From: Escherichia coli | GTDB taxonomy: Bacteria; Pseudomonadota; Gammaproteobacteria; Enterobacterales; Enterobacteriaceae | Direction: 5' to 3' (one strand) | Length of the DNA: 64,000 bases | Assembly (NCBI RefSeq): GCF_036507355.1 | Contig: NZ_AP027877.1 | Shown here: piece after piece, positions 1-64,000 of the stretch | Numbering within the stretch: position 1 is the stretch's first letter | Layout of the letters: each line of letters begins with the position of its first letter | The notes under the pieces: generated by a model | What the model was told of the DNA's origin: nothing | Seen by the model: only the letters and a program-made list of their open reading frames with translations | Databases searched by the model: none | Translations under genes and position numbers: made by a program

Positions 1-2411
1 TTATCTTTCAGCATCAGCCCCCATTGGCACTGAGTCAGCGCCCGGAGAAATAGTCTGACTAAAATATCATCACTACGTTTGCTTCCGACTTTTAGTTTCA
101 TATCAGAAAACACCGTCCGGCAATAGAGAAAATCACACCAGTCATCCCAGTCAGCCAGGGTCTTCAGTGTATGCGTTTGCCGCCAGTCGTCGAAAAGGGA
201 GCGTTGCTGCAGAGCCTCTTCCATATTATCCCACGGGCGGGAAAACATCAGTAGATGCCCTTCATTCATGGCGGGCCGTACGGGCTGGCGTTTGAAATCG
301 AATTCCAGATTAAGACGGATATCCTGTTCCCGGGATACCAGATCGCTTTCCGAGAGCCACATCTCACGCGTTGATATCAACGTACTTCGGGATAACGTCT
401 GACCGGGTAAACGATTAAGGTAAAGATCTACCATATAGTCGTTATAGTCACTGCGTGGAATATCGGCAGGAGGTTTGACGCCAGCCCTGGCATGAACAAC
501 AGGTTTTCCCTGAATCGCTTTATAGGTTAACTGCCCCCGGGTTTTCATGGCGATAAGCTGGCTGACCTCATGCTTACATGTCAACATTGATGAACCCGGA
601 TCAACAATATCGCACAGCGACTGGAAGCGGGAAGACAGTGGACCGCTCATGTTTATCTTGTCAAGTGGGCAATTTGTCAAAAAACCATCGGTTGTGACGC
701 TGACAACCGATGAATCAGAAGGCAAAGCATTCATGAGTTCCCCGACAACGGCGCGGATAAATCCCGTCACATGCGCAGCAAAGAATGGCTGAGTAACCGA
801 TGATGGTGGGAGGGATCTGTTTAATCCACGGGCAGTATCAAAGGCGGTTTTGGCGCGAAGGCCCTGAGCAAGTTTGCCATAAAGCGAGTTGCCAATTTCT
901 TTCCAGAATTTCTCCTCCAAAGAACCCTTAATATGGCGATTACGGTTCTCACGGACCTGTTGAACAAAGGGAAGAAACACCGATGTTGATTCGCTGTTAT
1001 GTGGGGAGGTGTCACAGATCCAGGGGACGATGATCCCATTATGGATCGTCATCTCTGCCCCGAGCGACAGAGCAAGTTCGATTTCAGGTGCCGTTGCCCA
1101 TGATTCGCCACTTAATGGAAAGAATAACCCATATTGATCGGTCCGAACCGGCAGGCTGGGATAGGGAACTGATTCCGGGAACCGAAATGTGACAAGCGCA
1201 AATCCCATCACATGCCCACAGTAATCGTCCGGATTTTTACTGAGGCGGATGTTTCCGTAATCGGGTATGAGGATATCTAATAGCCCGGTGGTATACGCTC
1301 CAGCCAGATCGTAGTCATACCAGTGATCAGACGGTGTAACCCCCATCATAAAACACTCATTGCGTCCGCCGTGGTAACAGTTGATCGGGAACGTTTCAAA
1401 CAACTCTCTTGAAGGAACACTGGCGGGGTTTTTAATCGTCCGGAATGCCTGTTTCTCCGTGAGCCAGAGTTCACGGGTTTTAATGTGTGTCCCAAGGCAG
1501 ACTTCAGGAGACATATTGTTTTCTTTAAGTGTTTTGGTGAACCGTGAAACTGCCATCGCCCCGATGGTGGCGGGGACACGATCAATCATCAGCTCCCGGG
1601 CGCAAAAATTGCGAACCTGTAAAGCATAACGAACCGCAATCTCGGCATCCCGCAGAGCATAGGCTTCAAACCCTGCTCTGTCGCCCAGAAGATATTCACG
1701 CATATTGGTTATGGAATAAGGTGCAGGAATGGTGAGTTTGGGAAGACCCAGTAATTCACCACATTCAGCCAGACCCATACCCCCGGGAGTGATAAGCAGT
1801 GTATCGATGAAAGCTACGTTACTGCAACGCGGAGGGGAAGTTCGTTTGTCAAACATTATCTGTTCAGTCTTTACGCGACGTTCCTGCTGTTCATCAAAAT
1901 CGATACCGTAACGATTTTTGAAGCTGCTGACAGTACCGCGTATTCCTTTCAGAAGAATTTTGTAGTCTGACCAGAAATTGGCAAAGGAGGCGATATCCGC
2001 ACGAATGAAATGCGCATATATATTAATAATACCGGGCCATTTTGTAATCACACCCGTTTCAAGAAGCGGTGTAATCGTTTGACAGAGAAATTCCTTAAAA
2101 GACAGTCGGGATTTTTTCTGTGAGTCAGGTGGATAGATAATGTTCGATATACCAGTGTTATCGGGTAAGACGACATAACTCTGATATGACAGAATATCAT
2201 TCTGTTGTGTTTCAGGATTGAAAACATATTCGGTATCAAAACCGATATGGAGTGTCAGGTCACTTGAAATAACAGATACTTTTTTTGATGCAGGTGGTAT
2301 CACAGGATAATCATCAAGCGTTTTAGGTCTTTTAAGATTGAGCGCTGGCTCTGAAGTCACGGACTGATACCCCGAGGCGGCAGCGAGGATATCCTGCAAA
2401 TTATGGCTCAT
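1..2411 (-). CDS. Family-B DNA polymerase, piPolB-like (primer-independent PolB); C-terminal part truncated by the window edge
   Basis: Hand translation of the minus strand from ATG at 2411 (MSHNLQDIL...) is open to position 1, about 803 codons. Contains GFDTEYVF (ExoI-like), YDYDLAGAYTTG (motif A-like), KEIGNSLYGKLAQG (motif B), VVSVTTDGF (motif C-like) and AMKTRGQLTY (KTRG). Absent from the ORF track because it has no stop in the window. Confidence 0.8.
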   Translation of the reverse strand, partial: MSHNLQDILAAASGYQSVTSEPALNLKRPKTLDDYPVIPPASKKVSVISSDLTLHIGFDTEYVFNPETQQNDILSYQSYVVLPDNTGISNIIYPPDSQKKSRLSFKEFLCQTITPLLETGVITKWPGIINIYAHFIRADIASFANFWSDYKILLKGIRGTVSSFKNRYGIDFDEQQERRVKTEQIMFDKRTSPPRCSNVAFIDTLLITPGGMGLAECGELLGLPKLTIPAPYSITNMREYLLGDRAGFEAYALRDAEIAVRYALQVRNFCARELMIDRVPATIGAMAVSRFTKTLKENNMSPEVCLGTHIKTRELWLTEKQAFRTIKNPASVPSRELFETFPINCYHGGRNECFMMGVTPSDHWYDYDLAGAYTTGLLDILIPDYGNIRLSKNPDDYCGHVMGFALVTFRFPESVPYPSLPVRTDQYGLFFPLSGESWATAPEIELALSLGAEMTIHNGIIVPWICDTSPHNSESTSVFLPFVQQVRENRNRHIKGSLEEKFWKEIGNSLYGKLAQGLRAKTAFDTARGLNRSLPPSSVTQPFFAAHVTGFIRAVVGELMNALPSDSSVVSVTTDGFLTNCPLDKINMSGPLSSRFQSLCDIVDPGSSMLTCKHEVSQLIAMKTRGQLTYKAIQGKPVVHARAGVKPPADIPRSDYNDYMVDLYLNRLPGQTLSRSTLISTREMWLSESDLVSREQDIRLNLEFDFKRQPVRPAMNEGHLLMFSRPWDNMEEALQQRSLFDDWRQTHTLKTLADWDDWCDFLYCRTVFSDMKLKVGSKRSDDILVRLFLRALTQCQWGLMLKD

Positions 2412-2457
2412 AGTTAACTCCGAAAAAATGCCGGGAGCTGTGTCCCGGCATAAAGAA

Positions 2458-3096
2458 TCAAGATTTAATAACATTTACTACAGATTTGAAAATATCGGTT
2501 TTGCGTGATTCATCATCTACATGGATAAAGGAAACGAGTTTCCTGCCTGCTTTAATCAGGATACCGCGTTGCGTCTTTTCCACAGACGGGGTAACGTGTG
2601 CAGATAACAGACAATGTTCATGTAAATGAAGAAACTTTTTTGAGGCGTAGCCGCCATGTAATCGGGCTTGAATGTCAAGATACATATCATCAAGAGAACC
2701 GGGTTCTCCTGATTCACTCAATACCGGATAACCCTTCTTATCAAAGAGGTTAAGGATAGATTTACTATCATGTTCGAACAGGGTAACACCGTAAATGTAT
2801 TTCATTCGAAAGGTGAGGGAATCGGTGGTGTAGACCTCCTCCTGACGATTGAAATTTTTGAGACGCCTGGCTAATTCATTAAAAACAGCACGAGCAGTAG
2901 CCGTGTCCTGCAGGGTGTAGGTATAAAGTACGAAGCCATCTGTGCCGATGAGCTTTACTAAGTTGTCCATAATCGTGATAGCGAGAACTAATGCAAAGGA
3001 TAGATATTTTTCATCGTTGTCTACAGCTGTGTTTGCTGCTTCAGGAAGAATGTTCAGTGCATTATTAGCATTATTTGCTGTGTTCTTAGTAACCAT
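2458..3096 (-). CDS. Hypothetical protein, 212 aa, between the Xis-like gene and piPolB
   Basis: ORF track; start overlaps the stop of the upstream Xis-like gene by 11 nt; same strand as piPolB; no recognisable motif. Confidence 0.55.
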   Translation of the reverse strand: MVTKNTANNANNALNILPEAANTAVDNDEKYLSFALVLAITIMDNLVKLIGTDGFVLYTYTLQDTATARAVFNELARRLKNFNRQEEVYTTDSLTFRMKYIYGVTLFEHDSKSILNLFDKKGYPVLSESGEPGSLDDMYLDIQARLHGGYASKKFLHLHEHCLLSAHVTPSVEKTQRGILIKAGRKLVSFIHVDDESRKTDIFKSVVNVIKS

Positions 3097-3286
3097 TTAT
3101 ATCACCTTTAAGTTTGTTTTGACGATGTGCATTTTCCCACTCAACAATATCATCAAGAGAGAATCGTATAGCCCGCCCAATTCTGATGAAGGGCGGGAGT
3201 TTTCCGGGGTTGCGCGATATATCTGACGCAACCGTGGATGCAGAAAGATTAAATCTTTCTGCGAACTGCTTAATGGTTAAATACAT
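3086..3286 (-). CDS. AlpA/Xis-like helix-turn-helix excisionase or regulator, 66 aa
   Basis: Small basic protein MYLTIKQFAERF...RIGRAIRFSLDDIVEW typical of AlpA/Xis-family HTH proteins; sits immediately downstream of the integrase on the same strand. Confidence 0.6.
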   Translation of the reverse strand: MYLTIKQFAERFNLSASTVASDISRNPGKLPPFIRIGRAIRFSLDDIVEWENAHRQNKLKGDINGY

Positions 3287-3436
3287 AAACCTCCGGTTTC
3301 AGAGAATAAGAAGCCACGCGGATTTAATATCAATCCACATTCTGTGATGACTTAATGCAGGGCCCTGCAGAAGCATGCAATGACAATACCGTCCTTAAAC
3401 GAGTGTTGCATCAATCACGAATCACAGATCATAGGT

Positions 3437-4564
3437 TCATTTTGTGTCATAACTTTCTATGACCTGAGAAACCACTGCGTGTGATGTCGCTGCATTGTGA
3501 AAAGCGTAGCGACGGGTCGCCGTGAGTGAATGGTGATTTAGCAGATGGGAAGCGATTGCAATATCCCCGGTCGCCTGTAGTACCCGGGTGGCAAAGGTAC
3601 GGCGCAGGTCATGCATCCGCAGGTTATCAATGTTGGCATCCCGACAAATACGGGCAAAGGTTGCACGCGGATATGCCAGAGGGCGGGCATTGTCGGTTAG
3701 TTGTGGAAAAATGTAAGTTTTGCTGAGCATCAGGTCCTGCTGGCACTGGACAACTGCAATGGCTGGAAGTGCAAGTGGGCAGGTGAAAGGGTGTCCGGAC
3801 TTTGTATCAGGCAGTATGAGTTGATGCATATCCGGGTGCCAGTACTCCCATTTCAGGGTACATACCTCACCAATACGCATCCCCGTATAAAGAGCAAGCA
3901 ATATAGAATCAGCTGCCGGTGTTTGCAGCGCTGTTGCTGCGTTAATAAAGCGCGGGATTTCTGTCGCTGACAGTGTGCGATAGCGAATGTTATTTTCTTT
4001 CAGATAGCGGACATGTGACATCGGGGAATGTGTGATCCATCCAGCACGTACTGCCAGAGAGCATATTTTGGACAATATTGCGAGGATACGGTTTACTGTT
4101 GACGGACGTAATTTTTCCCGTAAGCCAGCAGCATATTGTTCTAGTTCTCCTGCCGTGATGTCGCGAAGTTGCCGCTTGCCCCAGAACGGGCGAACGTAGA
4201 GGTTGAGTTTTGACAACTCTGACTGAGGACTCTTTTTATACAACTGCAAATCCGGTAGCCACAGGTCATTGATGGCCTGTTCCACAGTGAATCGACGGGA
4301 CTGAACAGCAAGGCGATTTTTATCGGCAAGCAGGTTCATCACATGCTGACGGGCATCCTCAATGCAGAGATGAGGGAATTCACCCAGTGTTTCATATATA
4401 CGTTGATTTTTGATGGTGGCGCGAAAGGCCAGCGTGATCCGTTTTGGATATACCAGTGCACGCAGGTTTTGGCACTGAATATCACGGTATTCCTGACAAC
4501 CCGTGAGGGGATGTGGAAGTTGGTGAATTGATTTGTTGCTGAAACGCAGATCCAGAATAGGCAT
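3437..4564 (-). CDS. Tyrosine recombinase / phage-type integrase, 375 aa
   Basis: C-terminal catalytic signature: TGMRIGEV (Arg), MHDLRRTFATR (HxxR), LLNHHSLTATRRYAFH (catalytic Tyr). Confidence 0.9.
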   Translation of the reverse strand: MPILDLRFSNKSIHQLPHPLTGCQEYRDIQCQNLRALVYPKRITLAFRATIKNQRIYETLGEFPHLCIEDARQHVMNLLADKNRLAVQSRRFTVEQAINDLWLPDLQLYKKSPQSELSKLNLYVRPFWGKRQLRDITAGELEQYAAGLREKLRPSTVNRILAILSKICSLAVRAGWITHSPMSHVRYLKENNIRYRTLSATEIPRFINAATALQTPAADSILLALYTGMRIGEVCTLKWEYWHPDMHQLILPDTKSGHPFTCPLALPAIAVVQCQQDLMLSKTYIFPQLTDNARPLAYPRATFARICRDANIDNLRMHDLRRTFATRVLQATGDIAIASHLLNHHSLTATRRYAFHNAATSHAVVSQVIESYDTK

Positions 4565-4663
4565 CGTATTTCTCCTGTAAATGACACTGGAAAAATACGA
4601 TGTGAGGTTATAGTCTGCCAGTTACAGCTTTCACAGTTCATCAGGTGAAAAATGCTGATTCGG

Positions 4664-4699
4664 ATATAATGGCAACACAATTCCATGTCGCCATTATAT
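4664..4699. promoter_or_regulatory. Imperfect inverted repeat (ATAATGGCAAC ... GTCGCCATTAT) between ORF 4707-5837 and the integrase start
   Basis: Read directly from the sequence; could be a terminator for the upstream ORF or an operator in the integrase leader. Confidence 0.35.
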
Positions 4700-4706
4700 T
4701 AAGAAA

Positions 4707-5837
4707 CTACAGTTTCATGATCTTGTTCGCTATTTTTTCGAAGTAAACCTCATTCTTAAGAAGAGTGATATTGTTAGTTTGAACACCCAGACCACTGGAG
4801 GTTGACTGGAAGTTGAGTGAACCACTTATCACGGTGGACTTTCCTGATAAAAATGAAATCAACTCCTTGGAAGATGGTGCCCACTCAGGGTTTAAGAGTA
4901 ATGCAATGTAGATATATGTCTTACGAAGCAATTGTTCGATATCTTTTTTATACCCCGTAGTGTTTTGCTTACCTTTAATGCAAATTGATTTGATTATGAA
5001 CTCATCAGGGCTGGTTAAAGGCGTTTTAAACTTATTCAGTGATCCATCGTTATGAATGACTTCATAAGGCAGCATAGATAAAATGATCAATGCAATCATT
5101 TTAGGATGATAAAGGTAGTTATCACGAATGATTTTTCCTGCCTTCATTGTATTGAGTGTTGTTTGAATAAATACAAAAAGATATTCAGAGCAAAAGTAAC
5201 AAAACACAAGCCAGGATAGGTCAATGGCTGGAATGTTAATATCCTTAGGTAGTTTGTTTAGCCAGTATTCAGACTTCAAAAAGGTCCTGATTTCAACAGT
5301 ATATTCATGCATTTTTGCGCTGAAATCAAGCATTGCTACTTGACCTGATTGTTCCGTAACTGTGTGGTCTATAAATGTTAGTGTATTGCACATTTTATCC
5401 AGCGTGTTTTGAAAACAAGAAAGGAGTTCGGCATTATTATTACCATTAACCGCAGATGAAAGTTCAGTTGCAATAAATGCATCCAGTAGCATACAGATTT
5501 TTTTCGGAATGACATTTTTACGGGATTGCTGTGAATAGAAATATACTGCCAGTAAATTAAAGGCAGTGCACTCCTTTTTTAACCATTGTTCGAGCACTGG
5601 GACGTGCTGAAAAAAATTGATATGCTTAGCAGTAGATGCTGATGGAGATAGTACATGAAGAATATCTACAGCAGGCTTCATTTGCAATATTTGATCGGAT
5701 TCGGTAGTCGTCATTAGTTCCAGTAATTGCTGTTCAGAAAATAGTTTAGACAGGTGATCAATGTCTTTTTGGTATTGGTTAAGTTTTTTTAAATTCCCCG
5801 GTACACGGGTTACATTGTTTTTCATTTTCTCGAACAT
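4707..5837 (-). CDS. Hypothetical protein, 376 aa, AT-rich, no recognisable domain
   Basis: Long ORF in the track; low-GC codon usage; no Walker A, HEXXH or nuclease motif seen. Confidence 0.6.
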   Translation of the reverse strand: MFEKMKNNVTRVPGNLKKLNQYQKDIDHLSKLFSEQQLLELMTTTESDQILQMKPAVDILHVLSPSASTAKHINFFQHVPVLEQWLKKECTAFNLLAVYFYSQQSRKNVIPKKICMLLDAFIATELSSAVNGNNNAELLSCFQNTLDKMCNTLTFIDHTVTEQSGQVAMLDFSAKMHEYTVEIRTFLKSEYWLNKLPKDINIPAIDLSWLVFCYFCSEYLFVFIQTTLNTMKAGKIIRDNYLYHPKMIALIILSMLPYEVIHNDGSLNKFKTPLTSPDEFIIKSICIKGKQNTTGYKKDIEQLLRKTYIYIALLLNPEWAPSSKELISFLSGKSTVISGSLNFQSTSSGLGVQTNNITLLKNEVYFEKIANKIMKL

Positions 5838-6239
5838 AATTTTATCCTCGTTTGAATTAATACACTGATTTAAAAAGTAGCATGTCGTGTTAGCGAGGTA
5901 ATCCTAAAACGTGAATGGGATCAGGGGCAAGCTTGAATCTGCGTAAGGATATGGCTTAAATTTAATGGTGTAATTAGTGGATTAGAGGCTTATAGCTATT
6001 TAAATACAATAAGTTATGACGGTGTGTGGCGGGTGTAAATCGGTTAGTTTTTATGGTTAAAATATGAGCGCTATGAGGTTTCAGAGATGGTGGTGTTTAA
6101 ATTACATAAAACCAAGGCCTGATAATCAGTATCAATACCGGAACGATGTCATATGATTAACACTGTCTATGGCATTGATAATGATCTATGCAAGGCTGAA
6201 ATTAGCTCTGCTTCACGATGATATAGTGTTCTATAAAGA

Positions 6240-7475
6240 TTAAAAGGAAATAAACAGAGCCTTTCGCCGATGAATCAATGTGCTGATTTCCCTCAAATCA
6301 GCCTCAATACTACCAACATCACCAAAGACTTCACCTCTAATCTCACTTCGATTTTTCATGAAATTGGTGCTTAATAAGCTTTCTTTTTTTAATGCCATTA
6401 ATTTTGGTTTTATATCGTTATAGAAATGCTTACGGCTTACCCTGATGCTATGAATCGAGTAGTAAACTGTTTTATACATCAAAAATATAAGTAACTGGCC
6501 GAGAAGATATTCTTTTTCAATGTATTTATATTGAGAGGATTTTTCGCGTTTCGCCAGGTAGAAAACATGAGGTGCGATGATGGTGGGGATAAAATCCAGT
6601 GCTGGAGAGGTTTTGGTTTTTTCTGTTTCTCTTCCGGATTGAAGATGTTGAAGTACAGAGTATACAATGCTTAAAATTATGGCGTTACTTATATTATTAA
6701 TTGCAGTTGGGTAAATATGCAGATTGCTTATCAATTCTGAAAGGCAAAGTAAAACACCAGTGATGTTGGGTTTTCTGCCGGAGATTGTGGTGCTGTTGAA
6801 AATGTGACGATTCTTACGACTTATATTGACAAGTTTATGAGTGCAGAACTCTATATGTTCGACGATTTTATCTTGACTATTTTTAATGTATTTTGAAATG
6901 TTAGTGATCCGGCCATTCAACGTTAGTTCATCAAGCAATATATCATTTTTAATATTGCGAATTTCATCGCAATGTTCACATTGAGAAACTATCTCATGTA
7001 ATACATAACTCGAAGTATTGCGTGACGATGCTGATATGTAATCTAAAATGGAATGCTCGACTTTGATTTTTTGTTTGTATTTTTTAATGCACTGTTTGAT
7101 TGTTTTTTGTAGAGTATTTGAGATGTGTTTTTTATATTCTTTTAGAAAATCTTGCTCTAAAAAGAGTGAGGAGAAGATCAACTGCTGGCGAGATAATTTA
7201 ATCTCAGGCTTGATCAATTTAATCCGAAAAACTCTTCCCTCCAACTCATAGCTGAACATGGAAGATAAGTCATAGTGGGGTGATAAATGTTCGAGTAACG
7301 ACATTCGTGTATTCATTAGCCGCTTGAATTTATGGTCAGCATACATAAGTGTTTTTTTTATTTGCTCATCATAAAGTGGGCCGATAGCGCAGTTGGCAAT
7401 ACTCATTCTATCCGGAGACCTCCAGTCAGCAGGGGAATCACATTGACGGTCATCATTACTATCAAAGGGCATCAA
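6240..7475 (-). CDS. Hypothetical protein, 411 aa, AT-rich, no recognisable domain; has hydrophobic segments
   Basis: Long ORF in the track; divergent from hsdM across a ~300-bp intergenic region. Confidence 0.6.
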   Translation of the reverse strand: MMPFDSNDDRQCDSPADWRSPDRMSIANCAIGPLYDEQIKKTLMYADHKFKRLMNTRMSLLEHLSPHYDLSSMFSYELEGRVFRIKLIKPEIKLSRQQLIFSSLFLEQDFLKEYKKHISNTLQKTIKQCIKKYKQKIKVEHSILDYISASSRNTSSYVLHEIVSQCEHCDEIRNIKNDILLDELTLNGRITNISKYIKNSQDKIVEHIEFCTHKLVNISRKNRHIFNSTTISGRKPNITGVLLCLSELISNLHIYPTAINNISNAIILSIVYSVLQHLQSGRETEKTKTSPALDFIPTIIAPHVFYLAKREKSSQYKYIEKEYLLGQLLIFLMYKTVYYSIHSIRVSRKHFYNDIKPKLMALKKESLLSTNFMKNRSEIRGEVFGDVGSIEADLREISTLIHRRKALFISF

Positions 7476-7778
7476 CGTTGCCGATTATGGATGATGTCAG
7501 CTTCACACACCAGTACGGGTGATATATGGATCATCATTACCCCAACGGCAGTTTTACACCATGGCTAATATGGATGCTATCTTACTAAGATAATTGGTTT
7601 TTAGCGAGTGACGAGCCAGGTTGTGTCAGTCTGTCTCATGTCGATATTACGGGGATGATGCAAACCTGAATGCTGCGATATTGGCGTGTCAGGGGAGGCA
7701 TCTTACGGTATCATTTACCGCAATTTTTAAGATGCAAAGCCCTGCATCGCTAGCTTTTTCTTCAGACCAGGATGATTC

Positions 7779-9302
7779 ATGAACGACAAAATCAGTCAGG
7801 ACACGATCAACAAAGCCCTGTGGGCCGCGTGTGATACGTTCCGTGGCACCATCAGTGCTGATACCTATAAAGACTTTATCCTTACCATGCTGTTCCTCAA
7901 GTACATTTCAGATGTCTGGCAGGATCACTACGACGAATATAAAGTGCAATATGGCGATGCGCCGGAACTGATTGAAGCGATGATGGCGAACGAGCGCTTC
8001 GTGTTGCCGAAAAGCGCCAGTTTCTATGCGTTGTACGAGCGACGTCATGAGCCGGGCAACGGTGAGCGTATCGATCAGGCGCTGCATGCGATTGAAGAAG
8101 CCAACGGCACCAAACTGAAAGATGCCGGGAAAAGTGTCTTCCAGGATATTTCGTTTAACACTGACCGTCTGGGCGAAGAAAAACAGAAGAACACCATCCT
8201 GCGTCAGTTGCTGGAAGACTTTGCCGGTGAAGATCTTAACCTGAAGCCAAGCCGTGTCGGTACGCTGGACGTTATCGGTAATGCTTACGAATATCTGATC
8301 AAAAACTTTGCTGCCAGCGGTGGGCAGAAAGCCGGGGAATTCTATACCCCGCCGGAAGTTTCGGACCTGATTGCTGAACTGCTCGATCCGCAACCGGGTG
8401 ATACCATCTGCGATCCGGCCTGTGGTTCGGGTTCATTGTTGATGAAGTGTGGGCGTAAAATTGTCTCCGGGCATGATAGTCGTAACTATGCATTGTTCGG
8501 TCAGGAAGCGATCGGTTCTACGTGGTCGCTGGCGAAAATGAATATGTTCCTGCACGGGGAAGACAACCATAAAATCGAGTGGGGCGATACCATTCGTAAC
8601 CCGAAGCTGCTCGATAAAAATGGCGACCTGATGCTGTTTGATATCGTGACCGCTAACCCACCGTTCAGCCTCGATAAGTGGGGCCATGACGAGGCCGAGA
8701 ACGATAAGTTTGGCCGTTTTCGTCGCGGTGTACCGCCGAAGACTAAAGGAGATTACGCTTTTATCTCGCATATGATCGAAACCCTGAAACCGGGAACTGG
8801 CCGTATGGGCGTAGTTGTGCCACACGGTGTGCTTTTCCGTGGCTCCAGCGAAGGTAAAATTCGCCAGAAACTGATCGACGAAAATTTGCTGGATGCGGTA
8901 ATTGGTCTGCCGGAAAAACTGTTCTACGGTACGGGGATTCCGGCTGCGATTCTGATTTTTAAAAAGCAGAAAGTTGATGACAAGGTGCTGTTTATCGATG
9001 CCAGCCGTGAATTCAAGGCAGGTAAAAACCAGAACCAGCTTAGCGAAGAAAACATTAAGAAAATCGTCAAGACCTACCGTGATGGCGATAACGTCGAGAA
9101 ATACGCCTATCTTGCCAGCCTGAAGGAAATTCAGGACAACGACTATAATCTCAATATCCCGCGCTATGTCGATACCTTTGAAGAAGAGGATGAGATTGAC
9201 CTGCTGGCGGTGCGAGCAGAACGCGAGCAACTGAAGGCGGAATTGGCGAAGCTGGAAACGGAGATGGCTGGATATTTGAAGGAGTTGGGTTATGGCTCGT
9301 GA
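7779..9302 (+). CDS. hsdM: Type I restriction-modification system, DNA methyltransferase subunit M
   Basis: 507 aa; N6-adenine MTase motifs including DIVTANPPF and the AdoMet-binding region DPACGSGSLL. Confidence 0.95.
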   Translation: MNDKISQDTINKALWAACDTFRGTISADTYKDFILTMLFLKYISDVWQDHYDEYKVQYGDAPELIEAMMANERFVLPKSASFYALYERRHEPGNGERIDQALHAIEEANGTKLKDAGKSVFQDISFNTDRLGEEKQKNTILRQLLEDFAGEDLNLKPSRVGTLDVIGNAYEYLIKNFAASGGQKAGEFYTPPEVSDLIAELLDPQPGDTICDPACGSGSLLMKCGRKIVSGHDSRNYALFGQEAIGSTWSLAKMNMFLHGEDNHKIEWGDTIRNPKLLDKNGDLMLFDIVTANPPFSLDKWGHDEAENDKFGRFRRGVPPKTKGDYAFISHMIETLKPGTGRMGVVVPHGVLFRGSSEGKIRQKLIDENLLDAVIGLPEKLFYGTGIPAAILIFKKQKVDDKVLFIDASREFKAGKNQNQLSEENIKKIVKTYRDGDNVEKYAYLASLKEIQDNDYNLNIPRYVDTFEEEDEIDLLAVRAEREQLKAELAKLETEMAGYLKELGYGS

Positions 9303-10566
9303 TTCGCTTTACCCAGTGAGCGTTAAAGCTGGAAAACCGATCCTTGGAATGCTACCTACAGGATGGCAAAAGTTATCATTAGAAAAGTGCTTAAATATAG
9401 AGGCAAGAAAGGCATATATACAAGATAATCAAGAGTATGACTTAGTTACAGTAAAGCGCTCCAGAGGTGGCGTAATAAGACGTGAGCATCTTAAAGGAAA
9501 AGATATCTCCGTAAAAAGTCAATTCTATATTAAAGAAGGCGACTTTCTCATATCAAAACGACAAATTGTGCACGGTGCTTGCGGTCTTGTACCTAAAGAA
9601 CTTTCTGGCTCAATTGTATCGAATGAATATTGTGTGCTTACAGGGAAGTCCGGTTTTTATCTTCCTTATATGGAATTTCTATCGGAGTCTCTATATTTCC
9701 AGCAAACCTGCTTCCACTCTAGCATTGGTGTGCACATAGAGAAAATGATTTTTAAGTTAGATAGTTGGTTTAAGTGGCCATTTAATATCCCCCCACTGTC
9801 TGAACAAAAGAGAATCGTTAAAATCCTGTCAACCTGGGATAAGGCGATTTCGGTGACGGAAAAGCTTCTCACCAACAGTCAGCAGCAGAAAAAAGCCCTG
9901 ATGCAGCAATTGCTTACCGGGAAAAAACGCTTGCTGGATGAGAGGGGGGTGAGGTTTAGTGGGGAGTGGAAGAGAGTAAAACTGGGTGCGATAGCCGATA
10001 TGAACAGTGGAGGTACTCCGAAATCAACGGTTGAAGAGTATTATGGCGGGAATATCCCATGGGTATCTATTTCTGATATGACATCTAATGGAAAGTGGAT
10101 TGCTACAACTGAAAAATATCTGACTGAATTAGGATTGAACAGTTCATCCGCAAGAATATATCCAAAAAACTCGGTTCTTTATGCTATGTATGCTTCTATA
10201 GGTGAATGCAGCATTGCTGCTGTAAATTTAACATCTTCGCAGGCAATCTTGGGTATTAGACCAAAAGATTGTTTAAATTATGAGTTTTTATATTTCTATC
10301 TTACATCATTAAAAGAAAAAATAAAACTGCAAGGCCAGCAAGGTACACAGTCCAACCTAAACGCCGGAATGGTTAAAGAGTTTGAACTAGACTTACCCAG
10401 TATAAGAGAACAACAAAAAATCGCCGCCGTCCTGTCCGTCGCCGATGCCGAAATCTCCACGCTGGAGAAAAAACTCGCCTGCCTGAGAGATGAGAAAAAA
10501 GCCCTGATGCAACAGCTACTGACTGGCAAACGTCGTGTTAAGGTCGATGAGGCGGTTGCCGAATGA
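9292..10566 (+). CDS. hsdS: Type I restriction-modification system, specificity subunit S
   Basis: 424 aa; two AT-rich target-recognition domains separated by the repeated conserved segment KKALMQQLLTGKKRL / KKALMQQLLTGKRRV; start overlaps the hsdM stop by 11 nt. Confidence 0.95.
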   Translation: MARDSLYPVSVKAGKPILGMLPTGWQKLSLEKCLNIEARKAYIQDNQEYDLVTVKRSRGGVIRREHLKGKDISVKSQFYIKEGDFLISKRQIVHGACGLVPKELSGSIVSNEYCVLTGKSGFYLPYMEFLSESLYFQQTCFHSSIGVHIEKMIFKLDSWFKWPFNIPPLSEQKRIVKILSTWDKAISVTEKLLTNSQQQKKALMQQLLTGKKRLLDERGVRFSGEWKRVKLGAIADMNSGGTPKSTVEEYYGGNIPWVSISDMTSNGKWIATTEKYLTELGLNSSSARIYPKNSVLYAMYASIGECSIAAVNLTSSQAILGIRPKDCLNYEFLYFYLTSLKEKIKLQGQQGTQSNLNAGMVKEFELDLPSIREQQKIAAVLSVADAEISTLEKKLACLRDEKKALMQQLLTGKRRVKVDEAVAE

Positions 10567-11246
10567 AACTGACGAAAAGCGGTCCACTGACTGACCGGGA
10601 AATCGACTGGCTGGAAGAAATATTAATGAAGTATGGAATGGATGATTCTGTACTCTGTTTCTCTGAGCTGGATGGATTGCTGACGGCGATTTTATCAGGT
10701 CCAAATATGGTTTCACCCAATATCTGGCTGAGTGCTATTTGGGGAGGAGGCGATTATCATCCGAAATGGTCATCTGAGAGAGAGATGGAGCGTTTTGTCA
10801 GTCTGTGTTTTCAGCATATGAACGATATCGCTGGTTGCCTTTATGACGCCCCTGAACTGTTTGAGCCGATTTTCAATGAGCGTGAGGTAAAGGGGGAAAA
10901 ATATACCATTGTGGAAGAGTGGTGTTTTGGTTATATGAAAGGAAAGTCACTGGATGACTGGTCTGGTCTTCCCGGTGAGTTACGGCCTTCTCTGGAAGTG
11001 ATCGCTCTTCATGGCGTGGAGAAGAATTTTCCTGTACTTGAGAAAATGACCAGAGAGCAGTTTGAGAAAAGTATTTCCCTTATTAAGCCTGCTGCACTGG
11101 CACTTTATCAGTACTGGTTGTCAGTGAGAATGTCAGAGGCATCATCCCGGCCTGTTCCAGTGAAGGGGGCAGAAAACATGCCCGGGCGAAATGACCCGTG
11201 TCCGTGTGGCAGCGGTAAAAAATTTAAGAAGTGCTGTCTGCATTGA
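10563..11246 (+). CDS. YecA/UPF0149-family protein with C-terminal SEC-C metal-binding motif, embedded between hsdS and hsdR
   Basis: 227 aa; C-terminal [20 protein letters not shown]; colinear with chromosomal YecA (20141-20806) along its whole length; ATGA overlap with the hsdS stop. Confidence 0.85.
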   Translation: MKLTKSGPLTDREIDWLEEILMKYGMDDSVLCFSELDGLLTAILSGPNMVSPNIWLSAIWGGGDYHPKWSSEREMERFVSLCFQHMNDIAGCLYDAPELFEPIFNEREVKGEKYTIVEEWCFGYMKGKSLDDWSGLPGELRPSLEVIALHGVEKNFPVLEKMTREQFEKSISLIKPAALALYQYWLSVRMSEASSRPVPVKGAENMPGRNDPCPCGSGKKFKKCCLH

Positions 11247-11295
11247 TGAATCTTCATGTGACCAGTAGCGAGTAGCGCCAGAAAGAAAAGGATTA

Positions 11296-14200
11296 ATGAT
11301 GAACCAGACGTACACGCCTAAATTCCAGGAAGAATACAGCGCCAAAATTCCGGCACTGACGTTACTGACCAGCCTCGGCTGGACGTTTTTATCTCCGAAA
11401 CAGATTATGGATTACCGGGGCTATAAACAGGATGAGGTGGTGCTGCGTCCGGTTCTGCGTGAAGAGCTGTCGAAGCGTTCCTTTATGGCGGGTGGCAAAA
11501 CCTGCCAGTTATCGGAAAAAGCACTGGATAACCTGATATCACAGGTCTGTTCTCCGGCGCTGAATGAAGGGCTGCTCAAAGCCAATGAACGGATGTATAA
11601 CCATCTGCTCTACGGTATCGCCGTCACGGAGTTTGTCGATGGCAAGAAGGTGAACCCCACCATTGCGCTGATCGACTGGGAACATCCGGAAAGTAACCAG
11701 TTCCATTTTACCGAAGAATTTACGGTATTGCGGTCAGGCGGTGTCGAAACCCGCAGGCCGGATATTGTGTGTTTTGTGAATGGTATCCCGCTGGCCGTCA
11801 TTGAAGCGAAAAGCCCGGCGGGTCACGGCAAGAAAGGGCCAACCATTGACGAAGGGATATCCCAGAGTATCCGCAATCAGCTCAACGACGAAATCCCGCA
11901 GCTGTTTGCTTACAGCCAGATATTACTGTCGATTAACGGGCATGACGGGCGCTACGGTACCTGTCATACACCAATGAAATTCTGGGCGGCATGGCGCGAA
12001 GAAGATATTACTTACGCGCAGATGTATGCGCTGCGCAACCATAAGTTATCGACTGAACAAATTCATGCGTTGTTTGATGATCGTCCTTCAGTCGATCTCA
12101 AATGGTATCAACAGTTAATCGATGGGGGGGAACTGGCAGTCAGCGGGCAGGATAAGCTGCTCATCAGTCTGCTTTCACCGGAACGTCTGCTGGAGATGAC
12201 CCGCTTCTTCACCCTGTTTGATAAAAAAACCGGAAAAATTGTTGCCCGCTATCAGCAGGTGTTCGGTATTAAAAGACTGCTGGAACGCATCAGTACCCGC
12301 AGACCAGACGGGGGCAGGGAAGGTGGGGTGATCTGGCATACCACGGGGTCAGGTAAATCTTACACCATGGTATTCCTCAGCAAGGCGCTGATTCTTCATG
12401 ACAGCCTGAAGCAGTGTCGTATTGTGGTGGTGACGGACCGCGTGGACCTTGAAGGGCAGCTCAGCGGCACTTTTGTCTCTGGTGGCGAACTGGCAGGGAA
12501 GGATGATAAGGCCAAAGCGATGGCAACCTCAGGTCAGAAGCTGGCACAGCAGATTGGCTCTGGTAAAGAACGTATAATCTTTACCCTTATCCAGAAATTT
12601 AACTCAGCGACAAAATTGCCTGAATGCGTCAACACCAGCCCCGACATCATCGTTCTGATTGATGAAGGACACCGTAGCCAGGGTGGTGAGAACCATGTGC
12701 GAATGAAACTGGCACTGCCGAACGCCGCCTTTGTGGCATTTACTGGTACGCCATTGCTAAAAGAAGATAAGACCACCAATAAATTCGGGCCGATTGTCCA
12801 CGCTTATACCATGCAGCGAGCGGTAGAAGATAAAGCCGTTACACCTTTGCTGTATGAAGAACGTATTCCCGACCTTGAGGTTAACGATCGGGCAATAGAT
12901 GCCTGGTTTGATCGTATTACCGATGGGTTAAGCGAAGCGCAAAAAGCCGACCTTAAGCGTAAATATGCCCGTAAAGGTGAGGTTTATAGTGCAGATGATC
13001 GCATCCGTCTGATCGCACTCGATATCGCCACGCACTTCTCGAAGAATATTGATGAGGGGCTGAAAGGCCAGCTTGCCTGCGACAGCAAGATTTCCGCCAT
13101 CAAATATAAAAAGTATCTTGATGAAGCCGGGTTGTTTGAGTCAGCAGTAGTTATCAGCCCGCCGGATACCCGGGAAGGGAATACCGAAGTGGATGAAAGC
13201 AAACTGCCGGAAGTGACGAAATGGTGGAAGGATAATGTCGGCACGCAGGATGAGTCTGTGTATACCCGTAATATCATCAGTCGTTTCGATACCGATGAGA
13301 AGCTCAAATTGCTGATAGTCGTTGATAAACTGCTCACCGGGTTTGATGAGCCGAAGAATACCGTGCTGTATATCGACAAGCCGCTTAAGTCCCACAACCT
13401 TATCCAGGCGATTGCGCGGGTGAACCGACTGCATCCACTAAAAAAGTTCGGTCTGCTGATTGATTATCGCGGTATTCTGGCTGAGCTGGACACGACTATC
13501 GGCAAATATCAGGACCTCGCCTCCCGAACTCAGGGCGGATACGATATCAAAGATATTGACGGGCTGTACAGCGCCATGAGCTCTGAATACAAGCGCCTGC
13601 CGCATCTGTATAACCAGCTGTGGGCCATATTTGCCGGTGTTAAAAACAAAAATGATACTGAGCAGTTACGTGCGGTACTGGTGCCTAAAATGGAAGAACG
13701 TGACGGAGAGATGGTCGATATCCATCAGAAAACCCGTGATGATTTCTTCGAGGCGTTAACGGCCTTTGCCGGATGCCTGAAAGTGGCACTGCAGTCCGCT
13801 ACCTTCTTCACCGACAAGAGCTTTACGGAACAAGACCGAAATCTCTATAAAGAAACCGTAAAACAGATGTCCAGCCTGCGCCAGTGGGCGATGCAGGTAA
13901 GTGGAGAGCAGGTCAATTATGACGACTACGCTGAGCAGGTGAAAAAACTGCTGGATAAGCATGTCACCGGCGTTGAGGTTCGTGAACCGGATGGCGTGTA
14001 TGAAGTCGGTAAAATGGGCAAGAGCGAAAAGCCCGAAGAGTGGGACAACAATAAAACCCGCAATGAAACCGACATCATTAAAACCCGCGTGACGAAGATG
14101 ATTGAGCAGGAATTGCGTGATGACCCGTATGCTCAGGAGGCATTTTCAAAACTCCTGCGTATGGCTATCGAAGAGGCTGAAAAACTGTTTGACCATCCGC

Positions 14201-14583
14201 TGAAACAGTACCTTTTGTTCCGTGAATTTGAAGAACAGGTTGAAGCCCGTAAGCTCAGCGATATCCCGGATGCACTGGCGGTAAACAAGCATGCTCAGGC
14301 GTATTACGGTGTATTTAAAAAAGAGCTACCTGAGGTTTTTGCGGTAAACGACGTTCAGGTGCAGGATAAGTGGACCAAGCTGGCTTTTGAAGTGGACAAC
14401 ATTATCGTCAAAGCGGTGGCAGAAAACTCCCTGAACCCCCAGGACATTGAGAAAGTCGTTAAGACAAGTCTGCTACCACTGCTGTTTACGGCCTGCCGGG
14501 AAATTGGTGCCGGAATGAATCAGGTTAACCGTATTGTGGAAACCATCATCCAGATACTGCGCGTTGGTTTGATGAAATCATGA
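11296..14583 (+). CDS. hsdR: Type I restriction enzyme, restriction (helicase-nuclease) subunit R
   Basis: 1095 aa; Walker A TGSGKSYTM and DEAH-box LIDEGHRSQ; typical HsdR N-terminus. Confidence 0.95.
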   Translation: MMNQTYTPKFQEEYSAKIPALTLLTSLGWTFLSPKQIMDYRGYKQDEVVLRPVLREELSKRSFMAGGKTCQLSEKALDNLISQVCSPALNEGLLKANERMYNHLLYGIAVTEFVDGKKVNPTIALIDWEHPESNQFHFTEEFTVLRSGGVETRRPDIVCFVNGIPLAVIEAKSPAGHGKKGPTIDEGISQSIRNQLNDEIPQLFAYSQILLSINGHDGRYGTCHTPMKFWAAWREEDITYAQMYALRNHKLSTEQIHALFDDRPSVDLKWYQQLIDGGELAVSGQDKLLISLLSPERLLEMTRFFTLFDKKTGKIVARYQQVFGIKRLLERISTRRPDGGREGGVIWHTTGSGKSYTMVFLSKALILHDSLKQCRIVVVTDRVDLEGQLSGTFVSGGELAGKDDKAKAMATSGQKLAQQIGSGKERIIFTLIQKFNSATKLPECVNTSPDIIVLIDEGHRSQGGENHVRMKLALPNAAFVAFTGTPLLKEDKTTNKFGPIVHAYTMQRAVEDKAVTPLLYEERIPDLEVNDRAIDAWFDRITDGLSEAQKADLKRKYARKGEVYSADDRIRLIALDIATHFSKNIDEGLKGQLACDSKISAIKYKKYLDEAGLFESAVVISPPDTREGNTEVDESKLPEVTKWWKDNVGTQDESVYTRNIISRFDTDEKLKLLIVVDKLLTGFDEPKNTVLYIDKPLKSHNLIQAIARVNRLHPLKKFGLLIDYRGILAELDTTIGKYQDLASRTQGGYDIKDIDGLYSAMSSEYKRLPHLYNQLWAIFAGVKNKNDTEQLRAVLVPKMEERDGEMVDIHQKTRDDFFEALTAFAGCLKVALQSATFFTDKSFTEQDRNLYKETVKQMSSLRQWAMQVSGEQVNYDDYAEQVKKLLDKHVTGVEVREPDGVYEVGKMGKSEKPEEWDNNKTRNETDIIKTRVTKMIEQELRDDPYAQEAFSKLLRMAIEEAEKLFDHPLKQYLLFREFEEQVEARKLSDIPDALAVNKHAQAYYGVFKKELPEVFAVNDVQVQDKWTKLAFEVDNIIVKAVAENSLNPQDIEKVVKTSLLPLLFTACREIGAGMNQVNRIVETIIQILRVGLMKS

Positions 14584-15335
14584 GTGAAAAAGAATCGCCA
14601 TCAATGAAAGCGTTACGCATTGTCTATGGTGATGATGTCATCACCGTACAGTGTGTTCCGCGTCAGGTCGTAAAGGGCAGGGTGCTCATCAAGGTTTATC
14701 CGGACTGCCGGGTTGTGGCCTCTGTACCGCCTGAAACACCGGAGCACGAGGTATTGTCTGCGCTGAAAAAAAGAGGGCGCTGGATATACCAGCAACTGCG
14801 TGATTTCAGGGAGCAACAGACACACATTGTTCCGCGTCAGTATGTCAGCGGAGAAAGCCATTATTATCTCGGTAAGCAATATCAGTTGAAAGTGACAGAA
14901 GACGCTACTGTGCCGCAACGAGTGAAAATGTTGCGTGGGCGTCTGGAAGTGACTGTCAGACACAAATCGGCAGAAAAGATTAAAGCCTTGCTGGCTGAAT
15001 GGTATCGGGAACGTGCCAGAGATGTTTTTCAGCGCAGGCTTGATTTACTGATTCCGCAGACCCTTTGGGTCAGTGAGCGTCCTCCGATACGTCTGCGGGC
15101 GATGCAAACGCAATGGGGCAACTGTTCAGCAAAAGGCTGTCTGACCCTGAATCCATGGCTGGTTAAGGCATCCTCAGAATGTATCGATTATGTTTTGCTA
15201 CATGAGTTATGCCATGTGGCTGAGCACAACCACAGCGAGGAGTTTTACCGTCTGATGGGGCAGGTTATGCCTGGGTGGGAAAAGGTCAAGAAACGACTGG
15301 ATGGGATGGCTGGGATGTTGTTGGCTGATATGTAA
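14580..15335 (+). CDS. DUF45 / YgjP-like (M48-type) zinc metallopeptidase, translationally coupled to hsdR
   Basis: 251 aa; HEXXH motif HELCHVAEHNH near the C-terminus; ATGA overlap with the hsdR stop. Confidence 0.8.
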   Translation: MSEKESPSMKALRIVYGDDVITVQCVPRQVVKGRVLIKVYPDCRVVASVPPETPEHEVLSALKKRGRWIYQQLRDFREQQTHIVPRQYVSGESHYYLGKQYQLKVTEDATVPQRVKMLRGRLEVTVRHKSAEKIKALLAEWYRERARDVFQRRLDLLIPQTLWVSERPPIRLRAMQTQWGNCSAKGCLTLNPWLVKASSECIDYVLLHELCHVAEHNHSEEFYRLMGQVMPGWEKVKKRLDGMAGMLLADM

Positions 15336-15393
15336 CTTATCAATATGAGTTCTTAAGGGTTTGGTCAGTCTCGTTAATGTAGGGAGTATAATA

Positions 15394-17232
15394 ATGAGTA
15401 AGTTAGATAATAAAATTGAAGCACGCCATCGTAATTTGTTTGATGTTCTAAATGCGCAAAAATATACCGTTGATTACTTTCAGCGCGAGTATAGCTGGGG
15501 TGAGAAACATATTGAAGAGTTGGTTACAGACTTAACATCTGCGTTTCTCAATGAATACACCGTCGGTGATTCTCGGGAGCAGGGTGAAAACTACAATAAT
15601 TATTACTTAGGACCATTTGTTGTGAGTAGTAAAGATGGGAAACGGAGTATTATTGATGGTCAGCAACGACTGACTTCATTAACTTTATTTCTAATTTACC
15701 TCCATAACCTTCAGAAAGAACTTAAATATGAAGAGAAAATAGAATCAATGATTTTCTCCGAGTTACGTGGCAGCAAATCATTCAATATAGTAGTTGAAGA
15801 CAGAATACCTTGCATGGAAGCATTGTTTAATTTTGGTAGCTATAGTTTAGTTGATGGGGATGATGAGTCAACCCATAACATGGTGGAGAGATATCAGAAT
15901 ATCACAGATGCTTTTCCTGATGAATTAAAAGGTCAGGCTTTTCCTTTTTTTATCGACTGGCTTAAGTATAACGTTATTATGGTTGAGATAGTTGCCTATT
16001 CAGATGAAAACGCATATACCATCTTTGAGACTATGAATGACCGAGGATTAAATCTTACTCCGTCCGAAATGCTTAAAGGTTTTTTACTTTCACGCTTTCA
16101 TCAGGGAGATAAACGCCAAAAGGTAAATGAACTCTGGAAAAAAGCGATGATGGATTTAAAAAACTATGATAAAGATGAAGACCAACGTTTTTTCCAGTCA
16201 TGGTTGCGTGCTCAATATGCTGATACAATACGCCCGGGTAAAGCTGGTTCAAAAAATGAAGACTTTGAAAAAATAGGTACGCGTTTTCATAGCTGGGTTA
16301 GAGATAATCTTCAGGCGGTGGGATTGGACCCAGATAATGGTGAGACATTCGAACGATTTATACAAAAAAACTTTTTGTTTTATTTGAATGCCTATACACA
16401 AATACTGAATGCTGAGAGAGCATTAACGCACCAACTGGAATATGTATTTTATATCCACCATTGGGGTATTGCACCTACTTTAAGTTTCCCTTTGATGTTG
16501 GCTCCATTAAATGTAGGTGACAGTCCTGATGCTGTGATAGCCAAAATAAACCTGGTGGCGCGCTATATTGAAACATTTGTTGTTCGTCGTTCTGTTAATT
16601 TCCGAAAATTCTCTGCCAGTTCTATTCGTTACACAATGTACAGTCTTGTTAAAGAAATTCGTGGTAAAAGTATTGAAGAATTAAAAGATTTGTTATCTAA
16701 GAAGTTATCCGAAATGCCAGATACTTTTGCAGGAATGGAAGAGTTTCGTCTCCATGGTCAAAACTATCGTTTTGTGAAGTTTTTGCTTTCTCGTATAACT
16801 GCGTGGGTTGAGCAGCAAGCCGGAATGAGTACAACCTTCATTACATATTATCAGCCAGAACACGGTAAGCCATTTGAAGTCGAGCATATTTGGGCCGATA
16901 AATATGAACGTTACTCTGATGAGTTTGAACAAGAGCACGAATTTAACAATTACAGAAATCGCTTAGGTGATTTGGTTTTATTACCTAGAGGCTCAAACCA
17001 GTCATATGGTGATTTGTGTTACGATCAAAAGCAACCTCATTACATCAAAGAGAATCTCCTGGCTAAATCGTTATGCCCATTGGCATATATGAATAACCCT
17101 AATTTCAATCAGTTGAGAAATGTATTCGGATTGCCTTTCAAACCACATGATTCATTTAAAAAACAAGATGTCGATGAACGACAGTCTTTGTATAAAATAA
17201 TTTGTGAGAATATTTGGGACCATAATTTATAG
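15394..17232 (+). CDS. DUF262 (ParB-like, DGQQR) / DUF1524 (His-Me finger) protein, GmrSD-like type IV restriction candidate
   Basis: Motif IIDGQQRLTSL in the N-terminal half; C-terminal EVEHIWADKY...NRLGDLVLLPRGSNQS. I place the start at ATG 15394 with SD agggag 7 nt upstream; the track uses TTG at 15361. Confidence 0.75.
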   Translation: MSKLDNKIEARHRNLFDVLNAQKYTVDYFQREYSWGEKHIEELVTDLTSAFLNEYTVGDSREQGENYNNYYLGPFVVSSKDGKRSIIDGQQRLTSLTLFLIYLHNLQKELKYEEKIESMIFSELRGSKSFNIVVEDRIPCMEALFNFGSYSLVDGDDESTHNMVERYQNITDAFPDELKGQAFPFFIDWLKYNVIMVEIVAYSDENAYTIFETMNDRGLNLTPSEMLKGFLLSRFHQGDKRQKVNELWKKAMMDLKNYDKDEDQRFFQSWLRAQYADTIRPGKAGSKNEDFEKIGTRFHSWVRDNLQAVGLDPDNGETFERFIQKNFLFYLNAYTQILNAERALTHQLEYVFYIHHWGIAPTLSFPLMLAPLNVGDSPDAVIAKINLVARYIETFVVRRSVNFRKFSASSIRYTMYSLVKEIRGKSIEELKDLLSKKLSEMPDTFAGMEEFRLHGQNYRFVKFLLSRITAWVEQQAGMSTTFITYYQPEHGKPFEVEHIWADKYERYSDEFEQEHEFNNYRNRLGDLVLLPRGSNQSYGDLCYDQKQPHYIKENLLAKSLCPLAYMNNPNFNQLRNVFGLPFKPHDSFKKQDVDERQSLYKIICENIWDHNL

Positions 17233-17290
17233 CAAAGTTAGGGTGTTAATTAATCTGTAATGGCATCATGATTTTTAAAAGGAGGTTGAA

Positions 17291-18418
17291 TTGCGTTCTG
17301 AAACGTTTTTTGTCAAATTTATTGAACAACTGAAAGGTATTTCGGTTGAGGATGATGTTGAATTCAATTTTTTTGAATTGGGTGGTTCCGGATATCTCGA
17401 AAATCCAACTACGGATTTGATGGCTTTGTTTATGGGAGCCCAGAAAATGGTGCCGCCATGGTTGCTCAAAGCATTGCTATGTTGCCTGGATGATTCCCTC
17501 GATGTTGATGAAATTGATTTCACTTCTCTGGAGCTAATGAGAGAGGCCCGAACAGAAGATGGGAAATATATTGATATTCTTATCAGACATGATGAATTCA
17601 TTATAGGTATTGAGCATAAAGTTCTGGCTGATACATATAATCCTTTTCCCAGCTATGTAAGTCTCATTGATAGTTACGGCGGCAACAATCAAAAACTATT
17701 TCGCTGTATATTAAAGCCTGACGGTAACAGCGCTAAAGGCGTAGACGGTTGGCAACTGATCAATTATTCACTGCTGCTGGAAACCGCCATTCGACGTCTG
17801 GGGTTGGAGATGATGAATCAAGAGTTCAGCAAGTGGACTGTTTTTTATCAGGAGTTTTTAAGTCATCTTAAAAAATTGAGTGAGGTTAGTATGGATAAGG
17901 TATCTGATAAAAATGTGGAGTTTGTCACTGAAAATTTCTCAGCTTTGATAAAATCGGTTCAACTGCTGGAAATGTACCAAAATGCTATCACCGAGGAAGC
18001 TAAATCGGTTGTCTCAGAGGTATTGCCTGATATTCATATTGCAACAGGTATTAATAACTGGAAGGGTTACTATAAAGCAATTCATCTGATGCCGGGATGC
18101 TGGGGGCAAGGTAAAACAGGAATTACGTTAGTTTATCGCCCTTCAGAGGATGGACGAGATGAAGCTGAGTTCTACGTATATGGATGGATACATTCAGATG
18201 ATTACCCTGAAGTTAATGCACTAAAAGAAGAAATAAGAGTTGCTTTAAGTGCTGGAGATTTCATTCCAACAGCTAGCCCTGAGGACTATGAAGTATCAAT
18301 TACTGGGAAGGGGAAAGTGCTTGAACTGAGTTTTTGGGGGAATACGAGAAGCAAAAAAGATGCACTGGTTCTTCTTAAGGATATGACTAAGTGGATGGAC
18401 TCAAAAATAAGAACATAA
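17291..18418 (+). CDS. Hypothetical protein, 375 aa, with PD-(D/E)XK-like motif
   Basis: TTG start preceded by strong SD aaaaggagg; YIDILIRHDEFIIGIEHKV resembles a D...E-x-K nuclease core; remainder has no recognisable domain. Confidence 0.5.
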   Translation: MRSETFFVKFIEQLKGISVEDDVEFNFFELGGSGYLENPTTDLMALFMGAQKMVPPWLLKALLCCLDDSLDVDEIDFTSLELMREARTEDGKYIDILIRHDEFIIGIEHKVLADTYNPFPSYVSLIDSYGGNNQKLFRCILKPDGNSAKGVDGWQLINYSLLLETAIRRLGLEMMNQEFSKWTVFYQEFLSHLKKLSEVSMDKVSDKNVEFVTENFSALIKSVQLLEMYQNAITEEAKSVVSEVLPDIHIATGINNWKGYYKAIHLMPGCWGQGKTGITLVYRPSEDGRDEAEFYVYGWIHSDDYPEVNALKEEIRVALSAGDFIPTASPEDYEVSITGKGKVLELSFWGNTRSKKDALVLLKDMTKWMDSKIRT

Positions 18419-18522
18419 AGTAATATGACTGAGTGATGACGATCTTTTTTAAATTGTGGATTATTAGGCTGGTAATTGAAGCGCCGAATAGACAGATATT
18501 GGAATAAAAGGAGAATATTCAA

Positions 18523-19704
18523 ATGATTTATCAGTGTGATACTTGCAGTAGAACGACTTTTGAGGTTAATTGTCCCTGGTGTAGTGGAGTTTCGCCTGTA
18601 AAAACGTCTGCATGGGGTTCAGCATCATCGACCGCACAAGCAATAGGCATACAACGTATGACACCATTGAATCCATCGTTTTATCCCGAATTTCAGTATC
18701 GTTCAAAGGGTGTTCTAAAAGATCTATTTGGGAAAAAGAAAGAGCAAACTCAGCTTAATCAATTGCTTGAAAATGTTCTCAAAAAATACTCCAGTTTAAA
18801 AGATCCATATTTTACTAACTTCATTTACACTTCCAGATTCTCACATAATAATAAATCGGAAGCAGATTACTCAACAGATAATGGTACATACTCCGAATTA
18901 CAACTTTTCCGTGAGGTGTTGGTCAGAAAAGGGTTCAATGAGCTTGAGCAGTTACCTGAGCTATTAGATAAATTACTCCTTACCACGTCATTTAACGCTC
19001 TTTATTATGGTTTCGCTAAGGAAGTTAAACGGCATATTAAATCCACACTTACTGAATCCTTGAAGTCATGGATTGAGGAAGCGGGTACCACTTTTAGGGC
19101 AGATCTTTCATTGTTTCTATTCTATATATGGAGCAATAAAATAGAGTTCTCATCAGTAGAGTTCAATGAAAAAGCGGAGGCTACGCCTGGTGTTCCTTTA
19201 GTTTCATTTGATGAAGTTAAAAAATACTTAGCTGTGTGCGAACATATTTATTTTGATATTCTGGTTGATAGATTAGCTACACGGCTCGAACATTTTAACC
19301 CTAACAAATTCGTCACCATGTATTTAGTTGATGCAATGGACGGTTTCCAGTTTGAAGATTTCCTTGTGGAAGTATTCCAGACTATGGGCTATGACGTCAA
19401 AGAAACCAAGAGAACGCAAGATCAGGGGGCAGATCTCTTCGTCACTCGATTTGGTAAGGATATGGTTATTCAGGCGAAAAATTATTCTGGTTCTGTAGGT
19501 AACTCGGCGGTGCAGCAGGTGATCTCTGCTAAAACATTCTATGGTTGTGATGAGGCGATGGTTGTGACTAATTCCTACTTCACACGCTCTGCCAAAGAAT
19601 TAGCTGAATCAGCCTTGGTACGTTTGATCGACAGGGATGAACTGCAAAAGTATCTGGATGATTACAATCAGAAGATAATTGAAGATTTCCAGTCAAACTC
19701 GTAA
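18523..19704 (+). CDS. Restriction endonuclease-like protein: N-terminal Cys4 zinc-ribbon plus C-terminal Mrr catalytic domain
   Basis: N-terminus CDTCSRTTFEVNCPWC; C-terminus GADLFVT...VIQAKNYSGSV...VVTNSYFTRSAKELA...LIDRDEL, colinear with the E. coli Mrr catalytic region as I recall it (D...Q-x-K). Confidence 0.75.
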   Translation: MIYQCDTCSRTTFEVNCPWCSGVSPVKTSAWGSASSTAQAIGIQRMTPLNPSFYPEFQYRSKGVLKDLFGKKKEQTQLNQLLENVLKKYSSLKDPYFTNFIYTSRFSHNNKSEADYSTDNGTYSELQLFREVLVRKGFNELEQLPELLDKLLLTTSFNALYYGFAKEVKRHIKSTLTESLKSWIEEAGTTFRADLSLFLFYIWSNKIEFSSVEFNEKAEATPGVPLVSFDEVKKYLAVCEHIYFDILVDRLATRLEHFNPNKFVTMYLVDAMDGFQFEDFLVEVFQTMGYDVKETKRTQDQGADLFVTRFGKDMVIQAKNYSGSVGNSAVQQVISAKTFYGCDEAMVVTNSYFTRSAKELAESALVRLIDRDELQKYLDDYNQKIIEDFQSNS

Positions 19705-19889
19705 CTTTGCAGTCATATAGATATAGCAAAGGACAGGTAGGCCTCCGTGAGAGGGGGACTTACCTGTGCAGATTCTGTGCTCAAAGTTATCCAAGTCTAT
19801 CTATTTACTGCCAATTACAGTAAAATGAGTAAGCAATTACAGCAAAGTTTCGCAATGCACTGCTATGTAACTCATTGATCCTGCGTAGA

Positions 19890-19945
19890 ATTTAAAATCC
19901 CTCGGCGTTCGCGCTGTGCGGGTTCAAGTCCCGCTCCGGGTACCA
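19890..19945 (+). repeat. 3'-terminal 56 nt of tRNA-Leu (leuZ-type; anticodon loop to CCA), the att-site remnant at the right boundary of the element
   Basis: ATTTAAAATCCCTCGGCGTTCGCGCTGTGCGGGTTCAAGTCCCGCTCCGGGTACCA matches the 3' part of tRNA-Leu(UAA) as I recall it; the 5' acceptor and D-arm are absent upstream, so this is not a complete tRNA gene. Confidence 0.8.
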
Positions 19946-19988
19946 TGGGAAAGATAAGAATAAAATCAAAGCAATAAGCAGTGTCGTG

Positions 19989-20013
19989 AAACCACCTTCG
20001 GGTGGTTTTTTTG
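19989..20013 (+). terminator. Rho-independent terminator (aaccacc ttcg ggtggtt + T-run) downstream of the tRNA remnant
   Basis: Perfect 7-bp stem, 4-nt loop, run of 7 T. Confidence 0.65.
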
Positions 20014-20140
20014 TGCCTGCAACTTGTCGTTACACCCTCCTTAATTTTTAATCACCGGCAAAGCCACTCAAAAAGTATCTCTGATACGGACCGGCATGTA
20101 AGATAGGTGTTGGCGAGTTGAGATCCACAAGGAAAAGCGT

Positions 20141-20806
20141 ATGAAAACGGGACCGTTAAACGAAAGTGAGTTGGAATGGCTGGACGATATTCTGACCAAA
20201 TACAACACTGACCACGCCATCCTTGATGTGGCGGAGCTGGACGGTTTATTGACGGCGGTGTTGAGTTCTCCGCAAGAGATTGAACCGGCACAGTGGCTGG
20301 TTGCCGTGTGGGGTGGGGCTGACTATGTGCCGCGCTGGGCGTCAGAGAAAGAGATGACGCGCTTTATGAACCTGGCTTTTCAACATATGGCCGATACCGC
20401 AGAGCGTCTGAACGAATTCCCGGAGCAGTTTGAGCCGTTATTCGGCTTGCGAGAAGTTGATGGCAGCGAGCTGACGATTGTTGAGGAGTGGTGCTTTGGC
20501 TATATGCGGGGCGTGGCACTTTCTGACTGGTCAACATTGCCCGATTCGTTAAAACCAGCGCTGGAGGCGATAGCGCTGCACGGTACTGAGGAAAACTTCG
20601 AGCGGGTAGAGAAGATGTCGCCAGAAGCGTTTGAAGAGAGCGTAGATGCCATTCGACTGGCGGCGCTTGATCTACATGCGTACTGGATGGCGCATCCGCA
20701 GGAAAAAGCTGTTCAGCAACCGATCATAGCAGAAGAGAAACCGGGGCGTAACGATCCTTGCCCGTGCGGTAGTGGTAAGAAATTTAAGCAGTGCTGCCTG
20801 CATTAA
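20141..20806 (+). CDS. yecA: UPF0149-family protein YecA with SEC-C motif (chromosomal copy)
   Basis: 221 aa; ends [20 protein letters not shown]; position between tRNA-Leu and tyrP as in K-12. Confidence 0.9.
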
Positions 20807-20867
20807 GAAGTCAAATTGGGTGTCAGCGTTAATTCTGGCACCCAATAAGGAATTTGAGGCTATCTAA

Positions 20868-22079
20868 TCACCCCACTTCTGGTAACAACCCTGCCGCAAT
20901 CAAAAATTGCACGCCAATCACAGCAATACCACAGAGAAACACCACCACCAGCGCCGGACGACCACCTTTGACCCGGTAACCCGCTTGAGGATTGTGCTTT
21001 CTGCTTTGCCAGGTCAACAGCGAAGGGATAATCAATGCCAGTACCGCCAGCGCCACACCGGCGTAACCCAGCGCCATCACAAATCCTCGTGGATAAAACA
21101 GTGCAAACGCCAACGGCGGCAGAAAGGTAATTGCACCAGTTTGCAATCTTCCACCAACGGTATTTGAACGCTGAAACAAATCAGCCAGATAATCAAATAA
21201 GCCTAACGCAACGCCGAGAAATGACGTGGCGAGGGCTAAATCAGCAAATAAATGCACTGCCAGCTCAACATGCGGAGAGGCCACCATTTCGCGTAACGCC
21301 TGTAACAGCCCGTTTAATCCGGCATGATTAGCCAGCAATCCCATAAAGGTTGTTGAATCAATGCTGCCAAGCGTCGCCACCTGCCAGAAAATATATGCCA
21401 CCAGGGGGATCGCACTACCGGTTATAAACACCCAGCGTAGCTTACGAATGTTGCCATCCATATAGCTGACAATACTCGGCACGCTACCGTGAAAACCAAA
21501 CGACGTAAAAATCACCGGGATTGCAGACAGTGCCAGCCCCTGTTGCAACGGCAGGGTTAAAAGATTCACTTTGTGAATATGCGGTAGCAGCAATACCAGC
21601 ATCACCACCAGAAAAATAATTTTGGCGCTGAACAGAAAACGGTTAAATAAATCGACCAGCGATGTTCCAACACAAACCACGCCACCGGCAACAAAAGTGA
21701 ACAACAGCACGCCAGCGGTTGCCGACATTGAAATACCTGTCCAGTCGCTGATGCTGGAGGCCAACAATTCACCGGCACCGCTGATGTATGCCGCAGTCAG
21801 AGCATACATTAAGAACATCATACTGAAGCCCGTCAGCCATTGACCGTAGCGTCCCAGATAGCGTTTTGCCAGCGTGCCCAGACCGGTATCTGCCGGAACA
21901 TGCTGGTACACCTCCAGCAGTAATAGCGCCGTGTAGCACATCAACGCCCAAAGCCCAATCAACAAGATTAACGTAACGCTAAAACCAACACCGGCCGCAG
22001 CCAGCGGCATTGCCAGCATGCCTGCGCCAATTGTGGTTCCCGCCACGATAAAAACACTTCCCAGGGTTCTGTTTTTCAC
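20868..22079 (-). CDS. tyrP: Tyrosine-specific transport protein
   Basis: 403-aa polytopic membrane protein; sequence and synteny match TyrP. Confidence 0.9.
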
Positions 22080-22269
22080 GCTTTCTTCTGTCCTGACGAT
22101 CTTTATGAGTGATATCTGCGGCGCAGGTTAAGGCATAACGGCTGCTTCGTCAAACCGACGTTACATATGGTGTAAATATAAATGTACAATAAAAAGCATT
22201 CAGTCCTGCGCTGGCGCAAAGTCTTCATAAGCGGCAATCGCTACGCTAGGCTTTTTTTGAGGAGGAACG

Positions 22270-22509
22270 ATGGACTCTATTCACGGTCATGAAGTGTTAA
22301 ATATGATGATTGAATCAGGCGAGCAATATACGCATGCCAGTCTGGAAGCTGCGATTAAAGCGCGTTTTGGTGAACAGGCACGTTTTCACACCTGCTCGGC
22401 AGAAGGGATGACAGCGGGAGAGCTGGTAGCGTTTCTGGCAGCAAAAGGCAAATTTATACCTTCAGAAGACGGTTTTTCGACCGATCAGAGTAAGATTTGC
22501 CGTCACTGA
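22270..22509 (+). CDS. yecH: DUF2492-family small protein YecH
   Basis: 79 aa; position between tyrP and ftnA. Confidence 0.8.
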   Translation: MDSIHGHEVLNMMIESGEQYTHASLEAAIKARFGEQARFHTCSAEGMTAGELVAFLAAKGKFIPSEDGFSTDQSKICRH

Positions 22510-22545
22510 TTTGAAACGGCGGCAGAAACCTGCCGCCGGAGAGCA

Positions 22546-23043
22546 TTAGTTTTGTGTGTCGAGGGTAGAGAGTTCTTTGTCGATAAAATACAGACCTTCG
22601 CCGCTTTTGCCTGCCAGGCTTAATTTATCAATAATCGATTTGAACAGTTTCTCTTCTTCATGCTGCTCAGAAACATACCACTGCAGGAAATTAAATGTTG
22701 GGTAGTCCTGATTGGTCATTGCAGCATGAGCCAGTTCGTTAATTTTCTGGGTGATTAATTGTTCGTGTTTATAGGTTTCCTGGAATAATTCATCAAGTGA
22801 GGAATATTCAGCAAACGGAGATTCAACGGTATTAATACGCGGTAAATTGCCGGTATCAGTCAGGTAATCAAACAGACGCTGCATATGCGTCATCTCTTCC
22901 TGGGCGTGACGGCGCAGGAACGCGGCAGCACCTTCGAAGGTATGATAGCTGCACCAGGCGCTCATTTGCTGATAAAGCAGTGAAGAGTACAGTTCCAGGT
23001 TCATCTGCTCATTAAGTTTTTCAATCATTTCTGGTTTCAGCAT
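22546..23043 (-). CDS. ftnA: Ferritin A
   Basis: Start taken at [13 protein letters not shown] (ATG 23043); ferritin-like diiron residues present. Confidence 0.9.
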
Positions 23044-23213
23044 GATAGTGCTCCACAAAGGTTATATTTGTTGCTGTGGCGTCACTATAATTTGTTATTT
23101 TATTATTTGCAAAAGGTAAAATATAAACTTCAATTATTAAAAATACGAATGGGAATAAAACGCATTACCGCTATTTCTTTAATCAGCGAAGATCCCCTCG
23201 CTGATTAAAATAT

Positions 23214-23537
23214 TTAGAGAAAGACAGGGAAGGCGGAATGATGGCACTGATATGACAAAGTGAATTCCGTATTCAAACATAAGGAACCCGCAAAAAGGCT
23301 ACAGTTGCCTACTGGCTGACCAAAGGGGATCGCGTGGGTATAGCCTTCCTGTTGGCATGCGCGATCGGCGATCCCGCGACTGACATAACGATCGGTATGG
23401 GCATGCTGCAAAAAAGCCTGGTCATAAACCAACCGTACAATACCTGTTGCCGCGTCAACTTCGCTCACATGGGCCTGGCGAGTAACCGTACACCCCGCCA
23501 GCGTTATTAATGAAAGAGTCAGAATCAGAAGTCTCAT
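23214..23537 (-). CDS. yecR: Lipoprotein YecR
   Basis: 107 aa; signal peptide with lipobox LAGC. Confidence 0.75.
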   Translation of the reverse strand: MRLLILTLSLITLAGCTVTRQAHVSEVDAATGIVRLVYDQAFLQHAHTDRYVSRGIADRACQQEGYTHAIPFGQPVGNCSLFAGSLCLNTEFTLSYQCHHSAFPVFL

Positions 23538-23799
23538 GGTCCAGCCAGAAGAGTAAGAGAAAGCACTATTTTACGCGTTACAGCGCTGCGACAATGGCCG
23601 GAAAAGACGCCTGGCAGGCGCTATTTCTTGCCATCTGTAGGTGTCAGAAATAGGGGGGCTGTTTTTTGATTATCATTTTTATAACATTAAAGGGGTATTT
23701 ATGTGATTTGTATCACATAAAGATTGATTTTTGTGATGGTTGTCATATTATAAGCGCAAAGACAATAACACCTGTATAACAAATGGTCGGAGTGCCGCG

Positions 23800-23886
23800 A
23801 TGAAACTGCGCAAAATCCTGAAAAGTATGTTCAATAACTATTGCAAGACGTTCAAAGACGTACCGCCAGGCAATATGTTCCGATAA
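23800..23886 (+). CDS. azuC: Small protein AzuC, 28 aa
   Basis: ORF MKLRKILKSMFNNYCKTFKDVPPGNMFR followed by a terminator; below the ORF-track length cutoff. Confidence 0.6.
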   Translation: MKLRKILKSMFNNYCKTFKDVPPGNMFR

Positions 23887-23916
23887 CAAAAAACCTGCTC
23901 CGGCAGGTTTTTTTGT
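23887..23916 (+). terminator. Rho-independent terminator after azuC (aacctgctccggcaggtt + T-run)
   Basis: Stem-loop plus T-run. Confidence 0.6.
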
Positions 23917-24000
23917 GTCCTGATGACGGTGGATGTGACTATCGCTGAAGATGTGAAGCCGCTACTATAACGGCTTTCAAAATGCTATCAGGAGTTTACG

Positions 24001-24252
24001 ATGTCCCAGCCGCTGAATGCCGATCAGGAACTGGTTTCTGATGTGGTTGCTTGCCAGTTGGTTATCAAACAAATTCTGGATGTTCTCGATGTAATCGCGC
24101 CCGTTGAAGTTCGCGAAAAAATGTCCAGCCAGCTGAAGAATATCGACTTTACTAACCATCCCGCCGCCGCAGACCCGGTCACCATGCGGGCAATCCAAAA
24201 AGCCATCGCGCTGATTGAACTCAAGTTTACCCCACAGGGCGAATCCCATTAA
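24001..24252 (+). CDS. yecJ: DUF2766-family protein YecJ
   Basis: 83 aa; synteny. Confidence 0.75.
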
Positions 24253-24330
24253 AAAACCGCTGCTTCAAAAAGATGAGGCAGCGGTTTCTCAAAAACTTCA
24301 TCGGCGCAATGCATTAGCGCCGATGTATGA

Positions 24331-24834
24331 TCAATGCAGCTGGTGTGACACGACATTCAGAACATGTTGGTCGGTCTGCACTGGGCACATACCAGCAAGT
24401 TTCGCACTGCGCACTTCATCAAGAATGGTTTGCAGCAACAGGCCATCATGCTGCTGTTCTTTTTCCAGATCGCGCAGGAAATTGACGGTTGAATCATCAT
24501 TCAGTTCTTTCGCTTCATCGGCTAACTGCGCCAGCGTGCTTGAACGTTGCTCGTATTCTTCCATCGTTTTTTGGAACAGTTCTTCCAGAGAGTTCAGTTT
24601 TTCACCGGGAACATCAATGGCTTTAACGATGGGGGTAGCGCCGACACTCTTCATAAAGTTAAACATGCGCATCATTTGGGTCACATTACTCTGTGCCTGG
24701 GCGCGAAGGAAAGTGGCGGTGCCGTTCAGACTCTGTTCAGAACACCAGTTACTCAGGTGAAGGTAGAGATTGGATGCGTAAAACTCGCGGTTCATTTGAG
24801 AGTTGAGTTTGAGAAGCATTCCAGCGGTTGCCAT
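24331..24834 (-). CDS. ftnB: Ferritin-like protein FtnB
   Basis: 167 aa; ferritin fold; synteny. Confidence 0.85.
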
Positions 24835-25630
24835 ACCTAATATCCTTATATCCAGAAGTGGAGAGGTGCAAGATAAATCAAAACACCATAATTACTGTTT
24901 GCAGAATAATTCCTTTCTGCCGGTCCGAAATGTGATCGTGGAGTCAATTCTGACGATGCTCTGAAATAAGAATAACGTCTGAACGGGTATAAGAAAATGC
25001 TTAAATCATCAAGTTTATATATTTTTACATTTCATTGATGAAATCAATGTAACTGCAATGAATTTTAATGATAGTGCTTTTTGTATCTTGTTGATATTAA
25101 TCGATGAATTTGAATTCATGATGAAGTGATGATTTTATAAAACGTTTTTTCATTTTTGCGAGATGGCTCTCATTATACGTGTTCTGTTAATTAATGAGCA
25201 CAGTGATAATTAATGGCGAAATGAATGACGCGCATTTTCCACATCTTTGAGTTGTGGTTATTACACCATTTCAAAAACTCAACGCCAGGTAATGCGGCCT
25301 ATTGACTGGTTAAAAAGAAGACATCCCGCATGGGTACCAAAGACAACAAGGATTTCCAGGCTAATCTTATGGATTAATCTGCTGTGCATTCGACAATTTG
25401 TCTGACAAATTGGCTTTCCCTTATGTCTTTTCCCGCTAAATTTATGCACGTTCTCACTGTAATTCTGCGATGTGATATTGCTCTCCTATGGAGAATTAAT
25501 TTCTCGCTAAAACTATGTCAACACAGTCACTTATCTTTTAGTTAAAAGGTAATGCTTTGTTTTCCGATTAATTTAACGAATGTCATTCGTTTTTGCCCTA
25601 CACAAAACGACACTAAAGCTGGAGAGAACC

Positions 25631-26620
25631 ATGCACAAATTTACTAAAGCCCTGGCAGCCATTGGTCTGGCAGCCGTTATGTCACAATCCGCTATGGCGG
25701 AGAACCTGAAGCTCGGCTTTCTGGTGAAGCAACCGGAAGAGCCGTGGTTCCAGACCGAATGGAAGTTTGCCGATAAAGCCGGGAAGGATTTAGGATTTGA
25801 GGTTATTAAGATTGCCGTGCCGGATGGCGAAAAAACATTGAACGCGATCGACAGCCTGGCCGCCAGTGGCGCAAAAGGTTTCGTTATTTGTACTCCGGAC
25901 CCGAAACTCGGCTCTGCCATCGTGGCGAAAGCGCGTGGCTACGATATGAAAGTCATTGCCGTGGATGACCAGTTTGTTAACGCCAAAGGTAAGCCAATGG
26001 ATACCGTTCCTCTGGTGATGATGGCGGCGACCAAAATTGGCGAACGTCAGGGCCAGGAACTGTATAAAGAGATGCAGAAACGTGGCTGGGATGTCAAAGA
26101 AAGCGCGGTGATGGCGATTACCTCCAACGAACTGGATACGGCTCGTCGCCGTACTACGGGTTCTATGGATGCGCTGAAAGCTGCAGGATTCCCGGAAAAA
26201 CAAATTTATCAGGTACCTACCAAATCTAACGACATCCCCGGGGCATTTGACGCTGCCAACTCAATGCTGGTTCAACATCCGGAAGTTAAACATTGGCTGA
26301 TCGTCGGTATGAACGACAGCACCGTGCTGGGCGGCGTACGCGCGACGGAAGGTCAGGGCTTTAAAGCGGCCGATATCATCGGTATCGGTATTAACGGTGT
26401 GGATGCGGTGAGCGAACTGTCTAAGGCACAGGCAACCGGCTTCTACGGTTCCCTGTTGCCAAGCCCGGACGTACATGGTTATAAGTCCAGCGAAATGCTT
26501 TACAACTGGGTAGCAAAAGGTGTTGAACCGACCAAATTCACCGAAGTTACCGACGTGGTGCTGATCACGCGTGACAACTTTAAAGAAGAACTGGAGAAAA
26601 AAGGTTTAGGCGGTAAGTAA
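25631..26620 (+). CDS. araF: L-arabinose ABC transporter periplasmic binding protein
   Basis: Start at MHKFTKALAA with SD ggagag; signal peptide; synteny. Confidence 0.9.
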   Translation: MHKFTKALAAIGLAAVMSQSAMAENLKLGFLVKQPEEPWFQTEWKFADKAGKDLGFEVIKIAVPDGEKTLNAIDSLAASGAKGFVICTPDPKLGSAIVAKARGYDMKVIAVDDQFVNAKGKPMDTVPLVMMAATKIGERQGQELYKEMQKRGWDVKESAVMAITSNELDTARRRTTGSMDALKAAGFPEKQIYQVPTKSNDIPGAFDAANSMLVQHPEVKHWLIVGMNDSTVLGGVRATEGQGFKAADIIGIGINGVDAVSELSKAQATGFYGSLLPSPDVHGYKSSEMLYNWVAKGVEPTKFTEVTDVVLITRDNFKEELEKKGLGGK

Positions 26621-26689
26621 TTTGCCGGAAAAATTCCCCTCTGCATGATGCAGAGGGGGTGTGAACGACCAGTGATTCACGGAGACGTT

Positions 26690-28204
26690 ATGCAACAGTC
26701 TACCCCGTATCTCTCATTTCGCGGCATCGGTAAAACGTTTCCCGGCGTTAAGGCGCTGACGGATATTAGTTTTGACTGCTATGCCGGTCAGGTTCATGCG
26801 TTGATGGGTGAAAATGGCGCAGGAAAATCAACTCTCTTAAAAATCCTCAGCGGCAACTATGCGCCAACCACGGGTTCTGTAGTGATTAATGGGCAGGAAA
26901 TGTCCTTTTCCGACACGACCGCAGCACTTAACGCGGGTGTGGCGATTATTTACCAGGAACTGCATCTCGTGCCGGAAATGACCGTCGCGGAAAACATCTA
27001 TCTCGGCCAGCTGCCGCATAAAGGCGGCATTGTGAATCGCTCATTGCTGAATTATGAGGCGGGTTTACAACTTAAACATCTTGGTATGGATATTGACCCG
27101 GACACGCCGCTGAAATATCTCTCCATTGGTCAGTGGCAGATGGTTGAAATCGCCAAGGCGCTGGCGCGTAACGCTAAAATTATCGCCTTTGATGAGCCAA
27201 CCAGCTCCCTTTCTGCCCGCGAAATCGACAATCTTTTCCGCGTTATTCGTGAACTGCGAAAAGAGGGGCGGGTGATCTTATACGTTTCTCACCGTATGGA
27301 AGAAATATTTGCCCTCAGCGATGCCATCACTGTCTTTAAAGATGGACGTTATGTCAAAACCTTTACCGATATGCAGCAGGTTGACCACGACGCGCTGGTG
27401 CAGGCGATGGTCGGGCGCGACATTGGCGATATCTACGGCTGGCAACCGCGTAGTTATGGCGAGGAGCGCCTGCGTCTTGATGCTGTGAAAGCACCAGGCG
27501 TGCGTACGCCAATAAGTCTGGCGGTTCGCAGTGGTGAAATTGTTGGGCTGTTTGGTCTGGTAGGGGCGGGGCGTAGCGAATTAATGAAAGGCATGTTTGG
27601 CGGGACGCAAATCACCGCCGGTCAGGTTTATATCGACCAACAGCCGATCGATATTCGTAAACCGAGCCACGCCATTGCCGCAGGCATGATGCTCTGCCCG
27701 GAAGATCGCAAAGCGGAAGGCATTATTCCCGTGCACTCCGTTCGCGACAATATCAACATCAGTGCCAGACGTAAACATGTGCTCGGCGGTTGTGTAATCA
27801 ACAACGGTTGGGAAGAAAACAATGCCGATCACCACATTCGTTCGCTCAACATCAAAACGCCGGGCGCGGAGCAACTGATCATGAATCTCTCAGGCGGAAA
27901 TCAGCAAAAAGCCATTCTGGGCCGCTGGTTATCGGAAGAGATGAAGGTCATTTTGCTGGATGAACCTACGCGCGGCATTGATGTTGGCGCTAAGCACGAA
28001 ATATATAACGTAATTTATGCGCTGGCGGCGCAGGGTGTGGCGGTGCTGTTTGCCTCCAGCGACTTACCTGAAGTCCTCGGCGTTGCCGACCGGATTGTGG
28101 TGATGCGGGAAGGTGAAATCGCCGGTGAATTGTTACACGAGCAGGCAGATGAGCGTCAGGCACTGAGCCTTGCGATGCCTAAAGTCAGCCAGGCAGTTGC
28201 CTGA
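26690..28204 (+). CDS. araG: L-arabinose ABC transporter ATP-binding protein (two ABC domains)
   Basis: Start at [10 protein letters not shown]; Walker [10 protein letters not shown]. Confidence 0.9.
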
Positions 28205-28215
28205 GTAAGGAGAGT

Positions 28216-31571
<3,356 letters not shown>

Positions 31572-31577
31572 GAGCGG

Positions 31578-32006
31578 TTAATCTCCCGTAAGTGGAACTA
31601 ACAGCACATCGACCTCACTTGAGGCAATCACTCTTTTCGCCGAGCAGGATGCTCGCGAAAAGAAACTGTGATTGTGATTACCGCAAATCACCAAATCGAA
31701 ATGATATTTGCGACAAACTTCCAGAATATGTTCGCTTAACTCACCGTAGGCAATAAACGTCTTGTCAACGGGATACCCCGCATCCTGAATTAACTTATCA
31801 AGAAAGCTTTGCGTTTCTTCCTGCATCACGCTGCGTAAATCTTCAAGCATCGGCGCAGCTAATTGATTGTACATTTCCGGGTCGGAAGCGAGAGTAATTA
31901 AACTGATGTGTCCCTTTACTGGCCTGGCGATAGATACCGCTTTTGCCAGCAGTTGCTGACTTTCCGGTGTAACCGCAACAGCGACAAGAATATTGCTATA
32001 GCTCAT
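31578..32006 (-). CDS. uspC: Universal stress protein C
   Basis: 142 aa Usp-fold protein; synteny. Confidence 0.85.
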   Translation of the reverse strand: MSYSNILVAVAVTPESQQLLAKAVSIARPVKGHISLITLASDPEMYNQLAAPMLEDLRSVMQEETQSFLDKLIQDAGYPVDKTFIAYGELSEHILEVCRKYHFDLVICGNHNHSFFSRASCSAKRVIASSEVDVLLVPLTGD

Positions 32007-32785
32007 AACCTGTTCCTTATTCTGTGAACTTCAGGTGACATTAAAGCTTTACTCCTAATGGAGAAACGACGCAATCCCAACTCAGTCAAACAGGTAAATA
32101 TTAGTCTGATTATTAGTAAAGACAATTAATCAATCACTCTCGGTGATCATATGATTTCAACTGTAATTATAAGAAAAAAATGTACTGATTCCCCGCATTA
32201 AACAAGTGGTTAATATATGCAAAACATTTTATTAACATTAAGTTGATTGTTGCCTTTCTTTGTATTTAATTAGTTTGTTGTGCGGTAAGTGTCTGTTTAA
32301 AAATAGCTTATCTGGTATTGCATGAAAGTGATTATTTATAGCAGATGATTATTTACGGTGAGTTATTTTAACTGTGCGCAACATCCCATTTCGATTATTC
32401 CTGTTTCATTTTTGCTTGCTAGCGTAGCGAAAAACTTTTTAACAGATTGAAATACACACAAAACAAAAGTATGACTTATACATTTATGTTAAGTAATTGA
32501 GTGTTTTGTGTGATCTGCATCACGCATTATTGAAAATCGCAGCCCCCCTCCGTTGTATGTGCGTGTAGTGACGAGTACAGTTGCGTCGATTTAGGAAAAA
32601 TCTTAGATAAGTGTAAAGACCCCCTTCTATTTGTAAGGACTTATTAAACCAAAAAGGTGGCTCTGCTTATTGCAGCTTATCGCAACTATTCTAATGCTAA
32701 TTATTTTTTACCGGGGCTTCCCGGCGACATCACGGGGTGCGGTGAAACCGCATAAAAATAAAGTTGGTTATTCTGGGTGGGAATA

Positions 32786-32989
32786 ATGCATACCTCCGAG
32801 TTGCTGAAACACATTTATGACATCAACTTGTCATATTTACTACTTGCACAGCGTCTGATTGTTCAGGACAAAGCGTCCGCTATGTTTCGTCTCGGCATAA
32901 ATGAAGAAATGGCGACAACATTAGCGGCACTGACTCTTCCGCAAATGGTTAAGCTGGCAGAAACCAATCCCAGGAGATGCCAAAGCTGA
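32786..32989 (+). pseudogene. flhD: flhD truncated after about 62 codons by a deletion junction
   Basis: Matches FlhD from [19 protein letters not shown] through KLAETN, then reads PRRCQS-stop. Confidence 0.8.
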
Positions 32990-33498
32990 CGGAAGATCTC
33001 GTTCCTGGCGTCGTCACGCTCACCACACTTCATAAAGTGCTGCAAAATCTCCTCGATGAAAAAGTACCGATTCGCGATATGCGCACCATTCTCGAAACGC
33101 TGGCGGAACATGCGCCCATCCAAAGCGATCCACATGAATTAACCGCCGTCGTGCGCGTGGCGTTGGGACGGGCGATTACCCAGCAGTGGTTTCCTGGCAA
33201 AGATGAAGTCCATGTTATTGGCCTCGATACACCGCTGGAACGTTTGTTACTACAGGCGCTGCAGGGCGGGGGCGGACTGGAGCCAGGGTTGGCGGATCGT
33301 TTACTGGCGCAAACTCAGGAAGCGCTATCCCGTCAGGAGATGTTGGGTGCGCCGCCAGTATTGTTGGTGAACCACGCGCTGCGACCATTATTGTCTCGCT
33401 TTCTGCGCCGCAGCTTACCGCAGTTAGTGGTGCTGTCGAATCTGGAACTATCTGATAACCGACATATCCGCATGACGGCGACAATTGGCGGTAAATGA
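32971..33498 (+). pseudogene. flhA: 3' fragment of flhA (C-terminal ~173 codons) fused to the flhD remnant
   Basis: [22 protein letters not shown]...RMTATIGGK matches the FlhA C-terminal cytoplasmic domain; the N-terminal ~500 codons are missing. Confidence 0.8.
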
Positions 33499-33890
33499 TG
33501 AGAACCTTATTAGCAATATTATTGTTTCCGCTGCTGGTGCAAGCCGCCGGGGAGGGGATGTGGCAGGCAAGTAGTGTCGGAATTACGCTAAATCATCGCG
33601 GTGAGTCGATGTCGTCTGCGCCTCTTTCTACGCGACAACCTGCTTCAGGATTGATGACGCTGGTAGCGTGGCGTTATCAGCTTATCGGCCCGACACCTGC
33701 AGGACTGCGGGTTCGCTTGTGTTCGCAATCTCGTTGTGTCGAATTAGAGGGGCAGAGCGGAACCACCGTGGCCTTTTCCGGTATAGCGGCAGCAGAACCG
33801 TTGCGCTTTATCTGGGAAGTGCCTGGCGGTGGGCGGTTAATTCCACCGCTAAAGGTACAACGGAATGAAGTGATTGTGAATTATCGCTGA
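33495..33890 (+). CDS. flhE: Flagellar protein FlhE
   Basis: 131 aa with signal peptide; ATGA overlap with the flhA stop. Confidence 0.85.
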   Translation: MMRTLLAILLFPLLVQAAGEGMWQASSVGITLNHRGESMSSAPLSTRQPASGLMTLVAWRYQLIGPTPAGLRVRLCSQSRCVELEGQSGTTVAFSGIAAAEPLRFIWEVPGGGRLIPPLKVQRNEVIVNYR

Positions 33891-34011
33891 AGGACAAATA
33901 AAAATTACGCGCTCGCGAGCATGTTTAATAACTCAGCGAAAAAGGCTCGATGTTTTGTTGCAATTATTTATCAGGAATAGCTTGCAACAAAACATGCCAA
34001 AAAGATGTGAA

Positions 34012-34500
34012 TTATCCTCTTGTCAAAGGGCTTGGATAAAAATCTTCAGAGTTACGGTATAGCTGCAACTGGCGAGTTCGCGTATTGGTCTGTATGATCA
34101 TACATGATAGCCATTCTGATTCAGAATAAGGGTCACTTAAATCCTGAACATCCTCATTTGAAAGGATTAATTCACATTCTTTGTCCCTAAAATCCAGCCA
34201 GGCTCGTTGTGATTTTTTAAGCAAGTTAAGTTGTTCGGTATCAGGTTTTTTTGCACCTGTGCGTGGCACTTGTTCTATATAACGATAAGCTTCACCATAA
34301 GCTTTATTTAATTGCGCATCGACGAGATTGTATTCTTGTCGCAGACATGATTTGATCACGTTAATGTCAGTATCATCATCTGAATTTTTTTGCCAACAAT
34401 CTTTGATGGCTGAAATGTCATGGTCGTTTACTATAACCGTATCTTCTGCGTAAGCCTGGCAAGAGATAATGCCTAATGTTAATACAAGAAATTTAAACAC
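34012..34500 (-). CDS. yecT: DUF1311 / LprI-like periplasmic protein YecT
   Basis: 162 aa; signal peptide; synteny. Confidence 0.7.
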   Translation of the reverse strand: MFKFLVLTLGIISCQAYAEDTVIVNDHDISAIKDCWQKNSDDDTDINVIKSCLRQEYNLVDAQLNKAYGEAYRYIEQVPRTGAKKPDTEQLNLLKKSQRAWLDFRDKECELILSNEDVQDLSDPYSESEWLSCMIIQTNTRTRQLQLYRNSEDFYPSPLTRG

Positions 34501-34621
34501 TGCGGTATTCCTTAAATTGAACCGTTATCGTTTTCCTGGGCCTGGATATTACGCTTCTGGCCTCTAACTCAACAGTGAGAAAACAATGGCATGTCCGTTT
34601 TCAGAATACATTTAGATGGCA

Positions 34622-34657
34622 ATAAAAAAGCCTGATCGGCTAACCCTGATCAGGCTT
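34622..34657 (-). terminator. Rho-independent terminator downstream of argS
   Basis: On the minus strand: gcctgatcagggttagccgatcaggc followed by a T-run. Confidence 0.6.
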
Positions 34658-34676
34658 CACTCTCACGAAAAATCGA

Positions 34677-36410
34677 TTACATACGCTCTACAGTCTCAAT
34701 ACCCAGCGTATCCAGACCCAGCTTCAGCGTCTTCGCCGTCAGTTGTGCCAGTTTCAGACGGCTGTTACGCACTTCTTCGTTTTCTGCGCTGAGGATCGGG
34801 CAGTGCTCGTAGAAGCCAGAGAACAGACCGGCCAGATCGTACAGGTAAGCACACATTACATGCGGCGTGCCTTCACGGGCAACCACGGTGAGGGTTTCTT
34901 CAAACTGCAGCAGGCGAGCTGCCAGTTGCGCTTCACGATCTTCACGGATGATAACCGGAGCTGCAGCCAGTTGCTCTTCGTCAATTTCTGCTTTACGGAA
35001 CACGGACAATACACGCGTGTATGCATACTGCATGTATGGCGCGGTATTACCCTCAAACGCCAGCATGTTGTCCCAGTCGAAGATGTAGTCCGTGGTGCGG
35101 TTTTTGGAGAGATCCGCATATTTCACCGCACCAATACCAACCGCGTTAGCCAGTTTTTCCAGCTCGTCGGCTGGCATATCCGGGTTCTTTTCTGCCACCA
35201 GACGGCGTGCACGTTCCAGGGCTTCATCCAGCAGGTCTGCCAGTTTCACCGTACCGCCCGCGCGGGTTTTGAACGGTTTGCCGTCTTTGCCCAGCATCAT
35301 GCCGAACATGTGGTGTTCCAGCGGTACGGATTCCGGTACATAGCCTGCTTTACGGACGATCGCCCATGCCTGCATCAGGTGTTGATGCTGACGGGAGTCG
35401 ATGTAATACAGCACGCGATCGGCATGCAGTGTTTCATAACGATATTTCGCACAGGCGATATCAGTGGTGGTGTAGAGATAGCCGCCATCTTTCTTCTGAA
35501 TGATAACGCCCATCGGTTCGCCTTCCTTGTTTTTAAACTCATCAAGGAATACGACGGTCGCCCCTTCGCTTTCTACTGCCAGACCTTTGGCTTTGAGATC
35601 CGCCACAATTCCTGGCAGCATTGGGTTGTAGAGGCTTTCGCCCATCACGTCATCACGGGTCAGCGTCACGTTGAGACGATCGTAAGTGATCTGGTTCTGC
35701 GTCATGGTGATGTCGACCAGTTTGCGCCACATCTCGCGGAAATATTCGTCACCGCTTTGCAGTTTTACCACGTAGTTACGTGCACGCTCGGCAAACTCTT
35801 CATCTTCGTCGTAATGCTTTTTCGCATCGCGGTAGAAACCTTCAAGGTCAGCCAGCTCCATTTCACCGGCGTTTTCCTGCTGCTGCTTTTCCAGCCATGC
35901 AATCAGCATACCGAACTGAGTGCCCCAGTCGCCGACGTGGTTTGCGCGAATCACTTTGTGACCGAGGAACTCCAGAGTACGCACTGCTGCGTCACCAATA
36001 ATGGTAGAGCGCAGGTGACCGACGTGCATCTCTTTCGCCACGTTTGGCGCAGAGTAGTCAACCACAATGGTCTGTTTTTCTGGCGTAGCAACACCGAGAC
36101 GATCGGACGCCAGCGCCTGCTGAACATGTTCAGCCAGGAATGCCGGATCAAGGAAAATGTTGATAAAGCCTGGACCGGCGATCTCAACTTTGCTGGCGAT
36201 ACCGTTAAGATCCAGATGAGTCAGCACCTGCTCTGCTAATTGTCGCGGTGCCATACCCAGTTTTTTAGCAACTGCCATCATGCCGTTAGCCTGATAGTCG
36301 CCGAACTGAACTTTTGCTGACTGACGAACCTGCGGTTCGCAATCCGCAGGCGCGCCTGCCGCAATCATGGCCTGACGGACTTTTTCTGAGAGAAGAGCCT
36401 GAATATTCAC
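34677..36410 (-). CDS. argS: Arginine--tRNA ligase
   Basis: 577 aa; class I HIGH signature (HVGHLRS). Confidence 0.95.
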
Positions 36411-36625
36411 CGGAATACCTTACATTGATGAAGCGAGCAAAAATTGCCCGCACCAGTTAAAGAAATTAGGGCGGGAGTATACTGCAAATGGCTGTTTTCG
36501 TCAGCAACGTGCGCGTGGCGTATTGCCGTTTTCACTATTGCATCAGAAGCGGCGTGAAATCAGCGGTTGGTTGGCACAGGGCAACAGGGTAAATTAACGC
36601 TTTTACTGAAAGACGAAGAGTGATT

Positions 36626-37192
36626 ATGGCGAACTGGCAATCTATCGACGAGCTGCAGGATATTGCATCGGATTTACCGCGATTTACCCACGCATTAGAT
36701 GAACTTTCCCGCCGTCTGGGGTTAAATATCACTCCGCTGACTGCCGATCACATTTCTTTGCGTTGCCATCAAAACGCCACTGCTGAACGCTGGCGTCGCG
36801 GGTTTGAACAGTGTGGCGAGCTTTTGTCAGAAAATATGATCAATGGCAGACCGATTTGTCTGTTTAAATTGCATGAACCGGTACAGGTTGCTCACTGGCA
36901 GTTTTCCATTGTGGAGCTACCGTGGCCCGGGGAAAAACGTTACCCACACGAAGGTTGGGAACATATTGAAATCGTTCTGCCGGGTGATCCAGAAACGCTG
37001 AATGCCCGTGCGCTGGCATTGCTTTCTGATGAAGGACTCAGCCTACCGGGGATCTCAGTGAAAACCAGTTCGCCAAAAGGTGAGCATGAGCGATTACCGA
37101 ATCCGACGCTGGCGGTCACCGATGGCAAAACAACTATTAAGTTTCATCCGTGGTCCATTGAAGAGATCGTTGCCAGCGAGCAGTCGGCGTAA
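36626..37192 (+). CDS. yecM: VOC-family protein YecM
   Basis: Start at MANWQSIDEL; synteny. Confidence 0.8.
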   Translation: MANWQSIDELQDIASDLPRFTHALDELSRRLGLNITPLTADHISLRCHQNATAERWRRGFEQCGELLSENMINGRPICLFKLHEPVQVAHWQFSIVELPWPGEKRYPHEGWEHIEIVLPGDPETLNARALALLSDEGLSLPGISVKTSSPKGEHERLPNPTLAVTDGKTTIKFHPWSIEEIVASEQSA

Positions 37193-37196
37193 TTAA

Positions 37197-37952
<756 letters not shown>

Positions 37953-37998
37953 TTTTTACCGTTGCATCATGTCGCCCAATATGATGCTTGCTCGTACC

Positions 37999-38031
37999 AG
38001 GCCCCTGCAATTTCAACAGGGGCCTTTTTTT
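37999..38031 (+). terminator. Rho-independent terminator after cutC
   Basis: aggcccctg caatttcaa caggggcct followed by a T-run. Confidence 0.65.
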
Positions 38032-38339
38032 ATCCCTGAGCAGTATAAAAAACGAACGATTACCGTGATCTGTTGAGCGGGTGACAGTGAACATAGCGTT
38101 GTGCTAAAAATATTTTATATATTCACATTAATTATGGGATTTAAATTACTAAAACTGATAAATATATATTCTAAATAGCAACTGGGTTATTCCTTAGCAA
38201 TTAATGATTACATTGTAATAAATCATATTCTTTATCGATTATTTCAGGCAGTGTTGTGCCTAATTATGCAAGCGGTTAATTCATTGTATATTTAATTATA
38301 CAATGATTTCGGTGTCCAGTAATTTAATTAGAGGAATCT

Positions 38340-39440
38340 ATGCGAGGGAAAAAACACATTGGGTTATTGTTTTTGCTGATAGCGGTTGTGGTTGGTGGCG
38401 GCGGGTTATTGCTGGCGCAAAAAGCCTTACATAAAACGTCGGATACAGCATTTTGCCTTTCCTGCCACTCGATGAGTAAACCTTTTGAGGAATATCAGGG
38501 AACTGTCCACTTTTCGAACCAGAAAGGGATACGTGCGGAATGTGCCGATTGCCATATTCCAAAGTCAGGGATGGATTATTTATTTGCTAAATTAAAGGCA
38601 TCTAAAGATATTTATCATGAATTTGTTAGCGGCAAAATAGACAGTGATGATAAGTTCGAAGCTCATCGCCAGGAAATGGCCGAAACAGTATGGAAAGAAT
38701 TAAAGGCAACTGACTCTGCAACCTGCCGTAGTTGCCATTCTTTTGATGCTATGGATATTGCCTCGCAAAGTGAATCTGCGCAGAAAATGCATAACAAAGC
38801 GCAAAAGGACGGCGAAACCTGTATCGATTGTCATAAAGGCATTGCCCATTTTCCGCCAGAAATAAAAATGGATGACAACGCGGCGCATGAGCTGGAAAGT
38901 CAGGCCGCTACTTCAGTGACTAATGGCGCACATATTTATCCTTTCAAAACTTCTCGCATAGGCGAGCTGGCTACCGTGAATCCTGGTACCGATCTCACCG
39001 TCGTTGATGCCAGTGGCAAACAGCCGATCGTTCTGTTGCAGGGTTATCAAATGCAGGGCAGTGAAAACACGCTCTACCTGGCGGCAGGTCAACGGCTGGC
39101 GCTAGCCACATTAAGTGAAGAAGGTATCAAGGCGCTCACGGTAAACGGGGAATGGCAGGCTGACGAATACGGCAATCAATGGCGTCAGGCGTCTTTACAG
39201 GGTGCGCTTACCGATCCCGCATTAGCGGACCGTAAACCGCTATGGCAATACGCTGAAAAACTTGACGATACCTATTGCGCTGGTTGTCATGCCCCTATTG
39301 CCGCCGACCATTACACCGTCAATGCGTGGCCGTCCATTGCCAAAGGAATGGGGGCACGAGCCAGCATGAGCGAAAACGAACTGGACATTTTAACGCGGTA
39401 TTTCCAGTACAACGCCAAAGATATTACCGAGAAACAGTGA
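38340..39440 (+). CDS. torY: NapC/NirT-family tetraheme cytochrome c of the TorYZ system
   Basis: Multiple CxxCH heme motifs (CLSCH, CADCH, CRSCH, CIDCH, CAGCH); N-terminal membrane anchor. Confidence 0.85.
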
Positions 39441-39464
39441 TCCTCGTTGATCAGGGAGGAAGTT

Positions 39465-41894
39465 ATGACATTAACAAGACGTGAATTTATTAAACACAGC
39501 GGTATTGCCGCTGGAGCGCTGGTGGTGACATCGGCAGCACCGCTACCCGCATGGGCTGAAGAGAAGGGCGGTAAAATCCTCTCCGCGGGACGTTGGGGAG
39601 CGATGAACGTAGAAGTGAAGGACGGCAAGATTGTTTCTTCGACAGGCGCGCTGGCGAAAACCATACCGAACTCCTTACAGTCTACGGCGGCGGATCAGGT
39701 ACACACCACGGCGCGTATTCAGCATCCGATAGTGAGAAAAAGCTATCTCGATAATCCACTGCAACCGGCGAAAGGTCGAGGCGAAGATACCTATGTACAG
39801 GTGAGCTGGGAACAAGCATTAAAACTGATTCATGAACAACACGATCGTATTCGTAAAGCTAACGGACCATCGGCCATTTTTGCCGGATCTTACGGCTGGC
39901 GCTCTTCTGGCGTGTTGCATAAAGCGCAAACCTTACTGCAACGTTATATGAACCTGGCGGGCGGTTATTCCGGGCATAGCGGCGATTATTCAACCGGGGC
40001 AGCACAGGTGATCATGCCGCATGTGGTCGGTTCTGTAGAGGTGTATGAACAGCAGACCTCCTGGCCGCTGATTCTGGAAAACAGCCAGGTTGTGGTGCTG
40101 TGGGGAATGAACCCGCTGAATACCTTAAAAATTGCCTGGAGCAGTACCGATGAGCAAGGGCTGGAATACTTCCATCAGCTGAAAAAATCTGGCAAACCAG
40201 TGATTGCCATTGATCCTATCCGCTCCGAAACCATCGAATTCTTGGGCGATAATGCCACCTGGATCGCGCCGAATATGGGCACCGACGTGGCACTGATGTT
40301 AGGGATTGCGCATACCCTGATGACACAAGGCAAACACGATAAAGTGTTCCTTGAAAAATACACTACCGGGTATCCGCAGTTTGAAGAGTATCTGACAGGT
40401 AAGAGCGATAATACGCCGAAGAGCGCGGTCTGGGCGGCGGAAATTACTGGCGTACCGGAAGCGCAGATAGTCAAACTCGCTGAACTGATGGCGGCGAATC
40501 GCACAATGCTGATGGCAGGCTGGGGAATTCAGCGCCAGCAATATGGTGAACAGAAACACTGGATGCTGGTGACGCTGGCGGCGATGTTAGGGCAGATTGG
40601 TACACCGGGCGGCGGTTTTGGTTTCTCTTATCATTACTCCAACGGTGGCAACCCGACGCGTGTTGGCGGCGTGCTGCCGGAAATGTCTGCGGCGATTGCC
40701 GGACAGGCCAGCGAGGCCGCTGATGATGGCGGAATGACGGCGATTCCTGTTGCCCGTATCGTCGATGCGCTGGAAAATCCTGGTGGCAAATATCAGCATA
40801 ACGGTAAAGAACAAACGTATCCGAATATCAAAATGATCTGGTGGGCGGGTGGCGGTAACTTTACCCATCACCAGGATACTAATCGTCTGATCAAAGCATG
40901 GCAGAAACCGGAGATGATCGTCGTTTCTGAATGCTACTGGACCGCAGCTGCTAAACATGCAGATATCGTATTACCGATCACCACATCGTTTGAGCGCAAT
41001 GACTTGACGATGACCGGTGATTACAGCAACCAGCATATTGTACCGATGAAGCAGGCTGTTGCTCCGCAATTTGAAGCGCGTAACGATTTTGACGTGTTTG
41101 CCGATCTTGCGGAATTACTCAAACCTGGCGGAAAAGAGATCTATACCGAAGGTAAAGATGAAATGGCGTGGCTGAAATTTTTCTATGATGCCGCTCAGAA
41201 AGGTGCCCGTGCGCAACGCGTCACTATGCCAATGTTTAATGCCTTCTGGCAGCAAAATAAACTGATCGAAATGCGCCGCAGCGAGAAGAACGAACAGTAC
41301 GTTCGTTATGGTGATTTCCGCGCCGATCCGGTGAAAAATGCGCTGGGTACGCCAAGCGGCAAAATTGAGATTTACTCCAAAACGCTGGAAAAATTTGGCT
41401 ATAAGGATTGCCCGGCACACCCAACCTGGCTTGCGCCTGATGAGTGGAAGGGTACTGCCGACGAGAAGCAGTTACAGCTTCTGACCGCACATCCGGCACA
41501 CCGTTTACACAGTCAGCTTAACTATGCGGAACTGCGTAAAAAATATGCGGTTGCCGATCGTGAACCAATTACTATTCACACCGAAGATGCTGCTCGCTTT
41601 GGTATTGCGAATGGTGATCTGGTGCGTGTCTGGAACAAACGTGGTCAGATTCTGACAGGTGCGGTGGTGACTGACGGGATCAAAAAAGGCGTGGTATGCG
41701 TGCATGAAGGTGCATGGCCAGATCTGGAAAATGGCTTGTGTAAAAACGGCAGTGCGAACGTGTTAACGGCGGATATCCCCAGCTCGCAGCTGGCAAATGC
41801 CTGTGCCGGTAACTCAGCGTTGGTGTATATCGAAAAATATACGGGCAATGCACCGAAGTTAACGGCGTTTGATCAGCCAGCTGTTCAGGCGTAA
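39465..41894 (+). CDS. torZ: Molybdoenzyme TMAO/biotin-sulfoxide reductase TorZ
   Basis: Tat signal [21 protein letters not shown] with SD agggagg; ~809 aa. Confidence 0.9.
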
Positions 41895-41943
41895 GAAGTG
41901 AATAGCGCCCGGAAACGGGCGCTGAGGTTATGCAAACGTAAAG

Positions 41944-42045
41944 CTGCCTGATGCGCTATGCTTATCAGGCCTACATAGTCCCTGCAATATATTGAATTAG
42001 CAAGGTCTTGTAGGCCGGATAAGGCGTTCACGCCGCATCCGGCAG
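41944..42045. repeat. REP/BIME repetitive extragenic palindromes between torZ and cmoB
   Basis: gcctgatgcg...cttatcaggc and taggccggataaggcg...ccgcatccggca units. Confidence 0.55.
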
Positions 42046-42058
42046 TAATACCAGACCT

Positions 42059-44206
<2,148 letters not shown>

Positions 44207-44258
44207 ACAAACTCCCTTTAAAATGGCCGATGGCACCTGTCTATGATAGGTGGCAAAT

Positions 44259-45077
44259 TCAGAAAAGAGAAGATTGCTGTGGAATAGCCGGAACTGCTCC
44301 GATCTCTGGAAGCGTTTTACGTAAGTCTTCCCACAGGGTATGTACCAGTTCCGGTGCCTGGGCAATGTCTGGCGTATGTAAAAAAAGATAAGGCGTAGTG
44401 GTCTGATGCCACTGCGCTAATTTCTGTAACCAGACCTGAAATAATTCCCGGTTTTGCGTCATATCATCACTACCGATAAAACGGATCAGCGGATTTGTCG
44501 CCGTCAGTACAGCATGTACCGGAACTTTAGGTTTTTTTCGTTGAGCGTCGCGAATAGCTTCACTGTGTGGACGTGCTGCATGAACTGGGCGGCTGTCTAA
44601 AATCACCCGATTAACGCCGCGCTGATGTAAACCGCGATTAAGCGTTTGTTCCTCTTCCCCTTTGGCGAAAAACTGTGGATGGCGGACTTCCACACCATAA
44701 TTAAATTCGCCAGGGAGAGAATCGAGAAAATGCCAAAGCGCAGGCAGCTCCCGTGGGCCGAATGTGGCAGGCAGTTGCAGCCAGTATTGCCCAATGCGCG
44801 GAGCCAACGGTGACATGCGGGTCAAAAATTCAGTCACTAAATCATCGCAATGTCGTAATGCTGCCTGATGCGAAATGGTCGCCGGAAACTTAAAACAGAA
44901 GCGGAAGTCATCTGTGGTCTGTTCACGCCAGCGCAGGACAACCTCGGGTTTCGGCAGGGCGTAAAGCGTGGTGTTGCCCTCCACGCAGTTAAAGTGGCGG
45001 GCATACTCTTCAAGGCTGGTGATCCCCAACCGCACCCATTTAGGATGCGACCATTGCGGTAGACCGATGTAAATCAT
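44259..45077 (-). CDS. yecE: DUF72-family protein YecE
   Basis: 272 aa; synteny. Confidence 0.8.
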
Positions 45078-45640
45078 AACGCGTTGAGGATCTCTTCCAC
45101 GCTACGCACACGGGCGATGCGCGGGTAGATATGGTTGATGCTGTTATTGTGCTGCTCGGCGCTGGCGGCACTACAGGCGTCTTCGGCAATCACCAGATTA
45201 AAGCCAAGTTCCCAGGCATTGCGGGCGGTGGATTCAACACCGATATTGGTCGAGATCCCACATAACACTATTGTATCGATACCTCGGCGGCGTAATTGCA
45301 ACTCCAGATCCGTACCGTAAAACGCACCCCACTGACGTTTGATGATTTCGATATCACTGTCAGTTGCACCTAATGCAGCTGGATGTTGCCACCAGTTTTC
45401 GGGCAACACTTTAGCGGGGGAGGGGGCATCAACCGGCTGTTTTAATGCTTCGGCGTAATCGGCAGACCAGCCAACTCGCACCAGAAACACGGGCTGACCG
45501 CTGGCGCGAAATTTCGCCGCCAGCTTCCCGGCGCGATTAACTACCTCATCGGCAGTATGTGGACCACCGGCAAAAGGTAAGATGCCTTCTTGTAAATCGA
45601 TCACCACCAGCGCAGTGGTTTTAGCATTAAGTTCAAGCAT
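45074..45640 (-). CDS. yecD: Isochorismatase-family hydrolase YecD
   Basis: Start at [17 protein letters not shown]; 188 aa. Confidence 0.8.
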
Positions 45641-45949
45641 AATGACTCCTGAAAAAACAAAATCGTGCCTCACACCTTAATGCGATTAGCCGATGGCGGA
45701 ACGACAAATTTTGTTAATTTTTATGAGTTCGGGCAACACCTTTATAGCAAACTGGCGTAGAGTCTGATTTCAGGCCCGATATAAAGTGGTAACGAGGCGT
45801 TCCAGCGCGGGCCAGGCTCTTACGGTGCGGCAGAATTTCCAGTATAATAGCCGCCTTTTTTCATTCAGTTGTGACATACAGCTAACGCTGCGACTTGGTC
45901 ACCTGCGCAGCAGGGGGCATCCGCCGGCAGCTAAGTTAAGGGATATCTC

Positions 45950-47722
45950 ATGCGTACAGAATATTGTGGACAGCTCCGTTTGTCCCACGTGGGGCAGCAG
46001 GTGACTCTGTGTGGTTGGGTCAACCGTCGTCGTGATCTTGGTAGCCTGATCTTCATCGATATGCGCGACCGCGAAGGTATCGTGCAGGTATTTTTCGATC
46101 CGGATCGTGCGGACGCGTTAAAGCTGGCCTCTGAACTGCGTAATGAGTTCTGCATTCAGGTCACGGGCACCGTACGTGCGCGTGACGAAAAAAATATTAA
46201 CCGCGATATGGCGACCGGAGAAATCGAAGTGCTGGCGTCCTCGCTGACTATCATCAACCGCGCAGATGTTCTGCCGCTTGACTCTAACCACGTCAACACC
46301 GAAGAAGCGCGTCTGAAATACCGCTACCTCGACCTGCGTCGCCCGGAAATGGCTCAGCGCCTGAAAACCCGCGCTAAAATCACCAGCCTGGTGCGCCGTT
46401 TTATGGATGACCACGGCTTCCTCGACATCGAAACTCCGATGCTGACCAAAGCCACGCCGGAAGGCGCGCGTGACTACCTGGTGCCTTCTCGTGTGCACAA
46501 AGGTAAATTCTACGCACTGCCGCAATCCCCACAGTTGTTCAAACAGCTGCTGATGATGTCCGGCTTTGACCGCTACTATCAGATCGTTAAATGCTTCCGT
46601 GACGAAGACCTGCGCGCTGATCGTCAGCCTGAATTTACTCAGATCGATGTGGAAACTTCTTTCATGACCGCGCCGCAAGTGCGTGAAGTGATGGAAGCGC
46701 TGGTGCGCCATCTGTGGCTGGAAGTGAAGGGCGTGGATCTGGGCGATTTCCCGGTAATGACCTTTGCGGAAGCCGAACGCCGTTATGGTTCTGATAAACC
46801 GGATCTGCGTAACCCGATGGAACTGACCGACGTTGCTGATCTGCTGAAATCTGTTGAGTTTGCAGTATTTGCAGGTCCGGCGAACGATCCGAAAGGTCGC
46901 GTTGCCGCTCTGCGTGTTCCGGGTGGCGCATCGCTGACCCGTAAGCAGATCGACGAATACGGTAACTTCGTTAAAATCTACGGCGCGAAAGGTCTGGCTT
47001 ACATCAAAGTTAACGAACGCGCGAAAGGTCTGGAAGGTATCAACAGCCCGGTAGCGAAGTTCCTTAATGCTGAAATCATCGAAGCCATCCTGGATCGTAC
47101 TGCCGCGCAAGATGGCGATATGATTTTCTTCGGTGCCGACAACAAGAAAATTGTTGCCGACGCGATGGGCGCACTGCGCCTGAAAGTGGGTAAAGACCTT
47201 GGTCTGACCGACGAAAGCAAATGGGCACCGCTGTGGGTTATCGACTTCCCGATGTTTGAAGACGACGGTGAAGGCGGCCTGACGGCAATGCACCATCCGT
47301 TCACCTCACCGAAAGACATGACGGCTGCAGAGCTGAAAGCTGCACCGGAAAATGCGGTGGCGAACGCTTACGATATGGTCATCAATGGTTACGAAGTGGG
47401 CGGTGGTTCAGTACGTATCCATAATGGTGATATGCAGCAGACGGTGTTTGGTATTCTGGGTATCAACGAAGAGGAACAGCGCGAGAAATTCGGCTTCCTG
47501 CTCGACGCTCTGAAATACGGTACTCCGCCGCACGCAGGTCTGGCATTCGGTCTTGACCGTCTGACCATGCTGCTGACCGGCACCGACAATATCCGTGACG
47601 TTATCGCCTTCCCGAAAACCACGGCGGCAGCGTGTCTGATGACTGAAGCTCCGAGCTTTGCTAACCCGGCTGCACTGGCTGAGCTGAGCATTCAGGTTGT
47701 GAAGAAGGCTGAGAATAACTGA
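45950..47722 (+). CDS. aspS: Aspartate--tRNA ligase
   Basis: 590 aa; class II aaRS. Confidence 0.95.
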
Positions 47723-47839
47723 TATGACTCAAATACACGAAATCATTCGCGTTGCATCGAGGCGGCAACTGAGTGAACTCCCATGAGCATAGATAACTAT
47801 GTGAATGGGATGAGCGAAGGCAGTCAACGAAGAGGCAGC

Positions 47840-48292
47840 GTGAAGGATAAAGTGTATAAGCGTCCCGTTTCGATCTTAGTGGTCATCTACGCACAAGATA
47901 CGAAACGGGTGCTGATGTTGCAGCGGCGTGATGACCCCGATTTCTGGCAGTCGGTAACCGGCAGCGTGGAAGAGGGTGAAACCGCGCCGCAAGCTGCCAT
48001 GCGCGAAGTAAAGGAAGAGGTCACCATTGATGTTGTCGCTGAACAACTGACCTTAATTGACTGTCAGCGCACGGTAGAGTTTGAAATTTTTTCACATTTA
48101 CGTCATCGCTATGCGCCGGGCGTGACGCGTAATACGGAATCATGGTTCTGTCTTGCGCTTCCGCACGAGCGGCAGATCGTTTTCACTGAACATCTGGCTT
48201 ACAAGTGGCTTGATGCGCCTGCTGCGGCGGCGCTCACTAAGTCCTGGAGCAACCGGCAGGCGATTGAACAGTTTGTAATTAACGCTGCCTGA
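47840..48292 (+). CDS. nudB: Dihydroneopterin triphosphate diphosphatase (Nudix)
   Basis: GTG start at (M)[10 protein letters not shown]; Nudix box [20 protein letters not shown]. Confidence 0.85.
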
Positions 48293-48320
48293 ACAGGCAG
48301 GGCTATCTGGAGATATTTTT

Positions 48321-49061
48321 ATGGCAGGTCATAGTAAATGGGCCAACACCAGACATCGTAAAGCTGCGCAGGATGCTAAGCGCGGTAAAATCTTCACTAA
48401 AATCATTCGTGAGCTGGTAACCGCGGCTAAGCTGGGCGGTGGCGATCCGGACGCTAACCCGCGTCTGCGTGCAGCAATTGATAAAGCACTGTCTAACAAC
48501 ATGACCCGCGACACACTGAACCGCGCAATTGCACGTGGTGTGGGCGGTGATGATGATGCAAACATGGAAACCATCATCTACGAAGGTTACGGTCCTGGCG
48601 GCACGGCAATCATGATTGAATGTCTGTCTGACAACCGCAACCGTACCGTTGCTGAAGTGCGTCATGCATTCAGCAAATGTGGCGGTAACCTCGGTACTGA
48701 TGGTTCCGTAGCTTATCTGTTCAGCAAAAAAGGCGTCATCTCCTTCGAGAAAGGCGATGAAGACACCATCATGGAAGCAGCACTGGAAGCAGGTGCTGAA
48801 GACGTTGTGACCTATGATGACGGCGCGATTGATGTCTACACTGCATGGGAAGAAATGGGTAAAGTGCGCGACGCTCTGGAAGCGGCAGGTCTGAAAGCAG
48901 ACAGCGCGGAAGTTTCCATGATCCCGTCTACCAAAGCTGATATGGATGCAGAAACCGCACCGAAACTGATGCGTCTGATCGATATGCTGGAAGATTGCGA
49001 CGACGTGCAGGAAGTTTACCATAACGGTGAAATCTCTGATGAGGTCGCAGCGACTCTCTGA
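48321..49061 (+). CDS. yebC: YebC/PmpR-family transcriptional regulator
   Basis: 246 aa; starts [23 protein letters not shown]. Confidence 0.9.
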
Positions 49062-49095
49062 TGAGGCCTGCTAAACAGCAAAACGGAGACGCGTG

Positions 49096-49617
49096 ATGGC
49101 TATTATTCTCGGCATTGATCCGGGTTCGCGCGTGACCGGCTACGGTGTCATCCGCCAGGTAGGTAGGCAACTGTCCTACCTGGGTAGCGGATGCATACGC
49201 ACCAAAGTGGATGATTTACCGTCTCGTCTGAAACTCATCTATGCGGGCGTGACGGAAATCATCACCCAGTTCCAGCCTGATTATTTCGCCATTGAACAAG
49301 TCTTTATGGCAAAGAACGCTGACTCAGCCCTGAAACTGGGCCAGGCGCGCGGCGTGGCGATTGTGGCGGCGGTGAATCAGGAGTTGCCGGTATTTGAATA
49401 CGCGGCACGTCAGGTAAAGCAAACGGTGGTAGGTATTGGTAGTGCCGAAAAAAGCCAGGTGCAGCATATGGTCCGCACCTTGCTGAAACTGCCCGCTAAT
49501 CCACAGGCGGATGCCGCCGATGCGCTGGCGATTGCCATCACCCACTGCCACGTTAGTCAGAATGCGATGCAGATGAGCGAATCGCGGCTGAACCTGGCGA
49601 GAGGGCGACTGCGTTAA
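49096..49617 (+). CDS. ruvC: Holliday junction resolvase RuvC
   Basis: Start at [17 protein letters not shown]. Confidence 0.9.
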
Positions 49618-49618
49618 G

Positions 49619-50221
49619 TTATACCGCCTCGGTCAGTTCCGGCTGAGGCGTTTCCACTCCCTCCGCATGAATCAACACCAAACCCGGATGATGCCACAAA
49701 CTGGCTGGCGTGACGGTTTTACGCTCCCACGGAATAGAACCCAGGAACCAGAATTTCCAGAAAGTGAGTTTTGCATTCGGATTTCTATTTAACAATTCTC
49801 CAAACGTCTCTATTTCACCCACCGGAATACATAGCGCTTCTTTATAAATATCAAAAACAAATTTTGAACAGAACTGGCGCGAAGATTCGTATTTAAAACC
49901 GGTGTGGTAAAGTTTGCGTAGCCGGGAGGGAACCTGTTCAACAATTCGTTGTTTTTGTTGTTCTGTCAGCCCAGCGTCTAATCGCTTTATAGCATAGCGT
50001 TGATTAGACGAACGTTTAATAAAACGAGATAGCGTGGTGATGGTTGAAAGGGGAACCCGGCTTTCTGCAACCAGGAAGTCTTCACCGTTATGACCGATAA
50101 TGATCCCGACGTGATTACTCCAGCAATTTGATGCAGCTGATATTTGACCAAATAAGGCAGCACCTATACATGTAAAGACGATATCTCCAATTTCATATTC
50201 AGCAGGGTAATTAATATTCAC
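49619..50221 (-). CDS. yebB: DUF830-family protein YebB
   Basis: Probable GTG start giving ~200 aa ([11 protein letters not shown]...); the track ORF extends further upstream. Confidence 0.7.
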
Positions 50222-50495
50222 GTTGTCATTCCATGGAAATAGATACGAATATACGTAATAGCATAAAAAATTTATTTTTTCAGGAGGCGCAATGTATATT
50301 TTTATTACGCATTTCTTCACTGAATATGTAATATTAAAATATTTGCTTCCAATATAACCTGTAGAATAAATTATACTGTGCCATTTTTCAGTTCATCGAG
50401 ACACCTCGCAAGTTTTCTTCATCCTTCGCTGGATATCTATCCAGCATTTTTTTATCATACAGCATTATCTTTGATTCATTACGCAGGAGCGTCAT

Positions 50496-51107
50496 GTGAT
50501 AGGCAGACTCAGAGGCATCATCATTGAAAAACAACCCCCGCTGGTGTTAATTGAAGTGGGCGGCGTAGGCTATGAAGTGCATATGCCGATGACCTGTTTT
50601 TATGAACTCCCTGAAGCGGGTCAGGAAGCGATCGTTTTCACCCACTTTGTGGTGCGTGAAGACGCGCAACTGCTGTACGGTTTTAACAATAAACAAGAGC
50701 GCACGTTGTTCAAAGAGTTGATCAAAACCAACGGCGTCGGCCCGAAGTTGGCGCTGGCGATCCTCTCCGGAATGTCAGCGCAGCAGTTCGTTAATGCCGT
50801 TGAGCGTGAAGAAGTGGGGGCACTGGTGAAACTGCCGGGTATTGGCAAAAAAACCGCCGAACGCTTGATTGTTGAAATGAAAGACCGATTTAAAGGTTTG
50901 CATGGCGATCTCTTTACGCCAGCCGCCGACCTGGTACTCACGTCTCCTGCCAGCCCGGCGACCGACGATGCTGAACAAGAAGCGGTTGCCGCGCTGGTGG
51001 CGCTGGGCTATAAACCACAAGAAGCAAGCCGCATGGTGAGCAAAATCGCTCGCCCTGACGCCAGCAGTGAAACATTAATTCGCGAAGCCCTACGCGCCGC
51101 GTTATGA
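50496..51107 (+). CDS. ruvA: Holliday junction branch migration complex subunit RuvA
   Basis: 203 aa; GTG start ([15 protein letters not shown]). Confidence 0.9.
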
Positions 51108-51112
51108 GGTAA

Positions 51113-52126
<1,014 letters not shown>

Positions 52127-52127
52127 G

Positions 52128-52265
52128 TCGGATTGGTCGCTCGCGCCGCATCTGACATTGGCAGTGTGCCTGATGCGACGCTATTCGCGTCTTATCAGGC
52201 ATATACCAGAGATAGCGAACCGTAGGTCGGATAAGGCGCTCGCGCCGCATCCGACAAATGTGTTC
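52128..52265. repeat. REP/BIME repetitive extragenic palindromes between ruvB and znuB
   Basis: gcctgatgcgacgct...gcgtcttatcaggc and taggtcggataaggcgctcgcgccgcatccgaca. Confidence 0.6.
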
Positions 52266-52274
52266 AGCGACAGA

Positions 52275-53060
52275 TTAGCTGGCCTGCTTTTTCATCATAC
52301 TGATAATAAATAACAGTGCCGCACATAGCACCACCGACGGACCCGCCGGCGTATCGTAAAACGCGGAAAAGGTTAAACCGCCAGTTACTGCCACCATCCC
52401 CACCAAAACAGCGACACCAGCCATCTGTTCCGGCGTACGGGCAAAGCGACGCGCAGTAGCTGCAGGAATAATCAGCAACGAAGTAATAATCAACGCACCG
52501 ACAAATTTCATCGCTACACCAATCGTCAATGCCGTCACCAGCATCAACAACAATTTCACTCGCTGTAATTTCACACCATCAACAAACGCCAGATCCGGGC
52601 TAATCGTCATCGACAGCAAATTGCGCCATTGCCAGAACAAAATAGCCACCACGATGACCACGCCAATCGCAATAGAGATGAGATCTTCTGGCGTCACTGC
52701 CAGCAAATCACCGAACAGGTAAGCCATCAAATCAACACGAATGTTAGACATCAGACTAACGACCACCAGGCCCAGCGACAGGGCACTGTGCGCCATAATT
52801 CCTAATAATGTGTCGATCGCCAGCTGTGGACGTTTCTCCAGCCATACCAGACCGCCCGCCAGCAGCAGCGTAACGGCAATTACCGCATAGAATGGATTCA
52901 CGTCCAGCAACAAACCAAACGCGACGCCAAGTAATGAGGCATGAGCCAGCGTATCACCGAAATAAGACATACGACGCCAGACTACAAACGAACCCAGCGG
53001 ACCCGCGGCACAGGCGAGCATGATCCCGGCTAACCAACCGGGAAATAATAATTCAATCAT
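52275..53060 (-). CDS. znuB: Zinc ABC transporter permease
   Basis: 261 aa membrane protein; synteny. Confidence 0.9.
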
Positions 53061-53812
53061 GAGCGATCATTTCCCCGACGCAAAACAATTCGTCCCTGTA
53101 AATCGTGACGATGATTATGATGATGGCGATAGATACCCAGTTGTTCAGCACCACGAGGACCAAACATTGAAATAAACTCCGGATGCAGGGAAACAACTTC
53201 CGGTGTGCCGGAACAACAAATGTGGTGATTCAGGCACAGCACTTCATCGGTTTTTGCCATCACCAGATGCAGATCGTGAGAAACCATTAAAACGCCACAA
53301 TCCAGTTCACGACGCAGTTGGTCAATAAGGTCATATAACGCCACCTGGCCATTTACATCCACGCCTTGAGTGGGTTCATCCAGCACTAATAATTGCGGGC
53401 GATTTAACAATGCTCGCGCTAACAGTACACGCTGCGTTTCGCCACCAGAGAGCTTTTGCATCGGTGCGTTAATCAGGTGCCCGGCCTGGACACGTTTCAG
53501 TGCAGGCAAAATATCTTCTTTATGTGTACCAGGGCGTAAGCGTAAAAAACGGTTTACGGTCAGTGGCAACGTGGTGTCGAGATACAGCTTCTGCGGTACA
53601 TAGCCGATGCGCAGTTTTCCGTTGCGCTTGATAACCCCTTCATCGGGTGTTACCAGCCCGAGCACTACCCGTACCAGTGTCGACTTACCTGCGCCATTTG
53701 GCCCAAGTAAAGTCAAAATTTTTCCAGGTTTAAGTTCCAGCGACACATCAGAGAGGACGCGGCGTTGGCCAAAAGAAACCGAGACATTTTCCAGGGAAAC
53801 CAGACTTGTCAT
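53057..53812 (-). CDS. znuC: Zinc ABC transporter ATP-binding protein
   Basis: Walker [10 protein letters not shown]; 251 aa. Confidence 0.9.
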
Positions 53813-53838
53813 GTTAATTTTAGTCTTGCAGTAGTCAT

Positions 53839-53858
53839 GAAATGTTATAATATCACAC
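53839..53858. promoter_or_regulatory. Zur box in the divergent znuCB / znuA promoter region
   Basis: Palindromic gaaatgttataatatcacac between znuC and znuA. Confidence 0.5.
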
Positions 53859-53890
53859 TTCTCATATTCATTACGATGATTGGTCGCATT

Positions 53891-54823
53891 ATGTTACATA
53901 AAAAAACGCTTCTTTTCGCAGCATTATCCGCCGCTCTCTGGGAAGGTGCAACACAGGCCGCAGATGCCGCCGTTGTCGCTTCGCTTAAACCCGTTGGGTT
54001 CATCGCTTCTGCCATTGCTGATGGGGTAACAGAAACGGAGGTTTTACTTCCTGACGGCGCTTCAGAACATGATTATTCACTGCGTCCATCGGATGTAAAA
54101 CGCTTACAGAACGCGGACTTAGTCGTTTGGGTTGGCCCGGAGATGGAAGCGTTTATGCAAAAACCGGTAAGCAAATTACCAGAAGCGAAACAGGTAACGA
54201 TTGCGCAGCTAGAAGATGTGAAACCGCTACTAATGAAAAGTATTCACGGCGATGATGATGATCACGACCACGCGGAAAAAAGTGACGAAGATCACCATCA
54301 CGGCGATTTCAACATGCATCTTTGGCTTTCCCCAGAGATAGCGCGGGCTACAGCGGTTGCAATCCATGGAAAATTAGTGGAACTTATGCCGCAAAGTCGA
54401 GCCAAACTTGACGCCAACCTGAAGGATTTTGAGGCACAATTAGCCTCAACCGAAACGCAGGTTGGTAACGAGCTCGCGCCGTTCAAGGGGAAAGGTTATT
54501 TCGTTTTTCACGATGCTTACGGCTATTTCGAAAAACAGTTCGGACTGACACCGCTTGGTCATTTTACCGTTAACCCTGAGATTCAACCTGGCGCGCAGCG
54601 TTTACATGAAATAAGAACACAGTTGGTTGAGCAAAAAGCAACCTGCGTTTTTGCTGAGCCACAGTTCAGGCCAGCGGTCGTTGAGAGCGTCGCACGAGGG
54701 ACATCCGTTCGTATGGGAACGTTGGATCCCCTGGGGACGAATATCAAACTGGGTAAAACAAGCTATTCAGAATTCCTGAGTCAATTAGCCAACCAGTATG
54801 CGAGCTGCCTGAAAGGAGATTAA
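53891..54823 (+). CDS. znuA: Zinc ABC transporter periplasmic binding protein
   Basis: Start at [16 protein letters not shown]; His-rich loop [19 protein letters not shown]. Confidence 0.9.
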
Positions 54824-54838
54824 TGAGGAAGTGATTAC

Positions 54839-56161
54839 GTGCAACAGATAGCCCGCTCTGTCGCCCTGGCGTTTAATAATTTACCGCGACCACACCGCGT
54901 TATGTTGGGGTCGCTCACCGTTCTTACTCTGGCCGTCGCTGTCTGGCGGCCCTATGTTTATCACCGCGATGCCACGCCAATTGTCAAAACCATTGAGCTG
55001 GAACAGAACGAAATTCGTTCGCTCTTACCTGAAGCCAGTGAGCCGATTGATCAAGCTGCACAAGAAGATGAAGCCATTCCCCAGGACGAACTGGATGACA
55101 AAATCGCCGGTGAAGCGGGCGTGCATGAATATGTTGTTTCCACTGGCGATACGCTAAGCAGCATTCTCAATCAGTATGGTATTGATATGGGTGATATCAC
55201 CCAACTGGCTGCGGCCGACAAAGAATTGCGTAACCTGAAAATCGGTCAACAACTCTCCTGGACATTAACCGCGGACGGCGAACTGCAGCGCCTCACCTGG
55301 GAAGTGTCTCGTCGTGAAACCCGAACCTATGACCGTACTGCCGCTAACGGTTTTAAAATGACCAGCGAAATGCAGCAAGGAGAGTGGGTTAACAATCTGC
55401 TGAAAGGTACCGTCGGGGGGAGCTTTGTTGCCAGCGCCAGAAACGCCGGTTTAACCAGCGCCGAAGTGAGCGCAGTGATTAAAGCCATGCAGTGGCAAAT
55501 GGATTTCCGCAAACTGAAAAAAGGCGATGAATTTGCGGTATTAATGTCTCGAGAAATGCTTGATGGTAAACGTGAGCAAAGCCAGCTGCTGGGCGTACGT
55601 TTGCGTTCAGAAGGTAAAGATTATTACGCTATCCGCGCTGAAGATGGCAAATTCTACGATCGTAACGGTACTGGTCTGGCGAAAGGATTCTTGCGATTCC
55701 CGACGGCGAAACAGTTCCGTATCTCGTCTAACTTTAACCCGCGTCGTACTAATCCGGTGACCGGTCGCGTTGCACCACACAGAGGTGTTGATTTCGCCAT
55801 GCCGCAGGGTACGCCAGTGCTTTCAGTGGGTGACGGTGAAGTGGTGGTTGCCAAACGCAGTGGCGCAGCAGGTTATTATGTGGCTATTCGTCATGGTCGC
55901 AGCTACACCACGCGTTATATGCACTTGCGCAAGATTCTGGTGAAACCGGGACAGAAGGTGAAACGTGGCGACCGTATCGCGCTTTCCGGTAATACCGGAC
56001 GTTCAACCGGGCCGCATCTGCACTATGAAGTATGGATAAACCAGCAGGCCGTAAACCCGCTGACGGCAAAACTGCCGCGTACCGAAGGGCTGACCGGCTC
56101 CGATCGTCGCGAATTCCTGGCGCAGGCCAAAGAGATTGTGCCGCAGCTACGGTTTGATTAA
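54839..56161 (+). CDS. mepM: Murein DD-endopeptidase MepM (LysM + M23 peptidase)
   Basis: GTG start; 440 aa; M23 motifs HRGVDF and HLHYEV. Confidence 0.9.
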
Positions 56162-56176
56162 TTAACATCCATTCGC

Positions 56177-56208
56177 AGCCGGTACGCAGTCAGTACCGGC
56201 TTTTTTTA
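56177..56208 (+). terminator. Rho-independent terminator after mepM
   Basis: agccggtac gcagtca gtaccggct followed by a T-run. Confidence 0.7.
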
Positions 56209-56280
56209 TTTGGTGCGGGGCAAGTTGCGCCGCTACACTATCACCAGATTGATTTTTGCCTTATCCGAAACTGGAAAAGC

Positions 56281-57252
56281 ATGGAAACGAAAAAAAATAA
56301 TAGCGAATACATTCCTGAGTTTGATAAATCCTTTCGCCACCCGCGCTACTGGGGAGCATGGCTGGGCGTAGCAGCGATGGCGGGTATCGCTTTAACGCCG
56401 CCAAAGTTCCGTGATCCCATTCTGGCACGGCTGGGACGTTTTGCCGGACGACTGGGAAAAAGCTCACGCCGTCGTGCGTTAATCAATCTGTCGCTCTGCT
56501 TTCCAGAACGTAGTGAAGCTGAACGCGAAGCGATTGTTGATGAGATGTTTGCCACCGCGCCGCAAGCGATGGCAATGATGGCTGAGTTGGCAATACGCGG
56601 GCCGGAGAAAATTCAGCCGCGCGTTGACTGGCAAGGGCTGGAGATCATCGAAGAGATGCGGCGTAATAACGAGAAAGTTATCTTTCTGGTGCCGCACGGT
56701 TGGGCCGTCGATATTCCTGCCATGCTGATGGCCTCGCAAGGGCAGAAAATGGCAGCGATGTTCCATAATCAGGGCAACCCGGTTTTTGATTATGTCTGGA
56801 ACACGGTGCGTCGTCGCTTTGGCGGTCGTCTGCATGCGAGAAATGACGGTATTAAACCATTCATCCAGTCGGTACGTCAGGGGTACTGGGGATATTATTT
56901 ACCCGATCAGGATCATGGCCCAGAGCACAGCGAATTTGTGGATTTCTTTGCCACCTATAAAGCGACGTTGCCCGCGATTGGTCGTTTGATGAAAGTGTGC
57001 CGTGCGCGCGTTGTACCGCTGTTTCCGATTTATGATGGCAAGACGCATCGTCTGACGATTCAGGTGCGCCCACCGATGGATGATCTGTTAGAGGCGGATG
57101 ATCATACGATTGCGCGGCGGATGAATGAAGAAGTCGAGATTTTTGTTGGTCCGCGACCAGAACAATACACCTGGATACTAAAATTACTGAAAACTCGCAA
57201 ACCGGGCGAAATCCAGCCGTATAAGCGCAAAGATCTTTATCCCATCAAATAA
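56281..57252 (+). CDS. lpxM: Lipid A myristoyltransferase
   Basis: 323 aa; starts [25 protein letters not shown]. Confidence 0.9.
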
Positions 57253-57342
57253 AAAAGCCTCTCGCGAGGAGAGGCCTTCGCCTGATGATAAGTTCAAGTT
57301 TGCTTCAGAATATTCGAAATCTGTTGAACTATCATTGAACTG

Positions 57343-57378
57343 TAGGCCGGATGTGGCGTTTTCGCCGCATCCGGCAAC
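57343..57378. repeat. REP element between lpxM and pykA
   Basis: tgtaggccggatgtggcg...cgccgcatccggca. Confidence 0.5.
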
Positions 57379-57382
57379 GTAC

Positions 57383-58825
57383 TTACTCTACCGTTAAAAT
57401 ACGCGTGGTATTAGTAGAACCCACGGTACTCATCACGTCGCCCTGGGTGACAATCACCAGGTCACCAGACATCAAGTAACCTTTATCGCGCAGCAGATTA
57501 ACCGCTTCGCTGGCAGCTGCTACGCCGTCATTAGCGCTATCAAAGTGCACCGGCGTAACGCCACGATAGAGAGCAGTCAGGTTCAGCGTACGTTCATGGC
57601 GCGACATGGCGAAAATTGGTAGACCAGAGCTGATACGGGAGGTCATCAGCGCGGTACGACCCGATTCGGTCATGGTAATGATCGCCGTAACGCCTTTCAG
57701 GTGGTTAGCTGCGTACATTGCTGACATGGCAATAGCTTCTTCCACATTGTCGAACTGAACGTCCAGACGGTGTTTAGAAACGTTGATGCTCGGGATTTTT
57801 TCCGCACCCAGGCAAACGCGCGCCATGGCTGCAACAGTTTCTGACGGATACTGCCCAGCGGCAGTTTCTGCAGACAGCATCACAGCGTCAGTACCATCCA
57901 GAACGGCGTTTGCTACGTCCATGACTTCTGCACGCGTCGGCATCGGGTTAGTAATCATTGACTCCATCATCTGGGTCGCCGTGATTACCGCTCGGTTTAG
58001 CTGACGCGCACGACGGATCAACGCTTTCTGAATGCCGACCAGTTCCGGGTCGCCAATTTCCACACCGAGGTCGCCACGTGCAACCATTACCACGTCAGAG
58101 GCGAGGATGATGTCATCCATTGCATCCTGGCTGCAAACGGCTTCCGCACGTTCAACCTTGGCAACAATTTTCGCATCACATCCTGCATCGCGTGCCAGGC
58201 GACGGGCATAGTTCAGATCTTCGCCACAGCGTGGGAAGGAGACAGCCAGGTAATCTACGCCAATCAACGCCGCAGTCTTAATGTCTGCTTTGTCTTTTTC
58301 GGTCAGCGCTTCAGCCGACAAACCGCCGCCAAGTTTGTTGATACCTTTATTGTTGGAGAGGGGACCACCGACGGTGACTTCGGTGAACACTTTCATGCCC
58401 TGAACTTCCAGTACTTTTAACTGGACGCGACCATCGTCCAGCAGCAGGATGTCACCAGGCACGACGTCAGCAGGCAGGCCTTTGTAGTCGATACCGACTT
58501 TTTCTTTGTCGCCTTCACCTTTACCCAGGTTGGCGTCGAGCAGGAATTTATCCCCAATATTGAGGAAAACTTTGCCTTCTTTAAAGGTGGATACACGGAT
58601 TTTGGGCCCCTGGAGGTCACCCAGAATAGCCACATGACGCCCCAGTTTTGCGGCAATCTCACGAACTTTATCCGCGCGCATTTTGTGATCTTCAGGCGAG
58701 CCGTGAGAAAAGTTCATACGTACAACGTTGGCACCCGCCGCGATAACTTTTTCAAGATTATTATCGCGATCTGTTGCTGGGCCTAACGTGGTAACGATTT
58801 TTGTTCTGCGAAGCCTTCTGGACAT
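57383..58825 (-). CDS. pykA: Pyruvate kinase II
   Basis: Start at [16 protein letters not shown] (480 aa); the track ORF extends upstream. Confidence 0.9.
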
Positions 58826-58952
58826 GTAATACTCCGTTGACTGAAACAACCAGGTGTTGCTTGAACATGAAATCCGAATGAAATAACGCCACGATGGCGA
58901 TAAATTAATCTCATTCGGATGTCGTATAAGATTAGAACAGTGACAGTCGCTT

Positions 58953-59822
58953 TTAGCGATCGTCACTTAAATTAAGTAACTGCTTATCAAAACGCGATTC
59001 CTTCAGCGCTTCCTTGACCCGCTTCAAGTTATCTCTGAATTTTGCACCGCGTCGCAAAGTAAATCCTGTCGCCAGCACATCTATCACGGTCAGCTGTGCA
59101 AGTCGAGAAACCATGGGCATATAAATGTCAGTATCTTCCGGTACGTCGAGGGTAATTGCCAGCGTTGCTTCCCGAGCGAGCGGGGTACCCGCAGAGGTGA
59201 GGGCAATCACCATAGCGTCGTTTTCGCGTGCCAGCTGCGCCAGCTCGACCAGATTTTTTGTTCTTCCGGTGTGAGAAATCAGCACCACCACGTCTCCGTC
59301 GCTACAATTCATACAACTCATGCGTTGCAGCACAATATCATCGGAGTACACCACCGGAACATTAAAACGAAAGAACTTATTCATCGCATCGTGGGCAACG
59401 GCGGCTGAAGAGCCTAATCCGAAAAAGGCGATTTTTTTTGCCTGAGTGAGCAAGTCGACGGCGCGGTTGATGGCAGATTTATCCAGTGAATGGCGGACAT
59501 GATCGAGCGTTGCCATTGCGGACTCAAATATTTTCCCCGTGTATGATTCAACGCTGTCATCTTCATTGACGTTGCGATTAACATAGGGAGTGCCATTCGC
59601 CAGACTTTGTGCCAGATGAAGTTTAAAATCAGGAAAACCGCGCGTGTCCATGCTGCGACAGAAACGATTCACCGTCGGTTCGCTAACATTGGCTTCCAGC
59701 GCCAGAGCAGCAATACTCGAATGGATCGCGTTATCGGGCGAAGCCAGAATGACCTCGGCAACTTTGCGCTCCGATTTGCTCAAATGTTCCAGCTGAGACT
59801 GGATTTTTTCCAGCATATTCAT
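58953..59822 (-). CDS. hexR: RpiR-family transcriptional regulator HexR
   Basis: 289 aa; N-terminal HTH plus SIS domain; divergent from zwf. Confidence 0.85.
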
Positions 59823-60159
59823 GATGTAAAGAGACTCACGGGTAATGACGATTTCCGCACTGAAAGAAATCGAAATGCAGTTTTGTCAGATATTACGCCT
59901 GTGTGCTGTGTTAATGACAAAAGCAGATAAAAAAGTTGTTATTTTTTTTCATAACATGATCAGTGTCAGATTTTTACCCAATGGAAAACGATGATTTTTT
60001 TATCAGTTTTGCCGCACTTTACGCGCTTTTACCGTAATCGCACGGGTGGATAAGCGTTTACAGTTTTCGCAAGCTCGTAAAAGCAGTACAGTGCACCGTA
60101 AGAAAATTACAAGTATACCCTGGCTTAAGTACCGGGTTAGTTAACTTAAGGAGAATGAC

Positions 60160-61635
60160 ATGGCGGTAACGCAAACAGCCCAGGCCTGTGACCTGGTCAT
60201 TTTCGGCGCGAAAGGCGACCTTGCGCGTCGTAAATTGCTGCCTTCCCTGTATCAACTGGAAAAAGCCGGTCAGCTCAACCCGGACACCCGGATTATCGGC
60301 GTAGGGCGTGCTGACTGGGATAAAGCGGCATATACCAAAGTTGTCCGCGAGGCGCTCGAAACTTTCATGAAAGAAACCATTGATGAAGGTTTATGGGACA
60401 CCCTGAGTGCACGTCTGGATTTTTGTAATCTCGATGTCAATGACACTGCTGCATTCAGCCGTCTCGGCGCGATGCTGGATCAAAAAAATCGTATCACCAT
60501 TAACTACTTTGCCATGCCGCCCAGCACTTTTGGCGCAATTTGCAAAGGGCTTGGCGAGGCAAAACTGAATGCTAAACCGGCACGCGTAGTCATGGAGAAA
60601 CCGCTGGGGACGTCGCTGGCGACCTCGCAGGAAATCAACGATCAGGTTGGCGAATACTTCGAGGAGTGCCAGGTTTACCGTATCGACCACTATCTTGGTA
60701 AAGAAACGGTGCTGAACCTGTTGGCGCTGCGTTTTGCTAACTCCCTGTTTGTGAATAACTGGGACAATCGCACCATTGATCATGTTGAGATTACCGTGGC
60801 AGAAGAAGTGGGGATCGAAGGGCGCTGGGGCTATTTTGATAAAGCCGGTCAGATGCGCGACATGATCCAGAACCACCTGCTGCAAATTCTTTGCATGATT
60901 GCGATGTCTCCGCCGTCTGACCTGAGCGCAGACAGCATCCGCGATGAAAAAGTGAAAGTACTGAAGTCTCTGCGCCGCATCGACCGCTCCAACGTACGCG
61001 AAAAAACCGTACGCGGGCAATATACTGCGGGCTTCGCCCAGGGCAAAAAAGTGCCGGGATATCTGGAAGAAGAGGGCGCGAATAAGAGCAGCAATACAGA
61101 AACCTTCGTGGCGATCCGCGTCGACATTGATAACTGGCGCTGGGCCGGTGTGCCATTCTACCTGCGTACTGGTAAACGTCTGCCGACCAAATGTTCTGAA
61201 GTCGTGGTCTATTTCAAAACACCTGAACTGAATCTGTTTAAAGAGTCGTGGCAGGATCTGCCGCAGAATAAACTGACTATCCGTCTGCAACCTGATGAAG
61301 GCGTGGATATCCAGGTACTGAATAAAGTTCCTGGCCTTGACCACAAACATAACCTGCAAATCACCAAGCTGGATCTGAGCTATTCAGAAACCTTTAATCA
61401 GACGCATCTGGCGGATGCCTATGAACGTTTGCTGCTGGAAACCATGCGTGGTATTCAGGCACTGTTTGTACGTCGCGATGAAGTGGAAGAAGCCTGGAAA
61501 TGGGTAGACTCCATTACTGAGGCGTGGGCGATGGACAATGATGCGCCGAAACCGTATCAGGCCGGAACCTGGGGACCCGTTGCCTCGGTGGCGATGATTA
61601 CCCGTGATGGTCGTTCCTGGAATGAGTTTGAGTAA
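60160..61635 (+). CDS. zwf: Glucose-6-phosphate 1-dehydrogenase
   Basis: 491 aa; starts [28 protein letters not shown]; contains RIDHYLGKE. Confidence 0.95.
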
Positions 61636-61714
61636 TATCTGCGCTTATCCTTTATGGTTATTTTACCGGTAACATGATCTTGCACAGATTGTAGAACAAT
61701 TTTTACACTTTCAG

Positions 61715-61748
61715 GCCTCGTGCGGATTCACCCACGAGGCTTTTTTTA
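61715..61748 (+). terminator. Rho-independent terminator after zwf
   Basis: gcctcgtgcggattcacccacgaggc followed by a T-run. Confidence 0.7.
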
Positions 61749-61869
61749 TTACACTGACTGAAACGTTTTTGCCCTATGAGCTCCGGTTACAGGCGTTTCA
61801 CTCATAAATCCTCTGAATGAAACGCGTTGTGAATCATCCTGCTCTGACAACTCAATTTCAGGAGCCTTT

Positions 61870-63681
61870 ATGAATCCACAATTGTTACGCGTAACAAATC
61901 GAATCATTGAACGTTCGCGCGAGACTCGCTCTGCTTATCTCGCCCGGATAGAACAAGCGAAAACGTCGACCGTTCATCGTTCGCAGTTGGCATGCGGTAA
62001 CCTGGCACACGGTTTCGCTGCCTGCCAGCCAGAAGACAAAGCCTCTTTGAAAAGCATGTTGCGTAACAATATCGCCATCATCACCTCCTATAACGACATG
62101 CTCTCCGCGCACCAGCCTTATGAACACTATCCAGAAATCATTCGTAAAGCCCTGCATGAAGCGAATGCGGTTGGTCAGGTTGCGGGTGGTGTTCCGGCGA
62201 TGTGTGATGGTGTCACCCAGGGGCAGGATGGAATGGAATTGTCGCTGCTAAGCCGCGAAGTGATAGCGATGTCTGCGGCGGTCGGGCTGTCCCATAACAT
62301 GTTTGATGGTGCTCTGTTCCTCGGGGTGTGCGACAAGATTGTCCCGGGTCTGACGATGGCAGCCCTGTCGTTTGGTCATTTGCCTGCGGTGTTTGTGCCG
62401 TCTGGACCGATGGCAAGCGGTTTGCCAAATAAAGAAAAAGTGCGTATTCGCCAGCTTTATGCCGAAGGTAAAGTGGACCGCATGGCCTTACTGGAGTCAG
62501 AAGCCGCGTCTTACCATGCGCCGGGAACATGTACTTTCTACGGTACTGCCAACACCAACCAGATGGTGGTGGAGTTTATGGGGATGCAGTTGCCAGGCTC
62601 TTCTTTTGTTCATCCGGATTCTCCGCTGCGCGATGCTTTGACCGCTGCCGCTGCGCGTCAGGTTACACGCATGACCGGTAATGGTAATGAATGGATGCCG
62701 ATCGGTAAGATGATCGATGAGAAAGTGGTGGTGAACGGTATCGTTGCACTGCTGGCGACCGGTGGTTCCACTAACCACACCATGCACCTGGTGGCGATGG
62801 CGCGCGCGGCCGGTATTCAGATTAACTGGGATGACTTCTCTGACCTTTCTGATGTTGTACCGCTGATGGCACGTCTCTACCCGAACGGTCCGGCCGATAT
62901 TAACCACTTCCAGGCGGCAGGTGGCGTACCGGTTCTGGTGCGTGAACTGCTCAAAGCAGGCCTGCTGCATGAAGATGTCAATACGGTGGCAGGCTTTGGT
63001 CTGTCTCGTTATACCCTTGAACCATGGCTGAATAATGGTGAACTGGACTGGCGGGAAGGAGCGGAAAAATCACTCGACAGCAATGTGATCGCTTCCTTCG
63101 AACAACCTTTCTCTCATCATGGTGGGACAAAAGTGTTAAGCGGTAACCTGGGCCGTGCGGTTATGAAAACCTCTGCCGTGCCGGTTGAGAACCAGGTGAT
63201 TGAAGCGCCAGCGGTTGTTTTTGAAAGCCAGCATGACGTTATGCCGGCCTTTGAAGCGGGTTTGCTGGACCGCGATTGTGTCGTTGTTGTCCGTCATCAG
63301 GGGCCAAAAGCGAACGGAATGCCAGAATTACATAAACTCATGCCGCCACTTGGTGTATTATTGGACCGGTGTTTCAAAATTGCGTTAGTTACCGATGGAC
63401 GACTCTCCGGCGCTTCAGGTAAAGTGCCGTCAGCTATCCACGTAACACCAGAAGCCTACGATGGCGGGCTGCTGGCAAAAGTGCGCGACGGGGACATCAT
63501 TCGTGTGAATGGACAGACAGGCGAACTGACGCTGCTGGTAGACGAAGCGGAACTGGCTGCTCGCGAACCGCACATTCCTGACCTGAGCGCGTCACGCGTG
63601 GGAACAGGACGTGAATTATTCAGCGCCTTGCGTGAAAAACTGTCCGGTGCCGAACAGGGCGCAACCTGTATCACTTTTTAA
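61870..63681 (+). CDS. edd: Phosphogluconate dehydratase
   Basis: 603 aa; ILVD/EDD-family dehydratase. Confidence 0.95.
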
Positions 63682-63716
63682 GACGACAAATTTGTAATCA
63701 GGCGAGAGAAAACTCT

Positions 63717-64000
63717 GATGAAAAACTGGAAAACAAGTGCAGAATCAATCCTGACCACCGGCCCGGTTGTACCGGTTATCGTGGTAAAAAAACTGGAACA
63801 CGCGGTGCCGATGGCAAAAGCGTTGGTTGCTGGTGGGGTGCGCGTTCTGGAAGTGACTCTGCGTACCGAGTGTGCAGTTGACGCTATCCGTGCTATCGCC
63901 AAAGAAGTGCCTGAAGCGATTGTGGGTGCCGGTACGGTGCTGAATCCACAGCAGCTGGCAGAAGTCACTGAAGCGGGTGCACAGTTCGCAATTAGCCCGG
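63717..64000 (+). CDS. eda: KHG/KDPG aldolase, 5' part; continues beyond the window end
   Basis: Hand translation [51 protein letters not shown]...; no stop before the window end. Confidence 0.9.

Follow-up and report, generated by a model that had tools for sequence, protein, structure and literature searches.

The first 2,411 nucleotides of the 64,000-nucleotide stretch of Escherichia coli DNA analysed here (the window) almost certainly contain the 5' 93% of a piPolB gene belonging to an E. coli pipolin, located at the leuZ site in the pgsA/yecA interval, and the identification of the gene and its protein as piPolB is firmer still. The product is a family-B DNA polymerase (PolB) of the phi29-like branch, with a DEDD 3'-5' proofreading exonuclease domain and a polymerase domain. 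An edge-truncated PolB of the piPolB type inside a pipolin had been proposed in an earlier note on this DNA (the original prediction), and sequence identity, motifs, fold and context all agree with it. Nothing that is claimed for the feature is new: family, enzyme, element, integration site and cargo types were published between 2017 and 2024, and in RefSeq the gene is already labelled as a DNA polymerase. The new leads are a hairpin directly before the piPolB ATG, for which the statistics are weak, and a conserved C-terminal helical domain without detectable relatives. The gene and its neighbours are arranged in the window as follows.

1..2411, minus strand: piPolB gene, codons 1-803 of 866, with the ATG at 2411 and the remainder left of the window
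2423..2451, minus strand: terminator-like hairpin followed by TTTTT, with a 9-bp stem (6 G-C pairs) and a 6-nt loop
2458..3096, minus strand: orphan 212-aa ORF (ORF212), directly upstream of piPolB
3086..3286, minus strand: excisionase-family helix-turn-helix (HTH) protein of 66 aa (TIGR01764, E = 3.5e-5, below the curated cut-off)
3437..4564, minus strand: tyrosine recombinase/integrase adjoining the excisionase
4707-5837, minus strand: hypothetical gene, 376 aa, no family match
6240-7475, minus strand: hypothetical gene, 411 aa, no family match
7779..15335, plus strand: type I restriction-modification (R-M) operon
7779-9302, plus strand: hsdM
9292-10566, plus strand: hsdS
10563-11246, plus strand: YecA-family/PDC-S12 gene, embedded in the type I R-M operon
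11296-14583, plus strand: hsdR
14580-15335, plus strand: M48/YgjP-like metallopeptidase (RefSeq name only)
15361-17232, plus strand: DUF262/HEC-06-like protein
17291-18418, plus strand: PDC-S26 PD-(D/E)XK nuclease
18523-19704, plus strand: Mrr-like restriction endonuclease
19890..20022, plus strand: distal att direct repeat of 133 nt, copying the 3' half of leuZ and the downstream terminator-like sequence
20141-20806: yecA (chromosomal), after the distal att repeat

Translation of the minus strand from position 2411 to position 1 yields 803 codons with zero stops, and the frame continues past the window edge. Given the base composition of the region, a run of 803 open codons would arise by chance with a probability of about 3e-18. 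This is the uninterrupted frame that had been read by hand, and the reason then given for its absence from the list of open reading frames also turned out to be right: the frame is missing because the lister drops ORFs that run off an end and so have no end inside the window. Upstream of the ATG at 2411 there are in-frame stops, and RefSeq records of identical DNA place the start at the same ATG. One such record, NZ_CP027105.1 (strain RM14721), is 100% identical across window positions 1-2411, and the missing 3' end (63 codons plus the stop) was taken from it. The full gene that had been expected from a leftward extension could be recovered in this way; it comprises 2,601 nt and encodes 866 aa (WP_053266087.1). 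Because the window includes neither the last 63 codons nor the left arm of the element, we infer the intactness of both gene and element in this genome from identical genomes. More generally, real genes of 800 codons and more escape an ORF track from which edge-truncated frames are left out.

All five PolB-order motifs listed in the original prediction are present, and in the order that was claimed: GFDTEYVF at residue 57, the motif-A-like YDYDLAGAYTTG at residue 365, motif B KEIGNSLYGKLAQG at residue 504, the motif-C-like VTTDGF at residue 572 and KTRG at residue 623. Their conservation was assessed in a family alignment of 49 divergent relatives, which are 29-48% identical. The 3'-5' exonuclease motifs (ExoI D59-x-E61, ExoII D203 and ExoIII Y251-xxx-D255) are kept in 48-49 of the 49. 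The polymerase domain contains motif A as D366-Y-D368...Y373, motif B as K504-EIG-N508-S-L-Y511-G512, and motif C as S571-V-T-T-D575-G576 (SxTTDG), with Thr replacing the first Asp, while the KxY position is occupied by K613-H614-(8 residues)-K623-T-R-G626 (KH-X8-KTRG). Invariant across the relatives are D203, D368, Y373, K504, G512, T574-D575-G576 and K613, and conserved in 48 of 49 are D59, E61, Y251, D255, D366, N508, Y511 and R625. H614 is found in 42 of 49, and position 623 is K in 23 and R in 25. A PolC motif of the form SxTTDG (first Asp to Thr) and KH-X8-KTRG instead of KxY are the piPolB-defining motifs (PMC5695915); the replacement of KxY by KTRG, which had been put forward as a piPolB trait, is therefore both present at residues 613-626 and in accordance with the published definition.

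Sequence profiles recognise this protein poorly. The sole Pfam family match of this piPolB alone is DNA_pol_B_2, with a marginal E-value of 0.008-0.009, and a search of NCBIfam returned no match. In the PDB, no solved structure was matched by a sequence search with the protein or by a search with the 49-sequence family profile. A word-indexed homologue search returned only proteins that are at least 99% identical, and was useless for profile building; a search of 1.84 billion representative proteins (a 50%-representative set) gave 2,087 relatives at E ≤ 0.001. DNA_pol_B_2 matches 40 of the 49 aligned relatives individually at E ≤ 0.001, the best at 2.3e-13. The profile search suggested with the original prediction thus succeeds for the family, and fails to give a significant PolB match for this sequence alone (Pfam E = 0.008). 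As Pfam and NCBIfam barely recognise piPolB, the protein is still a 'hypothetical protein' in many records.

In the fold comparison, piPolB has the PolB fold, that is, an exonuclease together with palm, fingers and thumb, and phi29 DNA polymerase is its best solved match. The alignment with phi29 spans 485 of 571 residues and is compatible, at the level of the alignment as a whole, with both the TPR1 and the TPR2 insertion; these subdomains are a trait that piPolBs have in common with protein-primed PolBs. Taken from the sequence of this protein, the PolB assignment would be weak, but it is firm when family-level Pfam matches, fold and identity to a characterised enzyme are taken together, and it is on these three that it is based. 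At its ends, the protein has a disordered N-terminus (residues 1-50) and a conserved C-terminal helical domain of 140 residues for which no structural neighbour was detected. The start of this domain, residues 727-803, is encoded by window positions 1-231.

With 861 of 866 residues identical and no gaps (99.4%), the protein is nearly the same as an E. coli protein named 'Primer-independent DNA polymerase PolB' in UniRef. The five substitutions (H3N, L26R, Q69R, E107D and I382T) are conservative or peripheral, and none lies in a catalytic motif. The biochemically characterised enzyme is the piPolB of E. coli 3-373-03_S1_C2 (Redrejo-Rodríguez et al. 2017, Cell Rep 21:1574; PMC5695915). The figure of 99.4% refers to the UniRef entry, which may or may not be the very sequence used in the publication (GI 693097161). 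Both proteins have 866 aa, SxTTDG and KH-X8-KTRG are common to both, and the numbering of every published mutant coincides, so that the alignment of catalytic Asp residues that had been proposed as a check gives D59/E61 and D368, together with K613, H614, K623 and R625, at the same positions. The variants in question are the exonuclease-dead D59A/E61A, the polymerase-dead D368A, and K613A, H614A, K623A and R625A (PMC5695915). The E. coli enzyme performs faithful DNA-templated synthesis with proofreading, strand displacement and bypass of non-bulky lesions, and it synthesises short DNA primers de novo, without primer or protein, in dependence on K613 and the KTRG region (PMC5695915). By its 99.4% identity to the UniRef-named piPolB, the allele studied here is predicted to be capable of primer-independent synthesis as well.

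The borders of the element become apparent in RM14721, which has an identical piPolB. There, a 28.3-kb island enclosing piPolB is bounded by 133-nt direct repeats (13367-13497 and 41648-41780 of its locus), and the gene order is pgsA, tRNA-Gly (glyW), tRNA-Cys (cysT), tRNA-Leu (leuZ), the island and yecA. The proximal repeat overlaps the 3' half of leuZ, and the other adjoins yecA. In the window, the distal att repeat is 96% identical to the leuZ-proximal copy and marks the right end of the element. ARAGORN found no tRNA genes in the 64-kb window; placed via RM14721, leuZ lies about 6.6 kb beyond its left edge. The claim that the element is tRNA-integrated is thus upheld by the tRNA-Leu site and the att repeats, with the amendment that the tRNA itself is outside the window. 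An Rfam scan of the window detected MicL and ES036 only, both unrelated. Elsewhere in the window, a possible insertion between lpxM and pykA (ORFs at 57383-59822) was considered and rejected, as these ORFs are pykA and hexR.

Positions 1-19704 of the window are collinear with RM14721. The two are near-identical up to about position 12078 and 1-5% diverged from there on, and the window copy is without a 1.8-kb SIR2 gene segment. A recombination breakpoint is indicated at about 12079, inside hsdR, where divergence sets in behind 12 kb that hardly differ. The RM14721 annotation has a second integrase and DUF2787 in the left arm of the element; a WYL protein could not be identified in this arm, which does have a 135-aa gene beside IS1 that matches only the C-terminal half of a PHROG. 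Next to piPolB, ORF212 has no match in Pfam, NCBIfam, PHROG or PADLOC. Distant pipolins also have a small orphan ORF at this position, and BLASTP found no similarity between ORF212 and these ORFs. The adjoining gene at 3086-3286 is named 'helix-turn-helix transcriptional regulator' in RefSeq; an HTH_17 gene holds the excisionase position in two distant pipolin loci.

Among 5,426 complete E. coli genomes, 294 (5.4%) contain the DNA of window positions 1-2411 at 95-100% identity, always on the chromosome; this is the figure behind what had been called uncommon in E. coli. At least 80% of this query is present in 284 genomes, in many at 100% identity, and less than 80% in the other 10. The usual annotation across these matches is 'DNA polymerase' or 'hypothetical protein'. 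Records of 983 contigs contain the exact protein sequence, under the name 'MULTISPECIES: DNA polymerase [Enterobacteriaceae]'. Between E. coli piPolB alleles that differ at 37-50 nucleotides, dN/dS is 0.16-0.22, and the gene is under purifying selection.

Two other readings of the gene itself have to be weighed. It might encode a conventional protein-primed PolB of the phi29, Bam35 or polinton type, requiring a terminal protein and belonging to a linear element. That phi29 polymerase is by far the closest solved fold and that the sole Pfam match, DNA_pol_B_2, is described as 'organellar and viral' would fit such an enzyme. However, KH-X8-KTRG and SxTTDG are piPolB signatures, and the 99.4%-identical enzyme primes de novo without protein (PMC5695915). 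Furthermore, the element has att direct repeats at a tRNA and tyrosine recombinases instead of terminal inverted repeats, and no terminal-protein candidate was identified, the neighbouring ORFs being orphans. This reading is contradicted by the published biochemistry (PMC5695915) and was rejected as extremely improbable. The gene could also be in decay, as a pseudogene of an island that has been domesticated, with a frame that is open here by chance. Some E. coli piPolB genes are indeed truncated (PMC7385651), 10 of the 294 genomes contain less than 80% of the query, and the last 63 codons lie beyond the window. Against decay stand the dN/dS values, catalytic residues that are all intact, the 284 genomes with at least 80% of the query, many of them 100% identical, and the minute chance of an 803-codon open frame. 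On account of selection, catalytic residues and open frame, a pseudogene was rejected as very unlikely.

Regarding the expression of this piPolB, the hairpin upstream deserves attention. With an energy of -20.5 kcal/mol (z = -3.0), it fills most of the 46-nt gap between ORF212 and the piPolB ATG; its T-run stops 11 nt short of the ATG, and after the hairpin there is no room for a promoter. A hairpin with a U-run, of unrelated sequence, is located 15-41 nt before the piPolB start in 6 of the 7 distant pipolin loci first examined. Including the window, the piPolB-upstream gap is positive in 7 of 8 loci, as compared to 9 of 40 control co-directional gaps. In a second, pre-specified set of loci the same detector scored 0 of 3 as positive: the terminator of the first has an imperfect stem, the GC hairpin of the second lacks a U-run, and in the third a gene overlaps. 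Pooling of all loci gives p = 0.001-0.008, a value to which the loci that first drew attention to the pattern contribute; the test-only loci give a non-significant p = 0.16-0.20. For this reason the hairpin pattern is kept as a lead only.

The presence of a terminator-like hairpin directly before the ATG suggests that expression of piPolB is possibly very low. The main text of PMC11551731 and PMC7385651 makes no mention of a terminator or promoter for piPolB. We would tentatively speculate that a conserved intrinsic terminator (attenuator) limits piPolB to read-through from the integrase-excisionase-orphan ORF unit, and that the C-terminal domain equips a phi29-like polymerase for starting without a primer or for recognising the DNA of the element, although the combination is rather unlikely to hold in full. 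Neither idea appears in the main text of the piPolB and pipolin papers covered. For research on pipolins and on the in-vivo role of piPolB, the hairpin and the C-terminal domain are possible starting points.

As to this in-vivo role, piPolB may be the replicase of the excised element, a proposal to which an even chance may be given. In such a scenario, the recombinases and the excisionase of the element would release the pipolin as a circle by recombination at the att repeats, and the excised circle would then be primed and copied by piPolB alone; the other two thirds of what the window holds of the element would be exchangeable anti-phage cargo. The biological role was still called unclear in a 2024 paper (PMC11551731), and those parts of the literature that were covered contain no demonstration of in-vivo excision or autonomous replication of an E. 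coli pipolin, which would suit a different role. Possibly, if on the whole improbably, piPolB has been selected not for element replication but for DNA-damage tolerance of host or island, by re-priming and lesion bypass, or for an anti-phage link. Such a benefit is suggested by the report that E. coli expressing piPolB survives mitomycin C or UV better (PMC5695915), an effect which came, however, from overexpression. Pipolins have been described as defence islands with piPolB in their conserved core (PMC11551731), the cargo here is all of the defence type, and a hairpin before the gene would fit a tightly limited accessory enzyme. On the other hand, piPolB is the one hallmark gene that integrated pipolins and plasmid pipolins have in common across phyla (PMC5695915, PMC11551731), a pattern best matched by a replicase, and it is constantly linked to integrase and excisionase genes.

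In comparison to known systems, the polymerase and the element take different positions. Sequence identity to phi29 DNA polymerase and the protein-primed PolBs (PDB 1XHX, 2PYJ) is about 11-13%. Relative to the phi29 enzyme, piPolB has KTRG for KxY and Thr for the first PolC Asp, and it is about 290 residues longer, including the disordered N-terminus and the helical C-terminal domain. According to the literature, it also differs from the protein-primed enzymes in its independence of a terminal protein. The element, by contrast, closely resembles the published pipolins of E. coli and the Enterobacterales (Flament-Simon et al. 2020, PMC7385651; Mateo-Cáceres & Redrejo-Rodríguez 2024, PMC11551731). 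E. coli pipolins are integrated at tRNA-Leu in the pgsA/yecA interval (PMC7385651, PMC11551731), and the enterobacterial core combines a recombinase and an excisionase adjoining piPolB with a group near the tRNA, made up of a second integrase, DUF2787 and a WYL protein (PMC11551731). The site and the att-like direct repeats are the same here, as are the recombinase and excisionase beside piPolB and the second integrase and DUF2787 near the tRNA, the latter two as seen in RM14721. The recombinase at 3437-4564 has the position of 'IntP2' in the published core (PMC11551731). The bimodular layout and cargo of the type I R-M, PDC-S12, PDC-S26 and HEC-06 types are shared as well, and the difference from the published pipolins lies only in the combination of cargo.

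Immediately 5' of the start codon of the piPolB gene, which encodes the primer-independent family-B DNA polymerase of the pipolin, lies a terminator-like hairpin followed by a U-run (window 2423-2451, minus strand), and the space between this hairpin and the start codon is too short for a promoter. A hairpin with U-run just upstream of piPolB is also found in the distant pipolin loci L005, L007/L008, L009, L010, L011 and L012, and in several distant pipolins these hairpins are unrelated in sequence. With one detector, a terminator-like hairpin was scored at 7 of 11 piPolB loci, as against 10 of 49 control gaps; in the independent test loci alone, the enrichment is not significant (p ~0.16-0.20).

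Between the excisionase gene and piPolB there is an ORF of 212 amino acids (ORF212; window 2458-3096, minus strand), for which Pfam, NCBIfam, PHROGs and PADLOC all gave no match. In distant pipolins, its position is taken by a small orphan ORF of 86-171 aa. Four ORFs from this position were tested (81-149 aa); neither with ORF212 nor among themselves do they share any detectable sequence similarity.

Beyond the pipolin, the following features were annotated in the host chromosome:

37724-38031, plus strand: MicL sRNA, within cutC (Rfam)
41967-42009, minus strand: ES036/CssrF sRNA (Rfam)
32777-32969: flhD', fused to 'flhA (32977-33498)

Both sRNAs are ordinary core-genome features. Relative to other E. 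coli, a clean 12.8-kb deletion is present at ~32969, fusing the 5' ~61 codons of flhD with the 3'-terminal 173 codons of flhA, with the loss of flhC, motAB, cheAW, tar, cheRBYZ and flhB. No IS is present at the junction. The host should be non-motile, as predicted from this deletion. The chromosomal yecA gene (20141-20806, plus strand) immediately adjoins the att site of the pipolin.

The type I restriction-modification operon of the pipolin also contains a member of this family, located between hsdS and hsdR:

10563-11246, plus strand: YecA-family paralogue (NF007704, E 3.5e-107; PADLOC PDC-S12)

In the left arm of the RM14721 pipolin (L001 18098-19244, outside the window), a 135-aa gene adjoins IS1. 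Its PHROG match is confined to the C-terminal half of the PHROG, and the gene probably belongs to the pipolin core and was cut short by the IS.

The window pipolin and that of RM14721 are virtually identical over 12 kb and then 1-5% diverged from ~12079, inside hsdR, onward. Furthermore, RM14721 carries a 1.8-kb SIR2-family gene segment before the att repeat, whereas the window pipolin is devoid of this segment (site 19705-19739). This combination of divergence and a missing segment looks like cargo exchange by recombination.

Follow-up and report, generated by a model that had tools for sequence, protein, structure and literature searches.

A leuZ-associated segment of the Escherichia coli chromosome read as the distal part of a mosaic pipolin with defence cargo

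Introduction

What kind of element fills the first 20 kb of a 64 000-nucleotide stretch of Escherichia coli DNA (GCF_036507355.1, NZ_AP027877.1; the whole stretch is called the window below), and how did it come to lie beside yecA? An earlier note on this DNA had described a bimodular integrative element, with a minus-strand mobility module and a plus-strand defence cargo ending at a copy of a tRNA-Leu 3' end. Pipolins are integrative mobile elements that encode a primer-independent family B DNA polymerase (piPolB). Bimodular pipolins, their leuZ site and the same defence systems are already in print (Redrejo-Rodriguez et al., 2017, PMC5695915; Flament-Simon et al., 2020, PMC7385651; Mateo-Caceres and Redrejo-Rodriguez, 2024, PMC11551731). 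The description is correct but not new, because pipolins at leuZ with anti-phage genes have been published, and as a discovery it carries little weight, given that the att repeats and the layout of a core plus defence cargo have been reported as well.

The reference E. coli pipolin is that of strain 3-373-03_S1_C2 (PMC5695915; PMC7385651), for whose enzyme primer-independent DNA synthesis has been demonstrated (PMC5695915). The integration of E. coli pipolins at leuZ and their att repeats have been published (PMC7385651), and a leuZ hotspot between pgsA and yecA is cited in PMC11551731.

This study examined which genes the segment carries, its att copy and empty site, its distribution and its ancestry. 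The gains are smaller ones: a clean annotation of the window, a pointer to two conserved orphan genes, the direct demonstration of a two-variant recombinant with its junction in hsdR, which fits the published idea of cargo exchange, and an argument from att variants for a crossover inside the repeat's tRNA part. The window from 1 to 20 022 is almost certainly the distal ~20 kb of an E. coli pipolin.

Results

Mobility and maintenance genes

As the earlier note had it, the mobility genes in 1–4564 are piPolB, orf212, an Xis-type HTH gene and a tyrosine recombinase gene, all on the minus strand within the window (Table 1). The claim that all mobility genes are so oriented and lie in the first 4.6 kb holds for the window but not for the relatives RM14721 and HKUOPY1, in which the core ends beside leuZ with an IntSXT-type integrase gene on the plus strand, unlike the core genes seen here.

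Table 1. Features of the element and its right-hand flank, in window coordinates.
Feature	Position	Strand	Evidence or remark
piPolB	1–2411	-	803-codon open frame; last ~63 codons left of the window
orf212	2458–3096	-	Orphan ORF, after piPolB
Xis/AlpA-type HTH, 66 aa	3086–3286	-	phrog_66 'excisionase and transcriptional regulator', E 4e-7
Tyrosine recombinase, 375 aa, IntP2-type	3437–4564	-	phrog_1 integrase, E 9e-50; XerC/D-like matches
orf376	4707–5837	-	AT-rich orphan, 36% GC
orf411, 410 aa from ATG	6240–7472	-	AT-rich orphan, 35% GC
Divergent intergenic region, left edge of exchangeable cargo	7436–7778		Homology to the piPolB-less island of WP4-S18-ESBL-09 begins at 7436
hsdM, type I R-M methyltransferase	7779–9302	+	TIGR00497, 283 bits (cut-off 242.75); PADLOC MTase_I, E 3e-133
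hsdS, two target-recognition domains	9292–10566	+	PADLOC Specificity_I, 708 bits
YecA-like UPF0149/SEC-C, in R-M operon	10563–11246	+	PADLOC candidate PDC-S12, E 2e-99; NF007704, 357 bits
hsdR, type I restriction subunit	11299–14583	+	TIGR00348, 461 bits (cut-off 284.55); PADLOC REase_I, 1363 bits
M48/YgjP-like metallopeptidase, last R-M operon gene	14580–15335	+	RefSeq name in relatives
DUF262-domain protein	15394–17232	+	PADLOC HEC-06, E 5e-41; RefSeq 'DUF262 domain-containing protein'; 36.5% GC
PD-(D/E)XK nuclease family protein	17291–18418	+	PADLOC candidate PDC-S26, E 1e-50
Restriction endonuclease, C-terminal Mrr_cat	18523–19704	+	Pfam Mrr_cat, E 1e-29, residues 270–377
Conserved element end	19740–19889		Homology to every island fetched at the site resumes here, whatever the cargo
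attR, 133-nt direct repeat	19890–20022	+	leuZ 3' 56 nt (19890–19945) plus leuZ terminator
yecA, flank outside the element	20141–20806	+	First chromosomal gene to the right; RefSeq annotation in relatives

The polymerase of a pipolin is recognized as a family B enzyme in which KTRG replaces KxY, with a KH-X8-KTRG extension and a variant PolC motif, and this is what was found over the 803 codons present. The extension, KHEVSQLIAMKTRG (KH-X8-KTRG), lies at residues 613–626, TDG is at 574 and D368 is present, in a numbering identical to that of the published residues K613, H614, K623, R625 and D368 (PMC5695915). The gene has 100% nucleotide identity with the RM14721 gene annotated 'DNA polymerase', and every E. 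coli piPolB gene found is at least 95% identical to the window copy at the nucleotide level. Among solved structures, no sequence relative of piPolB was found at E values up to 0.01.

The 66-residue Xis-type product scored 24.1 bits against TIGR01764, under the cut-off of 28.8; its homologues carry HTH_17, and it is probably an excisionase. The translated recombinase contains the catalytic-type residues RIGE, HDLRRT, NHH and RRY. The family names IntP2 and IntSXT are those of PMC11551731, in which the IntSXT-type gene is regarded as the likelier main integrase and would thus be the enzyme that acts. In pipolins of Enterobacterales, IntP2 and an excisionase are encoded close to piPolB, and IntSXT close to the tRNA. 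Of these, the IntP2-type gene and Xis are in the window and IntSXT was seen only in the relatives, proximal to leuZ.

A search of Pfam, PHROG, NCBIfam and PADLOC gave no match for orf212, and the pipolins of Edwardsiella and Serratia have a gene of 200–220 aa in the same position. Of the further core genes of gammaproteobacterial pipolins, both RM14721 and HKUOPY1 carry DUF2787, to the left of the region equivalent to the window. A WYL gene occurs in the Edwardsiella and Serratia pipolins; none is annotated in RM14721 or HKUOPY1, which have IS1 in that interval, between DUF2787 and piPolB. This insertion in the core counts against the pipolin reading preferred here.

Defence cargo

The recognizable defence genes all lie on the plus strand between 7779 and 19704, in agreement with the earlier note, and models for a type I MTase, specificity subunit and REase, PDC-S12, HEC-06/DUF262, PDC-S26 and Mrr_cat match them. 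The one plus-strand cargo gene matched by no defence model is that of the M48 peptidase, which takes its name from RefSeq and whose Edwardsiella homologue carries the Pfam domain PF01863 (YgjP-like).

HsdM, HsdS and HsdR occur together, with TIGR00497 and TIGR00348 over their curated cut-offs, as in a type I restriction–modification (R-M) system. The hsdS gene contains internal conserved repeats (9887–9924 and 10493–10530) and is the most variable segment in the comparison with HKUOPY1. The YecA-like protein of the operon is 57% identical to the chromosomal YecA. Type IV, GmrSD-like restriction proteins combine an N-terminal DUF262 domain (ParB-like NTPase) with a C-terminal DUF1524 HNH-type nuclease; the PADLOC matches of the DUF262 protein (HEC-06, Orf5 and SspE N-terminal) span mainly its N-terminal DUF262 part, and the protein is a candidate HEC-06 or GmrSD-like nuclease. 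The Edwardsiella homologue of the PD-(D/E)XK protein carries PDDEXK_4, and the Mrr-type gene gave further PADLOC matches to the ZorD nuclease domain, PDC-S02 and mREase_IV. With these genes, the cargo may protect its host from phages.

The cargo had also been called AT-richer than the core genes to its right. The G+C content is indeed 43.5% at 1–19889 versus 49.7% at 20023–64000, and both GC and GC3 drop across the element boundary. However, only parts of the cargo are AT-rich: the values are 36.5% at 4601–7700 and 37.9% at 15341–19889, but 47.9% in the type I R-M block.

The att repeat and the end of the element

The stop of the last defence gene (19704) is followed, after the 185 bp that had been estimated, by the tRNA-Leu copy. 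The 56 nt at 19890–19945 are identical to the last 56 nt of leuZ [tRNA-Leu(UAA)], exactly as claimed; the full direct repeat is longer, at 133 nt, because the leuZ terminator is also covered. The 56-nt match was absent from 100 shuffles of the window (0/100). A tRNA search of the window gave no call with ARAGORN and none at the Rfam gathering threshold, as expected of a 56-nt fragment, which was found by direct comparison. The attR abuts yecA, in line with the E. coli pipolin site at tRNA-Leu between pgsA and yecA, and the anticodon is UAA. Pipolins have att-like direct repeats on both sides, one of them overlapping a tRNA gene.

That an intact leuZ and a second att copy should lie to the left of position 1 was borne out in the two closest relatives: RM14721 and HKUOPY1 have an intact glyW–cysT–leuZ and a second att ~6.6 kb to the left of the equivalent of window base 1. 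Since the left end is outside the window, attL, the intact leuZ and IntSXT are known only from these near-identical relatives, and for the present genome they would be expected from them. The element is 28.3 kb long in RM14721 and 26.6 kb in HKUOPY1, which agrees with the predicted length of more than 20 kb.

The attR differs from the attL of RM14721 and HKUOPY1 by three substitutions and one 2-nt indel over 133 columns (96.2% identity). At the variant positions, attR has the bases of the empty sites (K-12 and ES5), whereas the attL of RM14721 and HKUOPY1 has element-specific bases. This pattern points to a crossover within 19890–19952, from the anticodon loop to 7 nt past the CCA end. An attP would be expected to show the element variants, namely CATCAGAAT--AATC downstream and TAGA upstream of ATTTAAAATCCC. 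The empty-site genomes K-12 and ES5 have a single copy of the 133-nt repeat, so there was no pre-existing duplication there.

The conserved stretch at 19740–19889 is probably the P arm of attP. A query of 15361–19889 was matched by 571 genomes, mostly via approximately its last 130 bp. The sequence CAATTACAG occurs twice in 19740–19889, and it might be guessed that the copies are integrase arm sites; a k-mer search of the P and P' arms for such sites gave only short repeats (the two copies of CAATTACAG, and CTGTGCTCA, which is shared), which are too weak.

Site occupancy and distribution

A total of 5426 complete E. coli genomes were surveyed, the counts being totals per query. In the empty site the order is pgsA–glyW–cysT–leuZ–yecA, with yecA directly adjoining leuZ; this order is uninterrupted in 3782 of the genomes, K-12 MG1655 among them. 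Where the site is occupied, the match breaks off precisely at the repeat's first base (query position 948). The site was therefore not empty in ~30% of the genomes; an occupancy of 21% is given by a survey cited in PMC11551731. The gene for piPolB was found in 294 of the 5426 genomes, always on the chromosome, and the core in 284. The R-M cassette was present in 660 (near-complete in 403) and the right-hand nuclease trio was near-complete in 150. At least 80% of the 21 kb was held by only 77 of the 5426, which sets aside the possibility that the segment is core DNA shared by all E. coli. A precise empty site and absence from many conspecific genomes are what is seen with a mobile island.

Mosaic ancestry

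Over 1–12000, the window has a single mismatch to RM14721 in 12 000 nt (99.992% identity); over 12400–19700, it has a single mismatch to HKUOPY1 in 7301 nt (99.986% identity). The element segments have diverged far less than the adjoining chromosome, which is 98.6% identical to RM14721 and 98.4% to HKUOPY1 (133 and 158 mismatches per 10 kb, respectively). This near-identity of the element beside diverged flanks extends right up to the att boundary, as expected of horizontal movement. The mismatch profiles against the two strains place the switch of partner inside hsdR, at ~12.0–12.4 kb; the window copy is RM14721-like to the left of this switch and HKUOPY1-like to its right, a recombinant of the two variants. 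In RM14721 a SIR2 gene precedes attR, whereas the element in the window has none. The pipolins of Edwardsiella and Serratia share the core order and have the same or a different cargo.

Discussion

The element shares with the E. coli pipolins a KH-X8-KTRG piPolB at identical residue numbers, integration at a Leu-tRNA gene, R-M genes, which are frequent in them, and a patchy distribution among strains. Like them, it would have an att-like direct repeat at either end, attL being expected from the relatives, and a pair of tyrosine recombinases, the IntP2-type one next to an excisionase gene in the window and the IntSXT-type one expected to its left. It differs in nothing essential, the window copy being a recombination of two sequenced variants. 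With the bimodular pipolins of enterobacteria (PMC11551731) it shares a core near the integration site and a distal variable defence cargo, the type I R-M, PDC-S12, PDC-S26 and HEC-06 systems listed for Enterobacterales, cargo exchange with other elements and piPolB-less derivatives. Strand polarity is not stressed in that work; in the window every core gene is on the minus strand and every cargo gene on the plus strand, and the two sets point away from each other across a 300-bp intergenic region. Other tRNA-integrating E. coli islands, such as P4-like satellites and integrative islands, likewise have a tyrosine integrase, a duplication of the tRNA 3' end and a low-GC defence cargo in a known hotspot, but no family B DNA polymerase of their own and no pipolin core genes. 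Casposons and polintons also have their own PolB and are self-synthesizing; however, their integration depends on Cas1 or a retroviral-type integrase and their ends are terminal inverted repeats, whereas the present element would use tyrosine recombinases and direct repeats at a tRNA gene (PMC7385651).

The element would have entered by site-specific recombination, catalyzed by a tyrosine recombinase, between attP and the 3' half of leuZ [tRNA-Leu(UAA), in the glyW–cysT–leuZ operon], which would have restored the tRNA at the left end, with the 133-nt attR remaining beside yecA. A conserved maintenance core (piPolB, orf212, Xis, the IntP2-type integrase and orf376) faces a variable cargo of nucleic-acid-targeting defence, with type I R-M and its YecA-like and M48 accessories followed by DUF262, PD-(D/E)XK and Mrr-type nucleases. 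Homologous recombination, both with other pipolins and with elements of other kinds, reshuffles the cargo, and the element may replicate as an episome driven by piPolB. Sequencing data have shown no excision of E. coli pipolins (PMC7385651), which counts against this reading; the element in the window may still be able to excise.

The strongest competitor, less probable than the reading preferred here yet deserving consideration, is that the element is a pipolin by descent that has become a fixed, non-excising island, which would spread only where other processes carry chromosomal DNA and homologous recombination, in the flanks or within the element, puts it in place. The junction inside hsdR arose by homologous rather than site-specific recombination, E. 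coli surveys have detected no episomal form (PMC7385651), and the relatives' elements have no conjugation or packaging genes (PMC11551731). In addition, decayed islands are frequent at leuZ: three islands fetched at the site have lost piPolB and have no intact integrase, which indicates that decay is common. However, the integrase and Xis frames and attR are intact in the window and piPolB is open over the codons present, the attL/attR variant pattern retains a site-specific signature, and strains with a ~1.5% difference in their flanks have a near-identical element as far as the att boundary.

It is very unlikely that the locus arose by tandem accretion at leuZ, with a small pipolin followed by a separate R-M and nuclease defence island, so that the cargo would not be the pipolin's own. 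Tandem arrays do exist there, as in strain 2EC1 with an extra att copy between two islands, and the R-M cassette is commoner than piPolB and occurs without it in WP4-S18-ESBL-09. Nevertheless, apart from attR no att copy was found in the 64-kb window (and none in 1–19889) or inside the full RM14721 and HKUOPY1 elements, the cargo lacks an integrase gene, and the order of core then cargo recurs in Edwardsiella, for which reasons this reading was rejected. Between 4.6 and 7.8 kb there was no integrase remnant and no att-like sequence with up to three mismatches over 42 nt. Furthermore, the piPolB-less islands contain IS elements and truncated pipolin genes, and thus look like decayed pipolins. 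A prophage or phage satellite at leuZ is scarcely credible: this att site does serve prophages in other E. coli (PMC7385651; PMC11551731) and the integrase is of a phage-related type, but neither the window nor the relatives' full elements contain capsid, tail, lysis, terminase or phage-type replication-initiator genes. Apart from weak matches of the polymerase, only the integrase and Xis gave PHROG matches, and this reading was also rejected.

Orphan genes between integrase and cargo

The minus-strand block extends to 7472 through two AT-rich orphan genes beyond the integrase, neither of which gave a significant family match in PADLOC, NCBIfam, PHROGs or Pfam; an AbiJ_NTD4 hit for orf411 (E 0.013) was treated as noise. 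Homologues of orf376 with 39–70% identity occur in Edwardsiella, Salmonella, Phytobacter, Serratia, Lelliottia and Hafnia; the gene is in the same position in the loci L008 and L009 and in three or more genera it has stayed beside the IntP2 integrase. Its AF2 model is poor (pLDDT 62), and Foldseek against the PDB gave no match better than E ~1. The 13 homologues of orf411 are all from Enterobacterales; the gene is present in the Edwardsiella pipolin and absent from that of Serratia, and its AF2 model (pLDDT 41) was too poor for a fold search. The conservation of both genes in 234 E. coli genomes raises the speculative and rather improbable idea that they form an unrecognized pipolin module, acting against phages or plasmids or serving in maintenance or regulation. 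A promoter and terminator scan of the boundary at 4.4–8.0 kb gave nothing above the shuffled expectation. Approximately 190 genomes match only the final 100–265 bp of a query spanning 4600–7700.

Gene content and identity of the element

The layout claimed in the earlier note, a minus-strand mobility module followed by plus-strand defence cargo, was confirmed by gene calls and family matches. The minus-strand run spans the leftmost 7.5 kb, and all genes in 7779-19704 are on the plus strand. The statement that every mobility gene is on the minus strand within the first 4.6 kb holds for the window only, because RM14721 and HKUOPY1, the closest E. coli relatives carrying the same element, have a plus-strand integrase to the left of it.

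Features of the window (- and +, strand; empty cell, not given)
Feature	Coordinates	Strand	Remark
piPolB, truncated by window start	1-2411	-	open frame, 803 codons
orf212	2458-3096	-	
HTH protein, 66 aa	3086-3286	-	match to excisionase family phrog_66
Tyrosine recombinase, 375 aa	3437-4564	-	phrog_1, E 9e-50
Two orphan genes	4707-5837 and 6240-7472	-	35-36% GC
hsdM, hsdS, YecA-like SEC-C gene, hsdR, M48/YgjP-like peptidase, in that order		+	tight single operon
YecA-family gene (UPF0149 + SEC-C)	10563-11246	+	within type I R-M operon; PADLOC candidate PDC-S12
M48/YgjP-like peptidase	14580-15335	+	R-M operon
DUF262 protein, PD-(D/E)XK protein, Mrr_cat endonuclease		+	downstream of R-M operon
MicL sRNA, inside cutC	37724-38031	+	Rfam gathering-level match
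ES036/CssrF	41967-42009	-	Rfam gathering-level match

The truncated first gene shows 100% DNA identity to a gene annotated as 'DNA polymerase' in RM14721. Its product contains KHEVSQLIAMKTRG at residues 613-626, together with D368 and a TDG variant of PolC, and the motif residue numbers are those of the biochemically characterised E. coli piPolB (K613, H614, K623, R625 and D368; PMC5695915). The gene is therefore a piPolB (primer-independent family B DNA polymerase), and the element is a pipolin. Pipolins and piPolB have already been described (PMC5695915); those of E. coli lie at a Leu-tRNA gene, with att repeats, frequent R-M genes and two recombinases, one beside an excisionase, and their excision was undetectable in sequencing data (PMC7385651). 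A bimodular layout of core and defence cargo has been published, with type I RM, PDC-S12, PDC-S26 and HEC-06 named as cargo, and piPolB-less derivatives and a tRNA-Leu hotspot between pgsA and yecA have been reported (PMC11551731). The features found here are all in the literature and the pipolin layout is already known; the reading as an integrative element, reached independently, matches this published model and is supported with the refinements given below.

In the cargo, HsdM and HsdR scored above the curated NCBIfam cut-offs, the last endonuclease carries a Mrr_cat domain (Pfam, E 1e-29), and PADLOC matches comprised MTase_I, Specificity_I, REase_I, PDC-S12, HEC-06/Orf5 and PDC-S26. The YecA-like protein of the operon is 57% identical to the product of yecA (20141-20806), the chromosomal gene that coincidentally lies immediately beyond the element. 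Every family search with the two orphans was without a match, and the predicted model of one of them (orf376, 4707-5837) matched no solved fold.

The cargo had been described as visibly AT-richer than the core genes to the right. This is true of the element as a whole (43.5% GC for 1-19889 versus 49.7% for the flank), but the composition is patchy: GC is 46.6% in 1-4600, 36.5% in 4601-7700, 47.9% in 7701-15340, where GC3 of hsdM (0.59) and hsdR (0.57) is near that of host genes, and 37.9% in 15341-19889. The low GC comes from hsdS, both orphans and the three nuclease genes at the right-hand end.

Integration at leuZ

The sequence at 19890-19945 is, as noted earlier, an exact copy of the last 56 nt of tRNA-Leu, beginning with the final nucleotide of the 5' anticodon-stem strand; this match has a single copy in the window and was found in 0/100 window shuffles. 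The full repeat is longer, however, extending through the leuZ terminator to 20022 for a total of 133 nt. At the K-12 locus the tRNA has the anticodon UAA (ARAGORN), identifying it as leuZ, and is preceded by tRNA-Cys and tRNA-Gly.

An artificial empty-site query, in which pgsA-glyW-cysT-leuZ and one att copy were joined to yecA-tyrP, was contiguous in 3782 of 5426 complete E. coli genomes, including K-12 MG1655, whereas window 1-21000 was held at >=80% by only 77 and piPolB occurred in 294, in every case on the chromosome. The alternative that these 20 kb are core to all E. coli is excluded by these three counts. In occupied genomes the right-hand match starts exactly where the repeat does (query position 948).

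The intact tRNA-Leu and second att copy expected left of the window were both present in the two relatives, where an intact leuZ and yecA flank the same element, which has two att copies and no more; its length there is 28.3 kb in RM14721 and 26.6 kb in HKUOPY1. Read towards leuZ, the part left of the window begins in both with the 3' end of piPolB, followed by one small ORF, an IS1 and a truncated gene; then come a DUF2787 gene with a pair of small ORFs, a 'site-specific integrase' on the plus strand and, next to leuZ, a frameshifted minus-strand gene. The leuZ-end integrase has been termed IntSXT-type and considered likelier to be the main integrase, the IntP2-type beside Xis, which is the one in the window, being secondary (PMC11551731). 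At this site, small islands in decay retain the conserved right end and a truncated IntSXT-type gene but no IntP2, which agrees weakly with that view. One such remnant, 4 kb in TUM1886 (L007 16009-20400), has a truncated IntSXT-type integrase and genes for an AAA ATPase and an HNH endonuclease, a pair that is Septu-like in name only.

The right-hand repeat (attR) differs from the leuZ-proximal copy (attL) of RM14721 and HKUOPY1 by three substitutions and one 2-nt indel. At these four places attR of the window, RM14721 and HKUOPY1 is identical to K-12 and ES5, whose sites are empty, and attL of the two relatives has other bases. If site-specific strand exchange took place left of the first variant, this pattern would result in the two intact elements; the exchange would then probably fall within 19890-19952, comprising the anticodon loop, the remaining tRNA and 7 nt past it. 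The element would then supply the 3' half of the leuZ tRNA, and the copy at 19890 would be the displaced chromosomal-side junction. The attL of the decayed island in WP4-S18-ESBL-09 has chromosomal bases at the variant places and diverges only at its 3' end. The 140-150 bp left of attR (19740/19752-19889) are conserved in every island fetched at the site, whatever the cargo, and are read as the P arm of attP; approximately the last 130 bp explain most of the 571 genomes matching the query 15361-19889.

Module exchange and recombination

Segment counts show the R-M cassette to be commoner than the pipolin itself.

Matches to element segments among 5426 complete E. coli genomes
Segment	Any match	>=80% covered
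piPolB	294	284
orf212-Xis-Int	284	259
Two orphans	426	234
Type I R-M cassette	660	403
DUF262 / PD-(D/E)XK / Mrr trio	571	150

In WP4-S18-ESBL-09 (L002 13548-28214) the cassette is kept at the same site beside IS3, without piPolB or any integrase, and homology to the window begins at 7436. One pipolin of Edwardsiella tarda shares this core and has nearly the same cargo; the two orphans are adjacent there too. A Serratia marcescens pipolin retains piPolB, orf200, Xis, Int and, beside the integrase, a homologue of orf376 as the only one of the two orphans, but its cargo is unlike that of the window (UvrD/PD-(D/E)XK, methyltransferase and ResIII). In it a 246-aa hypothetical protein paired with an IntSXT-type integrase (L009 1-1659) lies beside the cargo end and not beside DUF2787, and no tRNA was found within the 21 kb fetched; this pair could belong to a second tandem element or reflect a different att position. 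In 2EC1 (L006; 15038-15093, 20128-20183) the hotspot shows a tandem array that includes an additional att copy and Hhe and MzaE genes.

Positions 1-12000 differ from RM14721 by 1 base, whereas 12400-19700 differ by 150 bases from RM14721 and by 1 from HKUOPY1, from which the left half differs by 1-4%. The partner switch lies inside hsdR, at 12000-12400, and marks a recombination junction; the window copy is a recombinant of two circulating variants. The flank (20023-30000) has 133 mismatches to RM14721 and 158 to HKUOPY1, so the divergence of the element segments is about a hundredfold lower than that of the surrounding chromosome. The low divergence and the partner switch directly support recent horizontal movement, with cargo exchange by homologous recombination. 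In addition, 1793 bp with a minus-strand SIR2-family gene in RM14721 (L001 31705-33497) replace the 35 bp at 19705-19739 of the window and HKUOPY1, so that a further defence-type gene is polymorphic for presence or absence right at the element end.

Chromosome to the right of the element

At 32969/32970 (context 32786-33890) flhD breaks off after its initial ~183 nt and continues straight into the 3' end of flhA; an ORF at 32977-33498 encodes the FlhA C-terminus and is followed by flhE, yecT, argS and cutC/MicL. No IS was found at the junction, which was spanned in 0/5426 complete E. coli genomes. By this arrangement flhC, motAB, cheAW, tar, tap, cheRBYZ, flhB and most of flhA are deleted, a block which we take to be roughly 16 kb. 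The strain should be non-motile. The MicL and ES036/CssrF matches are ordinary chromosomal sRNAs.

Follow-up and report, generated by a model that had tools for sequence, protein, structure and literature searches.

The DNA analysed here, a stretch of 64,000 nt referred to as the window, carries an Escherichia coli pipolin island at tRNA-Leu and is 100% identical to the chromosome of E. coli RM14721. The island lies beside the glyW-cysT-leuZ tRNA genes and ends ahead of the chromosomal yecA, at about 21300-21900. Starting from the integrase next to tRNA-Leu, it carries a DUF2787 gene, the gene of an 866-aa DNA polymerase, a 212-aa ORF, an HTH_17/excisionase-like gene and an IntP2-type recombinase gene, followed by ORF376, ORF411, a type I restriction-modification system and other nuclease genes. 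The features that define a pipolin are present in the annotation, namely the 866-aa polymerase (with a weak DNA_pol_B_2 match, E 0.005), tRNA-Leu, two integrases and the HTH_17 gene. This architecture agrees with that of published E. coli pipolins, which are integrated at a Leu-tRNA and encode piPolB together with XerC-like/IntP2-type and IntSXT-type recombinases, of which one adjoins an excisionase (PMC7385651, PMC11551731). These two papers make no mention of a terminator, a palindrome or an inverted repeat. A YecA-family gene (10563-11246) sits between hsdS and hsdR of the type I restriction-modification operon of the island, which itself abuts the chromosomal yecA.

The features under study lie on the minus strand. 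ORF376 (4707..5837, 376 aa) has no Pfam or NCBIfam match, and its transcription unit would be closed by the hairpin described below. It is followed by the IntP2-type tyrosine recombinase (3437..4564, 375 aa; Phage_integrase, Phage_int_M), with its ATG at 4564-4562, after which comes the HTH_17 excisionase-like gene (3086-3286). The recombinase gene or its surroundings are often disrupted in the loci examined, in agreement with a published remark on its frequent truncation. Its coding sequence is split in L007 and L012 and interrupted by an IS3-family element in L006, and an IS5-like element occupies in L004 the place where other loci have the excisionase-like gene and the 212-aa ORF.

Between ORF376 and the recombinase gene lies a palindrome, at 4664-4699, which reads ATATAATGGCAACA-CAATTCCA-TGTCGCCATTATAT. 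The repeat search delimited two 14-nt arms, ATATAATGGCAACA (4664-4677) and TGTCGCCATTATAT (4686-4699), which are complementary at 13 of 14 positions (93%) and separated by an 8-nt gap. The preliminary description had reported a near-perfect inverted repeat with the same coordinates, placed between the stop of the upstream ORF and the integrase start, and both the repeat and its location are borne out. The 11-nt arms given there, ATAATGGCAAC and GTCGCCATTAT, are present as well, with an actual spacer of 10 nt in place of the 13 nt reported.

The palindrome is beyond chance. In 200 first-order Markov sequences of the window, palindromes of the same class (14-nt arms, at most one mismatch, loop of 3 to 20 nt) are expected 0.165 times per simulated 64-kb window, and any such palindrome was present in 11.5% of the simulations. 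The window holds five distinct ones, two of which fall within the ORF376-integrase intergenic region. The three others, of equal or better quality, are found in the chromosomal part, at 23178-23209, 24254-24287 and 33950-33995, the last having 14-nt arms with full complementarity and an 18-nt loop.

The distribution of the palindrome was explored with a 48-nt query spanning it, which was found at 245 places in 244 of 5,426 complete E. coli genomes, all of them chromosomal. The query was single-copy in all but one of these 244 genomes, the remaining one having two places, and every copy examined in context was located within a pipolin. With about one chromosomal copy per genome, the palindrome therefore does not qualify as a dispersed repeat. 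REP/BIME and ERIC repeats and the ends of MITEs, all of them dispersed palindromes, were rejected on these counts and on the outcome of an Rfam search of 4300-5000, which at a permissive E-value returned no family match and only chance-level matches (E > 7).

Read as minus-strand RNA, the full inverted repeat forms a 15-bp stem, in which 4699-4685 pairs with 4678-4664 around a 6-nt loop and two of the pairs are G·U. The folding-energy calculation suggested in the preliminary description confirmed a stable hairpin on this strand, with −19.6 kcal/mol and z = −4.41, none of 200 shuffles being as stable. The fold of the plus-strand RNA is weaker (−16.3 kcal/mol) because the G·U pairs turn into A·C mismatches. 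A plus-strand (antisense) terminator was rejected given this weaker fold and a tail, UAAGAAAC, that is not U-rich. Within the minus-strand stem, a 10-bp core hairpin (AAUGGCGACA / UGUUGCCAUU, 4668..4695) is kept in all ORF376-type relatives; in the window, RNAfold places an extra U·G pair on top of it, which gives 11 bp and −13.6 kcal/mol.

Several of these properties are those of an intrinsic terminator. The stem-loop is stable, contains G+C and is located on the transcribed strand, and it lies just 3′ of a stop codon on the gene's own strand, a position that it also occupies in relatives. Indeed, the hairpin starts 7 nt past the stop codon of ORF376 (4707-4709, minus strand) and ends 99 nt ahead of the integrase ATG. 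An intrinsic terminator also has a U-tract, taken here as at least 5 U in the 8 nt directly 3′ of the stem, which the window copy lacks: the core is followed by AUAUCCGA, with 2 U in 8, and the extended stem by CCGAAUCA. The tail past the stem, UCCGAAUCAG on the minus strand (4654..4663), is not U-rich and constitutes the last stretch of an allele-specific block, and the terminator consensus scan of the window did not list the hairpin. Since it has no U-tract, the window copy falls outside the definition of an intrinsic terminator, and any termination by it is expected to be weak.

The comparison of pipolin copies revealed which gene the palindrome travels with. The hairpin is found in every examined copy that carries the 376-aa allele, from E. 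coli (L006-L013 and L019) and Citrobacter (L014 and L015) to a read-archive assembly (L026). Over the integrase gene and its leader, L003 and L004 match the window at 97.5% and 96.2% identity, yet these two pipolins have no palindrome, and neither do L005, L017 and L018, which are of the 380-aa type; no comparable hairpin occurs in the clade of the 380-aa allele. In L003 and L004, homology to the window stops at 4653 and resumes at 7519, and the block 4654-7518, comprising the palindrome, ORF376 and ORF411, is swapped as a unit for 1.25 kb that contain only a 380-aa homologue with 44% protein identity to ORF376. The junctions of this block are sharp, the flanks being 96-97% identical on the integrase side and approximately 92% identical on the hsdM side. 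No repeats were seen at the junctions, and the far one (7518/7519) has no matching repeat or palindrome.

By sequence comparison, the palindrome is the last element of the upstream ORF376 block and lies outside the conserved integrase leader. The allele-specific cargo block and this leader, whose first position is 4653, meet at 4653/4654, and the palindrome indicates where an uncharacterised pipolin gene has its 3′ end. The preliminary description had placed the repeat in the integrase leader, a label that is misleading because the conserved leader begins, as transcription runs, 11 nt past the palindrome. The 3′ end of ORF376 varies in a further way among alleles: an octanucleotide tandem repeat, (GTGAAGTC/GTGAAATC)n, occupies the extreme 3′ end of the ORF376 allele of L008 (~1926-1975), L010 (~1926-2010) and L014 (~4100-4140) and is absent from the window allele. 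The copy number is about 2 in L014, 5 in L008 and at least 9 in L010, and, with a unit of 8 bp, the repeat would change the frame in which the C-terminal tail of ORF376 is read.

The co-inheritance of the palindrome with ORF376 and its absence beside an integrase leader of approximately 97% identity argue against an operator and against a recombination site needed by the recombinase. The first of these, an operator controlling integrase expression, was one of the two functions proposed in the preliminary description and turned out to be unsupported, given the five pipolins without palindrome. It would involve a dimeric island protein, such as the HTH_17/AlpA-like protein or the recombinase, bound to the 14-8-14 dyad and controlling transcription that enters or starts at the integrase gene, with TATAAT as the −10 element. 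The dyad symmetry is good (13/14 complementary, 8-bp gap), TATAAT occurs in each arm, a −10-like hexamer is kept in relatives (TACAAT, TATTAT), and a scan found no good sigma-70 promoter elsewhere in the integrase leader. However, palindrome and integrase do not co-occur, as the palindrome is missing next to an integrase gene and leader that are 97.5% identical. The TATAAT at 4698-4693 (minus strand) has a −35 that matches at only 2 of 6 positions and no TG extension, and promoter scans of the window and of L021 list none at the palindrome. Given the lack of a −35 and its absence from the scans, a promoter reading of TATAAT is kept only as part of the operator explanation.

Further points against an operator come from the dyad itself. 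No second half-site is present anywhere in the island: a half-site search of the window with up to 3 mismatches gave 12 matches for 7.6 expected, none of them convincing beyond the two arms. Moreover, symmetry is limited to the inner 10 bp in the Phytobacter clade, where the outer arm is the U-tail, and read on the coding strand the mismatches are G·U. We consider an operator improbable.

A second DNA-level explanation takes the palindrome as a core-type site of the adjacent tyrosine recombinase, used for multimer resolution or for exchange of the cargo block, whose start lies 10 nt away. Its 14-8-14 geometry resembles that of loxP or FRT (13-8-13), it lies 10 nt inside the sharp block-replacement junction, and it adjoins a tyrosine recombinase of unsettled role in pipolins (PMC11551731). 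Such a site would need a partner, and none was found: matches with up to 2 mismatches are absent from the rest of the island part (~1-21900), the only other one lying in the chromosomal part, at 33956. All but one of the 244 E. coli genomes have a single copy, and nothing similar exists at the far junction. Loci with 96-97% identity in the recombinase gene region lack the palindrome, which travels instead with the ORF376 allele and whose arms vary in length, with 14-8-14 in the window and 10-8-10 in the Phytobacter clade. Finally, the exchange puts one homologue in the place of another without a change of position or orientation, which is what homologous recombination between alleles would produce. 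A core-type site is thus very unlikely. Still less credence is given to the palindrome as a DNA-level site in the form of either a 14-8-14 core for swapping of the cargo block by the IntP2-type recombinase or a hairpin-forming start site for piPolB. An integron attC site was likewise rejected. The attC consensus is RYYYAAC for R′′ and GTTRRRY for R′, to which the arms do not fit by eye, and the recombinase scored 23.5 bits with the integron-integrase model, for which the cut-off is 265.

Homologues of ORF376 with 69-71% protein identity were found by protein search in Phytobacter, Salmonella, Edwardsiella and the read-archive assembly ERR10907328, and their loci were obtained by contig look-ups; a scan of genome contigs with the ORF alignment gave only 5 loci. 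The gene order of these relatives is the same as in the window and the ORF DNA is 76% identical. Their intergenic region is largely unalignable with that of the window except for a box of 16 nt and the hairpin that covers the ribosome-binding site of the integrase. The alignment showed that they nevertheless keep the 10-bp core, as AAUGGCAGCA-UGCAAUAU-UGCUGCCAUU, at equal distance from the stop codon, the core being too short for detection by pairwise search. Behind the core, these relatives have UCUAU(A/C)UUUUAU, whose first 8 nt include 5-6 U (L021, L023, L024 and L025). The only relative scanned, L021, is terminator-like by the consensus scan, with 10 pairs of which 5 are G-C, a loop of 8 and a T-rich tail. 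The T-tail score is 0.85 for the window type and 2.2-2.55 for relatives with a U-tail, values from a d'Aubenton-Carafa-type formula that serve for relative comparison only. The search in other copies of the element advised in the preliminary description therefore had a divided outcome: the palindrome is kept with the 376-aa allele, and its core in relatives of approximately 70% identity, and it is absent with the 380-aa allele.

The stem was compared over nine distinct sequences. All ten core pairs are kept save two strain-specific cells, which are uncompensated mismatches in L019 (CP53, G-C to U·C) and in L015 (C. amalonaticus, A-U to U·U); the constraint on the stem is therefore not strict. 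At one core pair the window type has A-U, the type of L008, L014 and L015 has G·U and the Phytobacter clade has G-C; a second one is A-U or G·U. Covariation is thus confined to one pair and is not significant in a shuffle control, where 125 of 500 reach the observed level. The wobbles are G·U on the coding strand and A·C on the plus strand, which fits an RNA helix on the coding strand. In the E. coli/Citrobacter lineage, where the core is followed by AUAUCCGA, with 2 U in 8, the 5′ flank is now complementary to this tail, which adds four A-U pairs and brings the fold to a total of 14 to 16 bp. Hairpin stability lies between −18 and −21.5 kcal/mol in all variants but one.

These data bear on the possibility that the palindrome is a relic without current function, an ex-terminator with a decayed U-tract that persists only through young, closely related copies. 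The loss of the U-tract in the window copy, the uncompensated mismatches of the two strains and the 380-aa clade without any hairpin are in line with this explanation. So is the high similarity of the E. coli copies, 226 of 244 being at least 99% identical over the 48-nt query, and conservation inside E. coli therefore says little. Against it, the arms of the window and L008 alleles differ at only 2 of 28 positions, both of which keep pairing as G·U, whereas the loop and near flanks differ at approximately 8 of 36; and the stem grew by complementary A-U pairs instead of eroding, its stability being maintained with the one exception. A relic without function appears unlikely, though less so than either an operator or a recombination site.

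The reading that we favour, with moderate confidence, is that the palindrome is a weak or degenerate, terminator-derived 3′ stem-loop of the ORF376 mRNA, probably leaky or RNA-stabilising. Of the two functions offered in the preliminary description, a terminator of the upstream ORF is thus the better supported, and in part only: inheritance with ORF376, placement on the coding strand 7 nt past the stop and the canonical form in relatives agree with it, and the lost U-tract and the failed consensus scan of the window copy do not. The ancestor would have had a canonical Rho-independent terminator at the end of ORF376. The E. coli/Citrobacter lineage would then have lost the U-tract and gained four A-U pairs at the stem base. 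The window copy probably continues to terminate transcription or to stabilise RNA: with its weak A/U-rich tract it may stop only part of the transcription, act mainly as a barrier that shields the 3′ end of the ORF376 mRNA from exonucleases, or both. The integrase and excisionase genes would thereby be partly insulated from transcription of the cargo genes. Should the decayed terminator leak, cargo transcription could enter these two genes in E. coli pipolins and not in those of Phytobacter or Salmonella, and such read-through, if real, could affect the stability of the island. The palindrome is an ordinary feature, real, and matters little beyond annotation.

Two other features of the integrase leader are more informative on integrase regulation than the palindrome at 4664-4699. 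One is a second strong inverted repeat at 4562-4602 (minus strand), with 17-nt arms that are 88% complementary. In the RNA, the Shine-Dalgarno sequence (GGAG) and the ATG of the integrase are paired with the upstream CAUCGUAUUUUUCC. The helix is predicted in 7 of 7 diverse pipolin relatives, with 15 pairs, one-sided changes and a few broken pairs; no double compensatory change was seen among these seven. This helix resembles a translational block on the integrase and probably represents the actual regulatory element of the leader. The other is a box at 4627-4643 (minus strand), TGATGAACTGTGAAAGC, which is largely conserved in every integrase leader examined, including those of the 74%-identity clades, while its surroundings diverge. 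Invariant positions number 11 of 17, and the variants TGTTAAAAT in L005 and TGTGAAAAT in L017 resemble an extended −10 element, so that the box is a candidate integrase promoter or operator. A sigma-70-like match at 4581-4554 (minus strand; TTTACA-16-TATTCT, 9/12) covers the ribosome-binding site and first codons of the integrase. Its counterpart in L021 (3766-3793; TTCACA-16-TATACT, 10/12) has the same overlap, and the match probably just reflects the conserved leader and coding sequence.

The palindrome can be compared with several known systems. Like loxP, FRT and dif sites, it has inverted arms about an 8-bp spacer beside a tyrosine recombinase gene; unlike them, it has no partner, does not co-occur with the recombinase and has no conserved arm length. 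The sib/tI retroregulation of phage lambda, in which sib lies downstream of int and acts via RNase III, is similar in that a hairpin beside an integrase gene works at the level of RNA. It differs in that the hairpin of the window is upstream of the integrase gene and is part of the neighbouring gene. Substrates of RNase III are roughly 20 bp, whereas the window stem is shorter, at 15 bp. The likeness to Rho-independent terminators of Enterobacteria, including the type with an upstream A-tract, consists in a coding-strand stem-loop with a G+C-containing core shortly past the stop, and a stem base in which an A/U-rich 5′ flank pairs with a U/A-rich 3′ flank. In the orthologous copies of Phytobacter, Salmonella and Edwardsiella the stem is followed by the U-rich tail, and the one that was scanned passes the consensus scan. 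The window copy differs from these terminators by the missing U-tract, after the core as well as after the full stem. Mapping of E. coli 3′ ends places many mature 3′ ends at stable hairpins without U-tracts. The window copy resembles, at the level of sequence only, the protective 3′-end stem-loops of Rho-dependent or processed transcripts, being a stable hairpin without a U-tract right behind a coding sequence.

Follow-up and report, generated by a model that had tools for sequence, protein, structure and literature searches.

The window, by which we mean the whole 64,000-nucleotide stretch of Escherichia coli DNA analysed here, opens with a series of minus-strand genes that closes in piPolB, a primer-independent family-B DNA polymerase (1..2411, cut short at the edge of the window and 866 aa long in L001, a 33-kb locus that is 100% identical to window 4600-7600). 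The piPolB assignment is based on the RefSeq 'DNA polymerase' annotation and on PHROG DNA polymerase matches, and K613, H614, K623, T624, R625 and G626 are invariant in the 866-aa polymerase and its relatives, forming KH-X8-KTRG, the piPolB motif, whose published residue numbers are the same (PMC5695915). Upstream of piPolB lie p212 (2458..3096), a conserved hypothetical protein that is syntenic in all loci and had no family match in Pfam, NCBIfam, PADLOC and PHROGs searches, a 66-aa AlpA-type HTH_17 excisionase (Xis, 3086..3286; TIGR01764 at 3.5e-5, PHROG 'excisionase and transcriptional regulator' at 4.3e-7, and PF12728 in homologous loci), and a 375-aa IntP2-type tyrosine recombinase (3437..4564; NCBIfam Xer-type, PHROG integrase at 8.8e-50, RefSeq), the name IntP2 for the piPolB-adjacent recombinase being taken from PMC11551731. 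Further upstream on the same strand are the two ORFs studied here, ORF-A (4707..5837, 376 aa, ATG start) and ORF-B (6240..7475, 411 aa from a TTG), separated by a 402-bp spacer (5838..6239), and beyond them, on the plus strand, is hsdM (7779..9302), the first type I R-M cargo gene. This arrangement bears out a preliminary description of the same DNA, which had reported two AT-rich minus-strand ORFs of 376 and 411 aa, some 400 bp apart, without known function and placed between an integrase and R-M genes in a defence-rich island.

Judged by its gene content, this island belongs to the E. coli pipolins, mobile defence elements that encode a DNA polymerase of their own. L001 and the homologous loci contain tRNA-Leu, an Arm-DNA-bind_3 integrase, DUF2787, WYL, IntP2, HTH_17 and piPolB, followed by R-M or other defence genes; this is the gammaproteobacterial pipolin core set, with an IS1 region in place of WYL in L001. 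In the identical strain RM14721 tRNA-Leu is the site of the element, which there includes DUF2787 and an integrase of the IntSXT type. The window resembles the enterobacterial piPolB-encoding defence islands of the bimodular pipolin model (PMC5695915, PMC7385651, PMC11551731) in its piPolB with KH-X8-KTRG, its IntP2 and excisionase and its R-M cargo. Beyond the two ORFs this cargo consists of type I R-M/DUF262/PD-(D/E)XK/REase genes, and hsdM is 97-99.6% identical in amino-acid sequence between genera, which marks it as recently exchanged cargo. Pipolins are found in ~5% of complete E. coli genomes, with piPolB in 294 of 5,426, and ten of these 5,426 genomes hold two piPolB or ORF-A places. 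A scan of genome contigs from the piPolB alignment relied on narrow peptide patterns and for this reason returned seven Enterobacterales loci only, with the pipolins of Vibrio and Aeromonas outside its reach. Rfam had no match in window 4400-7900.

Both ORFs are labelled 'hypothetical protein' by RefSeq in E. coli genomes where they are 100% identical, and there ORF-B is given an ATG start at 7472 (410 aa). All ORF-B homologs outside E. coli begin at the residue equivalent to M23 (MSI...), and the conserved ATG at 7406 is therefore probably the true start, which would leave a helical orphan protein of 388 aa (6240..7406). The GC content is 35-37% over window 4500-7500 (~36% for the ORFs) versus 46-52% in the flanks, and in every host ORF-A has 33-39% GC while the adjacent IntP2 has 48-51%. 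Low GC, the lack of domains and poor AF2 confidence for ORF-B might be taken to mean that the ORFs are spurious or decaying and have no function. However, homologs of both keep their length down to 35-45% identity and in at least 10 genera, and dN/dS values of 0.15-0.36 for ORF-A and 0.10-0.14 for ORF-B demonstrate purifying selection on both, so that the two are genuine coding genes. Blocks of invariant residues are present in both family alignments, and 250-269 of the 5,426 complete E. coli genomes carry the two ORFs, mostly as intact copies. The dN/dS values and the conserved residue blocks effectively refute the functionless reading, which we consider almost certainly wrong.

Family searches with both proteins and seven to nine divergent alleles gave no significant match in Pfam, NCBIfam, PADLOC or PHROGs, in line with the preliminary description, which had seen no recognisable motif. 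PDB, AFDB and BFVD likewise held no match to either protein. It had named homology to housekeeping or phage structural proteins as a sign against a role in defence, and none was found. No HTH or other DNA-binding domain was detected in ORF-A, ORF-B or any allele by Pfam, NCBIfam and profile searches, and a PDB profile search with both family alignments returned zero matches at E<=10. With seven divergent homologs, PADLOC yielded a single non-significant entry, PDC-M36B (E=0.039, for P0031). An AbiJ_NTD4 match (E=0.013) was confined to two near-identical ORF-B sequences, and this match, together with TagK (0.065), HrcA (0.036) and a tail-fibre PHROG (0.05), was rejected as isolated and non-reproducible.

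In every locus recovered, over at least 10 Enterobacterales genera, ORF-A immediately precedes IntP2, the excisionase, p212 and piPolB and is read in the same direction as these genes (gene order was compared in Serratia, Hafnia, Lelliottia, Edwardsiella, Plesiomonas, Citrobacter, Buttiauxella, Intestinirhabdus, Enterobacter and metagenomic loci). The order ORF-A, IntP2, HTH_17, a protein of ~200-220 aa and a polymerase of 863-869 aa is constant and remains unbroken over piPolB divergence down to 59%, while the upstream cargo turns over beside it, from type I R-M to UvrD/MTase/ResIII, dynamins and patatin. ORF-A was present in all six loci retrieved through piPolB with enough flank. Among complete E. 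coli genomes, 294 have piPolB, 250 the window-type ORF-A and 22 a second ORF-A allele, meaning that ~92% of E. coli piPolB loci have ORF-A. By tblastn it had no match in phages, and its sole plasmid match was an IS1-truncated remnant; ORF-A thus does not behave as recombining cargo, which would be patchy and have homologs on plasmids, phages or conjugative elements. IntP2 relatives in phages are at most 29% identical to it and are therefore uninformative on the ancestral state of this slot.

The ORF-A family is tiny, pipolin-restricted and fold-orphan, and 1.84 billion representatives include only six full-length clusters of it at 50% identity; the exhaustive search added just four full-length clusters. 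Its AF2 model is all helices (pLDDT 65, pTM 0.58), and a fold search of PDB, AFDB and BFVD found generic helical bundles and no relatives outside the family itself. Conservation is unevenly spread along the protein: the N-terminus is conserved (~50-60% over residues 1-40), the middle is hypervariable (~20% over 112-205) and a C-terminal core is highly conserved (~63-68% over 291-330). The invariant residues are mostly hydrophobic or structural and make up no conserved catalytic motif.

Comparison with another E. coli locus, L024, by blastn revealed that window 1-4653 and 7519-9295 are 98.2% and 92.6% identical to it, respectively, and that the 2,865 bp between them (4654..7518, minus strand), holding ORF-B, the spacer, ORF-A and a hairpin behind its stop codon, have no similarity to the 1,247 bp found in the same place in L024, which encode a single ORF-A' allele 43% identical to the window's ORF-A. 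A sharp-edged island of divergence also separates L009 from L020, in which piPolB, Xis and p200 are 100% identical, IntP2 is 93% identical and hsdM ~90% identical in nucleotide sequence, and the ORF-A alleles are 44% identical. In total there are at least seven ORF-A allele types, mutually 35-46% identical and exchanged between near-identical flanks, and dS is raised along with dN among them, which indicates allele exchange and not mere fast evolution. These data show window 4654-7518 to be a discrete cassette that is swapped by recombination and forms a hinge between the defence cargo and the IntP2-excisionase-p212-piPolB module. The intergenic region from which hsdM and the cassette diverge (7519..7778) belongs to the conserved left flank, and we infer that it holds candidate promoters for both; in L024 this flank stops ~46 nt before the ORF-A' start. 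In the L009/L020 comparison, hsdS shows a similar divergence island.

ORF-B accompanies a single ORF-A lineage, that of the E. coli, Citrobacter and Edwardsiella loci, where the two genes co-occur and co-diverge; homologs of both also carry Salmonella names. The preliminary description had taken the genes for a two-gene module, and the pair does occur elsewhere, the absence of which it had held to be a sign against its proposal. The module is not an obligate one, however: ORF-A stands without ORF-B in Serratia, Hafnia, Lelliottia, Buttiauxella, Intestinirhabdus, Enterobacter, Plesiomonas and the second E. coli allele, and ORF-B-like genes exist without ORF-A. ORF-B is an accessory gene of the window-type lineage. 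In a sister island lacking piPolB, an ORF-B-like gene is followed by a tyrosine recombinase (YR) and a DUF927/Cch1-like helicase, and thus occupies the same slot as in pipolins. The ORF-B family has only 13 clusters, a profile search found no new members, and the AF2 model is unusable (pLDDT 40). Membrane association of the 411-aa protein, suggested earlier from its hydrophobic stretches, found no support: taking as evidence a conserved, uncharged hydrophobic stretch of ~19 residues with a Kyte-Doolittle value of at least 1.6, we found none in ORF-B, whose peaks (1.09-1.56) contain E, K, H or D and vary among homologs, and whose GRAVY is -0.07 to -0.38. Paralogy of ORF-A and ORF-B was rejected at detectable levels (BLASTP and two hhalign runs, probability 0.2). 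An N-terminal helix and beta-hairpin layout is common to both in AF2 secondary structure, and was given no weight because the ORF-B model is poor.

The region around ORF-A contains several candidate signals. Alignment of loci from E. coli to Edwardsiella shows conservation of the final ~100 nt of the spacer, ahead of the ORF-A start; judged from this conservation, they may hold the ORF-A promoter and a ribosome-binding site, GAGGA; a promoter consensus scan scored below shuffle expectation. Directly after the ORF-A stop, a hairpin is predicted at 4664..4699 on the minus strand (dG -19.6 kcal/mol, z -4.6), whose Edwardsiella version is terminator-like, with a T-run behind it. A strong hairpin at this place is confined to the window-type lineage, where it suggests a separate ORF-A transcript, and to Plesiomonas. 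The other alleles lack it, and several have no terminator between ORF-A and IntP2, so a terminator as a general ORF-A feature was ruled out as lineage-specific. A moron-like, autonomously transcribed gene would be expected to have a promoter and terminator of its own and a deviating composition; of these, ORF-A shows the composition, and a strong hairpin behind its stop only in the lineages just named. Where the variable cassette ends on its right-hand side, just within the conserved flank and ~75 nt upstream of the IntP2 ATG, lies an invariant 12-mer, GATGAACTGTGA (4631..4642, minus strand), which occurs as an exact single copy at the same position in 22 pipolin loci. L001 has one exact copy only, and Plesiomonas has a second between Int and Xis. 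With one exact copy per element, the 12-mer was rejected as a repeated operator, and on inspection it fitted neither a LexA box, a full CRP site nor a sigma-70 promoter; a conserved upstream mini-ORF (MNCE...) was also dismissed, its length being variable (5 aa in L011). Finally, an RNA hairpin predicted at 4562..4602 (minus strand; dG -22 kcal/mol, z -5.6) pairs the IntP2 Shine-Dalgarno sequence and AUG, and equivalents are predicted in Serratia (z -6.2), Plesiomonas (z -4.4), L011 (z -2.5, with a different sequence) and Edwardsiella (z -1.4), making it a candidate translational gate for IntP2.

ORF-A is locked beside the recombinase and polymerase genes in every relative, and is therefore more likely to serve the element itself than to be exchangeable anti-phage cargo; the multiple ancient alleles swapped between identical flanks in turn point to a variable external partner. 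We prefer, tentatively, to read ORF-A (and, by analogy from its similar position, ORF-B) as a polymorphic protein intrinsic to the element that acts as sensor or gatekeeper for the recombinase-replicase module. Its conserved ends would perform a constant job, such as binding the Int leader or an operator, oligomerisation or touching a conserved partner, and recognition of a varying external ligand, e.g., a protein from another mobile element or from a phage, whether helper or invader, would fall to its hypervariable middle. ORF-A may in this way control when IntP2, Xis and piPolB are made or act, jointly with the conserved hairpin in which the ribosome-binding site of IntP2 is masked. Supporting this reading are the pipolin context, the position-lock, the restriction to pipolins, the allelic cassette, the domain-like conservation profile, the junction features, among them the lack of a terminator before IntP2 in several alleles, the independent recurrence of the slot (ORF-B-like gene, YR, Cch1-like helicase) and the analogy with Stl2 taken up below. 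Against it stand the lack of an HTH or any other detected domain and of similarity to any PDB chain, the moderate AF2 model with its generic helical-bundle matches, and, in the window-type lineage, the hairpin that suggests a transcript separate from IntP2. That ORF-A and, as an analogous further family, ORF-B represent a new class of gatekeepers coupling recognition of phage or helper proteins to the expression or activity of IntP2, Xis and piPolB is, in our estimate, unlikely.

Immune genes are just as typically AT-rich, located in islands and deeply polymorphic in their alleles. From context and composition, the preliminary description had proposed an Abi-like or orphan immunity pair. In such a scheme ORF-A would be a stand-alone anti-phage or anti-MGE protein, a single-protein sensor-effector kept permanently at the cargo edge, with the variable middle as sensor and the C-terminal core as effector, and ORF-B would add a second defence protein, acting on its own or in cooperation. 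The site does lie in one of the most defence-dense MGE families, the composition is unlike that of the neighbours, conserved flanks around a hypervariable region are what an arms race would give, the window-type lineage has its own conserved upstream region and terminator-like hairpin, and the ORF-B family adjoins integrases in another defence-carrying island too. Moreover, ORF-A alleles shuffle independently of both flanks and show no co-evolution with the identical Xis, p212 and piPolB, which fits an autonomous function such as defence as well. Yet neither protein nor any allele matches a PADLOC model, the AbiJ_NTD4 hint was not reproduced across homologs, there is no conserved catalytic motif and no TM segment for a membrane-disrupting effector, and, unlike proven pipolin defence cargo, ORF-A is never found on plasmids (bar the truncated remnant), phages or other MGEs. 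It is also never replaced by an unrelated gene, its presence and absence following the pattern of a non-recombining core gene. Of the earlier interpretation, which is thus partly supported, the defence-island setting stands, and the Abi-like pair as free-floating cargo does not; a role in defence is doubtful and no longer the best-supported reading, though a live rival.

The same allelic pattern could arise if ORF-A alleles were exclusion groups between pipolins or satellites, acting against superinfection or tandem integration, or if ORF-A were an addiction or stabilisation factor. Several ancient alleles at one fixed locus recall the immunity regions of temperate elements, the family occurs in pipolins only, and no pipolin 'reinfection' has been reported in Enterobacterales, unlike in Vibrionales (PMC11551731); but neither ORF-A nor ORF-B has a repressor-like or toxin/antitoxin-like domain, most ORF-A alleles lack a second small partner gene, and we regard this purely inferential idea as improbable. 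About as improbable, in our view, is that ORF-A is a dedicated accessory of IntP2 recombination or piPolB replication, whether as an architectural or directionality factor or as an origin-binding protein or loader. The invariant synteny, the analogous slot upstream of a YR and a replicative helicase in the sister island and a basic pI of 8.7-9.5 would agree with such a role. However, 44%-identical ORF-A alleles sit beside identical Xis, p212 and piPolB and a 93%-identical IntP2, which speaks against a specific mutual adaptation of these proteins, a housekeeping accessory factor would not be expected to be hypervariable in its central third, and E. coli piPolB, once purified, needs no further protein factors to replicate DNA (PMC5695915).

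Pipolins are widespread defence islands, and ORF-A is as tightly linked to IntP2 and piPolB as any annotated core gene. To our knowledge, piPolB is the only pipolin gene that has been functionally studied so far. For 92 E. coli pipolins, the unnamed shell genes recorded as 'hypothetical protein' in 64-93% of the elements evidently include ORF-A and ORF-B. The main texts of the pipolin papers and Table S3 of PMC7385651 do not single them out, nor do these sources mention the hinge cassette, the allelic replacement, the 12-mer or the IntP2 SD-masking hairpin, and the ORF-A and ORF-B protein accessions appeared in none of the papers searched; the pipolin core-gene model includes '2 orphan proteins' (PMC11551731). 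If the gatekeeper reading is correct, ORF-A allele types would be inducer-specificity or immunity groups, and a gatekeeper class would supply the missing regulatory link for the timing of pipolin excision and replication, and possibly for phage interference. If ORF-A is instead a stand-alone defence protein, it would found a new fold-orphan defence family. ORF-A, the RBS-masking hairpin and the 12-mer offer experimental handles on the control of pipolin excision and replication and on the core's share in immunity.

Divergent alleles at one locus, with a conserved framework and variable recognition regions, are known from HsdS target-recognition domains and lambdoid immunity regions, and ORF-A shares this allelic layout without being related to either in sequence or structure. 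Stl genes adjoin the SaPI integrase and are highly divergent between otherwise related islands, and the PDB includes solved Stl structures. ORF-A likewise lies beside int, diverges strongly between conserved flanks and has constant ends and a variable middle. The Stl master repressors are helical and sense specific phage proteins, and Stl2 of SaPI2 is both a repressor and an antiviral protein (PMC11846896). ORF-A and ORF-B differ from Stl in that no HTH was detected and no sequence similarity to a PDB chain appeared even at E<=10, and in pipolins the Xis and replicase genes follow int on the same strand, and do not diverge from the repressor gene as in Stl islands. ORF-A may thus be Stl-like in logic, and is not a member of the Stl family. 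Rousset et al. (2022) reportedly found defence hotspots adjoining integrases in P4-like satellites and P2-like prophages, these being occupied by unrelated, patchily distributed systems that are found elsewhere too. The pipolin slot shares with these hotspots its variable AT-rich genes beside an integrase, its fixed place and its exchange by flank recombination, but differs in always holding a homologous ORF-A allele of the same length, found nowhere else.

The two minus-strand ORFs that lie between the integrase and the restriction-modification (R-M) operon, ORF-A (window 4707-5837, 376 aa) and ORF-B (window 6240-7475, 411 aa from a TTG), were found as the preliminary description had given them, and the low GC content it had remarked on was borne out as well (35-37% across 4500-7500 compared to 46-52% on both sides). 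The window is E. coli chromosome, and its 4600-7600 segment is 100% identical to several complete E. coli genomes, in which both ORFs are labelled 'hypothetical protein'. Because they have length-conserved homologs, with identities down to 35-45%, and dN/dS values of 0.15-0.36 (ORF-A) and 0.10-0.14 (ORF-B), both are bona fide genes. Since all ORF-B homologs outside E. coli start at the residue equivalent to M23, translation probably begins at the ATG at 7406, for a protein of 388 aa. The membrane association proposed for the 411-aa protein was not supported, its hydropathy peaks being at or below threshold, charged and not conserved in homologs.

In the identical strain RM14721, the island begins at its tRNA end with tRNA-Gly/Cys/Leu, an Arm-type integrase, two small hypothetical genes, DUF2787 and IS1, continues with an 866-aa 'DNA polymerase' (minus strand), a 212-aa hypothetical protein, a 66-aa HTH protein, a 375-aa tyrosine recombinase, ORF-A and ORF-B, and ends with a distal cargo of hsdM/S, a YecA-like gene, hsdR, M48, DUF262, PD-(D/E)XK, REase and SIR2, followed by chromosomal yecA. 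Family searches verified the neighbours of ORF-A as integrase, excisionase and DNA polymerase. Residues K613, H614, K623, T624, R625 and G626 of the polymerase are invariant and make up KH-X8-KTRG, the defining signature of primer-independent PolB (PMC5695915), and therefore the polymerase is piPolB. Published enterobacterial pipolins, mobile defence islands with their own piPolB, have a conserved core by a tRNA, the tyrosine recombinase IntP2 and an excisionase beside piPolB, and a distal defence-rich cargo (PMC11551731), a layout that this island matches.

The same one-strand array, ORF-A followed by IntP2 (371-378 aa), an HTH_17 protein (62-68 aa), a ~200-221-aa protein and piPolB (863-869 aa), was found in Serratia, Edwardsiella, Hafnia, Lelliottia, Plesiomonas, metagenomic contigs and a second E. 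coli type, and also in loci retrieved independently via piPolB (Citrobacter, Buttiauxella, Intestinirhabdus and an Enterobacter MAG). It is the cargo on the other side of ORF-A that changes, being type I R-M, UvrD-PDDEXK/MTase/ResIII, dynamin-like GTPases or patatin. Of 5,426 complete genomes of E. coli, 294 carry piPolB, 250 the ORF-A allele lineage of the window, 269 ORF-B and 22 a second ORF-A allele, and in every case these genes are chromosomal. Neither ORF had a homolog in 50,697 phage records; 72,556 plasmids gave no match to ORF-B and a sole match to ORF-A, a 97-aa IS1-truncated remnant on a Klebsiella plasmid, by the same R-M cassette. Given the constant array, the absence of phage homologs and the single plasmid remnant, ORF-A is core-like in its behaviour when judged as the pipolin literature does, and unlike exchangeable cargo. 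The plasmid, pKqu-1 (IncFIB) of Klebsiella quasipneumoniae, carries the type I R-M cassette (hsdM/S, YecA-like, hsdR) along with the remnant (locus L023, 8001-8294), and looks like direct evidence of IS1 carrying pipolin cargo to a plasmid.

Pairwise matrices within one backbone gave identities of 88-100% for piPolB, 89-97% for IntP2, 89-100% for the excisionase Xis and 76-100% for the protein between Xis and piPolB (p200), while the ORF-A groups of that backbone are mutually just 40-46% identical. When the Lelliottia and Intestinirhabdus loci (L009 and L020) were compared, nucleotides were 100% identical from mid-IntP2 through piPolB and hsdM was ~90% identical, and a sharp-edged island of 45-65% identity coincided exactly with ORF-A and its upstream intergenic region. 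Across hsdM, hsdS forms a divergence island of its own (L009 7700-8180, 32-45% nucleotide identity), which is expected for target-recognition domains and parallels the ORF-A pattern. The window and the second E. coli type (L024) match at 98.2% over window 1-4653 and at 92.6% over 7519-9295, and in L024 the 2,865 bp of window 4654-7518, holding ORF-B and ORF-A, are replaced by 1,247 unrelated bp with a single ORF-A allele, ORF-A', of 43% identity.

At least seven ORF-A allele types were distinguished. Both dS and dN of ORF-A are higher than in the flanks, yet between E. coli and Edwardsiella, where descent looks vertical, ORF-A diverges at about the rate of IntP2 and piPolB, a combination that argues for exchange of old alleles and not for mere fast evolution. 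Identity varies along the protein, from ~50-60% at residues 1-40 to ~20% at 112-205 and 63-68% at 291-330, the last containing a near-invariant block (N-x-T-G...K...Q...K-T-Y-I-Y-I-A-L-L...W-x-P...K-E). In every host, the GC content of ORF-A is 33-39% and that of IntP2 48-51%.

The right edge of the exchanged segment lies ~11 nt ahead of an invariant 12-mer, GATGAACTGTGA (window 4631-4642, minus strand; 12575-12586 in locus L014), which is thus just inside the conserved flank. In each of 22 pipolin loci a single exact copy lies ~75 nt ahead of the ATG of IntP2, and in Plesiomonas there is another between Int and Xis; the 12-mer matched neither a LexA box nor a full CRP site nor the sigma-70 consensus. 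Beyond it, at window 4562-4602 (minus strand), the Shine-Dalgarno sequence and AUG of IntP2 are base-paired in an RNA hairpin (-22 kcal/mol, z -5.6). Every pipolin lineage examined has an equivalent, in one case (L011) with a different sequence; the hairpin may act as a translational gate for the recombinase. A strong hairpin 3' of the ORF-A stop is restricted to the window-type lineage and Plesiomonas, and the other ORF-A alleles have no obvious terminator ahead of IntP2. On the hsdM side, conservation extends through the intergenic region (7519-7778), which in L024 stops 46 nt short of ORF-A'. The segment therefore sits between a putative promoter region and an Int leader that are both conserved, each with a predicted regulatory role.

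Searches of Pfam, NCBIfam, PADLOC and PHROGs gave nothing significant for ORF-A, ORF-B or their divergent alleles, and family profiles had no sequence matches in the PDB at E≤10. An AF2 model of ORF-A is all-alpha and of moderate confidence (pLDDT 65, pTM 0.58); Foldseek against AFDB50 returned uncharacterised Enterobacterales family members alone, and a fold search of BFVD gave no match. The ORF-B model was unusable (pLDDT 40), and no relatedness between the two proteins was detectable. Both families are small: a profile search run exhaustively over 1.84 billion representatives gave 32 ORF-A matches, 6 of them full-length clusters, and ORF-B comprises 13 clusters at 90% identity.

ORF-B is present with the window-type ORF-A lineage only, in loci from E. 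coli, Citrobacter and Edwardsiella, and co-diverges with it (57% identity between E. coli and Edwardsiella, compared to 69% for ORF-A); Salmonella homologs were listed for both. Its farthest relatives (45% identity; Enterobacter, E. coli and Citrobacter) are in another island (L005 and L028-L030), where the ORF-B-like gene (L028 10001-11197) is followed by a 394-aa tyrosine recombinase and a 641-aa DUF927 protein resembling the Cch1 replicative helicases of SCC elements. On the flanks of this block are a DUF2787 block and an integrase of the IntSXT type, and the defence cargo at the distal end varies. Pipolin-like islands that lack piPolB have been mentioned in the literature (PMC11551731), and the sister island is of this kind. 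Since the ORF-B-like gene precedes recombinase and helicase there, the same slot, directly upstream of the inner recombinase-replicase pair, is filled by two orphan families that are unrelated but alike in size and helical character; in the window this slot is occupied by ORF-A and ORF-B in tandem.

Window 4654-7518 is a pipolin hinge cassette that holds ORF-A, a polymorphic orphan locked in position and restricted to pipolins, and its lineage-specific partner, ORF-B. The fixed slot by integrase and replicase, the constant ends and variable middle, the shuffling of ancient alleles between identical flanks and the recurrence of the slot in the sister island lead us to the tentative reading that ORF-A is an element-intrinsic sensor or gatekeeper, which would contact a variable external partner and, as gatekeeper, would govern the recombinase-replicase module. 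In logic it would be like the SaPI Stl repressors, one of which confers immunity too (PMC11846896), but the DNA-binding domain that defines Stl was sought in ORF-A and ORF-B and not found, and therefore ORF-A was not classed as Stl-like.

That ORF-A is a stand-alone defence protein, as the preliminary description had it, is a plausible if rather doubtful rival: the polymorphic and AT-rich nature of ORF-A, its independence of either flank and the island context favour this reading, whereas no defence model matched and, unlike real pipolin defence cargo, ORF-A is never found outside the IntP2-piPolB module and is never swapped for a non-homolog. An incompatibility or immunity determinant acting between pipolins seems unlikely. 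So, to a slightly greater degree, does a recombination or replication accessory factor, as 44%-identical ORF-A alleles adjoin 100%-identical partners and piPolB works in vitro without cofactors (PMC5695915). The pipolin itself was already known, and ORF-A and ORF-B had evidently been counted among its anonymous shell genes (PMC7385651); the accessible parts of the pipolin literature give no account of exchange as a cassette, of the series of ORF-A alleles, of the matching slot beside the Cch-type helicase or of the conserved elements in the Int leader. Two 'hypothetical proteins' become a sharply defined, testable locus bearing on pipolin control.

Several further features were observed in and around the island. 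The gene between Xis and piPolB (p212, window 2458-3096, minus strand) is syntenic across all pipolins but very divergent, with 25-47% identity between backbones and no family match; publications on E. coli pipolins record in 95% of them a 'type-4 UDG', which p212 may or may not be. A YecA-family gene (UPF0149 + SEC-C, window 10563-11246) is situated between hsdS and hsdR of the type I R-M operon, and chromosomal yecA (20141-20806) at the island's distal end. There, window ~19705-20140 is without ~1.76 kb of the RM14721 locus (L001 30106-32299), a segment that includes a SIR2-family gene and lies in RM14721 between an Mrr-like restriction endonuclease and yecA, indicating that distal-end cargo varies among otherwise identical pipolins. 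Outside the island, Rfam matches at the gathering threshold to the MicL (37724-38031, plus strand) and ES036 (CssrF; 41967-42009, minus strand) sRNAs are ordinary E. coli chromosomal features.

Follow-up and report, generated by a model that had tools for sequence, protein, structure and literature searches.

In Escherichia coli, a Type I restriction–modification (R-M) operon carries a gene for a YecA-like protein between hsdS and hsdR, which raises the question of whether this protein is a component of the restriction enzyme, an accessory with a function of its own, or a passenger. The same slot of the EcoprrI locus holds PrrC, a latent anticodon nuclease. The operon was analysed in a 64,000-nucleotide stretch of contig NZ_AP027877.1 (the window), where a pipolin integrated next to the native yecA gene carries it, and the embedded gene is designated yecA_e.

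The hsd operon and its gene products

Gene coordinates (Table 1) come from a six-frame list of open reading frames (ORFs), and the junctions were read from the sequence. Both agree with the initial annotation on the five genes, their positions and their three overlaps, of 11 nt between hsdM and hsdS (ATG at 9292, TGA at 9300–9302) and of ATGA at the hsdS/yecA_e (10563–10566) and hsdR/peptidase (14580–14583) junctions. The description of all five genes as translationally coupled is slightly overstated, because 49 nt containing an AAAGGA motif lie between yecA_e and hsdR, which form the sole non-overlapping junction of the operon. This spacer is identical in other loci of the same allele type with yecA_e alone in the slot (L038–L040 and L044). 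The PGAP annotation of E. coli genomes contains the same five genes and places the hsdR start one codon later. One weak sigma-70-like match (9/12) lies upstream of hsdM, at 7686–7714; the number of such matches there (12, against a shuffle expectation of 11.1) is that of shuffled sequence and is therefore not evidence of a promoter. Between yecA_e and hsdR, no promoter or terminator signal rose above the shuffled background.

Table 1. Features of the hsd operon and the native yecA locus, in window coordinates.
Feature	Position	Strand	Basis or remark
Intergenic region 5' of hsdM, presumed operon promoter region	7569..7778	+	position only
hsdM, Type I methyltransferase subunit, 507 aa	7779..9302	+	ORF; TIGR00497
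hsdS, specificity subunit, 424 aa	9292..10566	+	ORF, junction; weak NCBIfam HsdS match
yecA_e, embedded YecA/AscA paralog, 227 aa, PADLOC candidate PDC-S12	10563..11246	+	NF007704, Pfam, PDLC04917
Spacer, 49 nt, with AAAGGA ribosome-binding site ahead of hsdR	11247..11295	+	sequence
hsdR, restriction/translocase subunit, 1095 aa	11296..14583	+	TIGR00348
YgjP-like zinc metallopeptidase gene, 251 aa	14580..15335	+	Pfam PF01863
Native yecA ortholog (locus beside tyrP)	20141-20806		~9 kb downstream of yecA_e

HsdM, HsdS and HsdR, the three subunits of a Type I R-M system, are encoded together in this operon. HsdM and HsdR score above the cut-offs of TIGR00497 (283 bits, cut-off 243) and TIGR00348 (461 bits), and HsdS is matched weakly by its NCBIfam model, while its homologues in related loci bear the Pfam domain Methylase_S. 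Across 24 related loci HsdM is 80–99% identical and HsdS is highly variable (30–70% identity), in line with its target-recognition domains, as expected; HsdR is 67–99% identical among 24 species representatives. With EcoR124I (type IC), HsdR shows a distant match that covers only the motor domain (E 4e-32). The fifth protein belongs to the YgjP-like family of Pfam (PF01863, 3.6e-58), with weaker WLM and SprT-like matches, and is named 'M48 family' or 'SprT family' by PGAP. Its gene comes after hsdR at 22 of these 24 loci, irrespective of yecA_e, the exceptions being one in which it is truncated (L034) and one that ends within hsdR (L030). The additional partner that stays constant in this hsd family is the peptidase, not YecA. 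A literature search for DUF45, YgjP or COG1451 in connection with Type I systems returned nothing useful.

Identity of the embedded protein

The yecA_e product is matched over its full length by the YecA equivalog model of NCBIfam (NF007704, 357.4 bits, cut-off 149). Pfam recognizes a UPF0149 domain (PF03695, 2e-30, residues 15–185) and a SEC-C domain (PF02810, 4.4e-10, residues 209–225) with the motif CPC...CC/CH, the metal-binding cysteines being invariant in the alignment. These two domains account for the whole protein, and no recognizable catalytic, toxic or effector domain was found with Pfam, NCBIfam or PADLOC. The C-terminus matches metal-binding-domain peptides of SecA and YchJ in the PDB, with 18 residues identical to the YchJ C-terminal peptide (PDB 9L6B). 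The AF2 model has a pLDDT of 91, and its best PDB folds are 4GYT (probability 1.00) and then 1IZM (0.98), both of UPF0149 proteins.

Native YecA is 57% identical to yecA_e over the full length, and members of the embedded clade are 73–100% identical to each other and at most 60% identical to all native Enterobacterales YecA proteins. These values led to the rejection of a capture from the neighbouring native yecA. The ortholog of the chromosomal gene is the native copy (Table 1), while yecA_e falls in a separate clade. Of the alignment positions that are at least 90% conserved in both clades, 77 share the same residue and just one differs. Like E. coli YecA (AscA), yecA_e has the two-domain architecture, all the invariant residues and a near-identical SecA-like metal-binding domain; unlike it, yecA_e resides on a mobile element within an hsd operon, is much less acidic (net charge −7 versus −22) and has a higher dN/dS. 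It can be regarded with high confidence as a full-length YecA/AscA paralog, diverged yet structurally complete. A phage-encoded YecA was also considered and rejected, since in the six phage records concerned the gene is of the native type (54–57% identity) and lies at the very edge of the sequence, probably through prophage-boundary overshoot.

The arrangement had been put forward as possibly undescribed, but it is already catalogued, and the window is one more instance of it, not a new kind of system. Residues 5–227 of yecA_e match positions 2–218 of the 218 of the PADLOC-DB model PDLC04917, 'PDC-S12' (2.4e-99, 329.7 bits), and 'Type 1 RM, PDC-S12' has been reported as frequent pipolin cargo in Enterobacterales (NAR 2024, PMC11551731). 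In the available text of their source, PDC systems are candidates chosen for lying inside BREX, DISARM or Type I R-M systems ('guilt-by-embedding'), and no phenotype, mechanism or link to YecA/AscA is given for PDC-S12 (Payne, Hughes, Fineran & Jackson 2024, bioRxiv 10.1101/2024.01.29.577857). Such embedding is what is seen for yecA_e, which is flanked by hsdS and hsdR in this operon as in the other intact ones examined, and PDC-S12 and yecA_e are the same protein family with no difference in kind. PDC-S12 is thus a phage-defence candidate picked by location only. Apart from the pipolin paper, the name turned up in two reports of Klebsiella genomes and nowhere else; papers naming YecA or UPF0149 together with Type I restriction, hsdR or phage defence proved to be incidental co-mentions only, and the searchable literature yielded no phenotype, test or mechanism for yecA_e/PDC-S12.

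Distribution, loss and exchange in the hsdS–hsdR slot

Among 5426 complete E. coli genomes, yecA_e is present in 419 (~8%), including ETEC H10407, whose copy is 99.7% identical, and O145 lineages; 35 have an empty hsdS/hsdR junction and 540 carry hsdR with the peptidase gene, and yecA_e occupies ~92% of the slots in E. coli where the slot state is scorable. Copies at ≥80% identity were found on ~346 plasmids, mostly Klebsiella conjugative plasmids, and every plasmid match listed with product names overlaps a gene annotated as subunit S. On pipolins and IncF plasmids the gene moves together with hsd, and it always stands directly after hsdS or, in decayed loci, after an hsdS remnant. The overlap of its start with the hsdS stop is kept in 15 of 15 loci examined, including alleles at 74% protein identity and dS >1. 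This survey, which had been proposed as a check for sporadic co-location, shows that the co-location is not sporadic, and the arrangement is more than chance. In our own sampling, no member of the embedded clade turned up beyond this slot lineage, a confinement that fits R-M dependence or simple linkage as well as autonomous defence.

With a dN/dS of 0.08–0.13, yecA_e is under purifying selection, at a ratio ~3x that of hsdM, hsdR, the peptidase gene or native yecA; this raised dN/dS and the charge shift could equally mean relaxed constraint. Its inter-allele dS reaches 0.8–2 and is comparable to that of hsdR in co-diverged pairs, and the values above 1 between alleles indicate a long residence in the slot. 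Recombination has brought different yecA alleles beside near-identical hsdR genes.

E. coli and four further genera have intact hsdM-hsdS-hsdR-peptidase operons in which only a 21-nt spacer parts hsdS from hsdR. Elsewhere yecA_e is frameshifted (C. braakii), reduced to stubs (Rosenbergiella), truncated ahead of the metal-binding domain (one lineage) or deleted (some intact operons of this hsd family), and in two contexts an intact yecA_e has outlasted hsdM, hsdS and hsdR. The initial annotation had described the gene as an integral part of the operon and not a neighbour, which holds in that it is co-oriented, overlaps the hsdS stop and travels with hsd, but not in the sense of being required, as the empty-slot, frameshifted, stub and truncated loci show. 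With high confidence, yecA_e is not a core subunit but an optional, long-resident accessory of one mobile Enterobacterales Type I R-M family, and there is little doubt about its combined identity as optional accessory, YecA/AscA paralog and PDC-S12. Its repeated loss in intact operons means that any benefit is conditional at best.

In orthologous hsd operons of other Gammaproteobacteria (HsdR 67–99% identical), the same slot holds a CBASS cyclase with a phospholipase, SIR2-HerA, a PtuA-like (Septu-like) ATPase, AbiD or a Schlafen/AlbA-like protein, and the hsdS–hsdR slot is an accessory defence-cargo hotspot in this hsd family. These other occupants are known or enzyme-like defence modules that are also present elsewhere in genomes, whereas yecA_e has no enzymatic domain and was not seen beyond this slot lineage; a close paralog of a housekeeping chaperone is an unusual occupant of a defence island. 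The slot can also hold CSD594, a cold-shock-domain protein that accompanies yecA_e in 199 E. coli genomes and occurs without it in Erwinia, a Vibrio ICE and a Pseudomonas island. An obligate two-gene system of yecA_e and CSD594 was rejected, as yecA_e is alone in ~220 E. coli genomes. PHROGs, NCBIfam and PDB sequence searches with CSD594 returned nothing.

Possible roles of yecA_e

Like PrrC, yecA_e sits between hsdS and hsdR of a Type I operon, and in our own sampling it is essentially embedded only; unlike PrrC, it has neither an ABC-ATPase nor an anticodon-nuclease domain. PrrC is held latent by the Type I enzyme, with anti-restriction as the trigger, and nothing points to such latency in yecA_e. 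PrrC is likewise essentially embedded only, according to the available text of the survey by Payne et al. (10.1101/2024.01.29.577857). The native AscA/YecA protein is a holdase that binds SecB, ribosomes and unfolded proteins (10.1101/2020.07.21.215244). The same properties, reported for native AscA only, may extend to yecA_e to judge from the conserved sequence.

A non-enzymatic, protein-binding defence accessory is tentatively proposed as the best guess, at low confidence. The gene is apparently expressed as part of the hsd operon by way of its start overlapping the hsdS stop, and its product would act by binding a protein client, which is expected because it lacks any catalytic or toxic domain while all the YecA-invariant residues are retained. 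The UPF0149 domain would hold the client, while the SecA-like metal-binding domain would anchor yecA_e at the ribosome or at SecB. As pure conjecture, the client could be a protein that an invader produces at an early stage of infection or conjugation, such as an anti-restriction protein of the acidic DNA-mimic kind, so that yecA_e would back up the R-M system without being part of the enzyme. More specifically, a new non-enzymatic companion of R-M systems has been envisaged, either as a re-purposed holdase capturing invader proteins during their synthesis or through a PrrC-like release that jams ribosome or SecB docking when the Type I enzyme is inhibited, and this is considered unlikely.

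It could be argued instead that yecA_e serves the Type I enzyme itself as a dedicated chaperone or adaptor. In the systems studied (EcoKI, EcoR124I), HsdS is insoluble without HsdM, and yecA_e could hold nascent HsdS, or HsdR at the ribosome, aiding the assembly of new recombinant HsdS variants; it could also delay restriction, or pass HsdR on to the peptidase, for as long as methylation of a naive host is under way following pipolin or plasmid transfer. Such a role would suit a protein whose paralog is a holdase associated with ribosomes and perhaps delivering clients for proteolysis, in a clade confined to this operon, with its start coupled to hsdS in all 15 loci examined, with alleles that go with hsdS and not with hsdR in recombinants, and on elements that often enter unmodified hosts. 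It is nevertheless rather doubtful, given that this hsd family functions, or is at any rate maintained intact, in the absence of yecA_e, which frameshifts, deletions or truncations have removed from operons that are otherwise intact, that the peptidase is there regardless, that an intact orphan yecA_e is found where hsdM, hsdS and hsdR are gone, and that defence systems acting autonomously make up the rest of the slot's cargo. A captured chaperone gene in a recombination-prone slot, with a generic benefit for proteostasis or secretion or with none, would account for the dispensability and repeated loss of yecA_e and for a dN/dS above that of its neighbours. Since yecA_e keeps all YecA features, it may merely duplicate AscA activity, and distant YecA-family genes do ride on Tn3-family transposons of plasmids from Xanthomonas and Pseudomonas, where R-M genes are absent nearby. 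A passenger of this kind is nonetheless improbable in view of the purifying selection kept over dS >1 in several alleles, the high slot occupancy in E. coli and the conserved coupled start.

Regulation at the level of transcription has precedents in the same fold. YgfB of P. aeruginosa sequesters, and thereby blocks, the antiterminator AlpA (PMC9998450), and MtvS of Francisella, a YgfB/YecA-like protein, binds the beta-prime subunit of RNA polymerase and is needed for the up-regulation of type V-A CRISPR-Cas (10.1101/2024.09.12.612765), so that both act by protein binding and one of them regulates a defence locus. The yecA_e model shares the UPF0149 fold of YgfB (1IZM, its second-best PDB match), and yecA_e might bind an antiterminator or RNA polymerase and tune the hsd operon or the late genes of an invader. 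This is very unlikely, as yecA_e is far closer to YecA/AscA (57%, with the metal-binding domain) than to YgfB: YgfB and MtvS lack that domain, are chromosomal housekeeping genes and show ~17% identity to yecA_e in structural alignment. YecA proteins are, moreover, not known to bind DNA or the polymerase, and the yecA_e/hsdR interval has no above-background promoter or terminator signal.

If yecA_e were a new companion of R-M systems in either of the two forms envisaged above, it would defend through sequestration of the chaperone type, with no nuclease or toxin involved, and would offer the first physiological handle on the YecA family. Proof of a role would extend the accessory functions of R-M systems to sequestration or chaperoning and inform the poorly understood YecA/YgfB family. 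Any influence of the gene on how a host restricts DNA, takes up plasmids or resists phages would also bear on phage therapy and plasmid spread, because the gene is common both in complete E. coli genomes and on several hundred conjugative Klebsiella plasmids.

Layout of the operon and of its pipolin

The ORF list and reads of the junctions confirm a five-gene hsd locus in which all genes share one orientation and a yecA-like gene, here yecA_e, lies between hsdS and hsdR. The overlaps reported in the initial annotation (11 nt at hsdM/hsdS, ATGA at hsdS/yecA_e and ATGA between hsdR and the fifth gene) are exact. Translational coupling of all five genes had also been claimed, and this holds for four of them, since the yecA_e/hsdR junction is a 49-nt spacer that carries its own ribosome-binding site, so that start/stop coupling does not extend to the whole set. 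Between the operon genes, a consensus scan gave neither promoter nor terminator signals that exceed the shuffled background. Terminator-like sites across the region number about double what shuffling predicts, most of them on the minus strand, and one hairpin with a T-run is located within hsdR.

Features of the window and of the compared loci
Feature	Coordinates	Strand	Basis or remark
Primer-independent family-B DNA polymerase (piPolB)	3-2411	-	803/867 aa, 100% identical to the RM14721 copy
AT-rich ORF, 376 aa	4707-5837	-	~35% GC; between pipolin recombinase and hsdM
AT-rich ORF, 411 aa	6240-7475	-	~35% GC; between pipolin recombinase and hsdM
hsdM	7779-9302	+	ORF list; NCBIfam above curated cut-off
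hsdS	9292-10566	+	ORF list; overlaps hsdM by 11 nt
yecA_e	10563-11246	+	ORF list; start overlaps hsdS stop (ATGA)
SEC-C motif matched by E2/E1-E2 models	11174-11240		PADLOC; yecA_e residues 204-226
hsdR	11296-14583	+	ORF list; NCBIfam above curated cut-off
Terminator-like hairpin and T-run	11369-11392	+	CCAGCCTCGGCTGG ACGTTTTTAT; ~70 nt inside hsdR
YgjP-like zinc peptidase gene	14580-15335	+	ORF list; ATGA overlap with hsdR
DUF262/GmrSD-like gene	15361-17232	+	PADLOC HEC-06/Orf5
PD-(D/E)XK nuclease gene	17291-18418	+	PADLOC candidate PDC-S26
Mrr-like restriction endonuclease gene	18523-19704	+	PADLOC
Native chromosomal yecA	20141-20806	+	beside tyrP, right edge of island
Distant YecA-family genes (compared loci)	L041:7001-7699, L042:6974-7687, L043:6977-7681

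The window comes from E. coli: it is 99.2% identical to strain RM14721 over 19.7 kb, and a 7.8-kb operon query matched at 98.7% identity over its full length. The presence of piPolB identifies the island as a pipolin that occupies the tRNA-Leu site between pgsA and yecA, an insertion described for these elements (PMC11551731). Downstream of the operon, 15361-19704 on the plus strand holds three further defence-type genes, a region in which RM14721 has an extra SIR2 gene that the window lacks. Neither of the two AT-rich ORFs had a PADLOC match, and their counterparts in other pipolins are annotated as hypothetical proteins.

The embedded YecA paralog

Against the NCBIfam YecA equivalog (cut-off 149) the yecA_e protein reaches 357 bits, and it harbors the Pfam domains UPF0149 and SEC-C. 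Its AlphaFold2 model (pLDDT 91) adopts the UPF0149 fold, with 4GYT and 1IZM (H. influenzae YgfB) as the best PDB matches. The metal-binding domain at its C terminus shares an identical stretch of 18 residues with the YchJ C-terminal peptide (PDB 9L6B) and also matches SecA metal-binding-domain peptides. These data show that yecA_e is a chaperone-type paralog devoid of a catalytic domain. The SEC-C motif is also hit by PADLOC models for two CBASS-associated proteins, 'E2' and 'E1-E2' (E 1e-5 to 2e-3), and SecA-like metal-binding knuckles are therefore present in other defence-associated proteins.

Native yecA is only 9 kb away, and its product shares 57% identity with the yecA_e protein along the full length. 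Because this identity is so low, the nearness of the two genes appears to reflect where the pipolin attaches rather than a local duplication. Searching 5.8 billion proteins recovers the embedded type as a discrete clade, with members 73-100% identical, below which there is a gap, as all native Enterobacterales YecA are at most 60% identical. When 17 embedded and 97 native sequences are aligned, 77 of the positions conserved in both groups agree in residue and a single one differs; the gene was therefore named yecA_e, as a paralog that keeps YecA chemistry. The embedded form is much less acidic, with a charge of -7 versus -22 for native YecA.

Whether the arrangement had been described was at first left undecided, and it has been: the protein matches PADLOC-DB v2 model PDLC04917 'PDC-S12' at 2.4e-99, and yecA_e is already known as this catalogued candidate. 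PDC systems are guilt-by-embedding candidates from BREX, DISARM and Type I R-M loci that were added to PADLOC (Payne et al. 2024, 10.1101/2024.01.29.577857), and 'Type 1 RM, PDC-S12' is listed among the cargoes that pipolins of Enterobacterales carry frequently and have exchanged recently (Mateo-Caceres et al. 2024, PMC11551731). The literature searched yielded neither an experimental test of yecA_e nor a link to YecA/AscA biology.

Occupancy and evolution of the hsdS-hsdR slot

An HsdR scan of GTDB species representatives returned 24 loci, in 22 of which a peptidase gene lies 3' of hsdR, overlapping it or at a distance of up to about 90 nt; in L034 this gene is truncated, and locus L030 ends inside hsdR. 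The encoded protein is a YgjP-like zinc peptidase (Pfam PF01863 at 3.6e-58; WLM and SprT-like signatures are present too) and is a constant accessory of this Type I family. Intact yecA_e is found in six Enterobacterales species, five of which also have CSD594, a 594-aa cold-shock-domain protein. The copy of Citrobacter braakii is frameshifted, that of Rosenbergiella is reduced to 5' and 3' stubs, and in one lineage it is cut short ahead of the metal-binding domain; conversely, yecA_e is intact in two contexts where the hsd genes have decayed. Loci of Ketobacter, Alcanivorax, Oceanisphaera, Oleiphilaceae, Legionella and relatives (HsdR 67-77% identical) have no yecA in the slot, which is occupied instead by a CBASS cyclase with a phospholipase, SIR2-HerA, a PtuA-like ATPase, AbiD or Schlafen/AlbA-like proteins, and of the Idiomarina loci, L027 has nothing in the slot and L033 has two ORFs there. 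Given such varied occupants, the slot is a defence-cargo hotspot of which yecA_e is the usual occupant in Enterobacterales.

The initial annotation had named sporadic co-location as a refutation, and the survey found it not to be sporadic: among 5426 complete E. coli genomes, hsdR plus peptidase occurs in 540, yecA_e in 419, yecA_e followed by the CSD594 gene in 199, and an empty slot, with hsdS directly abutting hsdR, in 35. Copies at 80% identity or above are also found on about 346 plasmids, most of them conjugative IncF plasmids of Klebsiella; the plasmid matches listed with product names all overlap a gene annotated as subunit S. All embedded-clade copies whose context was inspected immediately follow hsdS or what remains of it, and the hsdS-stop/yecA-start overlap is retained in all alleles. 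The gene is widespread on clinical plasmids, and tractable strains are available.

Pairwise dN/dS is 0.08-0.13 for yecA_e, 0.02-0.03 for hsdM, 0.03-0.06 for hsdR, 0.04-0.08 for the peptidase and 0.03-0.05 for native yecA. By these estimates yecA_e is under purifying selection, yet its protein changes about three times faster than its neighbours. Between the window and compared locus L005, dS is comparable along the operon (hsdM 1.2, yecA_e 2.1, hsdR 2.5, peptidase 3.0), and pairs of this kind place yecA_e in the slot before the operon lineages split. Against locus L009, dS is 0.84 for yecA_e and 0.15 for the adjoining hsdR, a contrast that points to cassette exchange of yecA_e together with hsdS. 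Of the original interpretation, operon membership and a PrrC-type slot stand, whereas an integral role does not, in view of the empty slots and the frameshifted, stub and truncated copies: yecA_e is shown to be operon-embedded, conserved and selected, but dispensable for the hsd genes and separable from them.

Possible roles of yecA_e and YecA-like genes on other elements

Native YecA (AscA) is reported to be a holdase that binds SecB and the ribosome via its metal-binding domain (preprint 10.1101/2020.07.21.215244), and yecA_e would likewise bind a protein client and dock at the ribosome or SecB. The reading that we tentatively favour is that yecA_e assists defence by sequestering a protein of the invader, which may be an anti-restriction factor; this draws on the other slot occupants, on the faster evolution and shifted charge of the protein, and on the orphan copies that survive. 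It is rather doubtful that yecA_e is a dedicated chaperone or adaptor for the assembly of HsdS or HsdR, or for establishment control; its position 3' of hsdS is constant, and it outlives decayed hsd genes. That it is a passenger with no role in defence or R-M seems unlikely; copies are lost in some lineages, and those retained bear the mark of purifying selection. Protein binding is also how other UPF0149 proteins work, as YgfB targets the antiterminator AlpA (PMC9998450) and MtvS binds RNA polymerase beta-prime and controls a CRISPR locus (10.1101/2024.09.12.612765); a transcription-level regulator is nevertheless quite improbable for yecA_e.

Plasmids of Xanthomonas citri and Pseudomonas amygdali carry distant members of the YecA family (26-29% identity), each immediately 3' of a Tn3-family transposase gene, and a Paracoccus plasmid has a UPF0149 gene that overlaps one for a WGR-domain protein. 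YecA-like genes seem to have been recruited repeatedly by mobile elements. PHROG 24700 is a YecA family, and its six matching phage records (H131-H136) hold a native-type yecA at positions 4-691, probably because the prophage boundaries reach too far and take in the host gene at the tRNA-Leu site.

Follow-up and report, generated by a model that had tools for sequence, protein, structure and literature searches.

A structural repeat within a Type I hsdS gene of Escherichia coli and the probable exchange of its target-recognition domains between alleles

A Type I restriction-modification locus in a 64,000-nucleotide stretch of Escherichia coli DNA (hereafter the window) was analysed together with its counterparts in 5,426 complete E. 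coli genomes, from which the population counts were obtained. A structural repeat within the specificity gene hsdS, combined with exchange of target-recognition domains (TRDs) between alleles through the conserved regions (CRs), is very probably the overall explanation of the patterns described below. As read from their nucleotide differences, the alleles show TRD cassettes exchanged between loci, with breakpoints and SNP mosaics in the conserved regions. We infer this recombination from present-day alleles rather than from events caught directly. The short repeat inside the gene does not act as a switch; it is a by-product of the protein's structure. Repeated conserved regions in hsdS, and the reassortment of TRDs through them, have been textbook material since the 1980s, and reassortment of this kind is an already known phenomenon; the useful output of the present analysis is a natural-population illustration of the TRD matrix, with identical cassettes in diverged backbones and mosaic CRs in an E. 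coli Type I family.

Gene layout and identity of hsdS

The locus has the order hsdM-hsdS-(yecA-like)-hsdR and all three hsd open reading frames are intact (Table 1). The 3' end of hsdM overlaps the start of hsdS by 11 nt, and the nearest solved relatives of the hsdM product are 7vru_A (1.5e-95) and EcoR124II M (4e-69). Reviews give HsdS the layout TRD1-CR1-TRD2-CR2, in which the distance between the two half-sites is fixed by the helical conserved regions (PMC12707154, PMC3874165). The hsdS product of the window contains two TRD modules of PF01420 with a conserved helix after each, and its gene is adjoined by hsdM, encoding an N6-adenine methyltransferase with HsdM_N, and by hsdR, encoding HSDR_N and an SF2 motor. 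On these sequence features the gene is a genuine, ordinary Type I HsdS. The product is matched by the archaeal HsdS 1YF2 (M. jannaschii) at 2.4e-75 in an alignment spanning both halves, and its gene matches hsdS of E. coli RM14721 at 100% DNA identity.

Table 1 Features of the Type I locus and the surrounding island, with positions counted from the first nucleotide of the window
Feature	Position	Strand	Evidence or remark
hsdM, Type I methyltransferase subunit, 507 aa	7779..9302	+	Pfam N6_Mtase 4e-107, HsdM_N 2e-21
hsdS, specificity subunit, 424 aa, TRD1-CR1-TRD2-CR2	9292..10566	+	Pfam Methylase_S (PF01420), two stretches, 2.8e-41
TRD1 ('A'), first target-recognition domain cassette	9292..9787	+	99.8-100% identical cassette in loci with diverged hsdM
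CR1 helix, central conserved region, ~182 bp	9788..9969	+	Mosaic SNPs, 88-96% identity among alleles
Central repeat copy, encodes KKALMQQLLTGK, residues 200-211	9887..9924	+	Repeat search
TRD2 ('a'), second target-recognition domain cassette	9970..10400	+	25 genomes, all at least 99% identity
CR2 helix, distal (C-terminal) conserved region, ~166 bp	10401..10566	+	Mosaic, 79-99% identity among alleles
Distal repeat copy, encodes KKALMQQLLTGK, residues 402-413	10493..10530	+	Repeat search
yecA-like gene, UPF0149 + SEC-C motif	10563..11246	+	Pfam; PADLOC PDC-S12 2.4e-99
hsdR, restriction/translocase subunit, 1,095-aa ORF	11296..14583	+	Pfam HSDR_N, SWI2_SNF2, ResIII, T1R_D3-like
'DNA polymerase'	1-2411	-	Cut by window start; no Pfam match
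HTH gene			In island
Two hypotheticals			In island
Tyrosine integrase	3437-4564		
M48/YgjP-like peptidase	14580-15335		Overlaps hsdR end
GmrSD/DUF262	15361-17232		PADLOC HEC-06
PDDEXK_4	17291-18418		PDC-S26
Restriction endonuclease	18523-19704		

The intragenic direct repeat

A repeat search of hsdS returned a single clear direct-repeat family, consisting of two 38-nt copies with 82% identity (31/38) placed 606 nt apart, equivalent to 202 codons and in frame. They share a 19-nt exact core, AGAAAAAAGCCCTGATGCA, at 9887-9905 and 10493-10511, and encode the peptides KKALMQQLLTGKKRL and KKALMQQLLTGKRRV; positions 9889 and 10495 are the first lysine (K) codons, residues 200 and 402 of the open reading frame. 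The number of exact 19-mer direct repeats expected by chance in 1,275 nt is ~3e-6 (~7.9e5 position pairs / 4^19), so the repeat is not a chance occurrence. These results bear out the original prediction of two imperfect direct repeats of about 40 bp starting near these two codons, including the peptides that it gave, and the Pfam layout and the 1YF2 alignment agree with its placement of them in the central and C-terminal conserved regions of HsdS.

The repeat is longer at the protein level, where residues 166-216 and 368-418 are identical at 25 of 51 positions, with a DNA identity of only ~54% (92/171 columns) beyond the 38 nt. After KKALM, all six codons with synonymous alternatives differ between the two copies, so the repeat is kept by constraint or selection on the protein rather than by homogenisation of the DNA. 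In the alignment to 1YF2, the two segments fall on its pair of long conserved helices, which end ...KKGLMHKLLT... and ...KKKIMELLLTGKVRVK. The two repeats probably form the C-terminal ends of CR1 and CR2, the long helices that serve as connectors in a pseudo-dimeric HsdS, and probably reflect the pseudo-twofold symmetry of an internally duplicated protein. HsdS would have originated by internal duplication of a TRD-plus-helix module and, by homology to solved HsdS structures, each helix end would need the same contacts, so that KKALMQQLLTGK would be kept in both; the 38-nt repeat would be just that part of the CRs which is also shared inside one gene. In the alleles examined the two copies are spaced by 546-615 nt, always a multiple of three, and the exact core is 11-25 nt long in alleles other than that of the window.

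A separate change was observed at the 3' end of CR1, where GG at 9944-9945 converts AAT to AGG (N218R; DENG to DERG) and makes a run of six G. Of the alleles that were read, only the A/g allele L016 has this change in common with the window. A single crossover was considered as its origin and rejected, as L016 differs from the window at 9912-9927 and from 9950 on and no simple breakpoint fits; the change looks like a small conversion patch.

TRD combinations across E. coli

Part of this hsdS was present in 518 of 20,395 records, with up to four matching places in some single genomes. The whole gene (at least 80% covered) was found in 12 of the 5,426 complete genomes, TRD1 in full (9330-9790) in 126 and TRD2 in 25, the last comprising 22 chromosomal and three plasmid occurrences. 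Each TRD match in this survey was at least 99% identical.

Approximately 13 alleles were compared base by base. TRD1-A was joined to TRD2 types a (window, L005, L007 and L008), b (L002), c (L009), g (L016/P0005) and h (P0029), TRD2-a to TRD1 types A, B (L004) and C (L006), and TRD2-b to TRD1 types A and D (L010), giving at least five different TRD2s for TRD1-A and at least three different TRD1s for TRD2-a. Between alleles the TRDs were either 99.8-100% identical or unrelated, as against 79-99% identity for the CRs. TRD1-A in particular was 99.8-100% identical in loci with an hsdM divergence of 2.6-10.5%, the remaining alleles having an unrelated TRD1; it was 100% identical in loci with hsdM 89-97% and the yecA-like gene 82% identical to the window, the latter gene being 82-100% identical between loci overall. 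The search of population data for alleles with a swapped TRD2, which had been proposed as a check, thus recovered such alleles and also TRD1-swapped ones, with breakpoints in the CRs.

Approximately 190 residues of TRD2 (9970-10400) align with the N-terminal TRD of 1YF2 with a domain score of 156 bits. This likeness suggests a shared half-site and a wide distribution of this type of TRD.

Breakpoints and mosaicism in the conserved regions

The blocks shared between alleles end at hsdS nt ~497-678 (9788-9969) and ~1110-1275 (10401-10566). Between the window and a plasmid-borne A/a allele (L005), 0 of 927 nt differ in the TRDs and 12 of 348 nt in the CRs, against a divergence of 3.4% in hsdM, 7.5% in the yecA-like gene and 1.6% in hsdR. 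At the background rate ~29 TRD differences would be expected and none was seen (P ~e^-29). CR1, lying between the two identical TRDs, is 4.4% diverged in this comparison, which means that the two cassettes did not share one history, or that the intervening region had a history of its own.

Among alleles, both CRs are SNP mosaics (Table 1), and the CRs beside shared TRDs differ by 2-12%. When 11 alleles were compared over 140 nt of CR1, 69 of the 153 pairs of informative sites failed the four-gamete test; some of these pairs lie within the 38-nt repeat and others span it. Recurrent mutation could have produced part of the mosaic, although 69 incompatible pairs in 11 alleles make this unlikely. 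Exact runs shared by the window and other alleles reach 44-124 nt in CR1 and 20-117 nt in CR2, compared with 19 nt within hsdS itself.

These patterns point to homologous recombination of the RecA type, in which horizontal transfer brings different alleles together. Crossovers could fall anywhere in the ~182-bp CR1, the ~166-bp CR2 or the flanking hsdM and yecA-like/hsdR genes, with the yecA-like gene providing downstream homology for the exchange, and whole TRD cassettes would be swapped to give new bipartite target sequences. Plasmid copies of the same family exist, and TRD2-a is carried on three plasmids. Crossover in the central CR has been reported to generate hybrid hsdS genes with hybrid specificities, as in StySQ and the EcoR124I/EcoDXXI hybrids (PMC3874165, PMC12707154), and new specificities from new TRD pairs have been demonstrated in the IA, IB and IC families (PMC3874165). 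By analogy with these families, a new TRD combination is expected to confer a new specificity here.

The original prediction had proposed that the conserved regions allow TRD reassortment and that the locus can change its specificity. The swaps agree with the former, with the qualification that the likely substrate is not the ~40-bp repeats but the full ~182-bp and ~166-bp CRs together with the flanking genes. The latter holds between alleles and following the arrival of foreign DNA, but not autonomously: there is no second hsdS copy in the window, so specificity would change only after DNA arrives from another strain.

Alternative explanations

Diversity could instead have arisen by replacement of the whole hsdS gene or the whole system alone, in which case the repeats and CRs would be purely structural and no intragenic crossover would have occurred. 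Conservation of the repeat motif in the protein while its synonymous sites diverged is in keeping with this, as is the same helix motif in the distant archaeal HsdS 1YF2. It is contradicted by the occurrence of one TRD1 with five TRD2s and one TRD2 with three TRD1s, by TRDs that are identical though the CR1 between them differs by 4.4%, and by the four-gamete incompatibilities within CR1; the shared TRDs cannot be convergent, as their nucleotide sequences are 100% identical over 430-496 nt. We consider replacement alone very unlikely. A further reading, which is unlikely, extends inter-allele exchange and holds that each TRD cassette sweeps through the population on its own and far more quickly than the remainder of the system, the CRs being selected recombination hotspots on a mobile, pipolin-like defence island instead of passive homology and the process possibly island-assisted; its basis is the 100% identity of cassettes over backbones that differ by 3-18% (hsdM and yecA-like genes), together with the 4.4% divergence of the central CR between two shared TRDs.

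Two other readings would make the locus switch by itself. The repeats might recombine within the gene at a useful rate, through RecA or replication slippage, with loss or duplication of TRD2 and an autonomous change of specificity, and the deletion would leave a half-HsdS of 222 aa, able to dimerise and to recognise a palindromic target. The in-frame spacing of the repeats in every allele examined fits such a scheme, the predicted deletion product is an intact in-frame protein, truncated half-S subunits work in the IC family and NgoAV (PMC3874165), and natural half-size HsdS proteins of ~226 aa with a related TRD are present in metagenomes (P0092). Nevertheless both the switching and its half-size product are improbable, since the exact core of 19 nt (11-25 nt in other alleles) is flanked by mismatches and lies under the bacterial minimal efficient processing segment, and the deletion junction was absent from the 5,426 genomes. 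For RecA-dependent recombination in bacteria, up to ~30 bp must match without interruption, and mismatches close by cause mismatch repair to abort the event (PMC8918686). An in-frame deletion of 606 bp would be possible in principle, but the repeat is too short and diverged for an appreciable rate. The remaining reading is programmed phase variation, either by invertase shuffling of several hsdS copies as in pneumococcal SpnD39III or by slippage in simple sequences, and it is extremely unlikely. A tyrosine recombinase gene does lie ~5 kb upstream (3437-4564), and the repeat core contains an A6 run in which one database allele (P0003) is frameshifted by -1. The recombinase, however, is the island's integrase and has a DNA polymerase gene as its neighbour; blastn and tblastn searches of the 64-kb window recovered hsdS itself only, with no second copy or fragment; hsdS contains no matching inverted repeats; TRF found no tandem repeats in 7600-11300; and homopolymers are at most 6 nt long. 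The window accordingly has neither the extra copies and inverted repeats of a multi-hsdS inverton nor the long homopolymer or tandem tract in hsdS or hsdM of simple-sequence-repeat Type I systems, and both types of phase variation are excluded for it. For annotation, repeats in hsdS are no evidence of phase variation unless accompanied by extra hsdS copies, inverted repeats or simple-sequence tracts.

Deletion junctions and truncated hsdS genes

The junction searches used 100-nt synthetic queries that normal alleles are unable to cover to at least 80% in one piece, the deletion query being 9856-9905 joined to 10512-10561. In the 5,426 genomes, all 17 places covered to at least 80% by the deletion query were two-piece matches spanning at least 645 nt, and hence normal alleles. 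For the duplication junction, the 30 of 93 places listed were all two-piece, and duplication is excluded less firmly than deletion. The two-piece junction matches listed that span 565-658 nt are normal alleles with a shorter TRD2. A search of 5.8 billion proteins did not find the 222-aa deletion product; nothing longer than 389 aa was among the matches listed, so that this search allows no count of full-length alleles. The proposal that TRD2 is deleted by recombination between the repeats is therefore not upheld, no such loss having been found in the 5,426 complete genomes and the core being 19 nt, shorter than the ~30 bp cited above (PMC8918686).

The truncated genes that were found have other causes, namely insertion of IS5, IS1 or a DDE transposase, a frameshift in the A6 run, and an Illumina-adapter artefact. 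Two are interrupted by IS5 (L003) and IS1 (L015), and a third is a transposase-flanked remnant (L013). The ending of the E. coli protein P0003 (384 aa), ...DEKKP*, fits a -1 frameshift within the A6 stretch of the distal copy, which may be a homopolymer sequencing error. Candidates were also rejected on closer reading: P0026 (212 aa), the sole near-identical short match, ends in IGRAHV, a translated Illumina adapter, and H121, with two annotated S genes, is an IS1 truncation rather than a split gene.

The slip in P0003 occurs in the context GAG AAA AAG CCC TGA, for which the window equivalents are 10495-10500 and 9889-9894. The same -1 slip in the central repeat copy would yield a half-size HsdS.

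Comparison with known systems

The gene has the same layout as that of the Type IA system StySQ, with a variable TRD1, a central CR, a variable TRD2 and a C-terminal CR. StySQ was derived from StySP and StyLTIII (Gann et al. 1987, Nagaraja et al. 1985, as reviewed in PMC3874165, PMC12707154). Hybrids in Type IA arise by crossover in the central CR, and here likewise the same TRD occurs in different natural partnerships. Unlike Type IA, the present locus has the order hsdM-hsdS-X-hsdR and lies in a mobile island next to yecA, not in the immigration control region. Its HsdM matches EcoKI M (2ar0, 2y7c) at 2e-27 over the catalytic domain only (residues 163-399), which by sequence places the system outside that family.

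The hsdM-hsdS-hsdR order is shared with Type IC (EcoR124I/EcoDXXI/EcoprrI). EcoprrI also has an extra gene embedded between hsdS and hsdR; there it is prrC, whereas here it encodes a YecA paralog and not an anticodon nuclease. Both HsdM (4e-69) and HsdS (2e-13) show a detectably greater similarity to IC than to IA. By sequence the system nonetheless falls outside Type IC as well, since the match to EcoR124II M (4e-69) is a distant alignment compared with the near-identity found within a family, and that to EcoR124II S is 2e-13. Half-size S subunits are functional in Type IC and are what the hypothetical repeat deletion would produce. No TAEL or TSEL was found in the present HsdS, so the change of spacer length by unequal crossing-over known from IC does not apply.

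The best solved relative is 1YF2, to which both helices align, including their ...KKxLMxxLLTGK... ends, and with whose N-terminal TRD TRD2-a aligns; being archaeal and outside the E. coli complementation families, it serves as a structural guide only. In the domain movement (DoMo) of H. pylori hsdS, repeats flanking the TRDs likewise diversify specificity (PMC3077401). There, the same TRD sequence can pass from the TRD1 to the TRD2 position or back; among 10 alleles of the present family, no TRD was found at both positions at the nucleotide level.

The accessory gene slot and surrounding island

The start of the yecA-like gene overlaps the hsdS stop by 4 nt, and its product is a 227-aa YecA paralog with a SEC-C metal-binding motif. 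The protein is 57% identical to core YecA (20141-20806, + strand), encoded ~9 kb downstream at the island edge, and its PADLOC match is to the phage-defence candidate PDC-S12. Four alleles, L002 (4918-6702), L010, L012 and L016, have an extra protein of 594-620 aa between the yecA-like gene and hsdR, with a weak match to a cold-shock domain (9.6e-05), and alleles L009 and L014 are without both inserted genes. The gap between hsdS and hsdR is therefore a variable accessory slot.

The Type I system belongs to a defence island (window 1-19800) adjoining core yecA (Table 1). The polymerase and integrase module suggests a pipolin (PMC11551731), and no tRNA gene was found in the 64-kb window. A remnant in E. 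coli YJ4 (L013, 4001-4287) contains the first 287 nt of hsdS (TRD1-A) at 100% identity. It adjoins IS5, a DDE transposase and an hsdM with a frameshift, in another locus whose gene order is hsdR-hsdM-hsdS; it is a decayed copy of a related system, and TRD1-A remnants of this kind are present in ~69 other genomes. RM14721 has an extra SIR2-family gene (L018, 30985-32484) between the island restriction endonuclease and yecA, which is absent from the corresponding interval of the window (19705-20140), so the window and RM14721 are different strains and the distal end of the island is variable.
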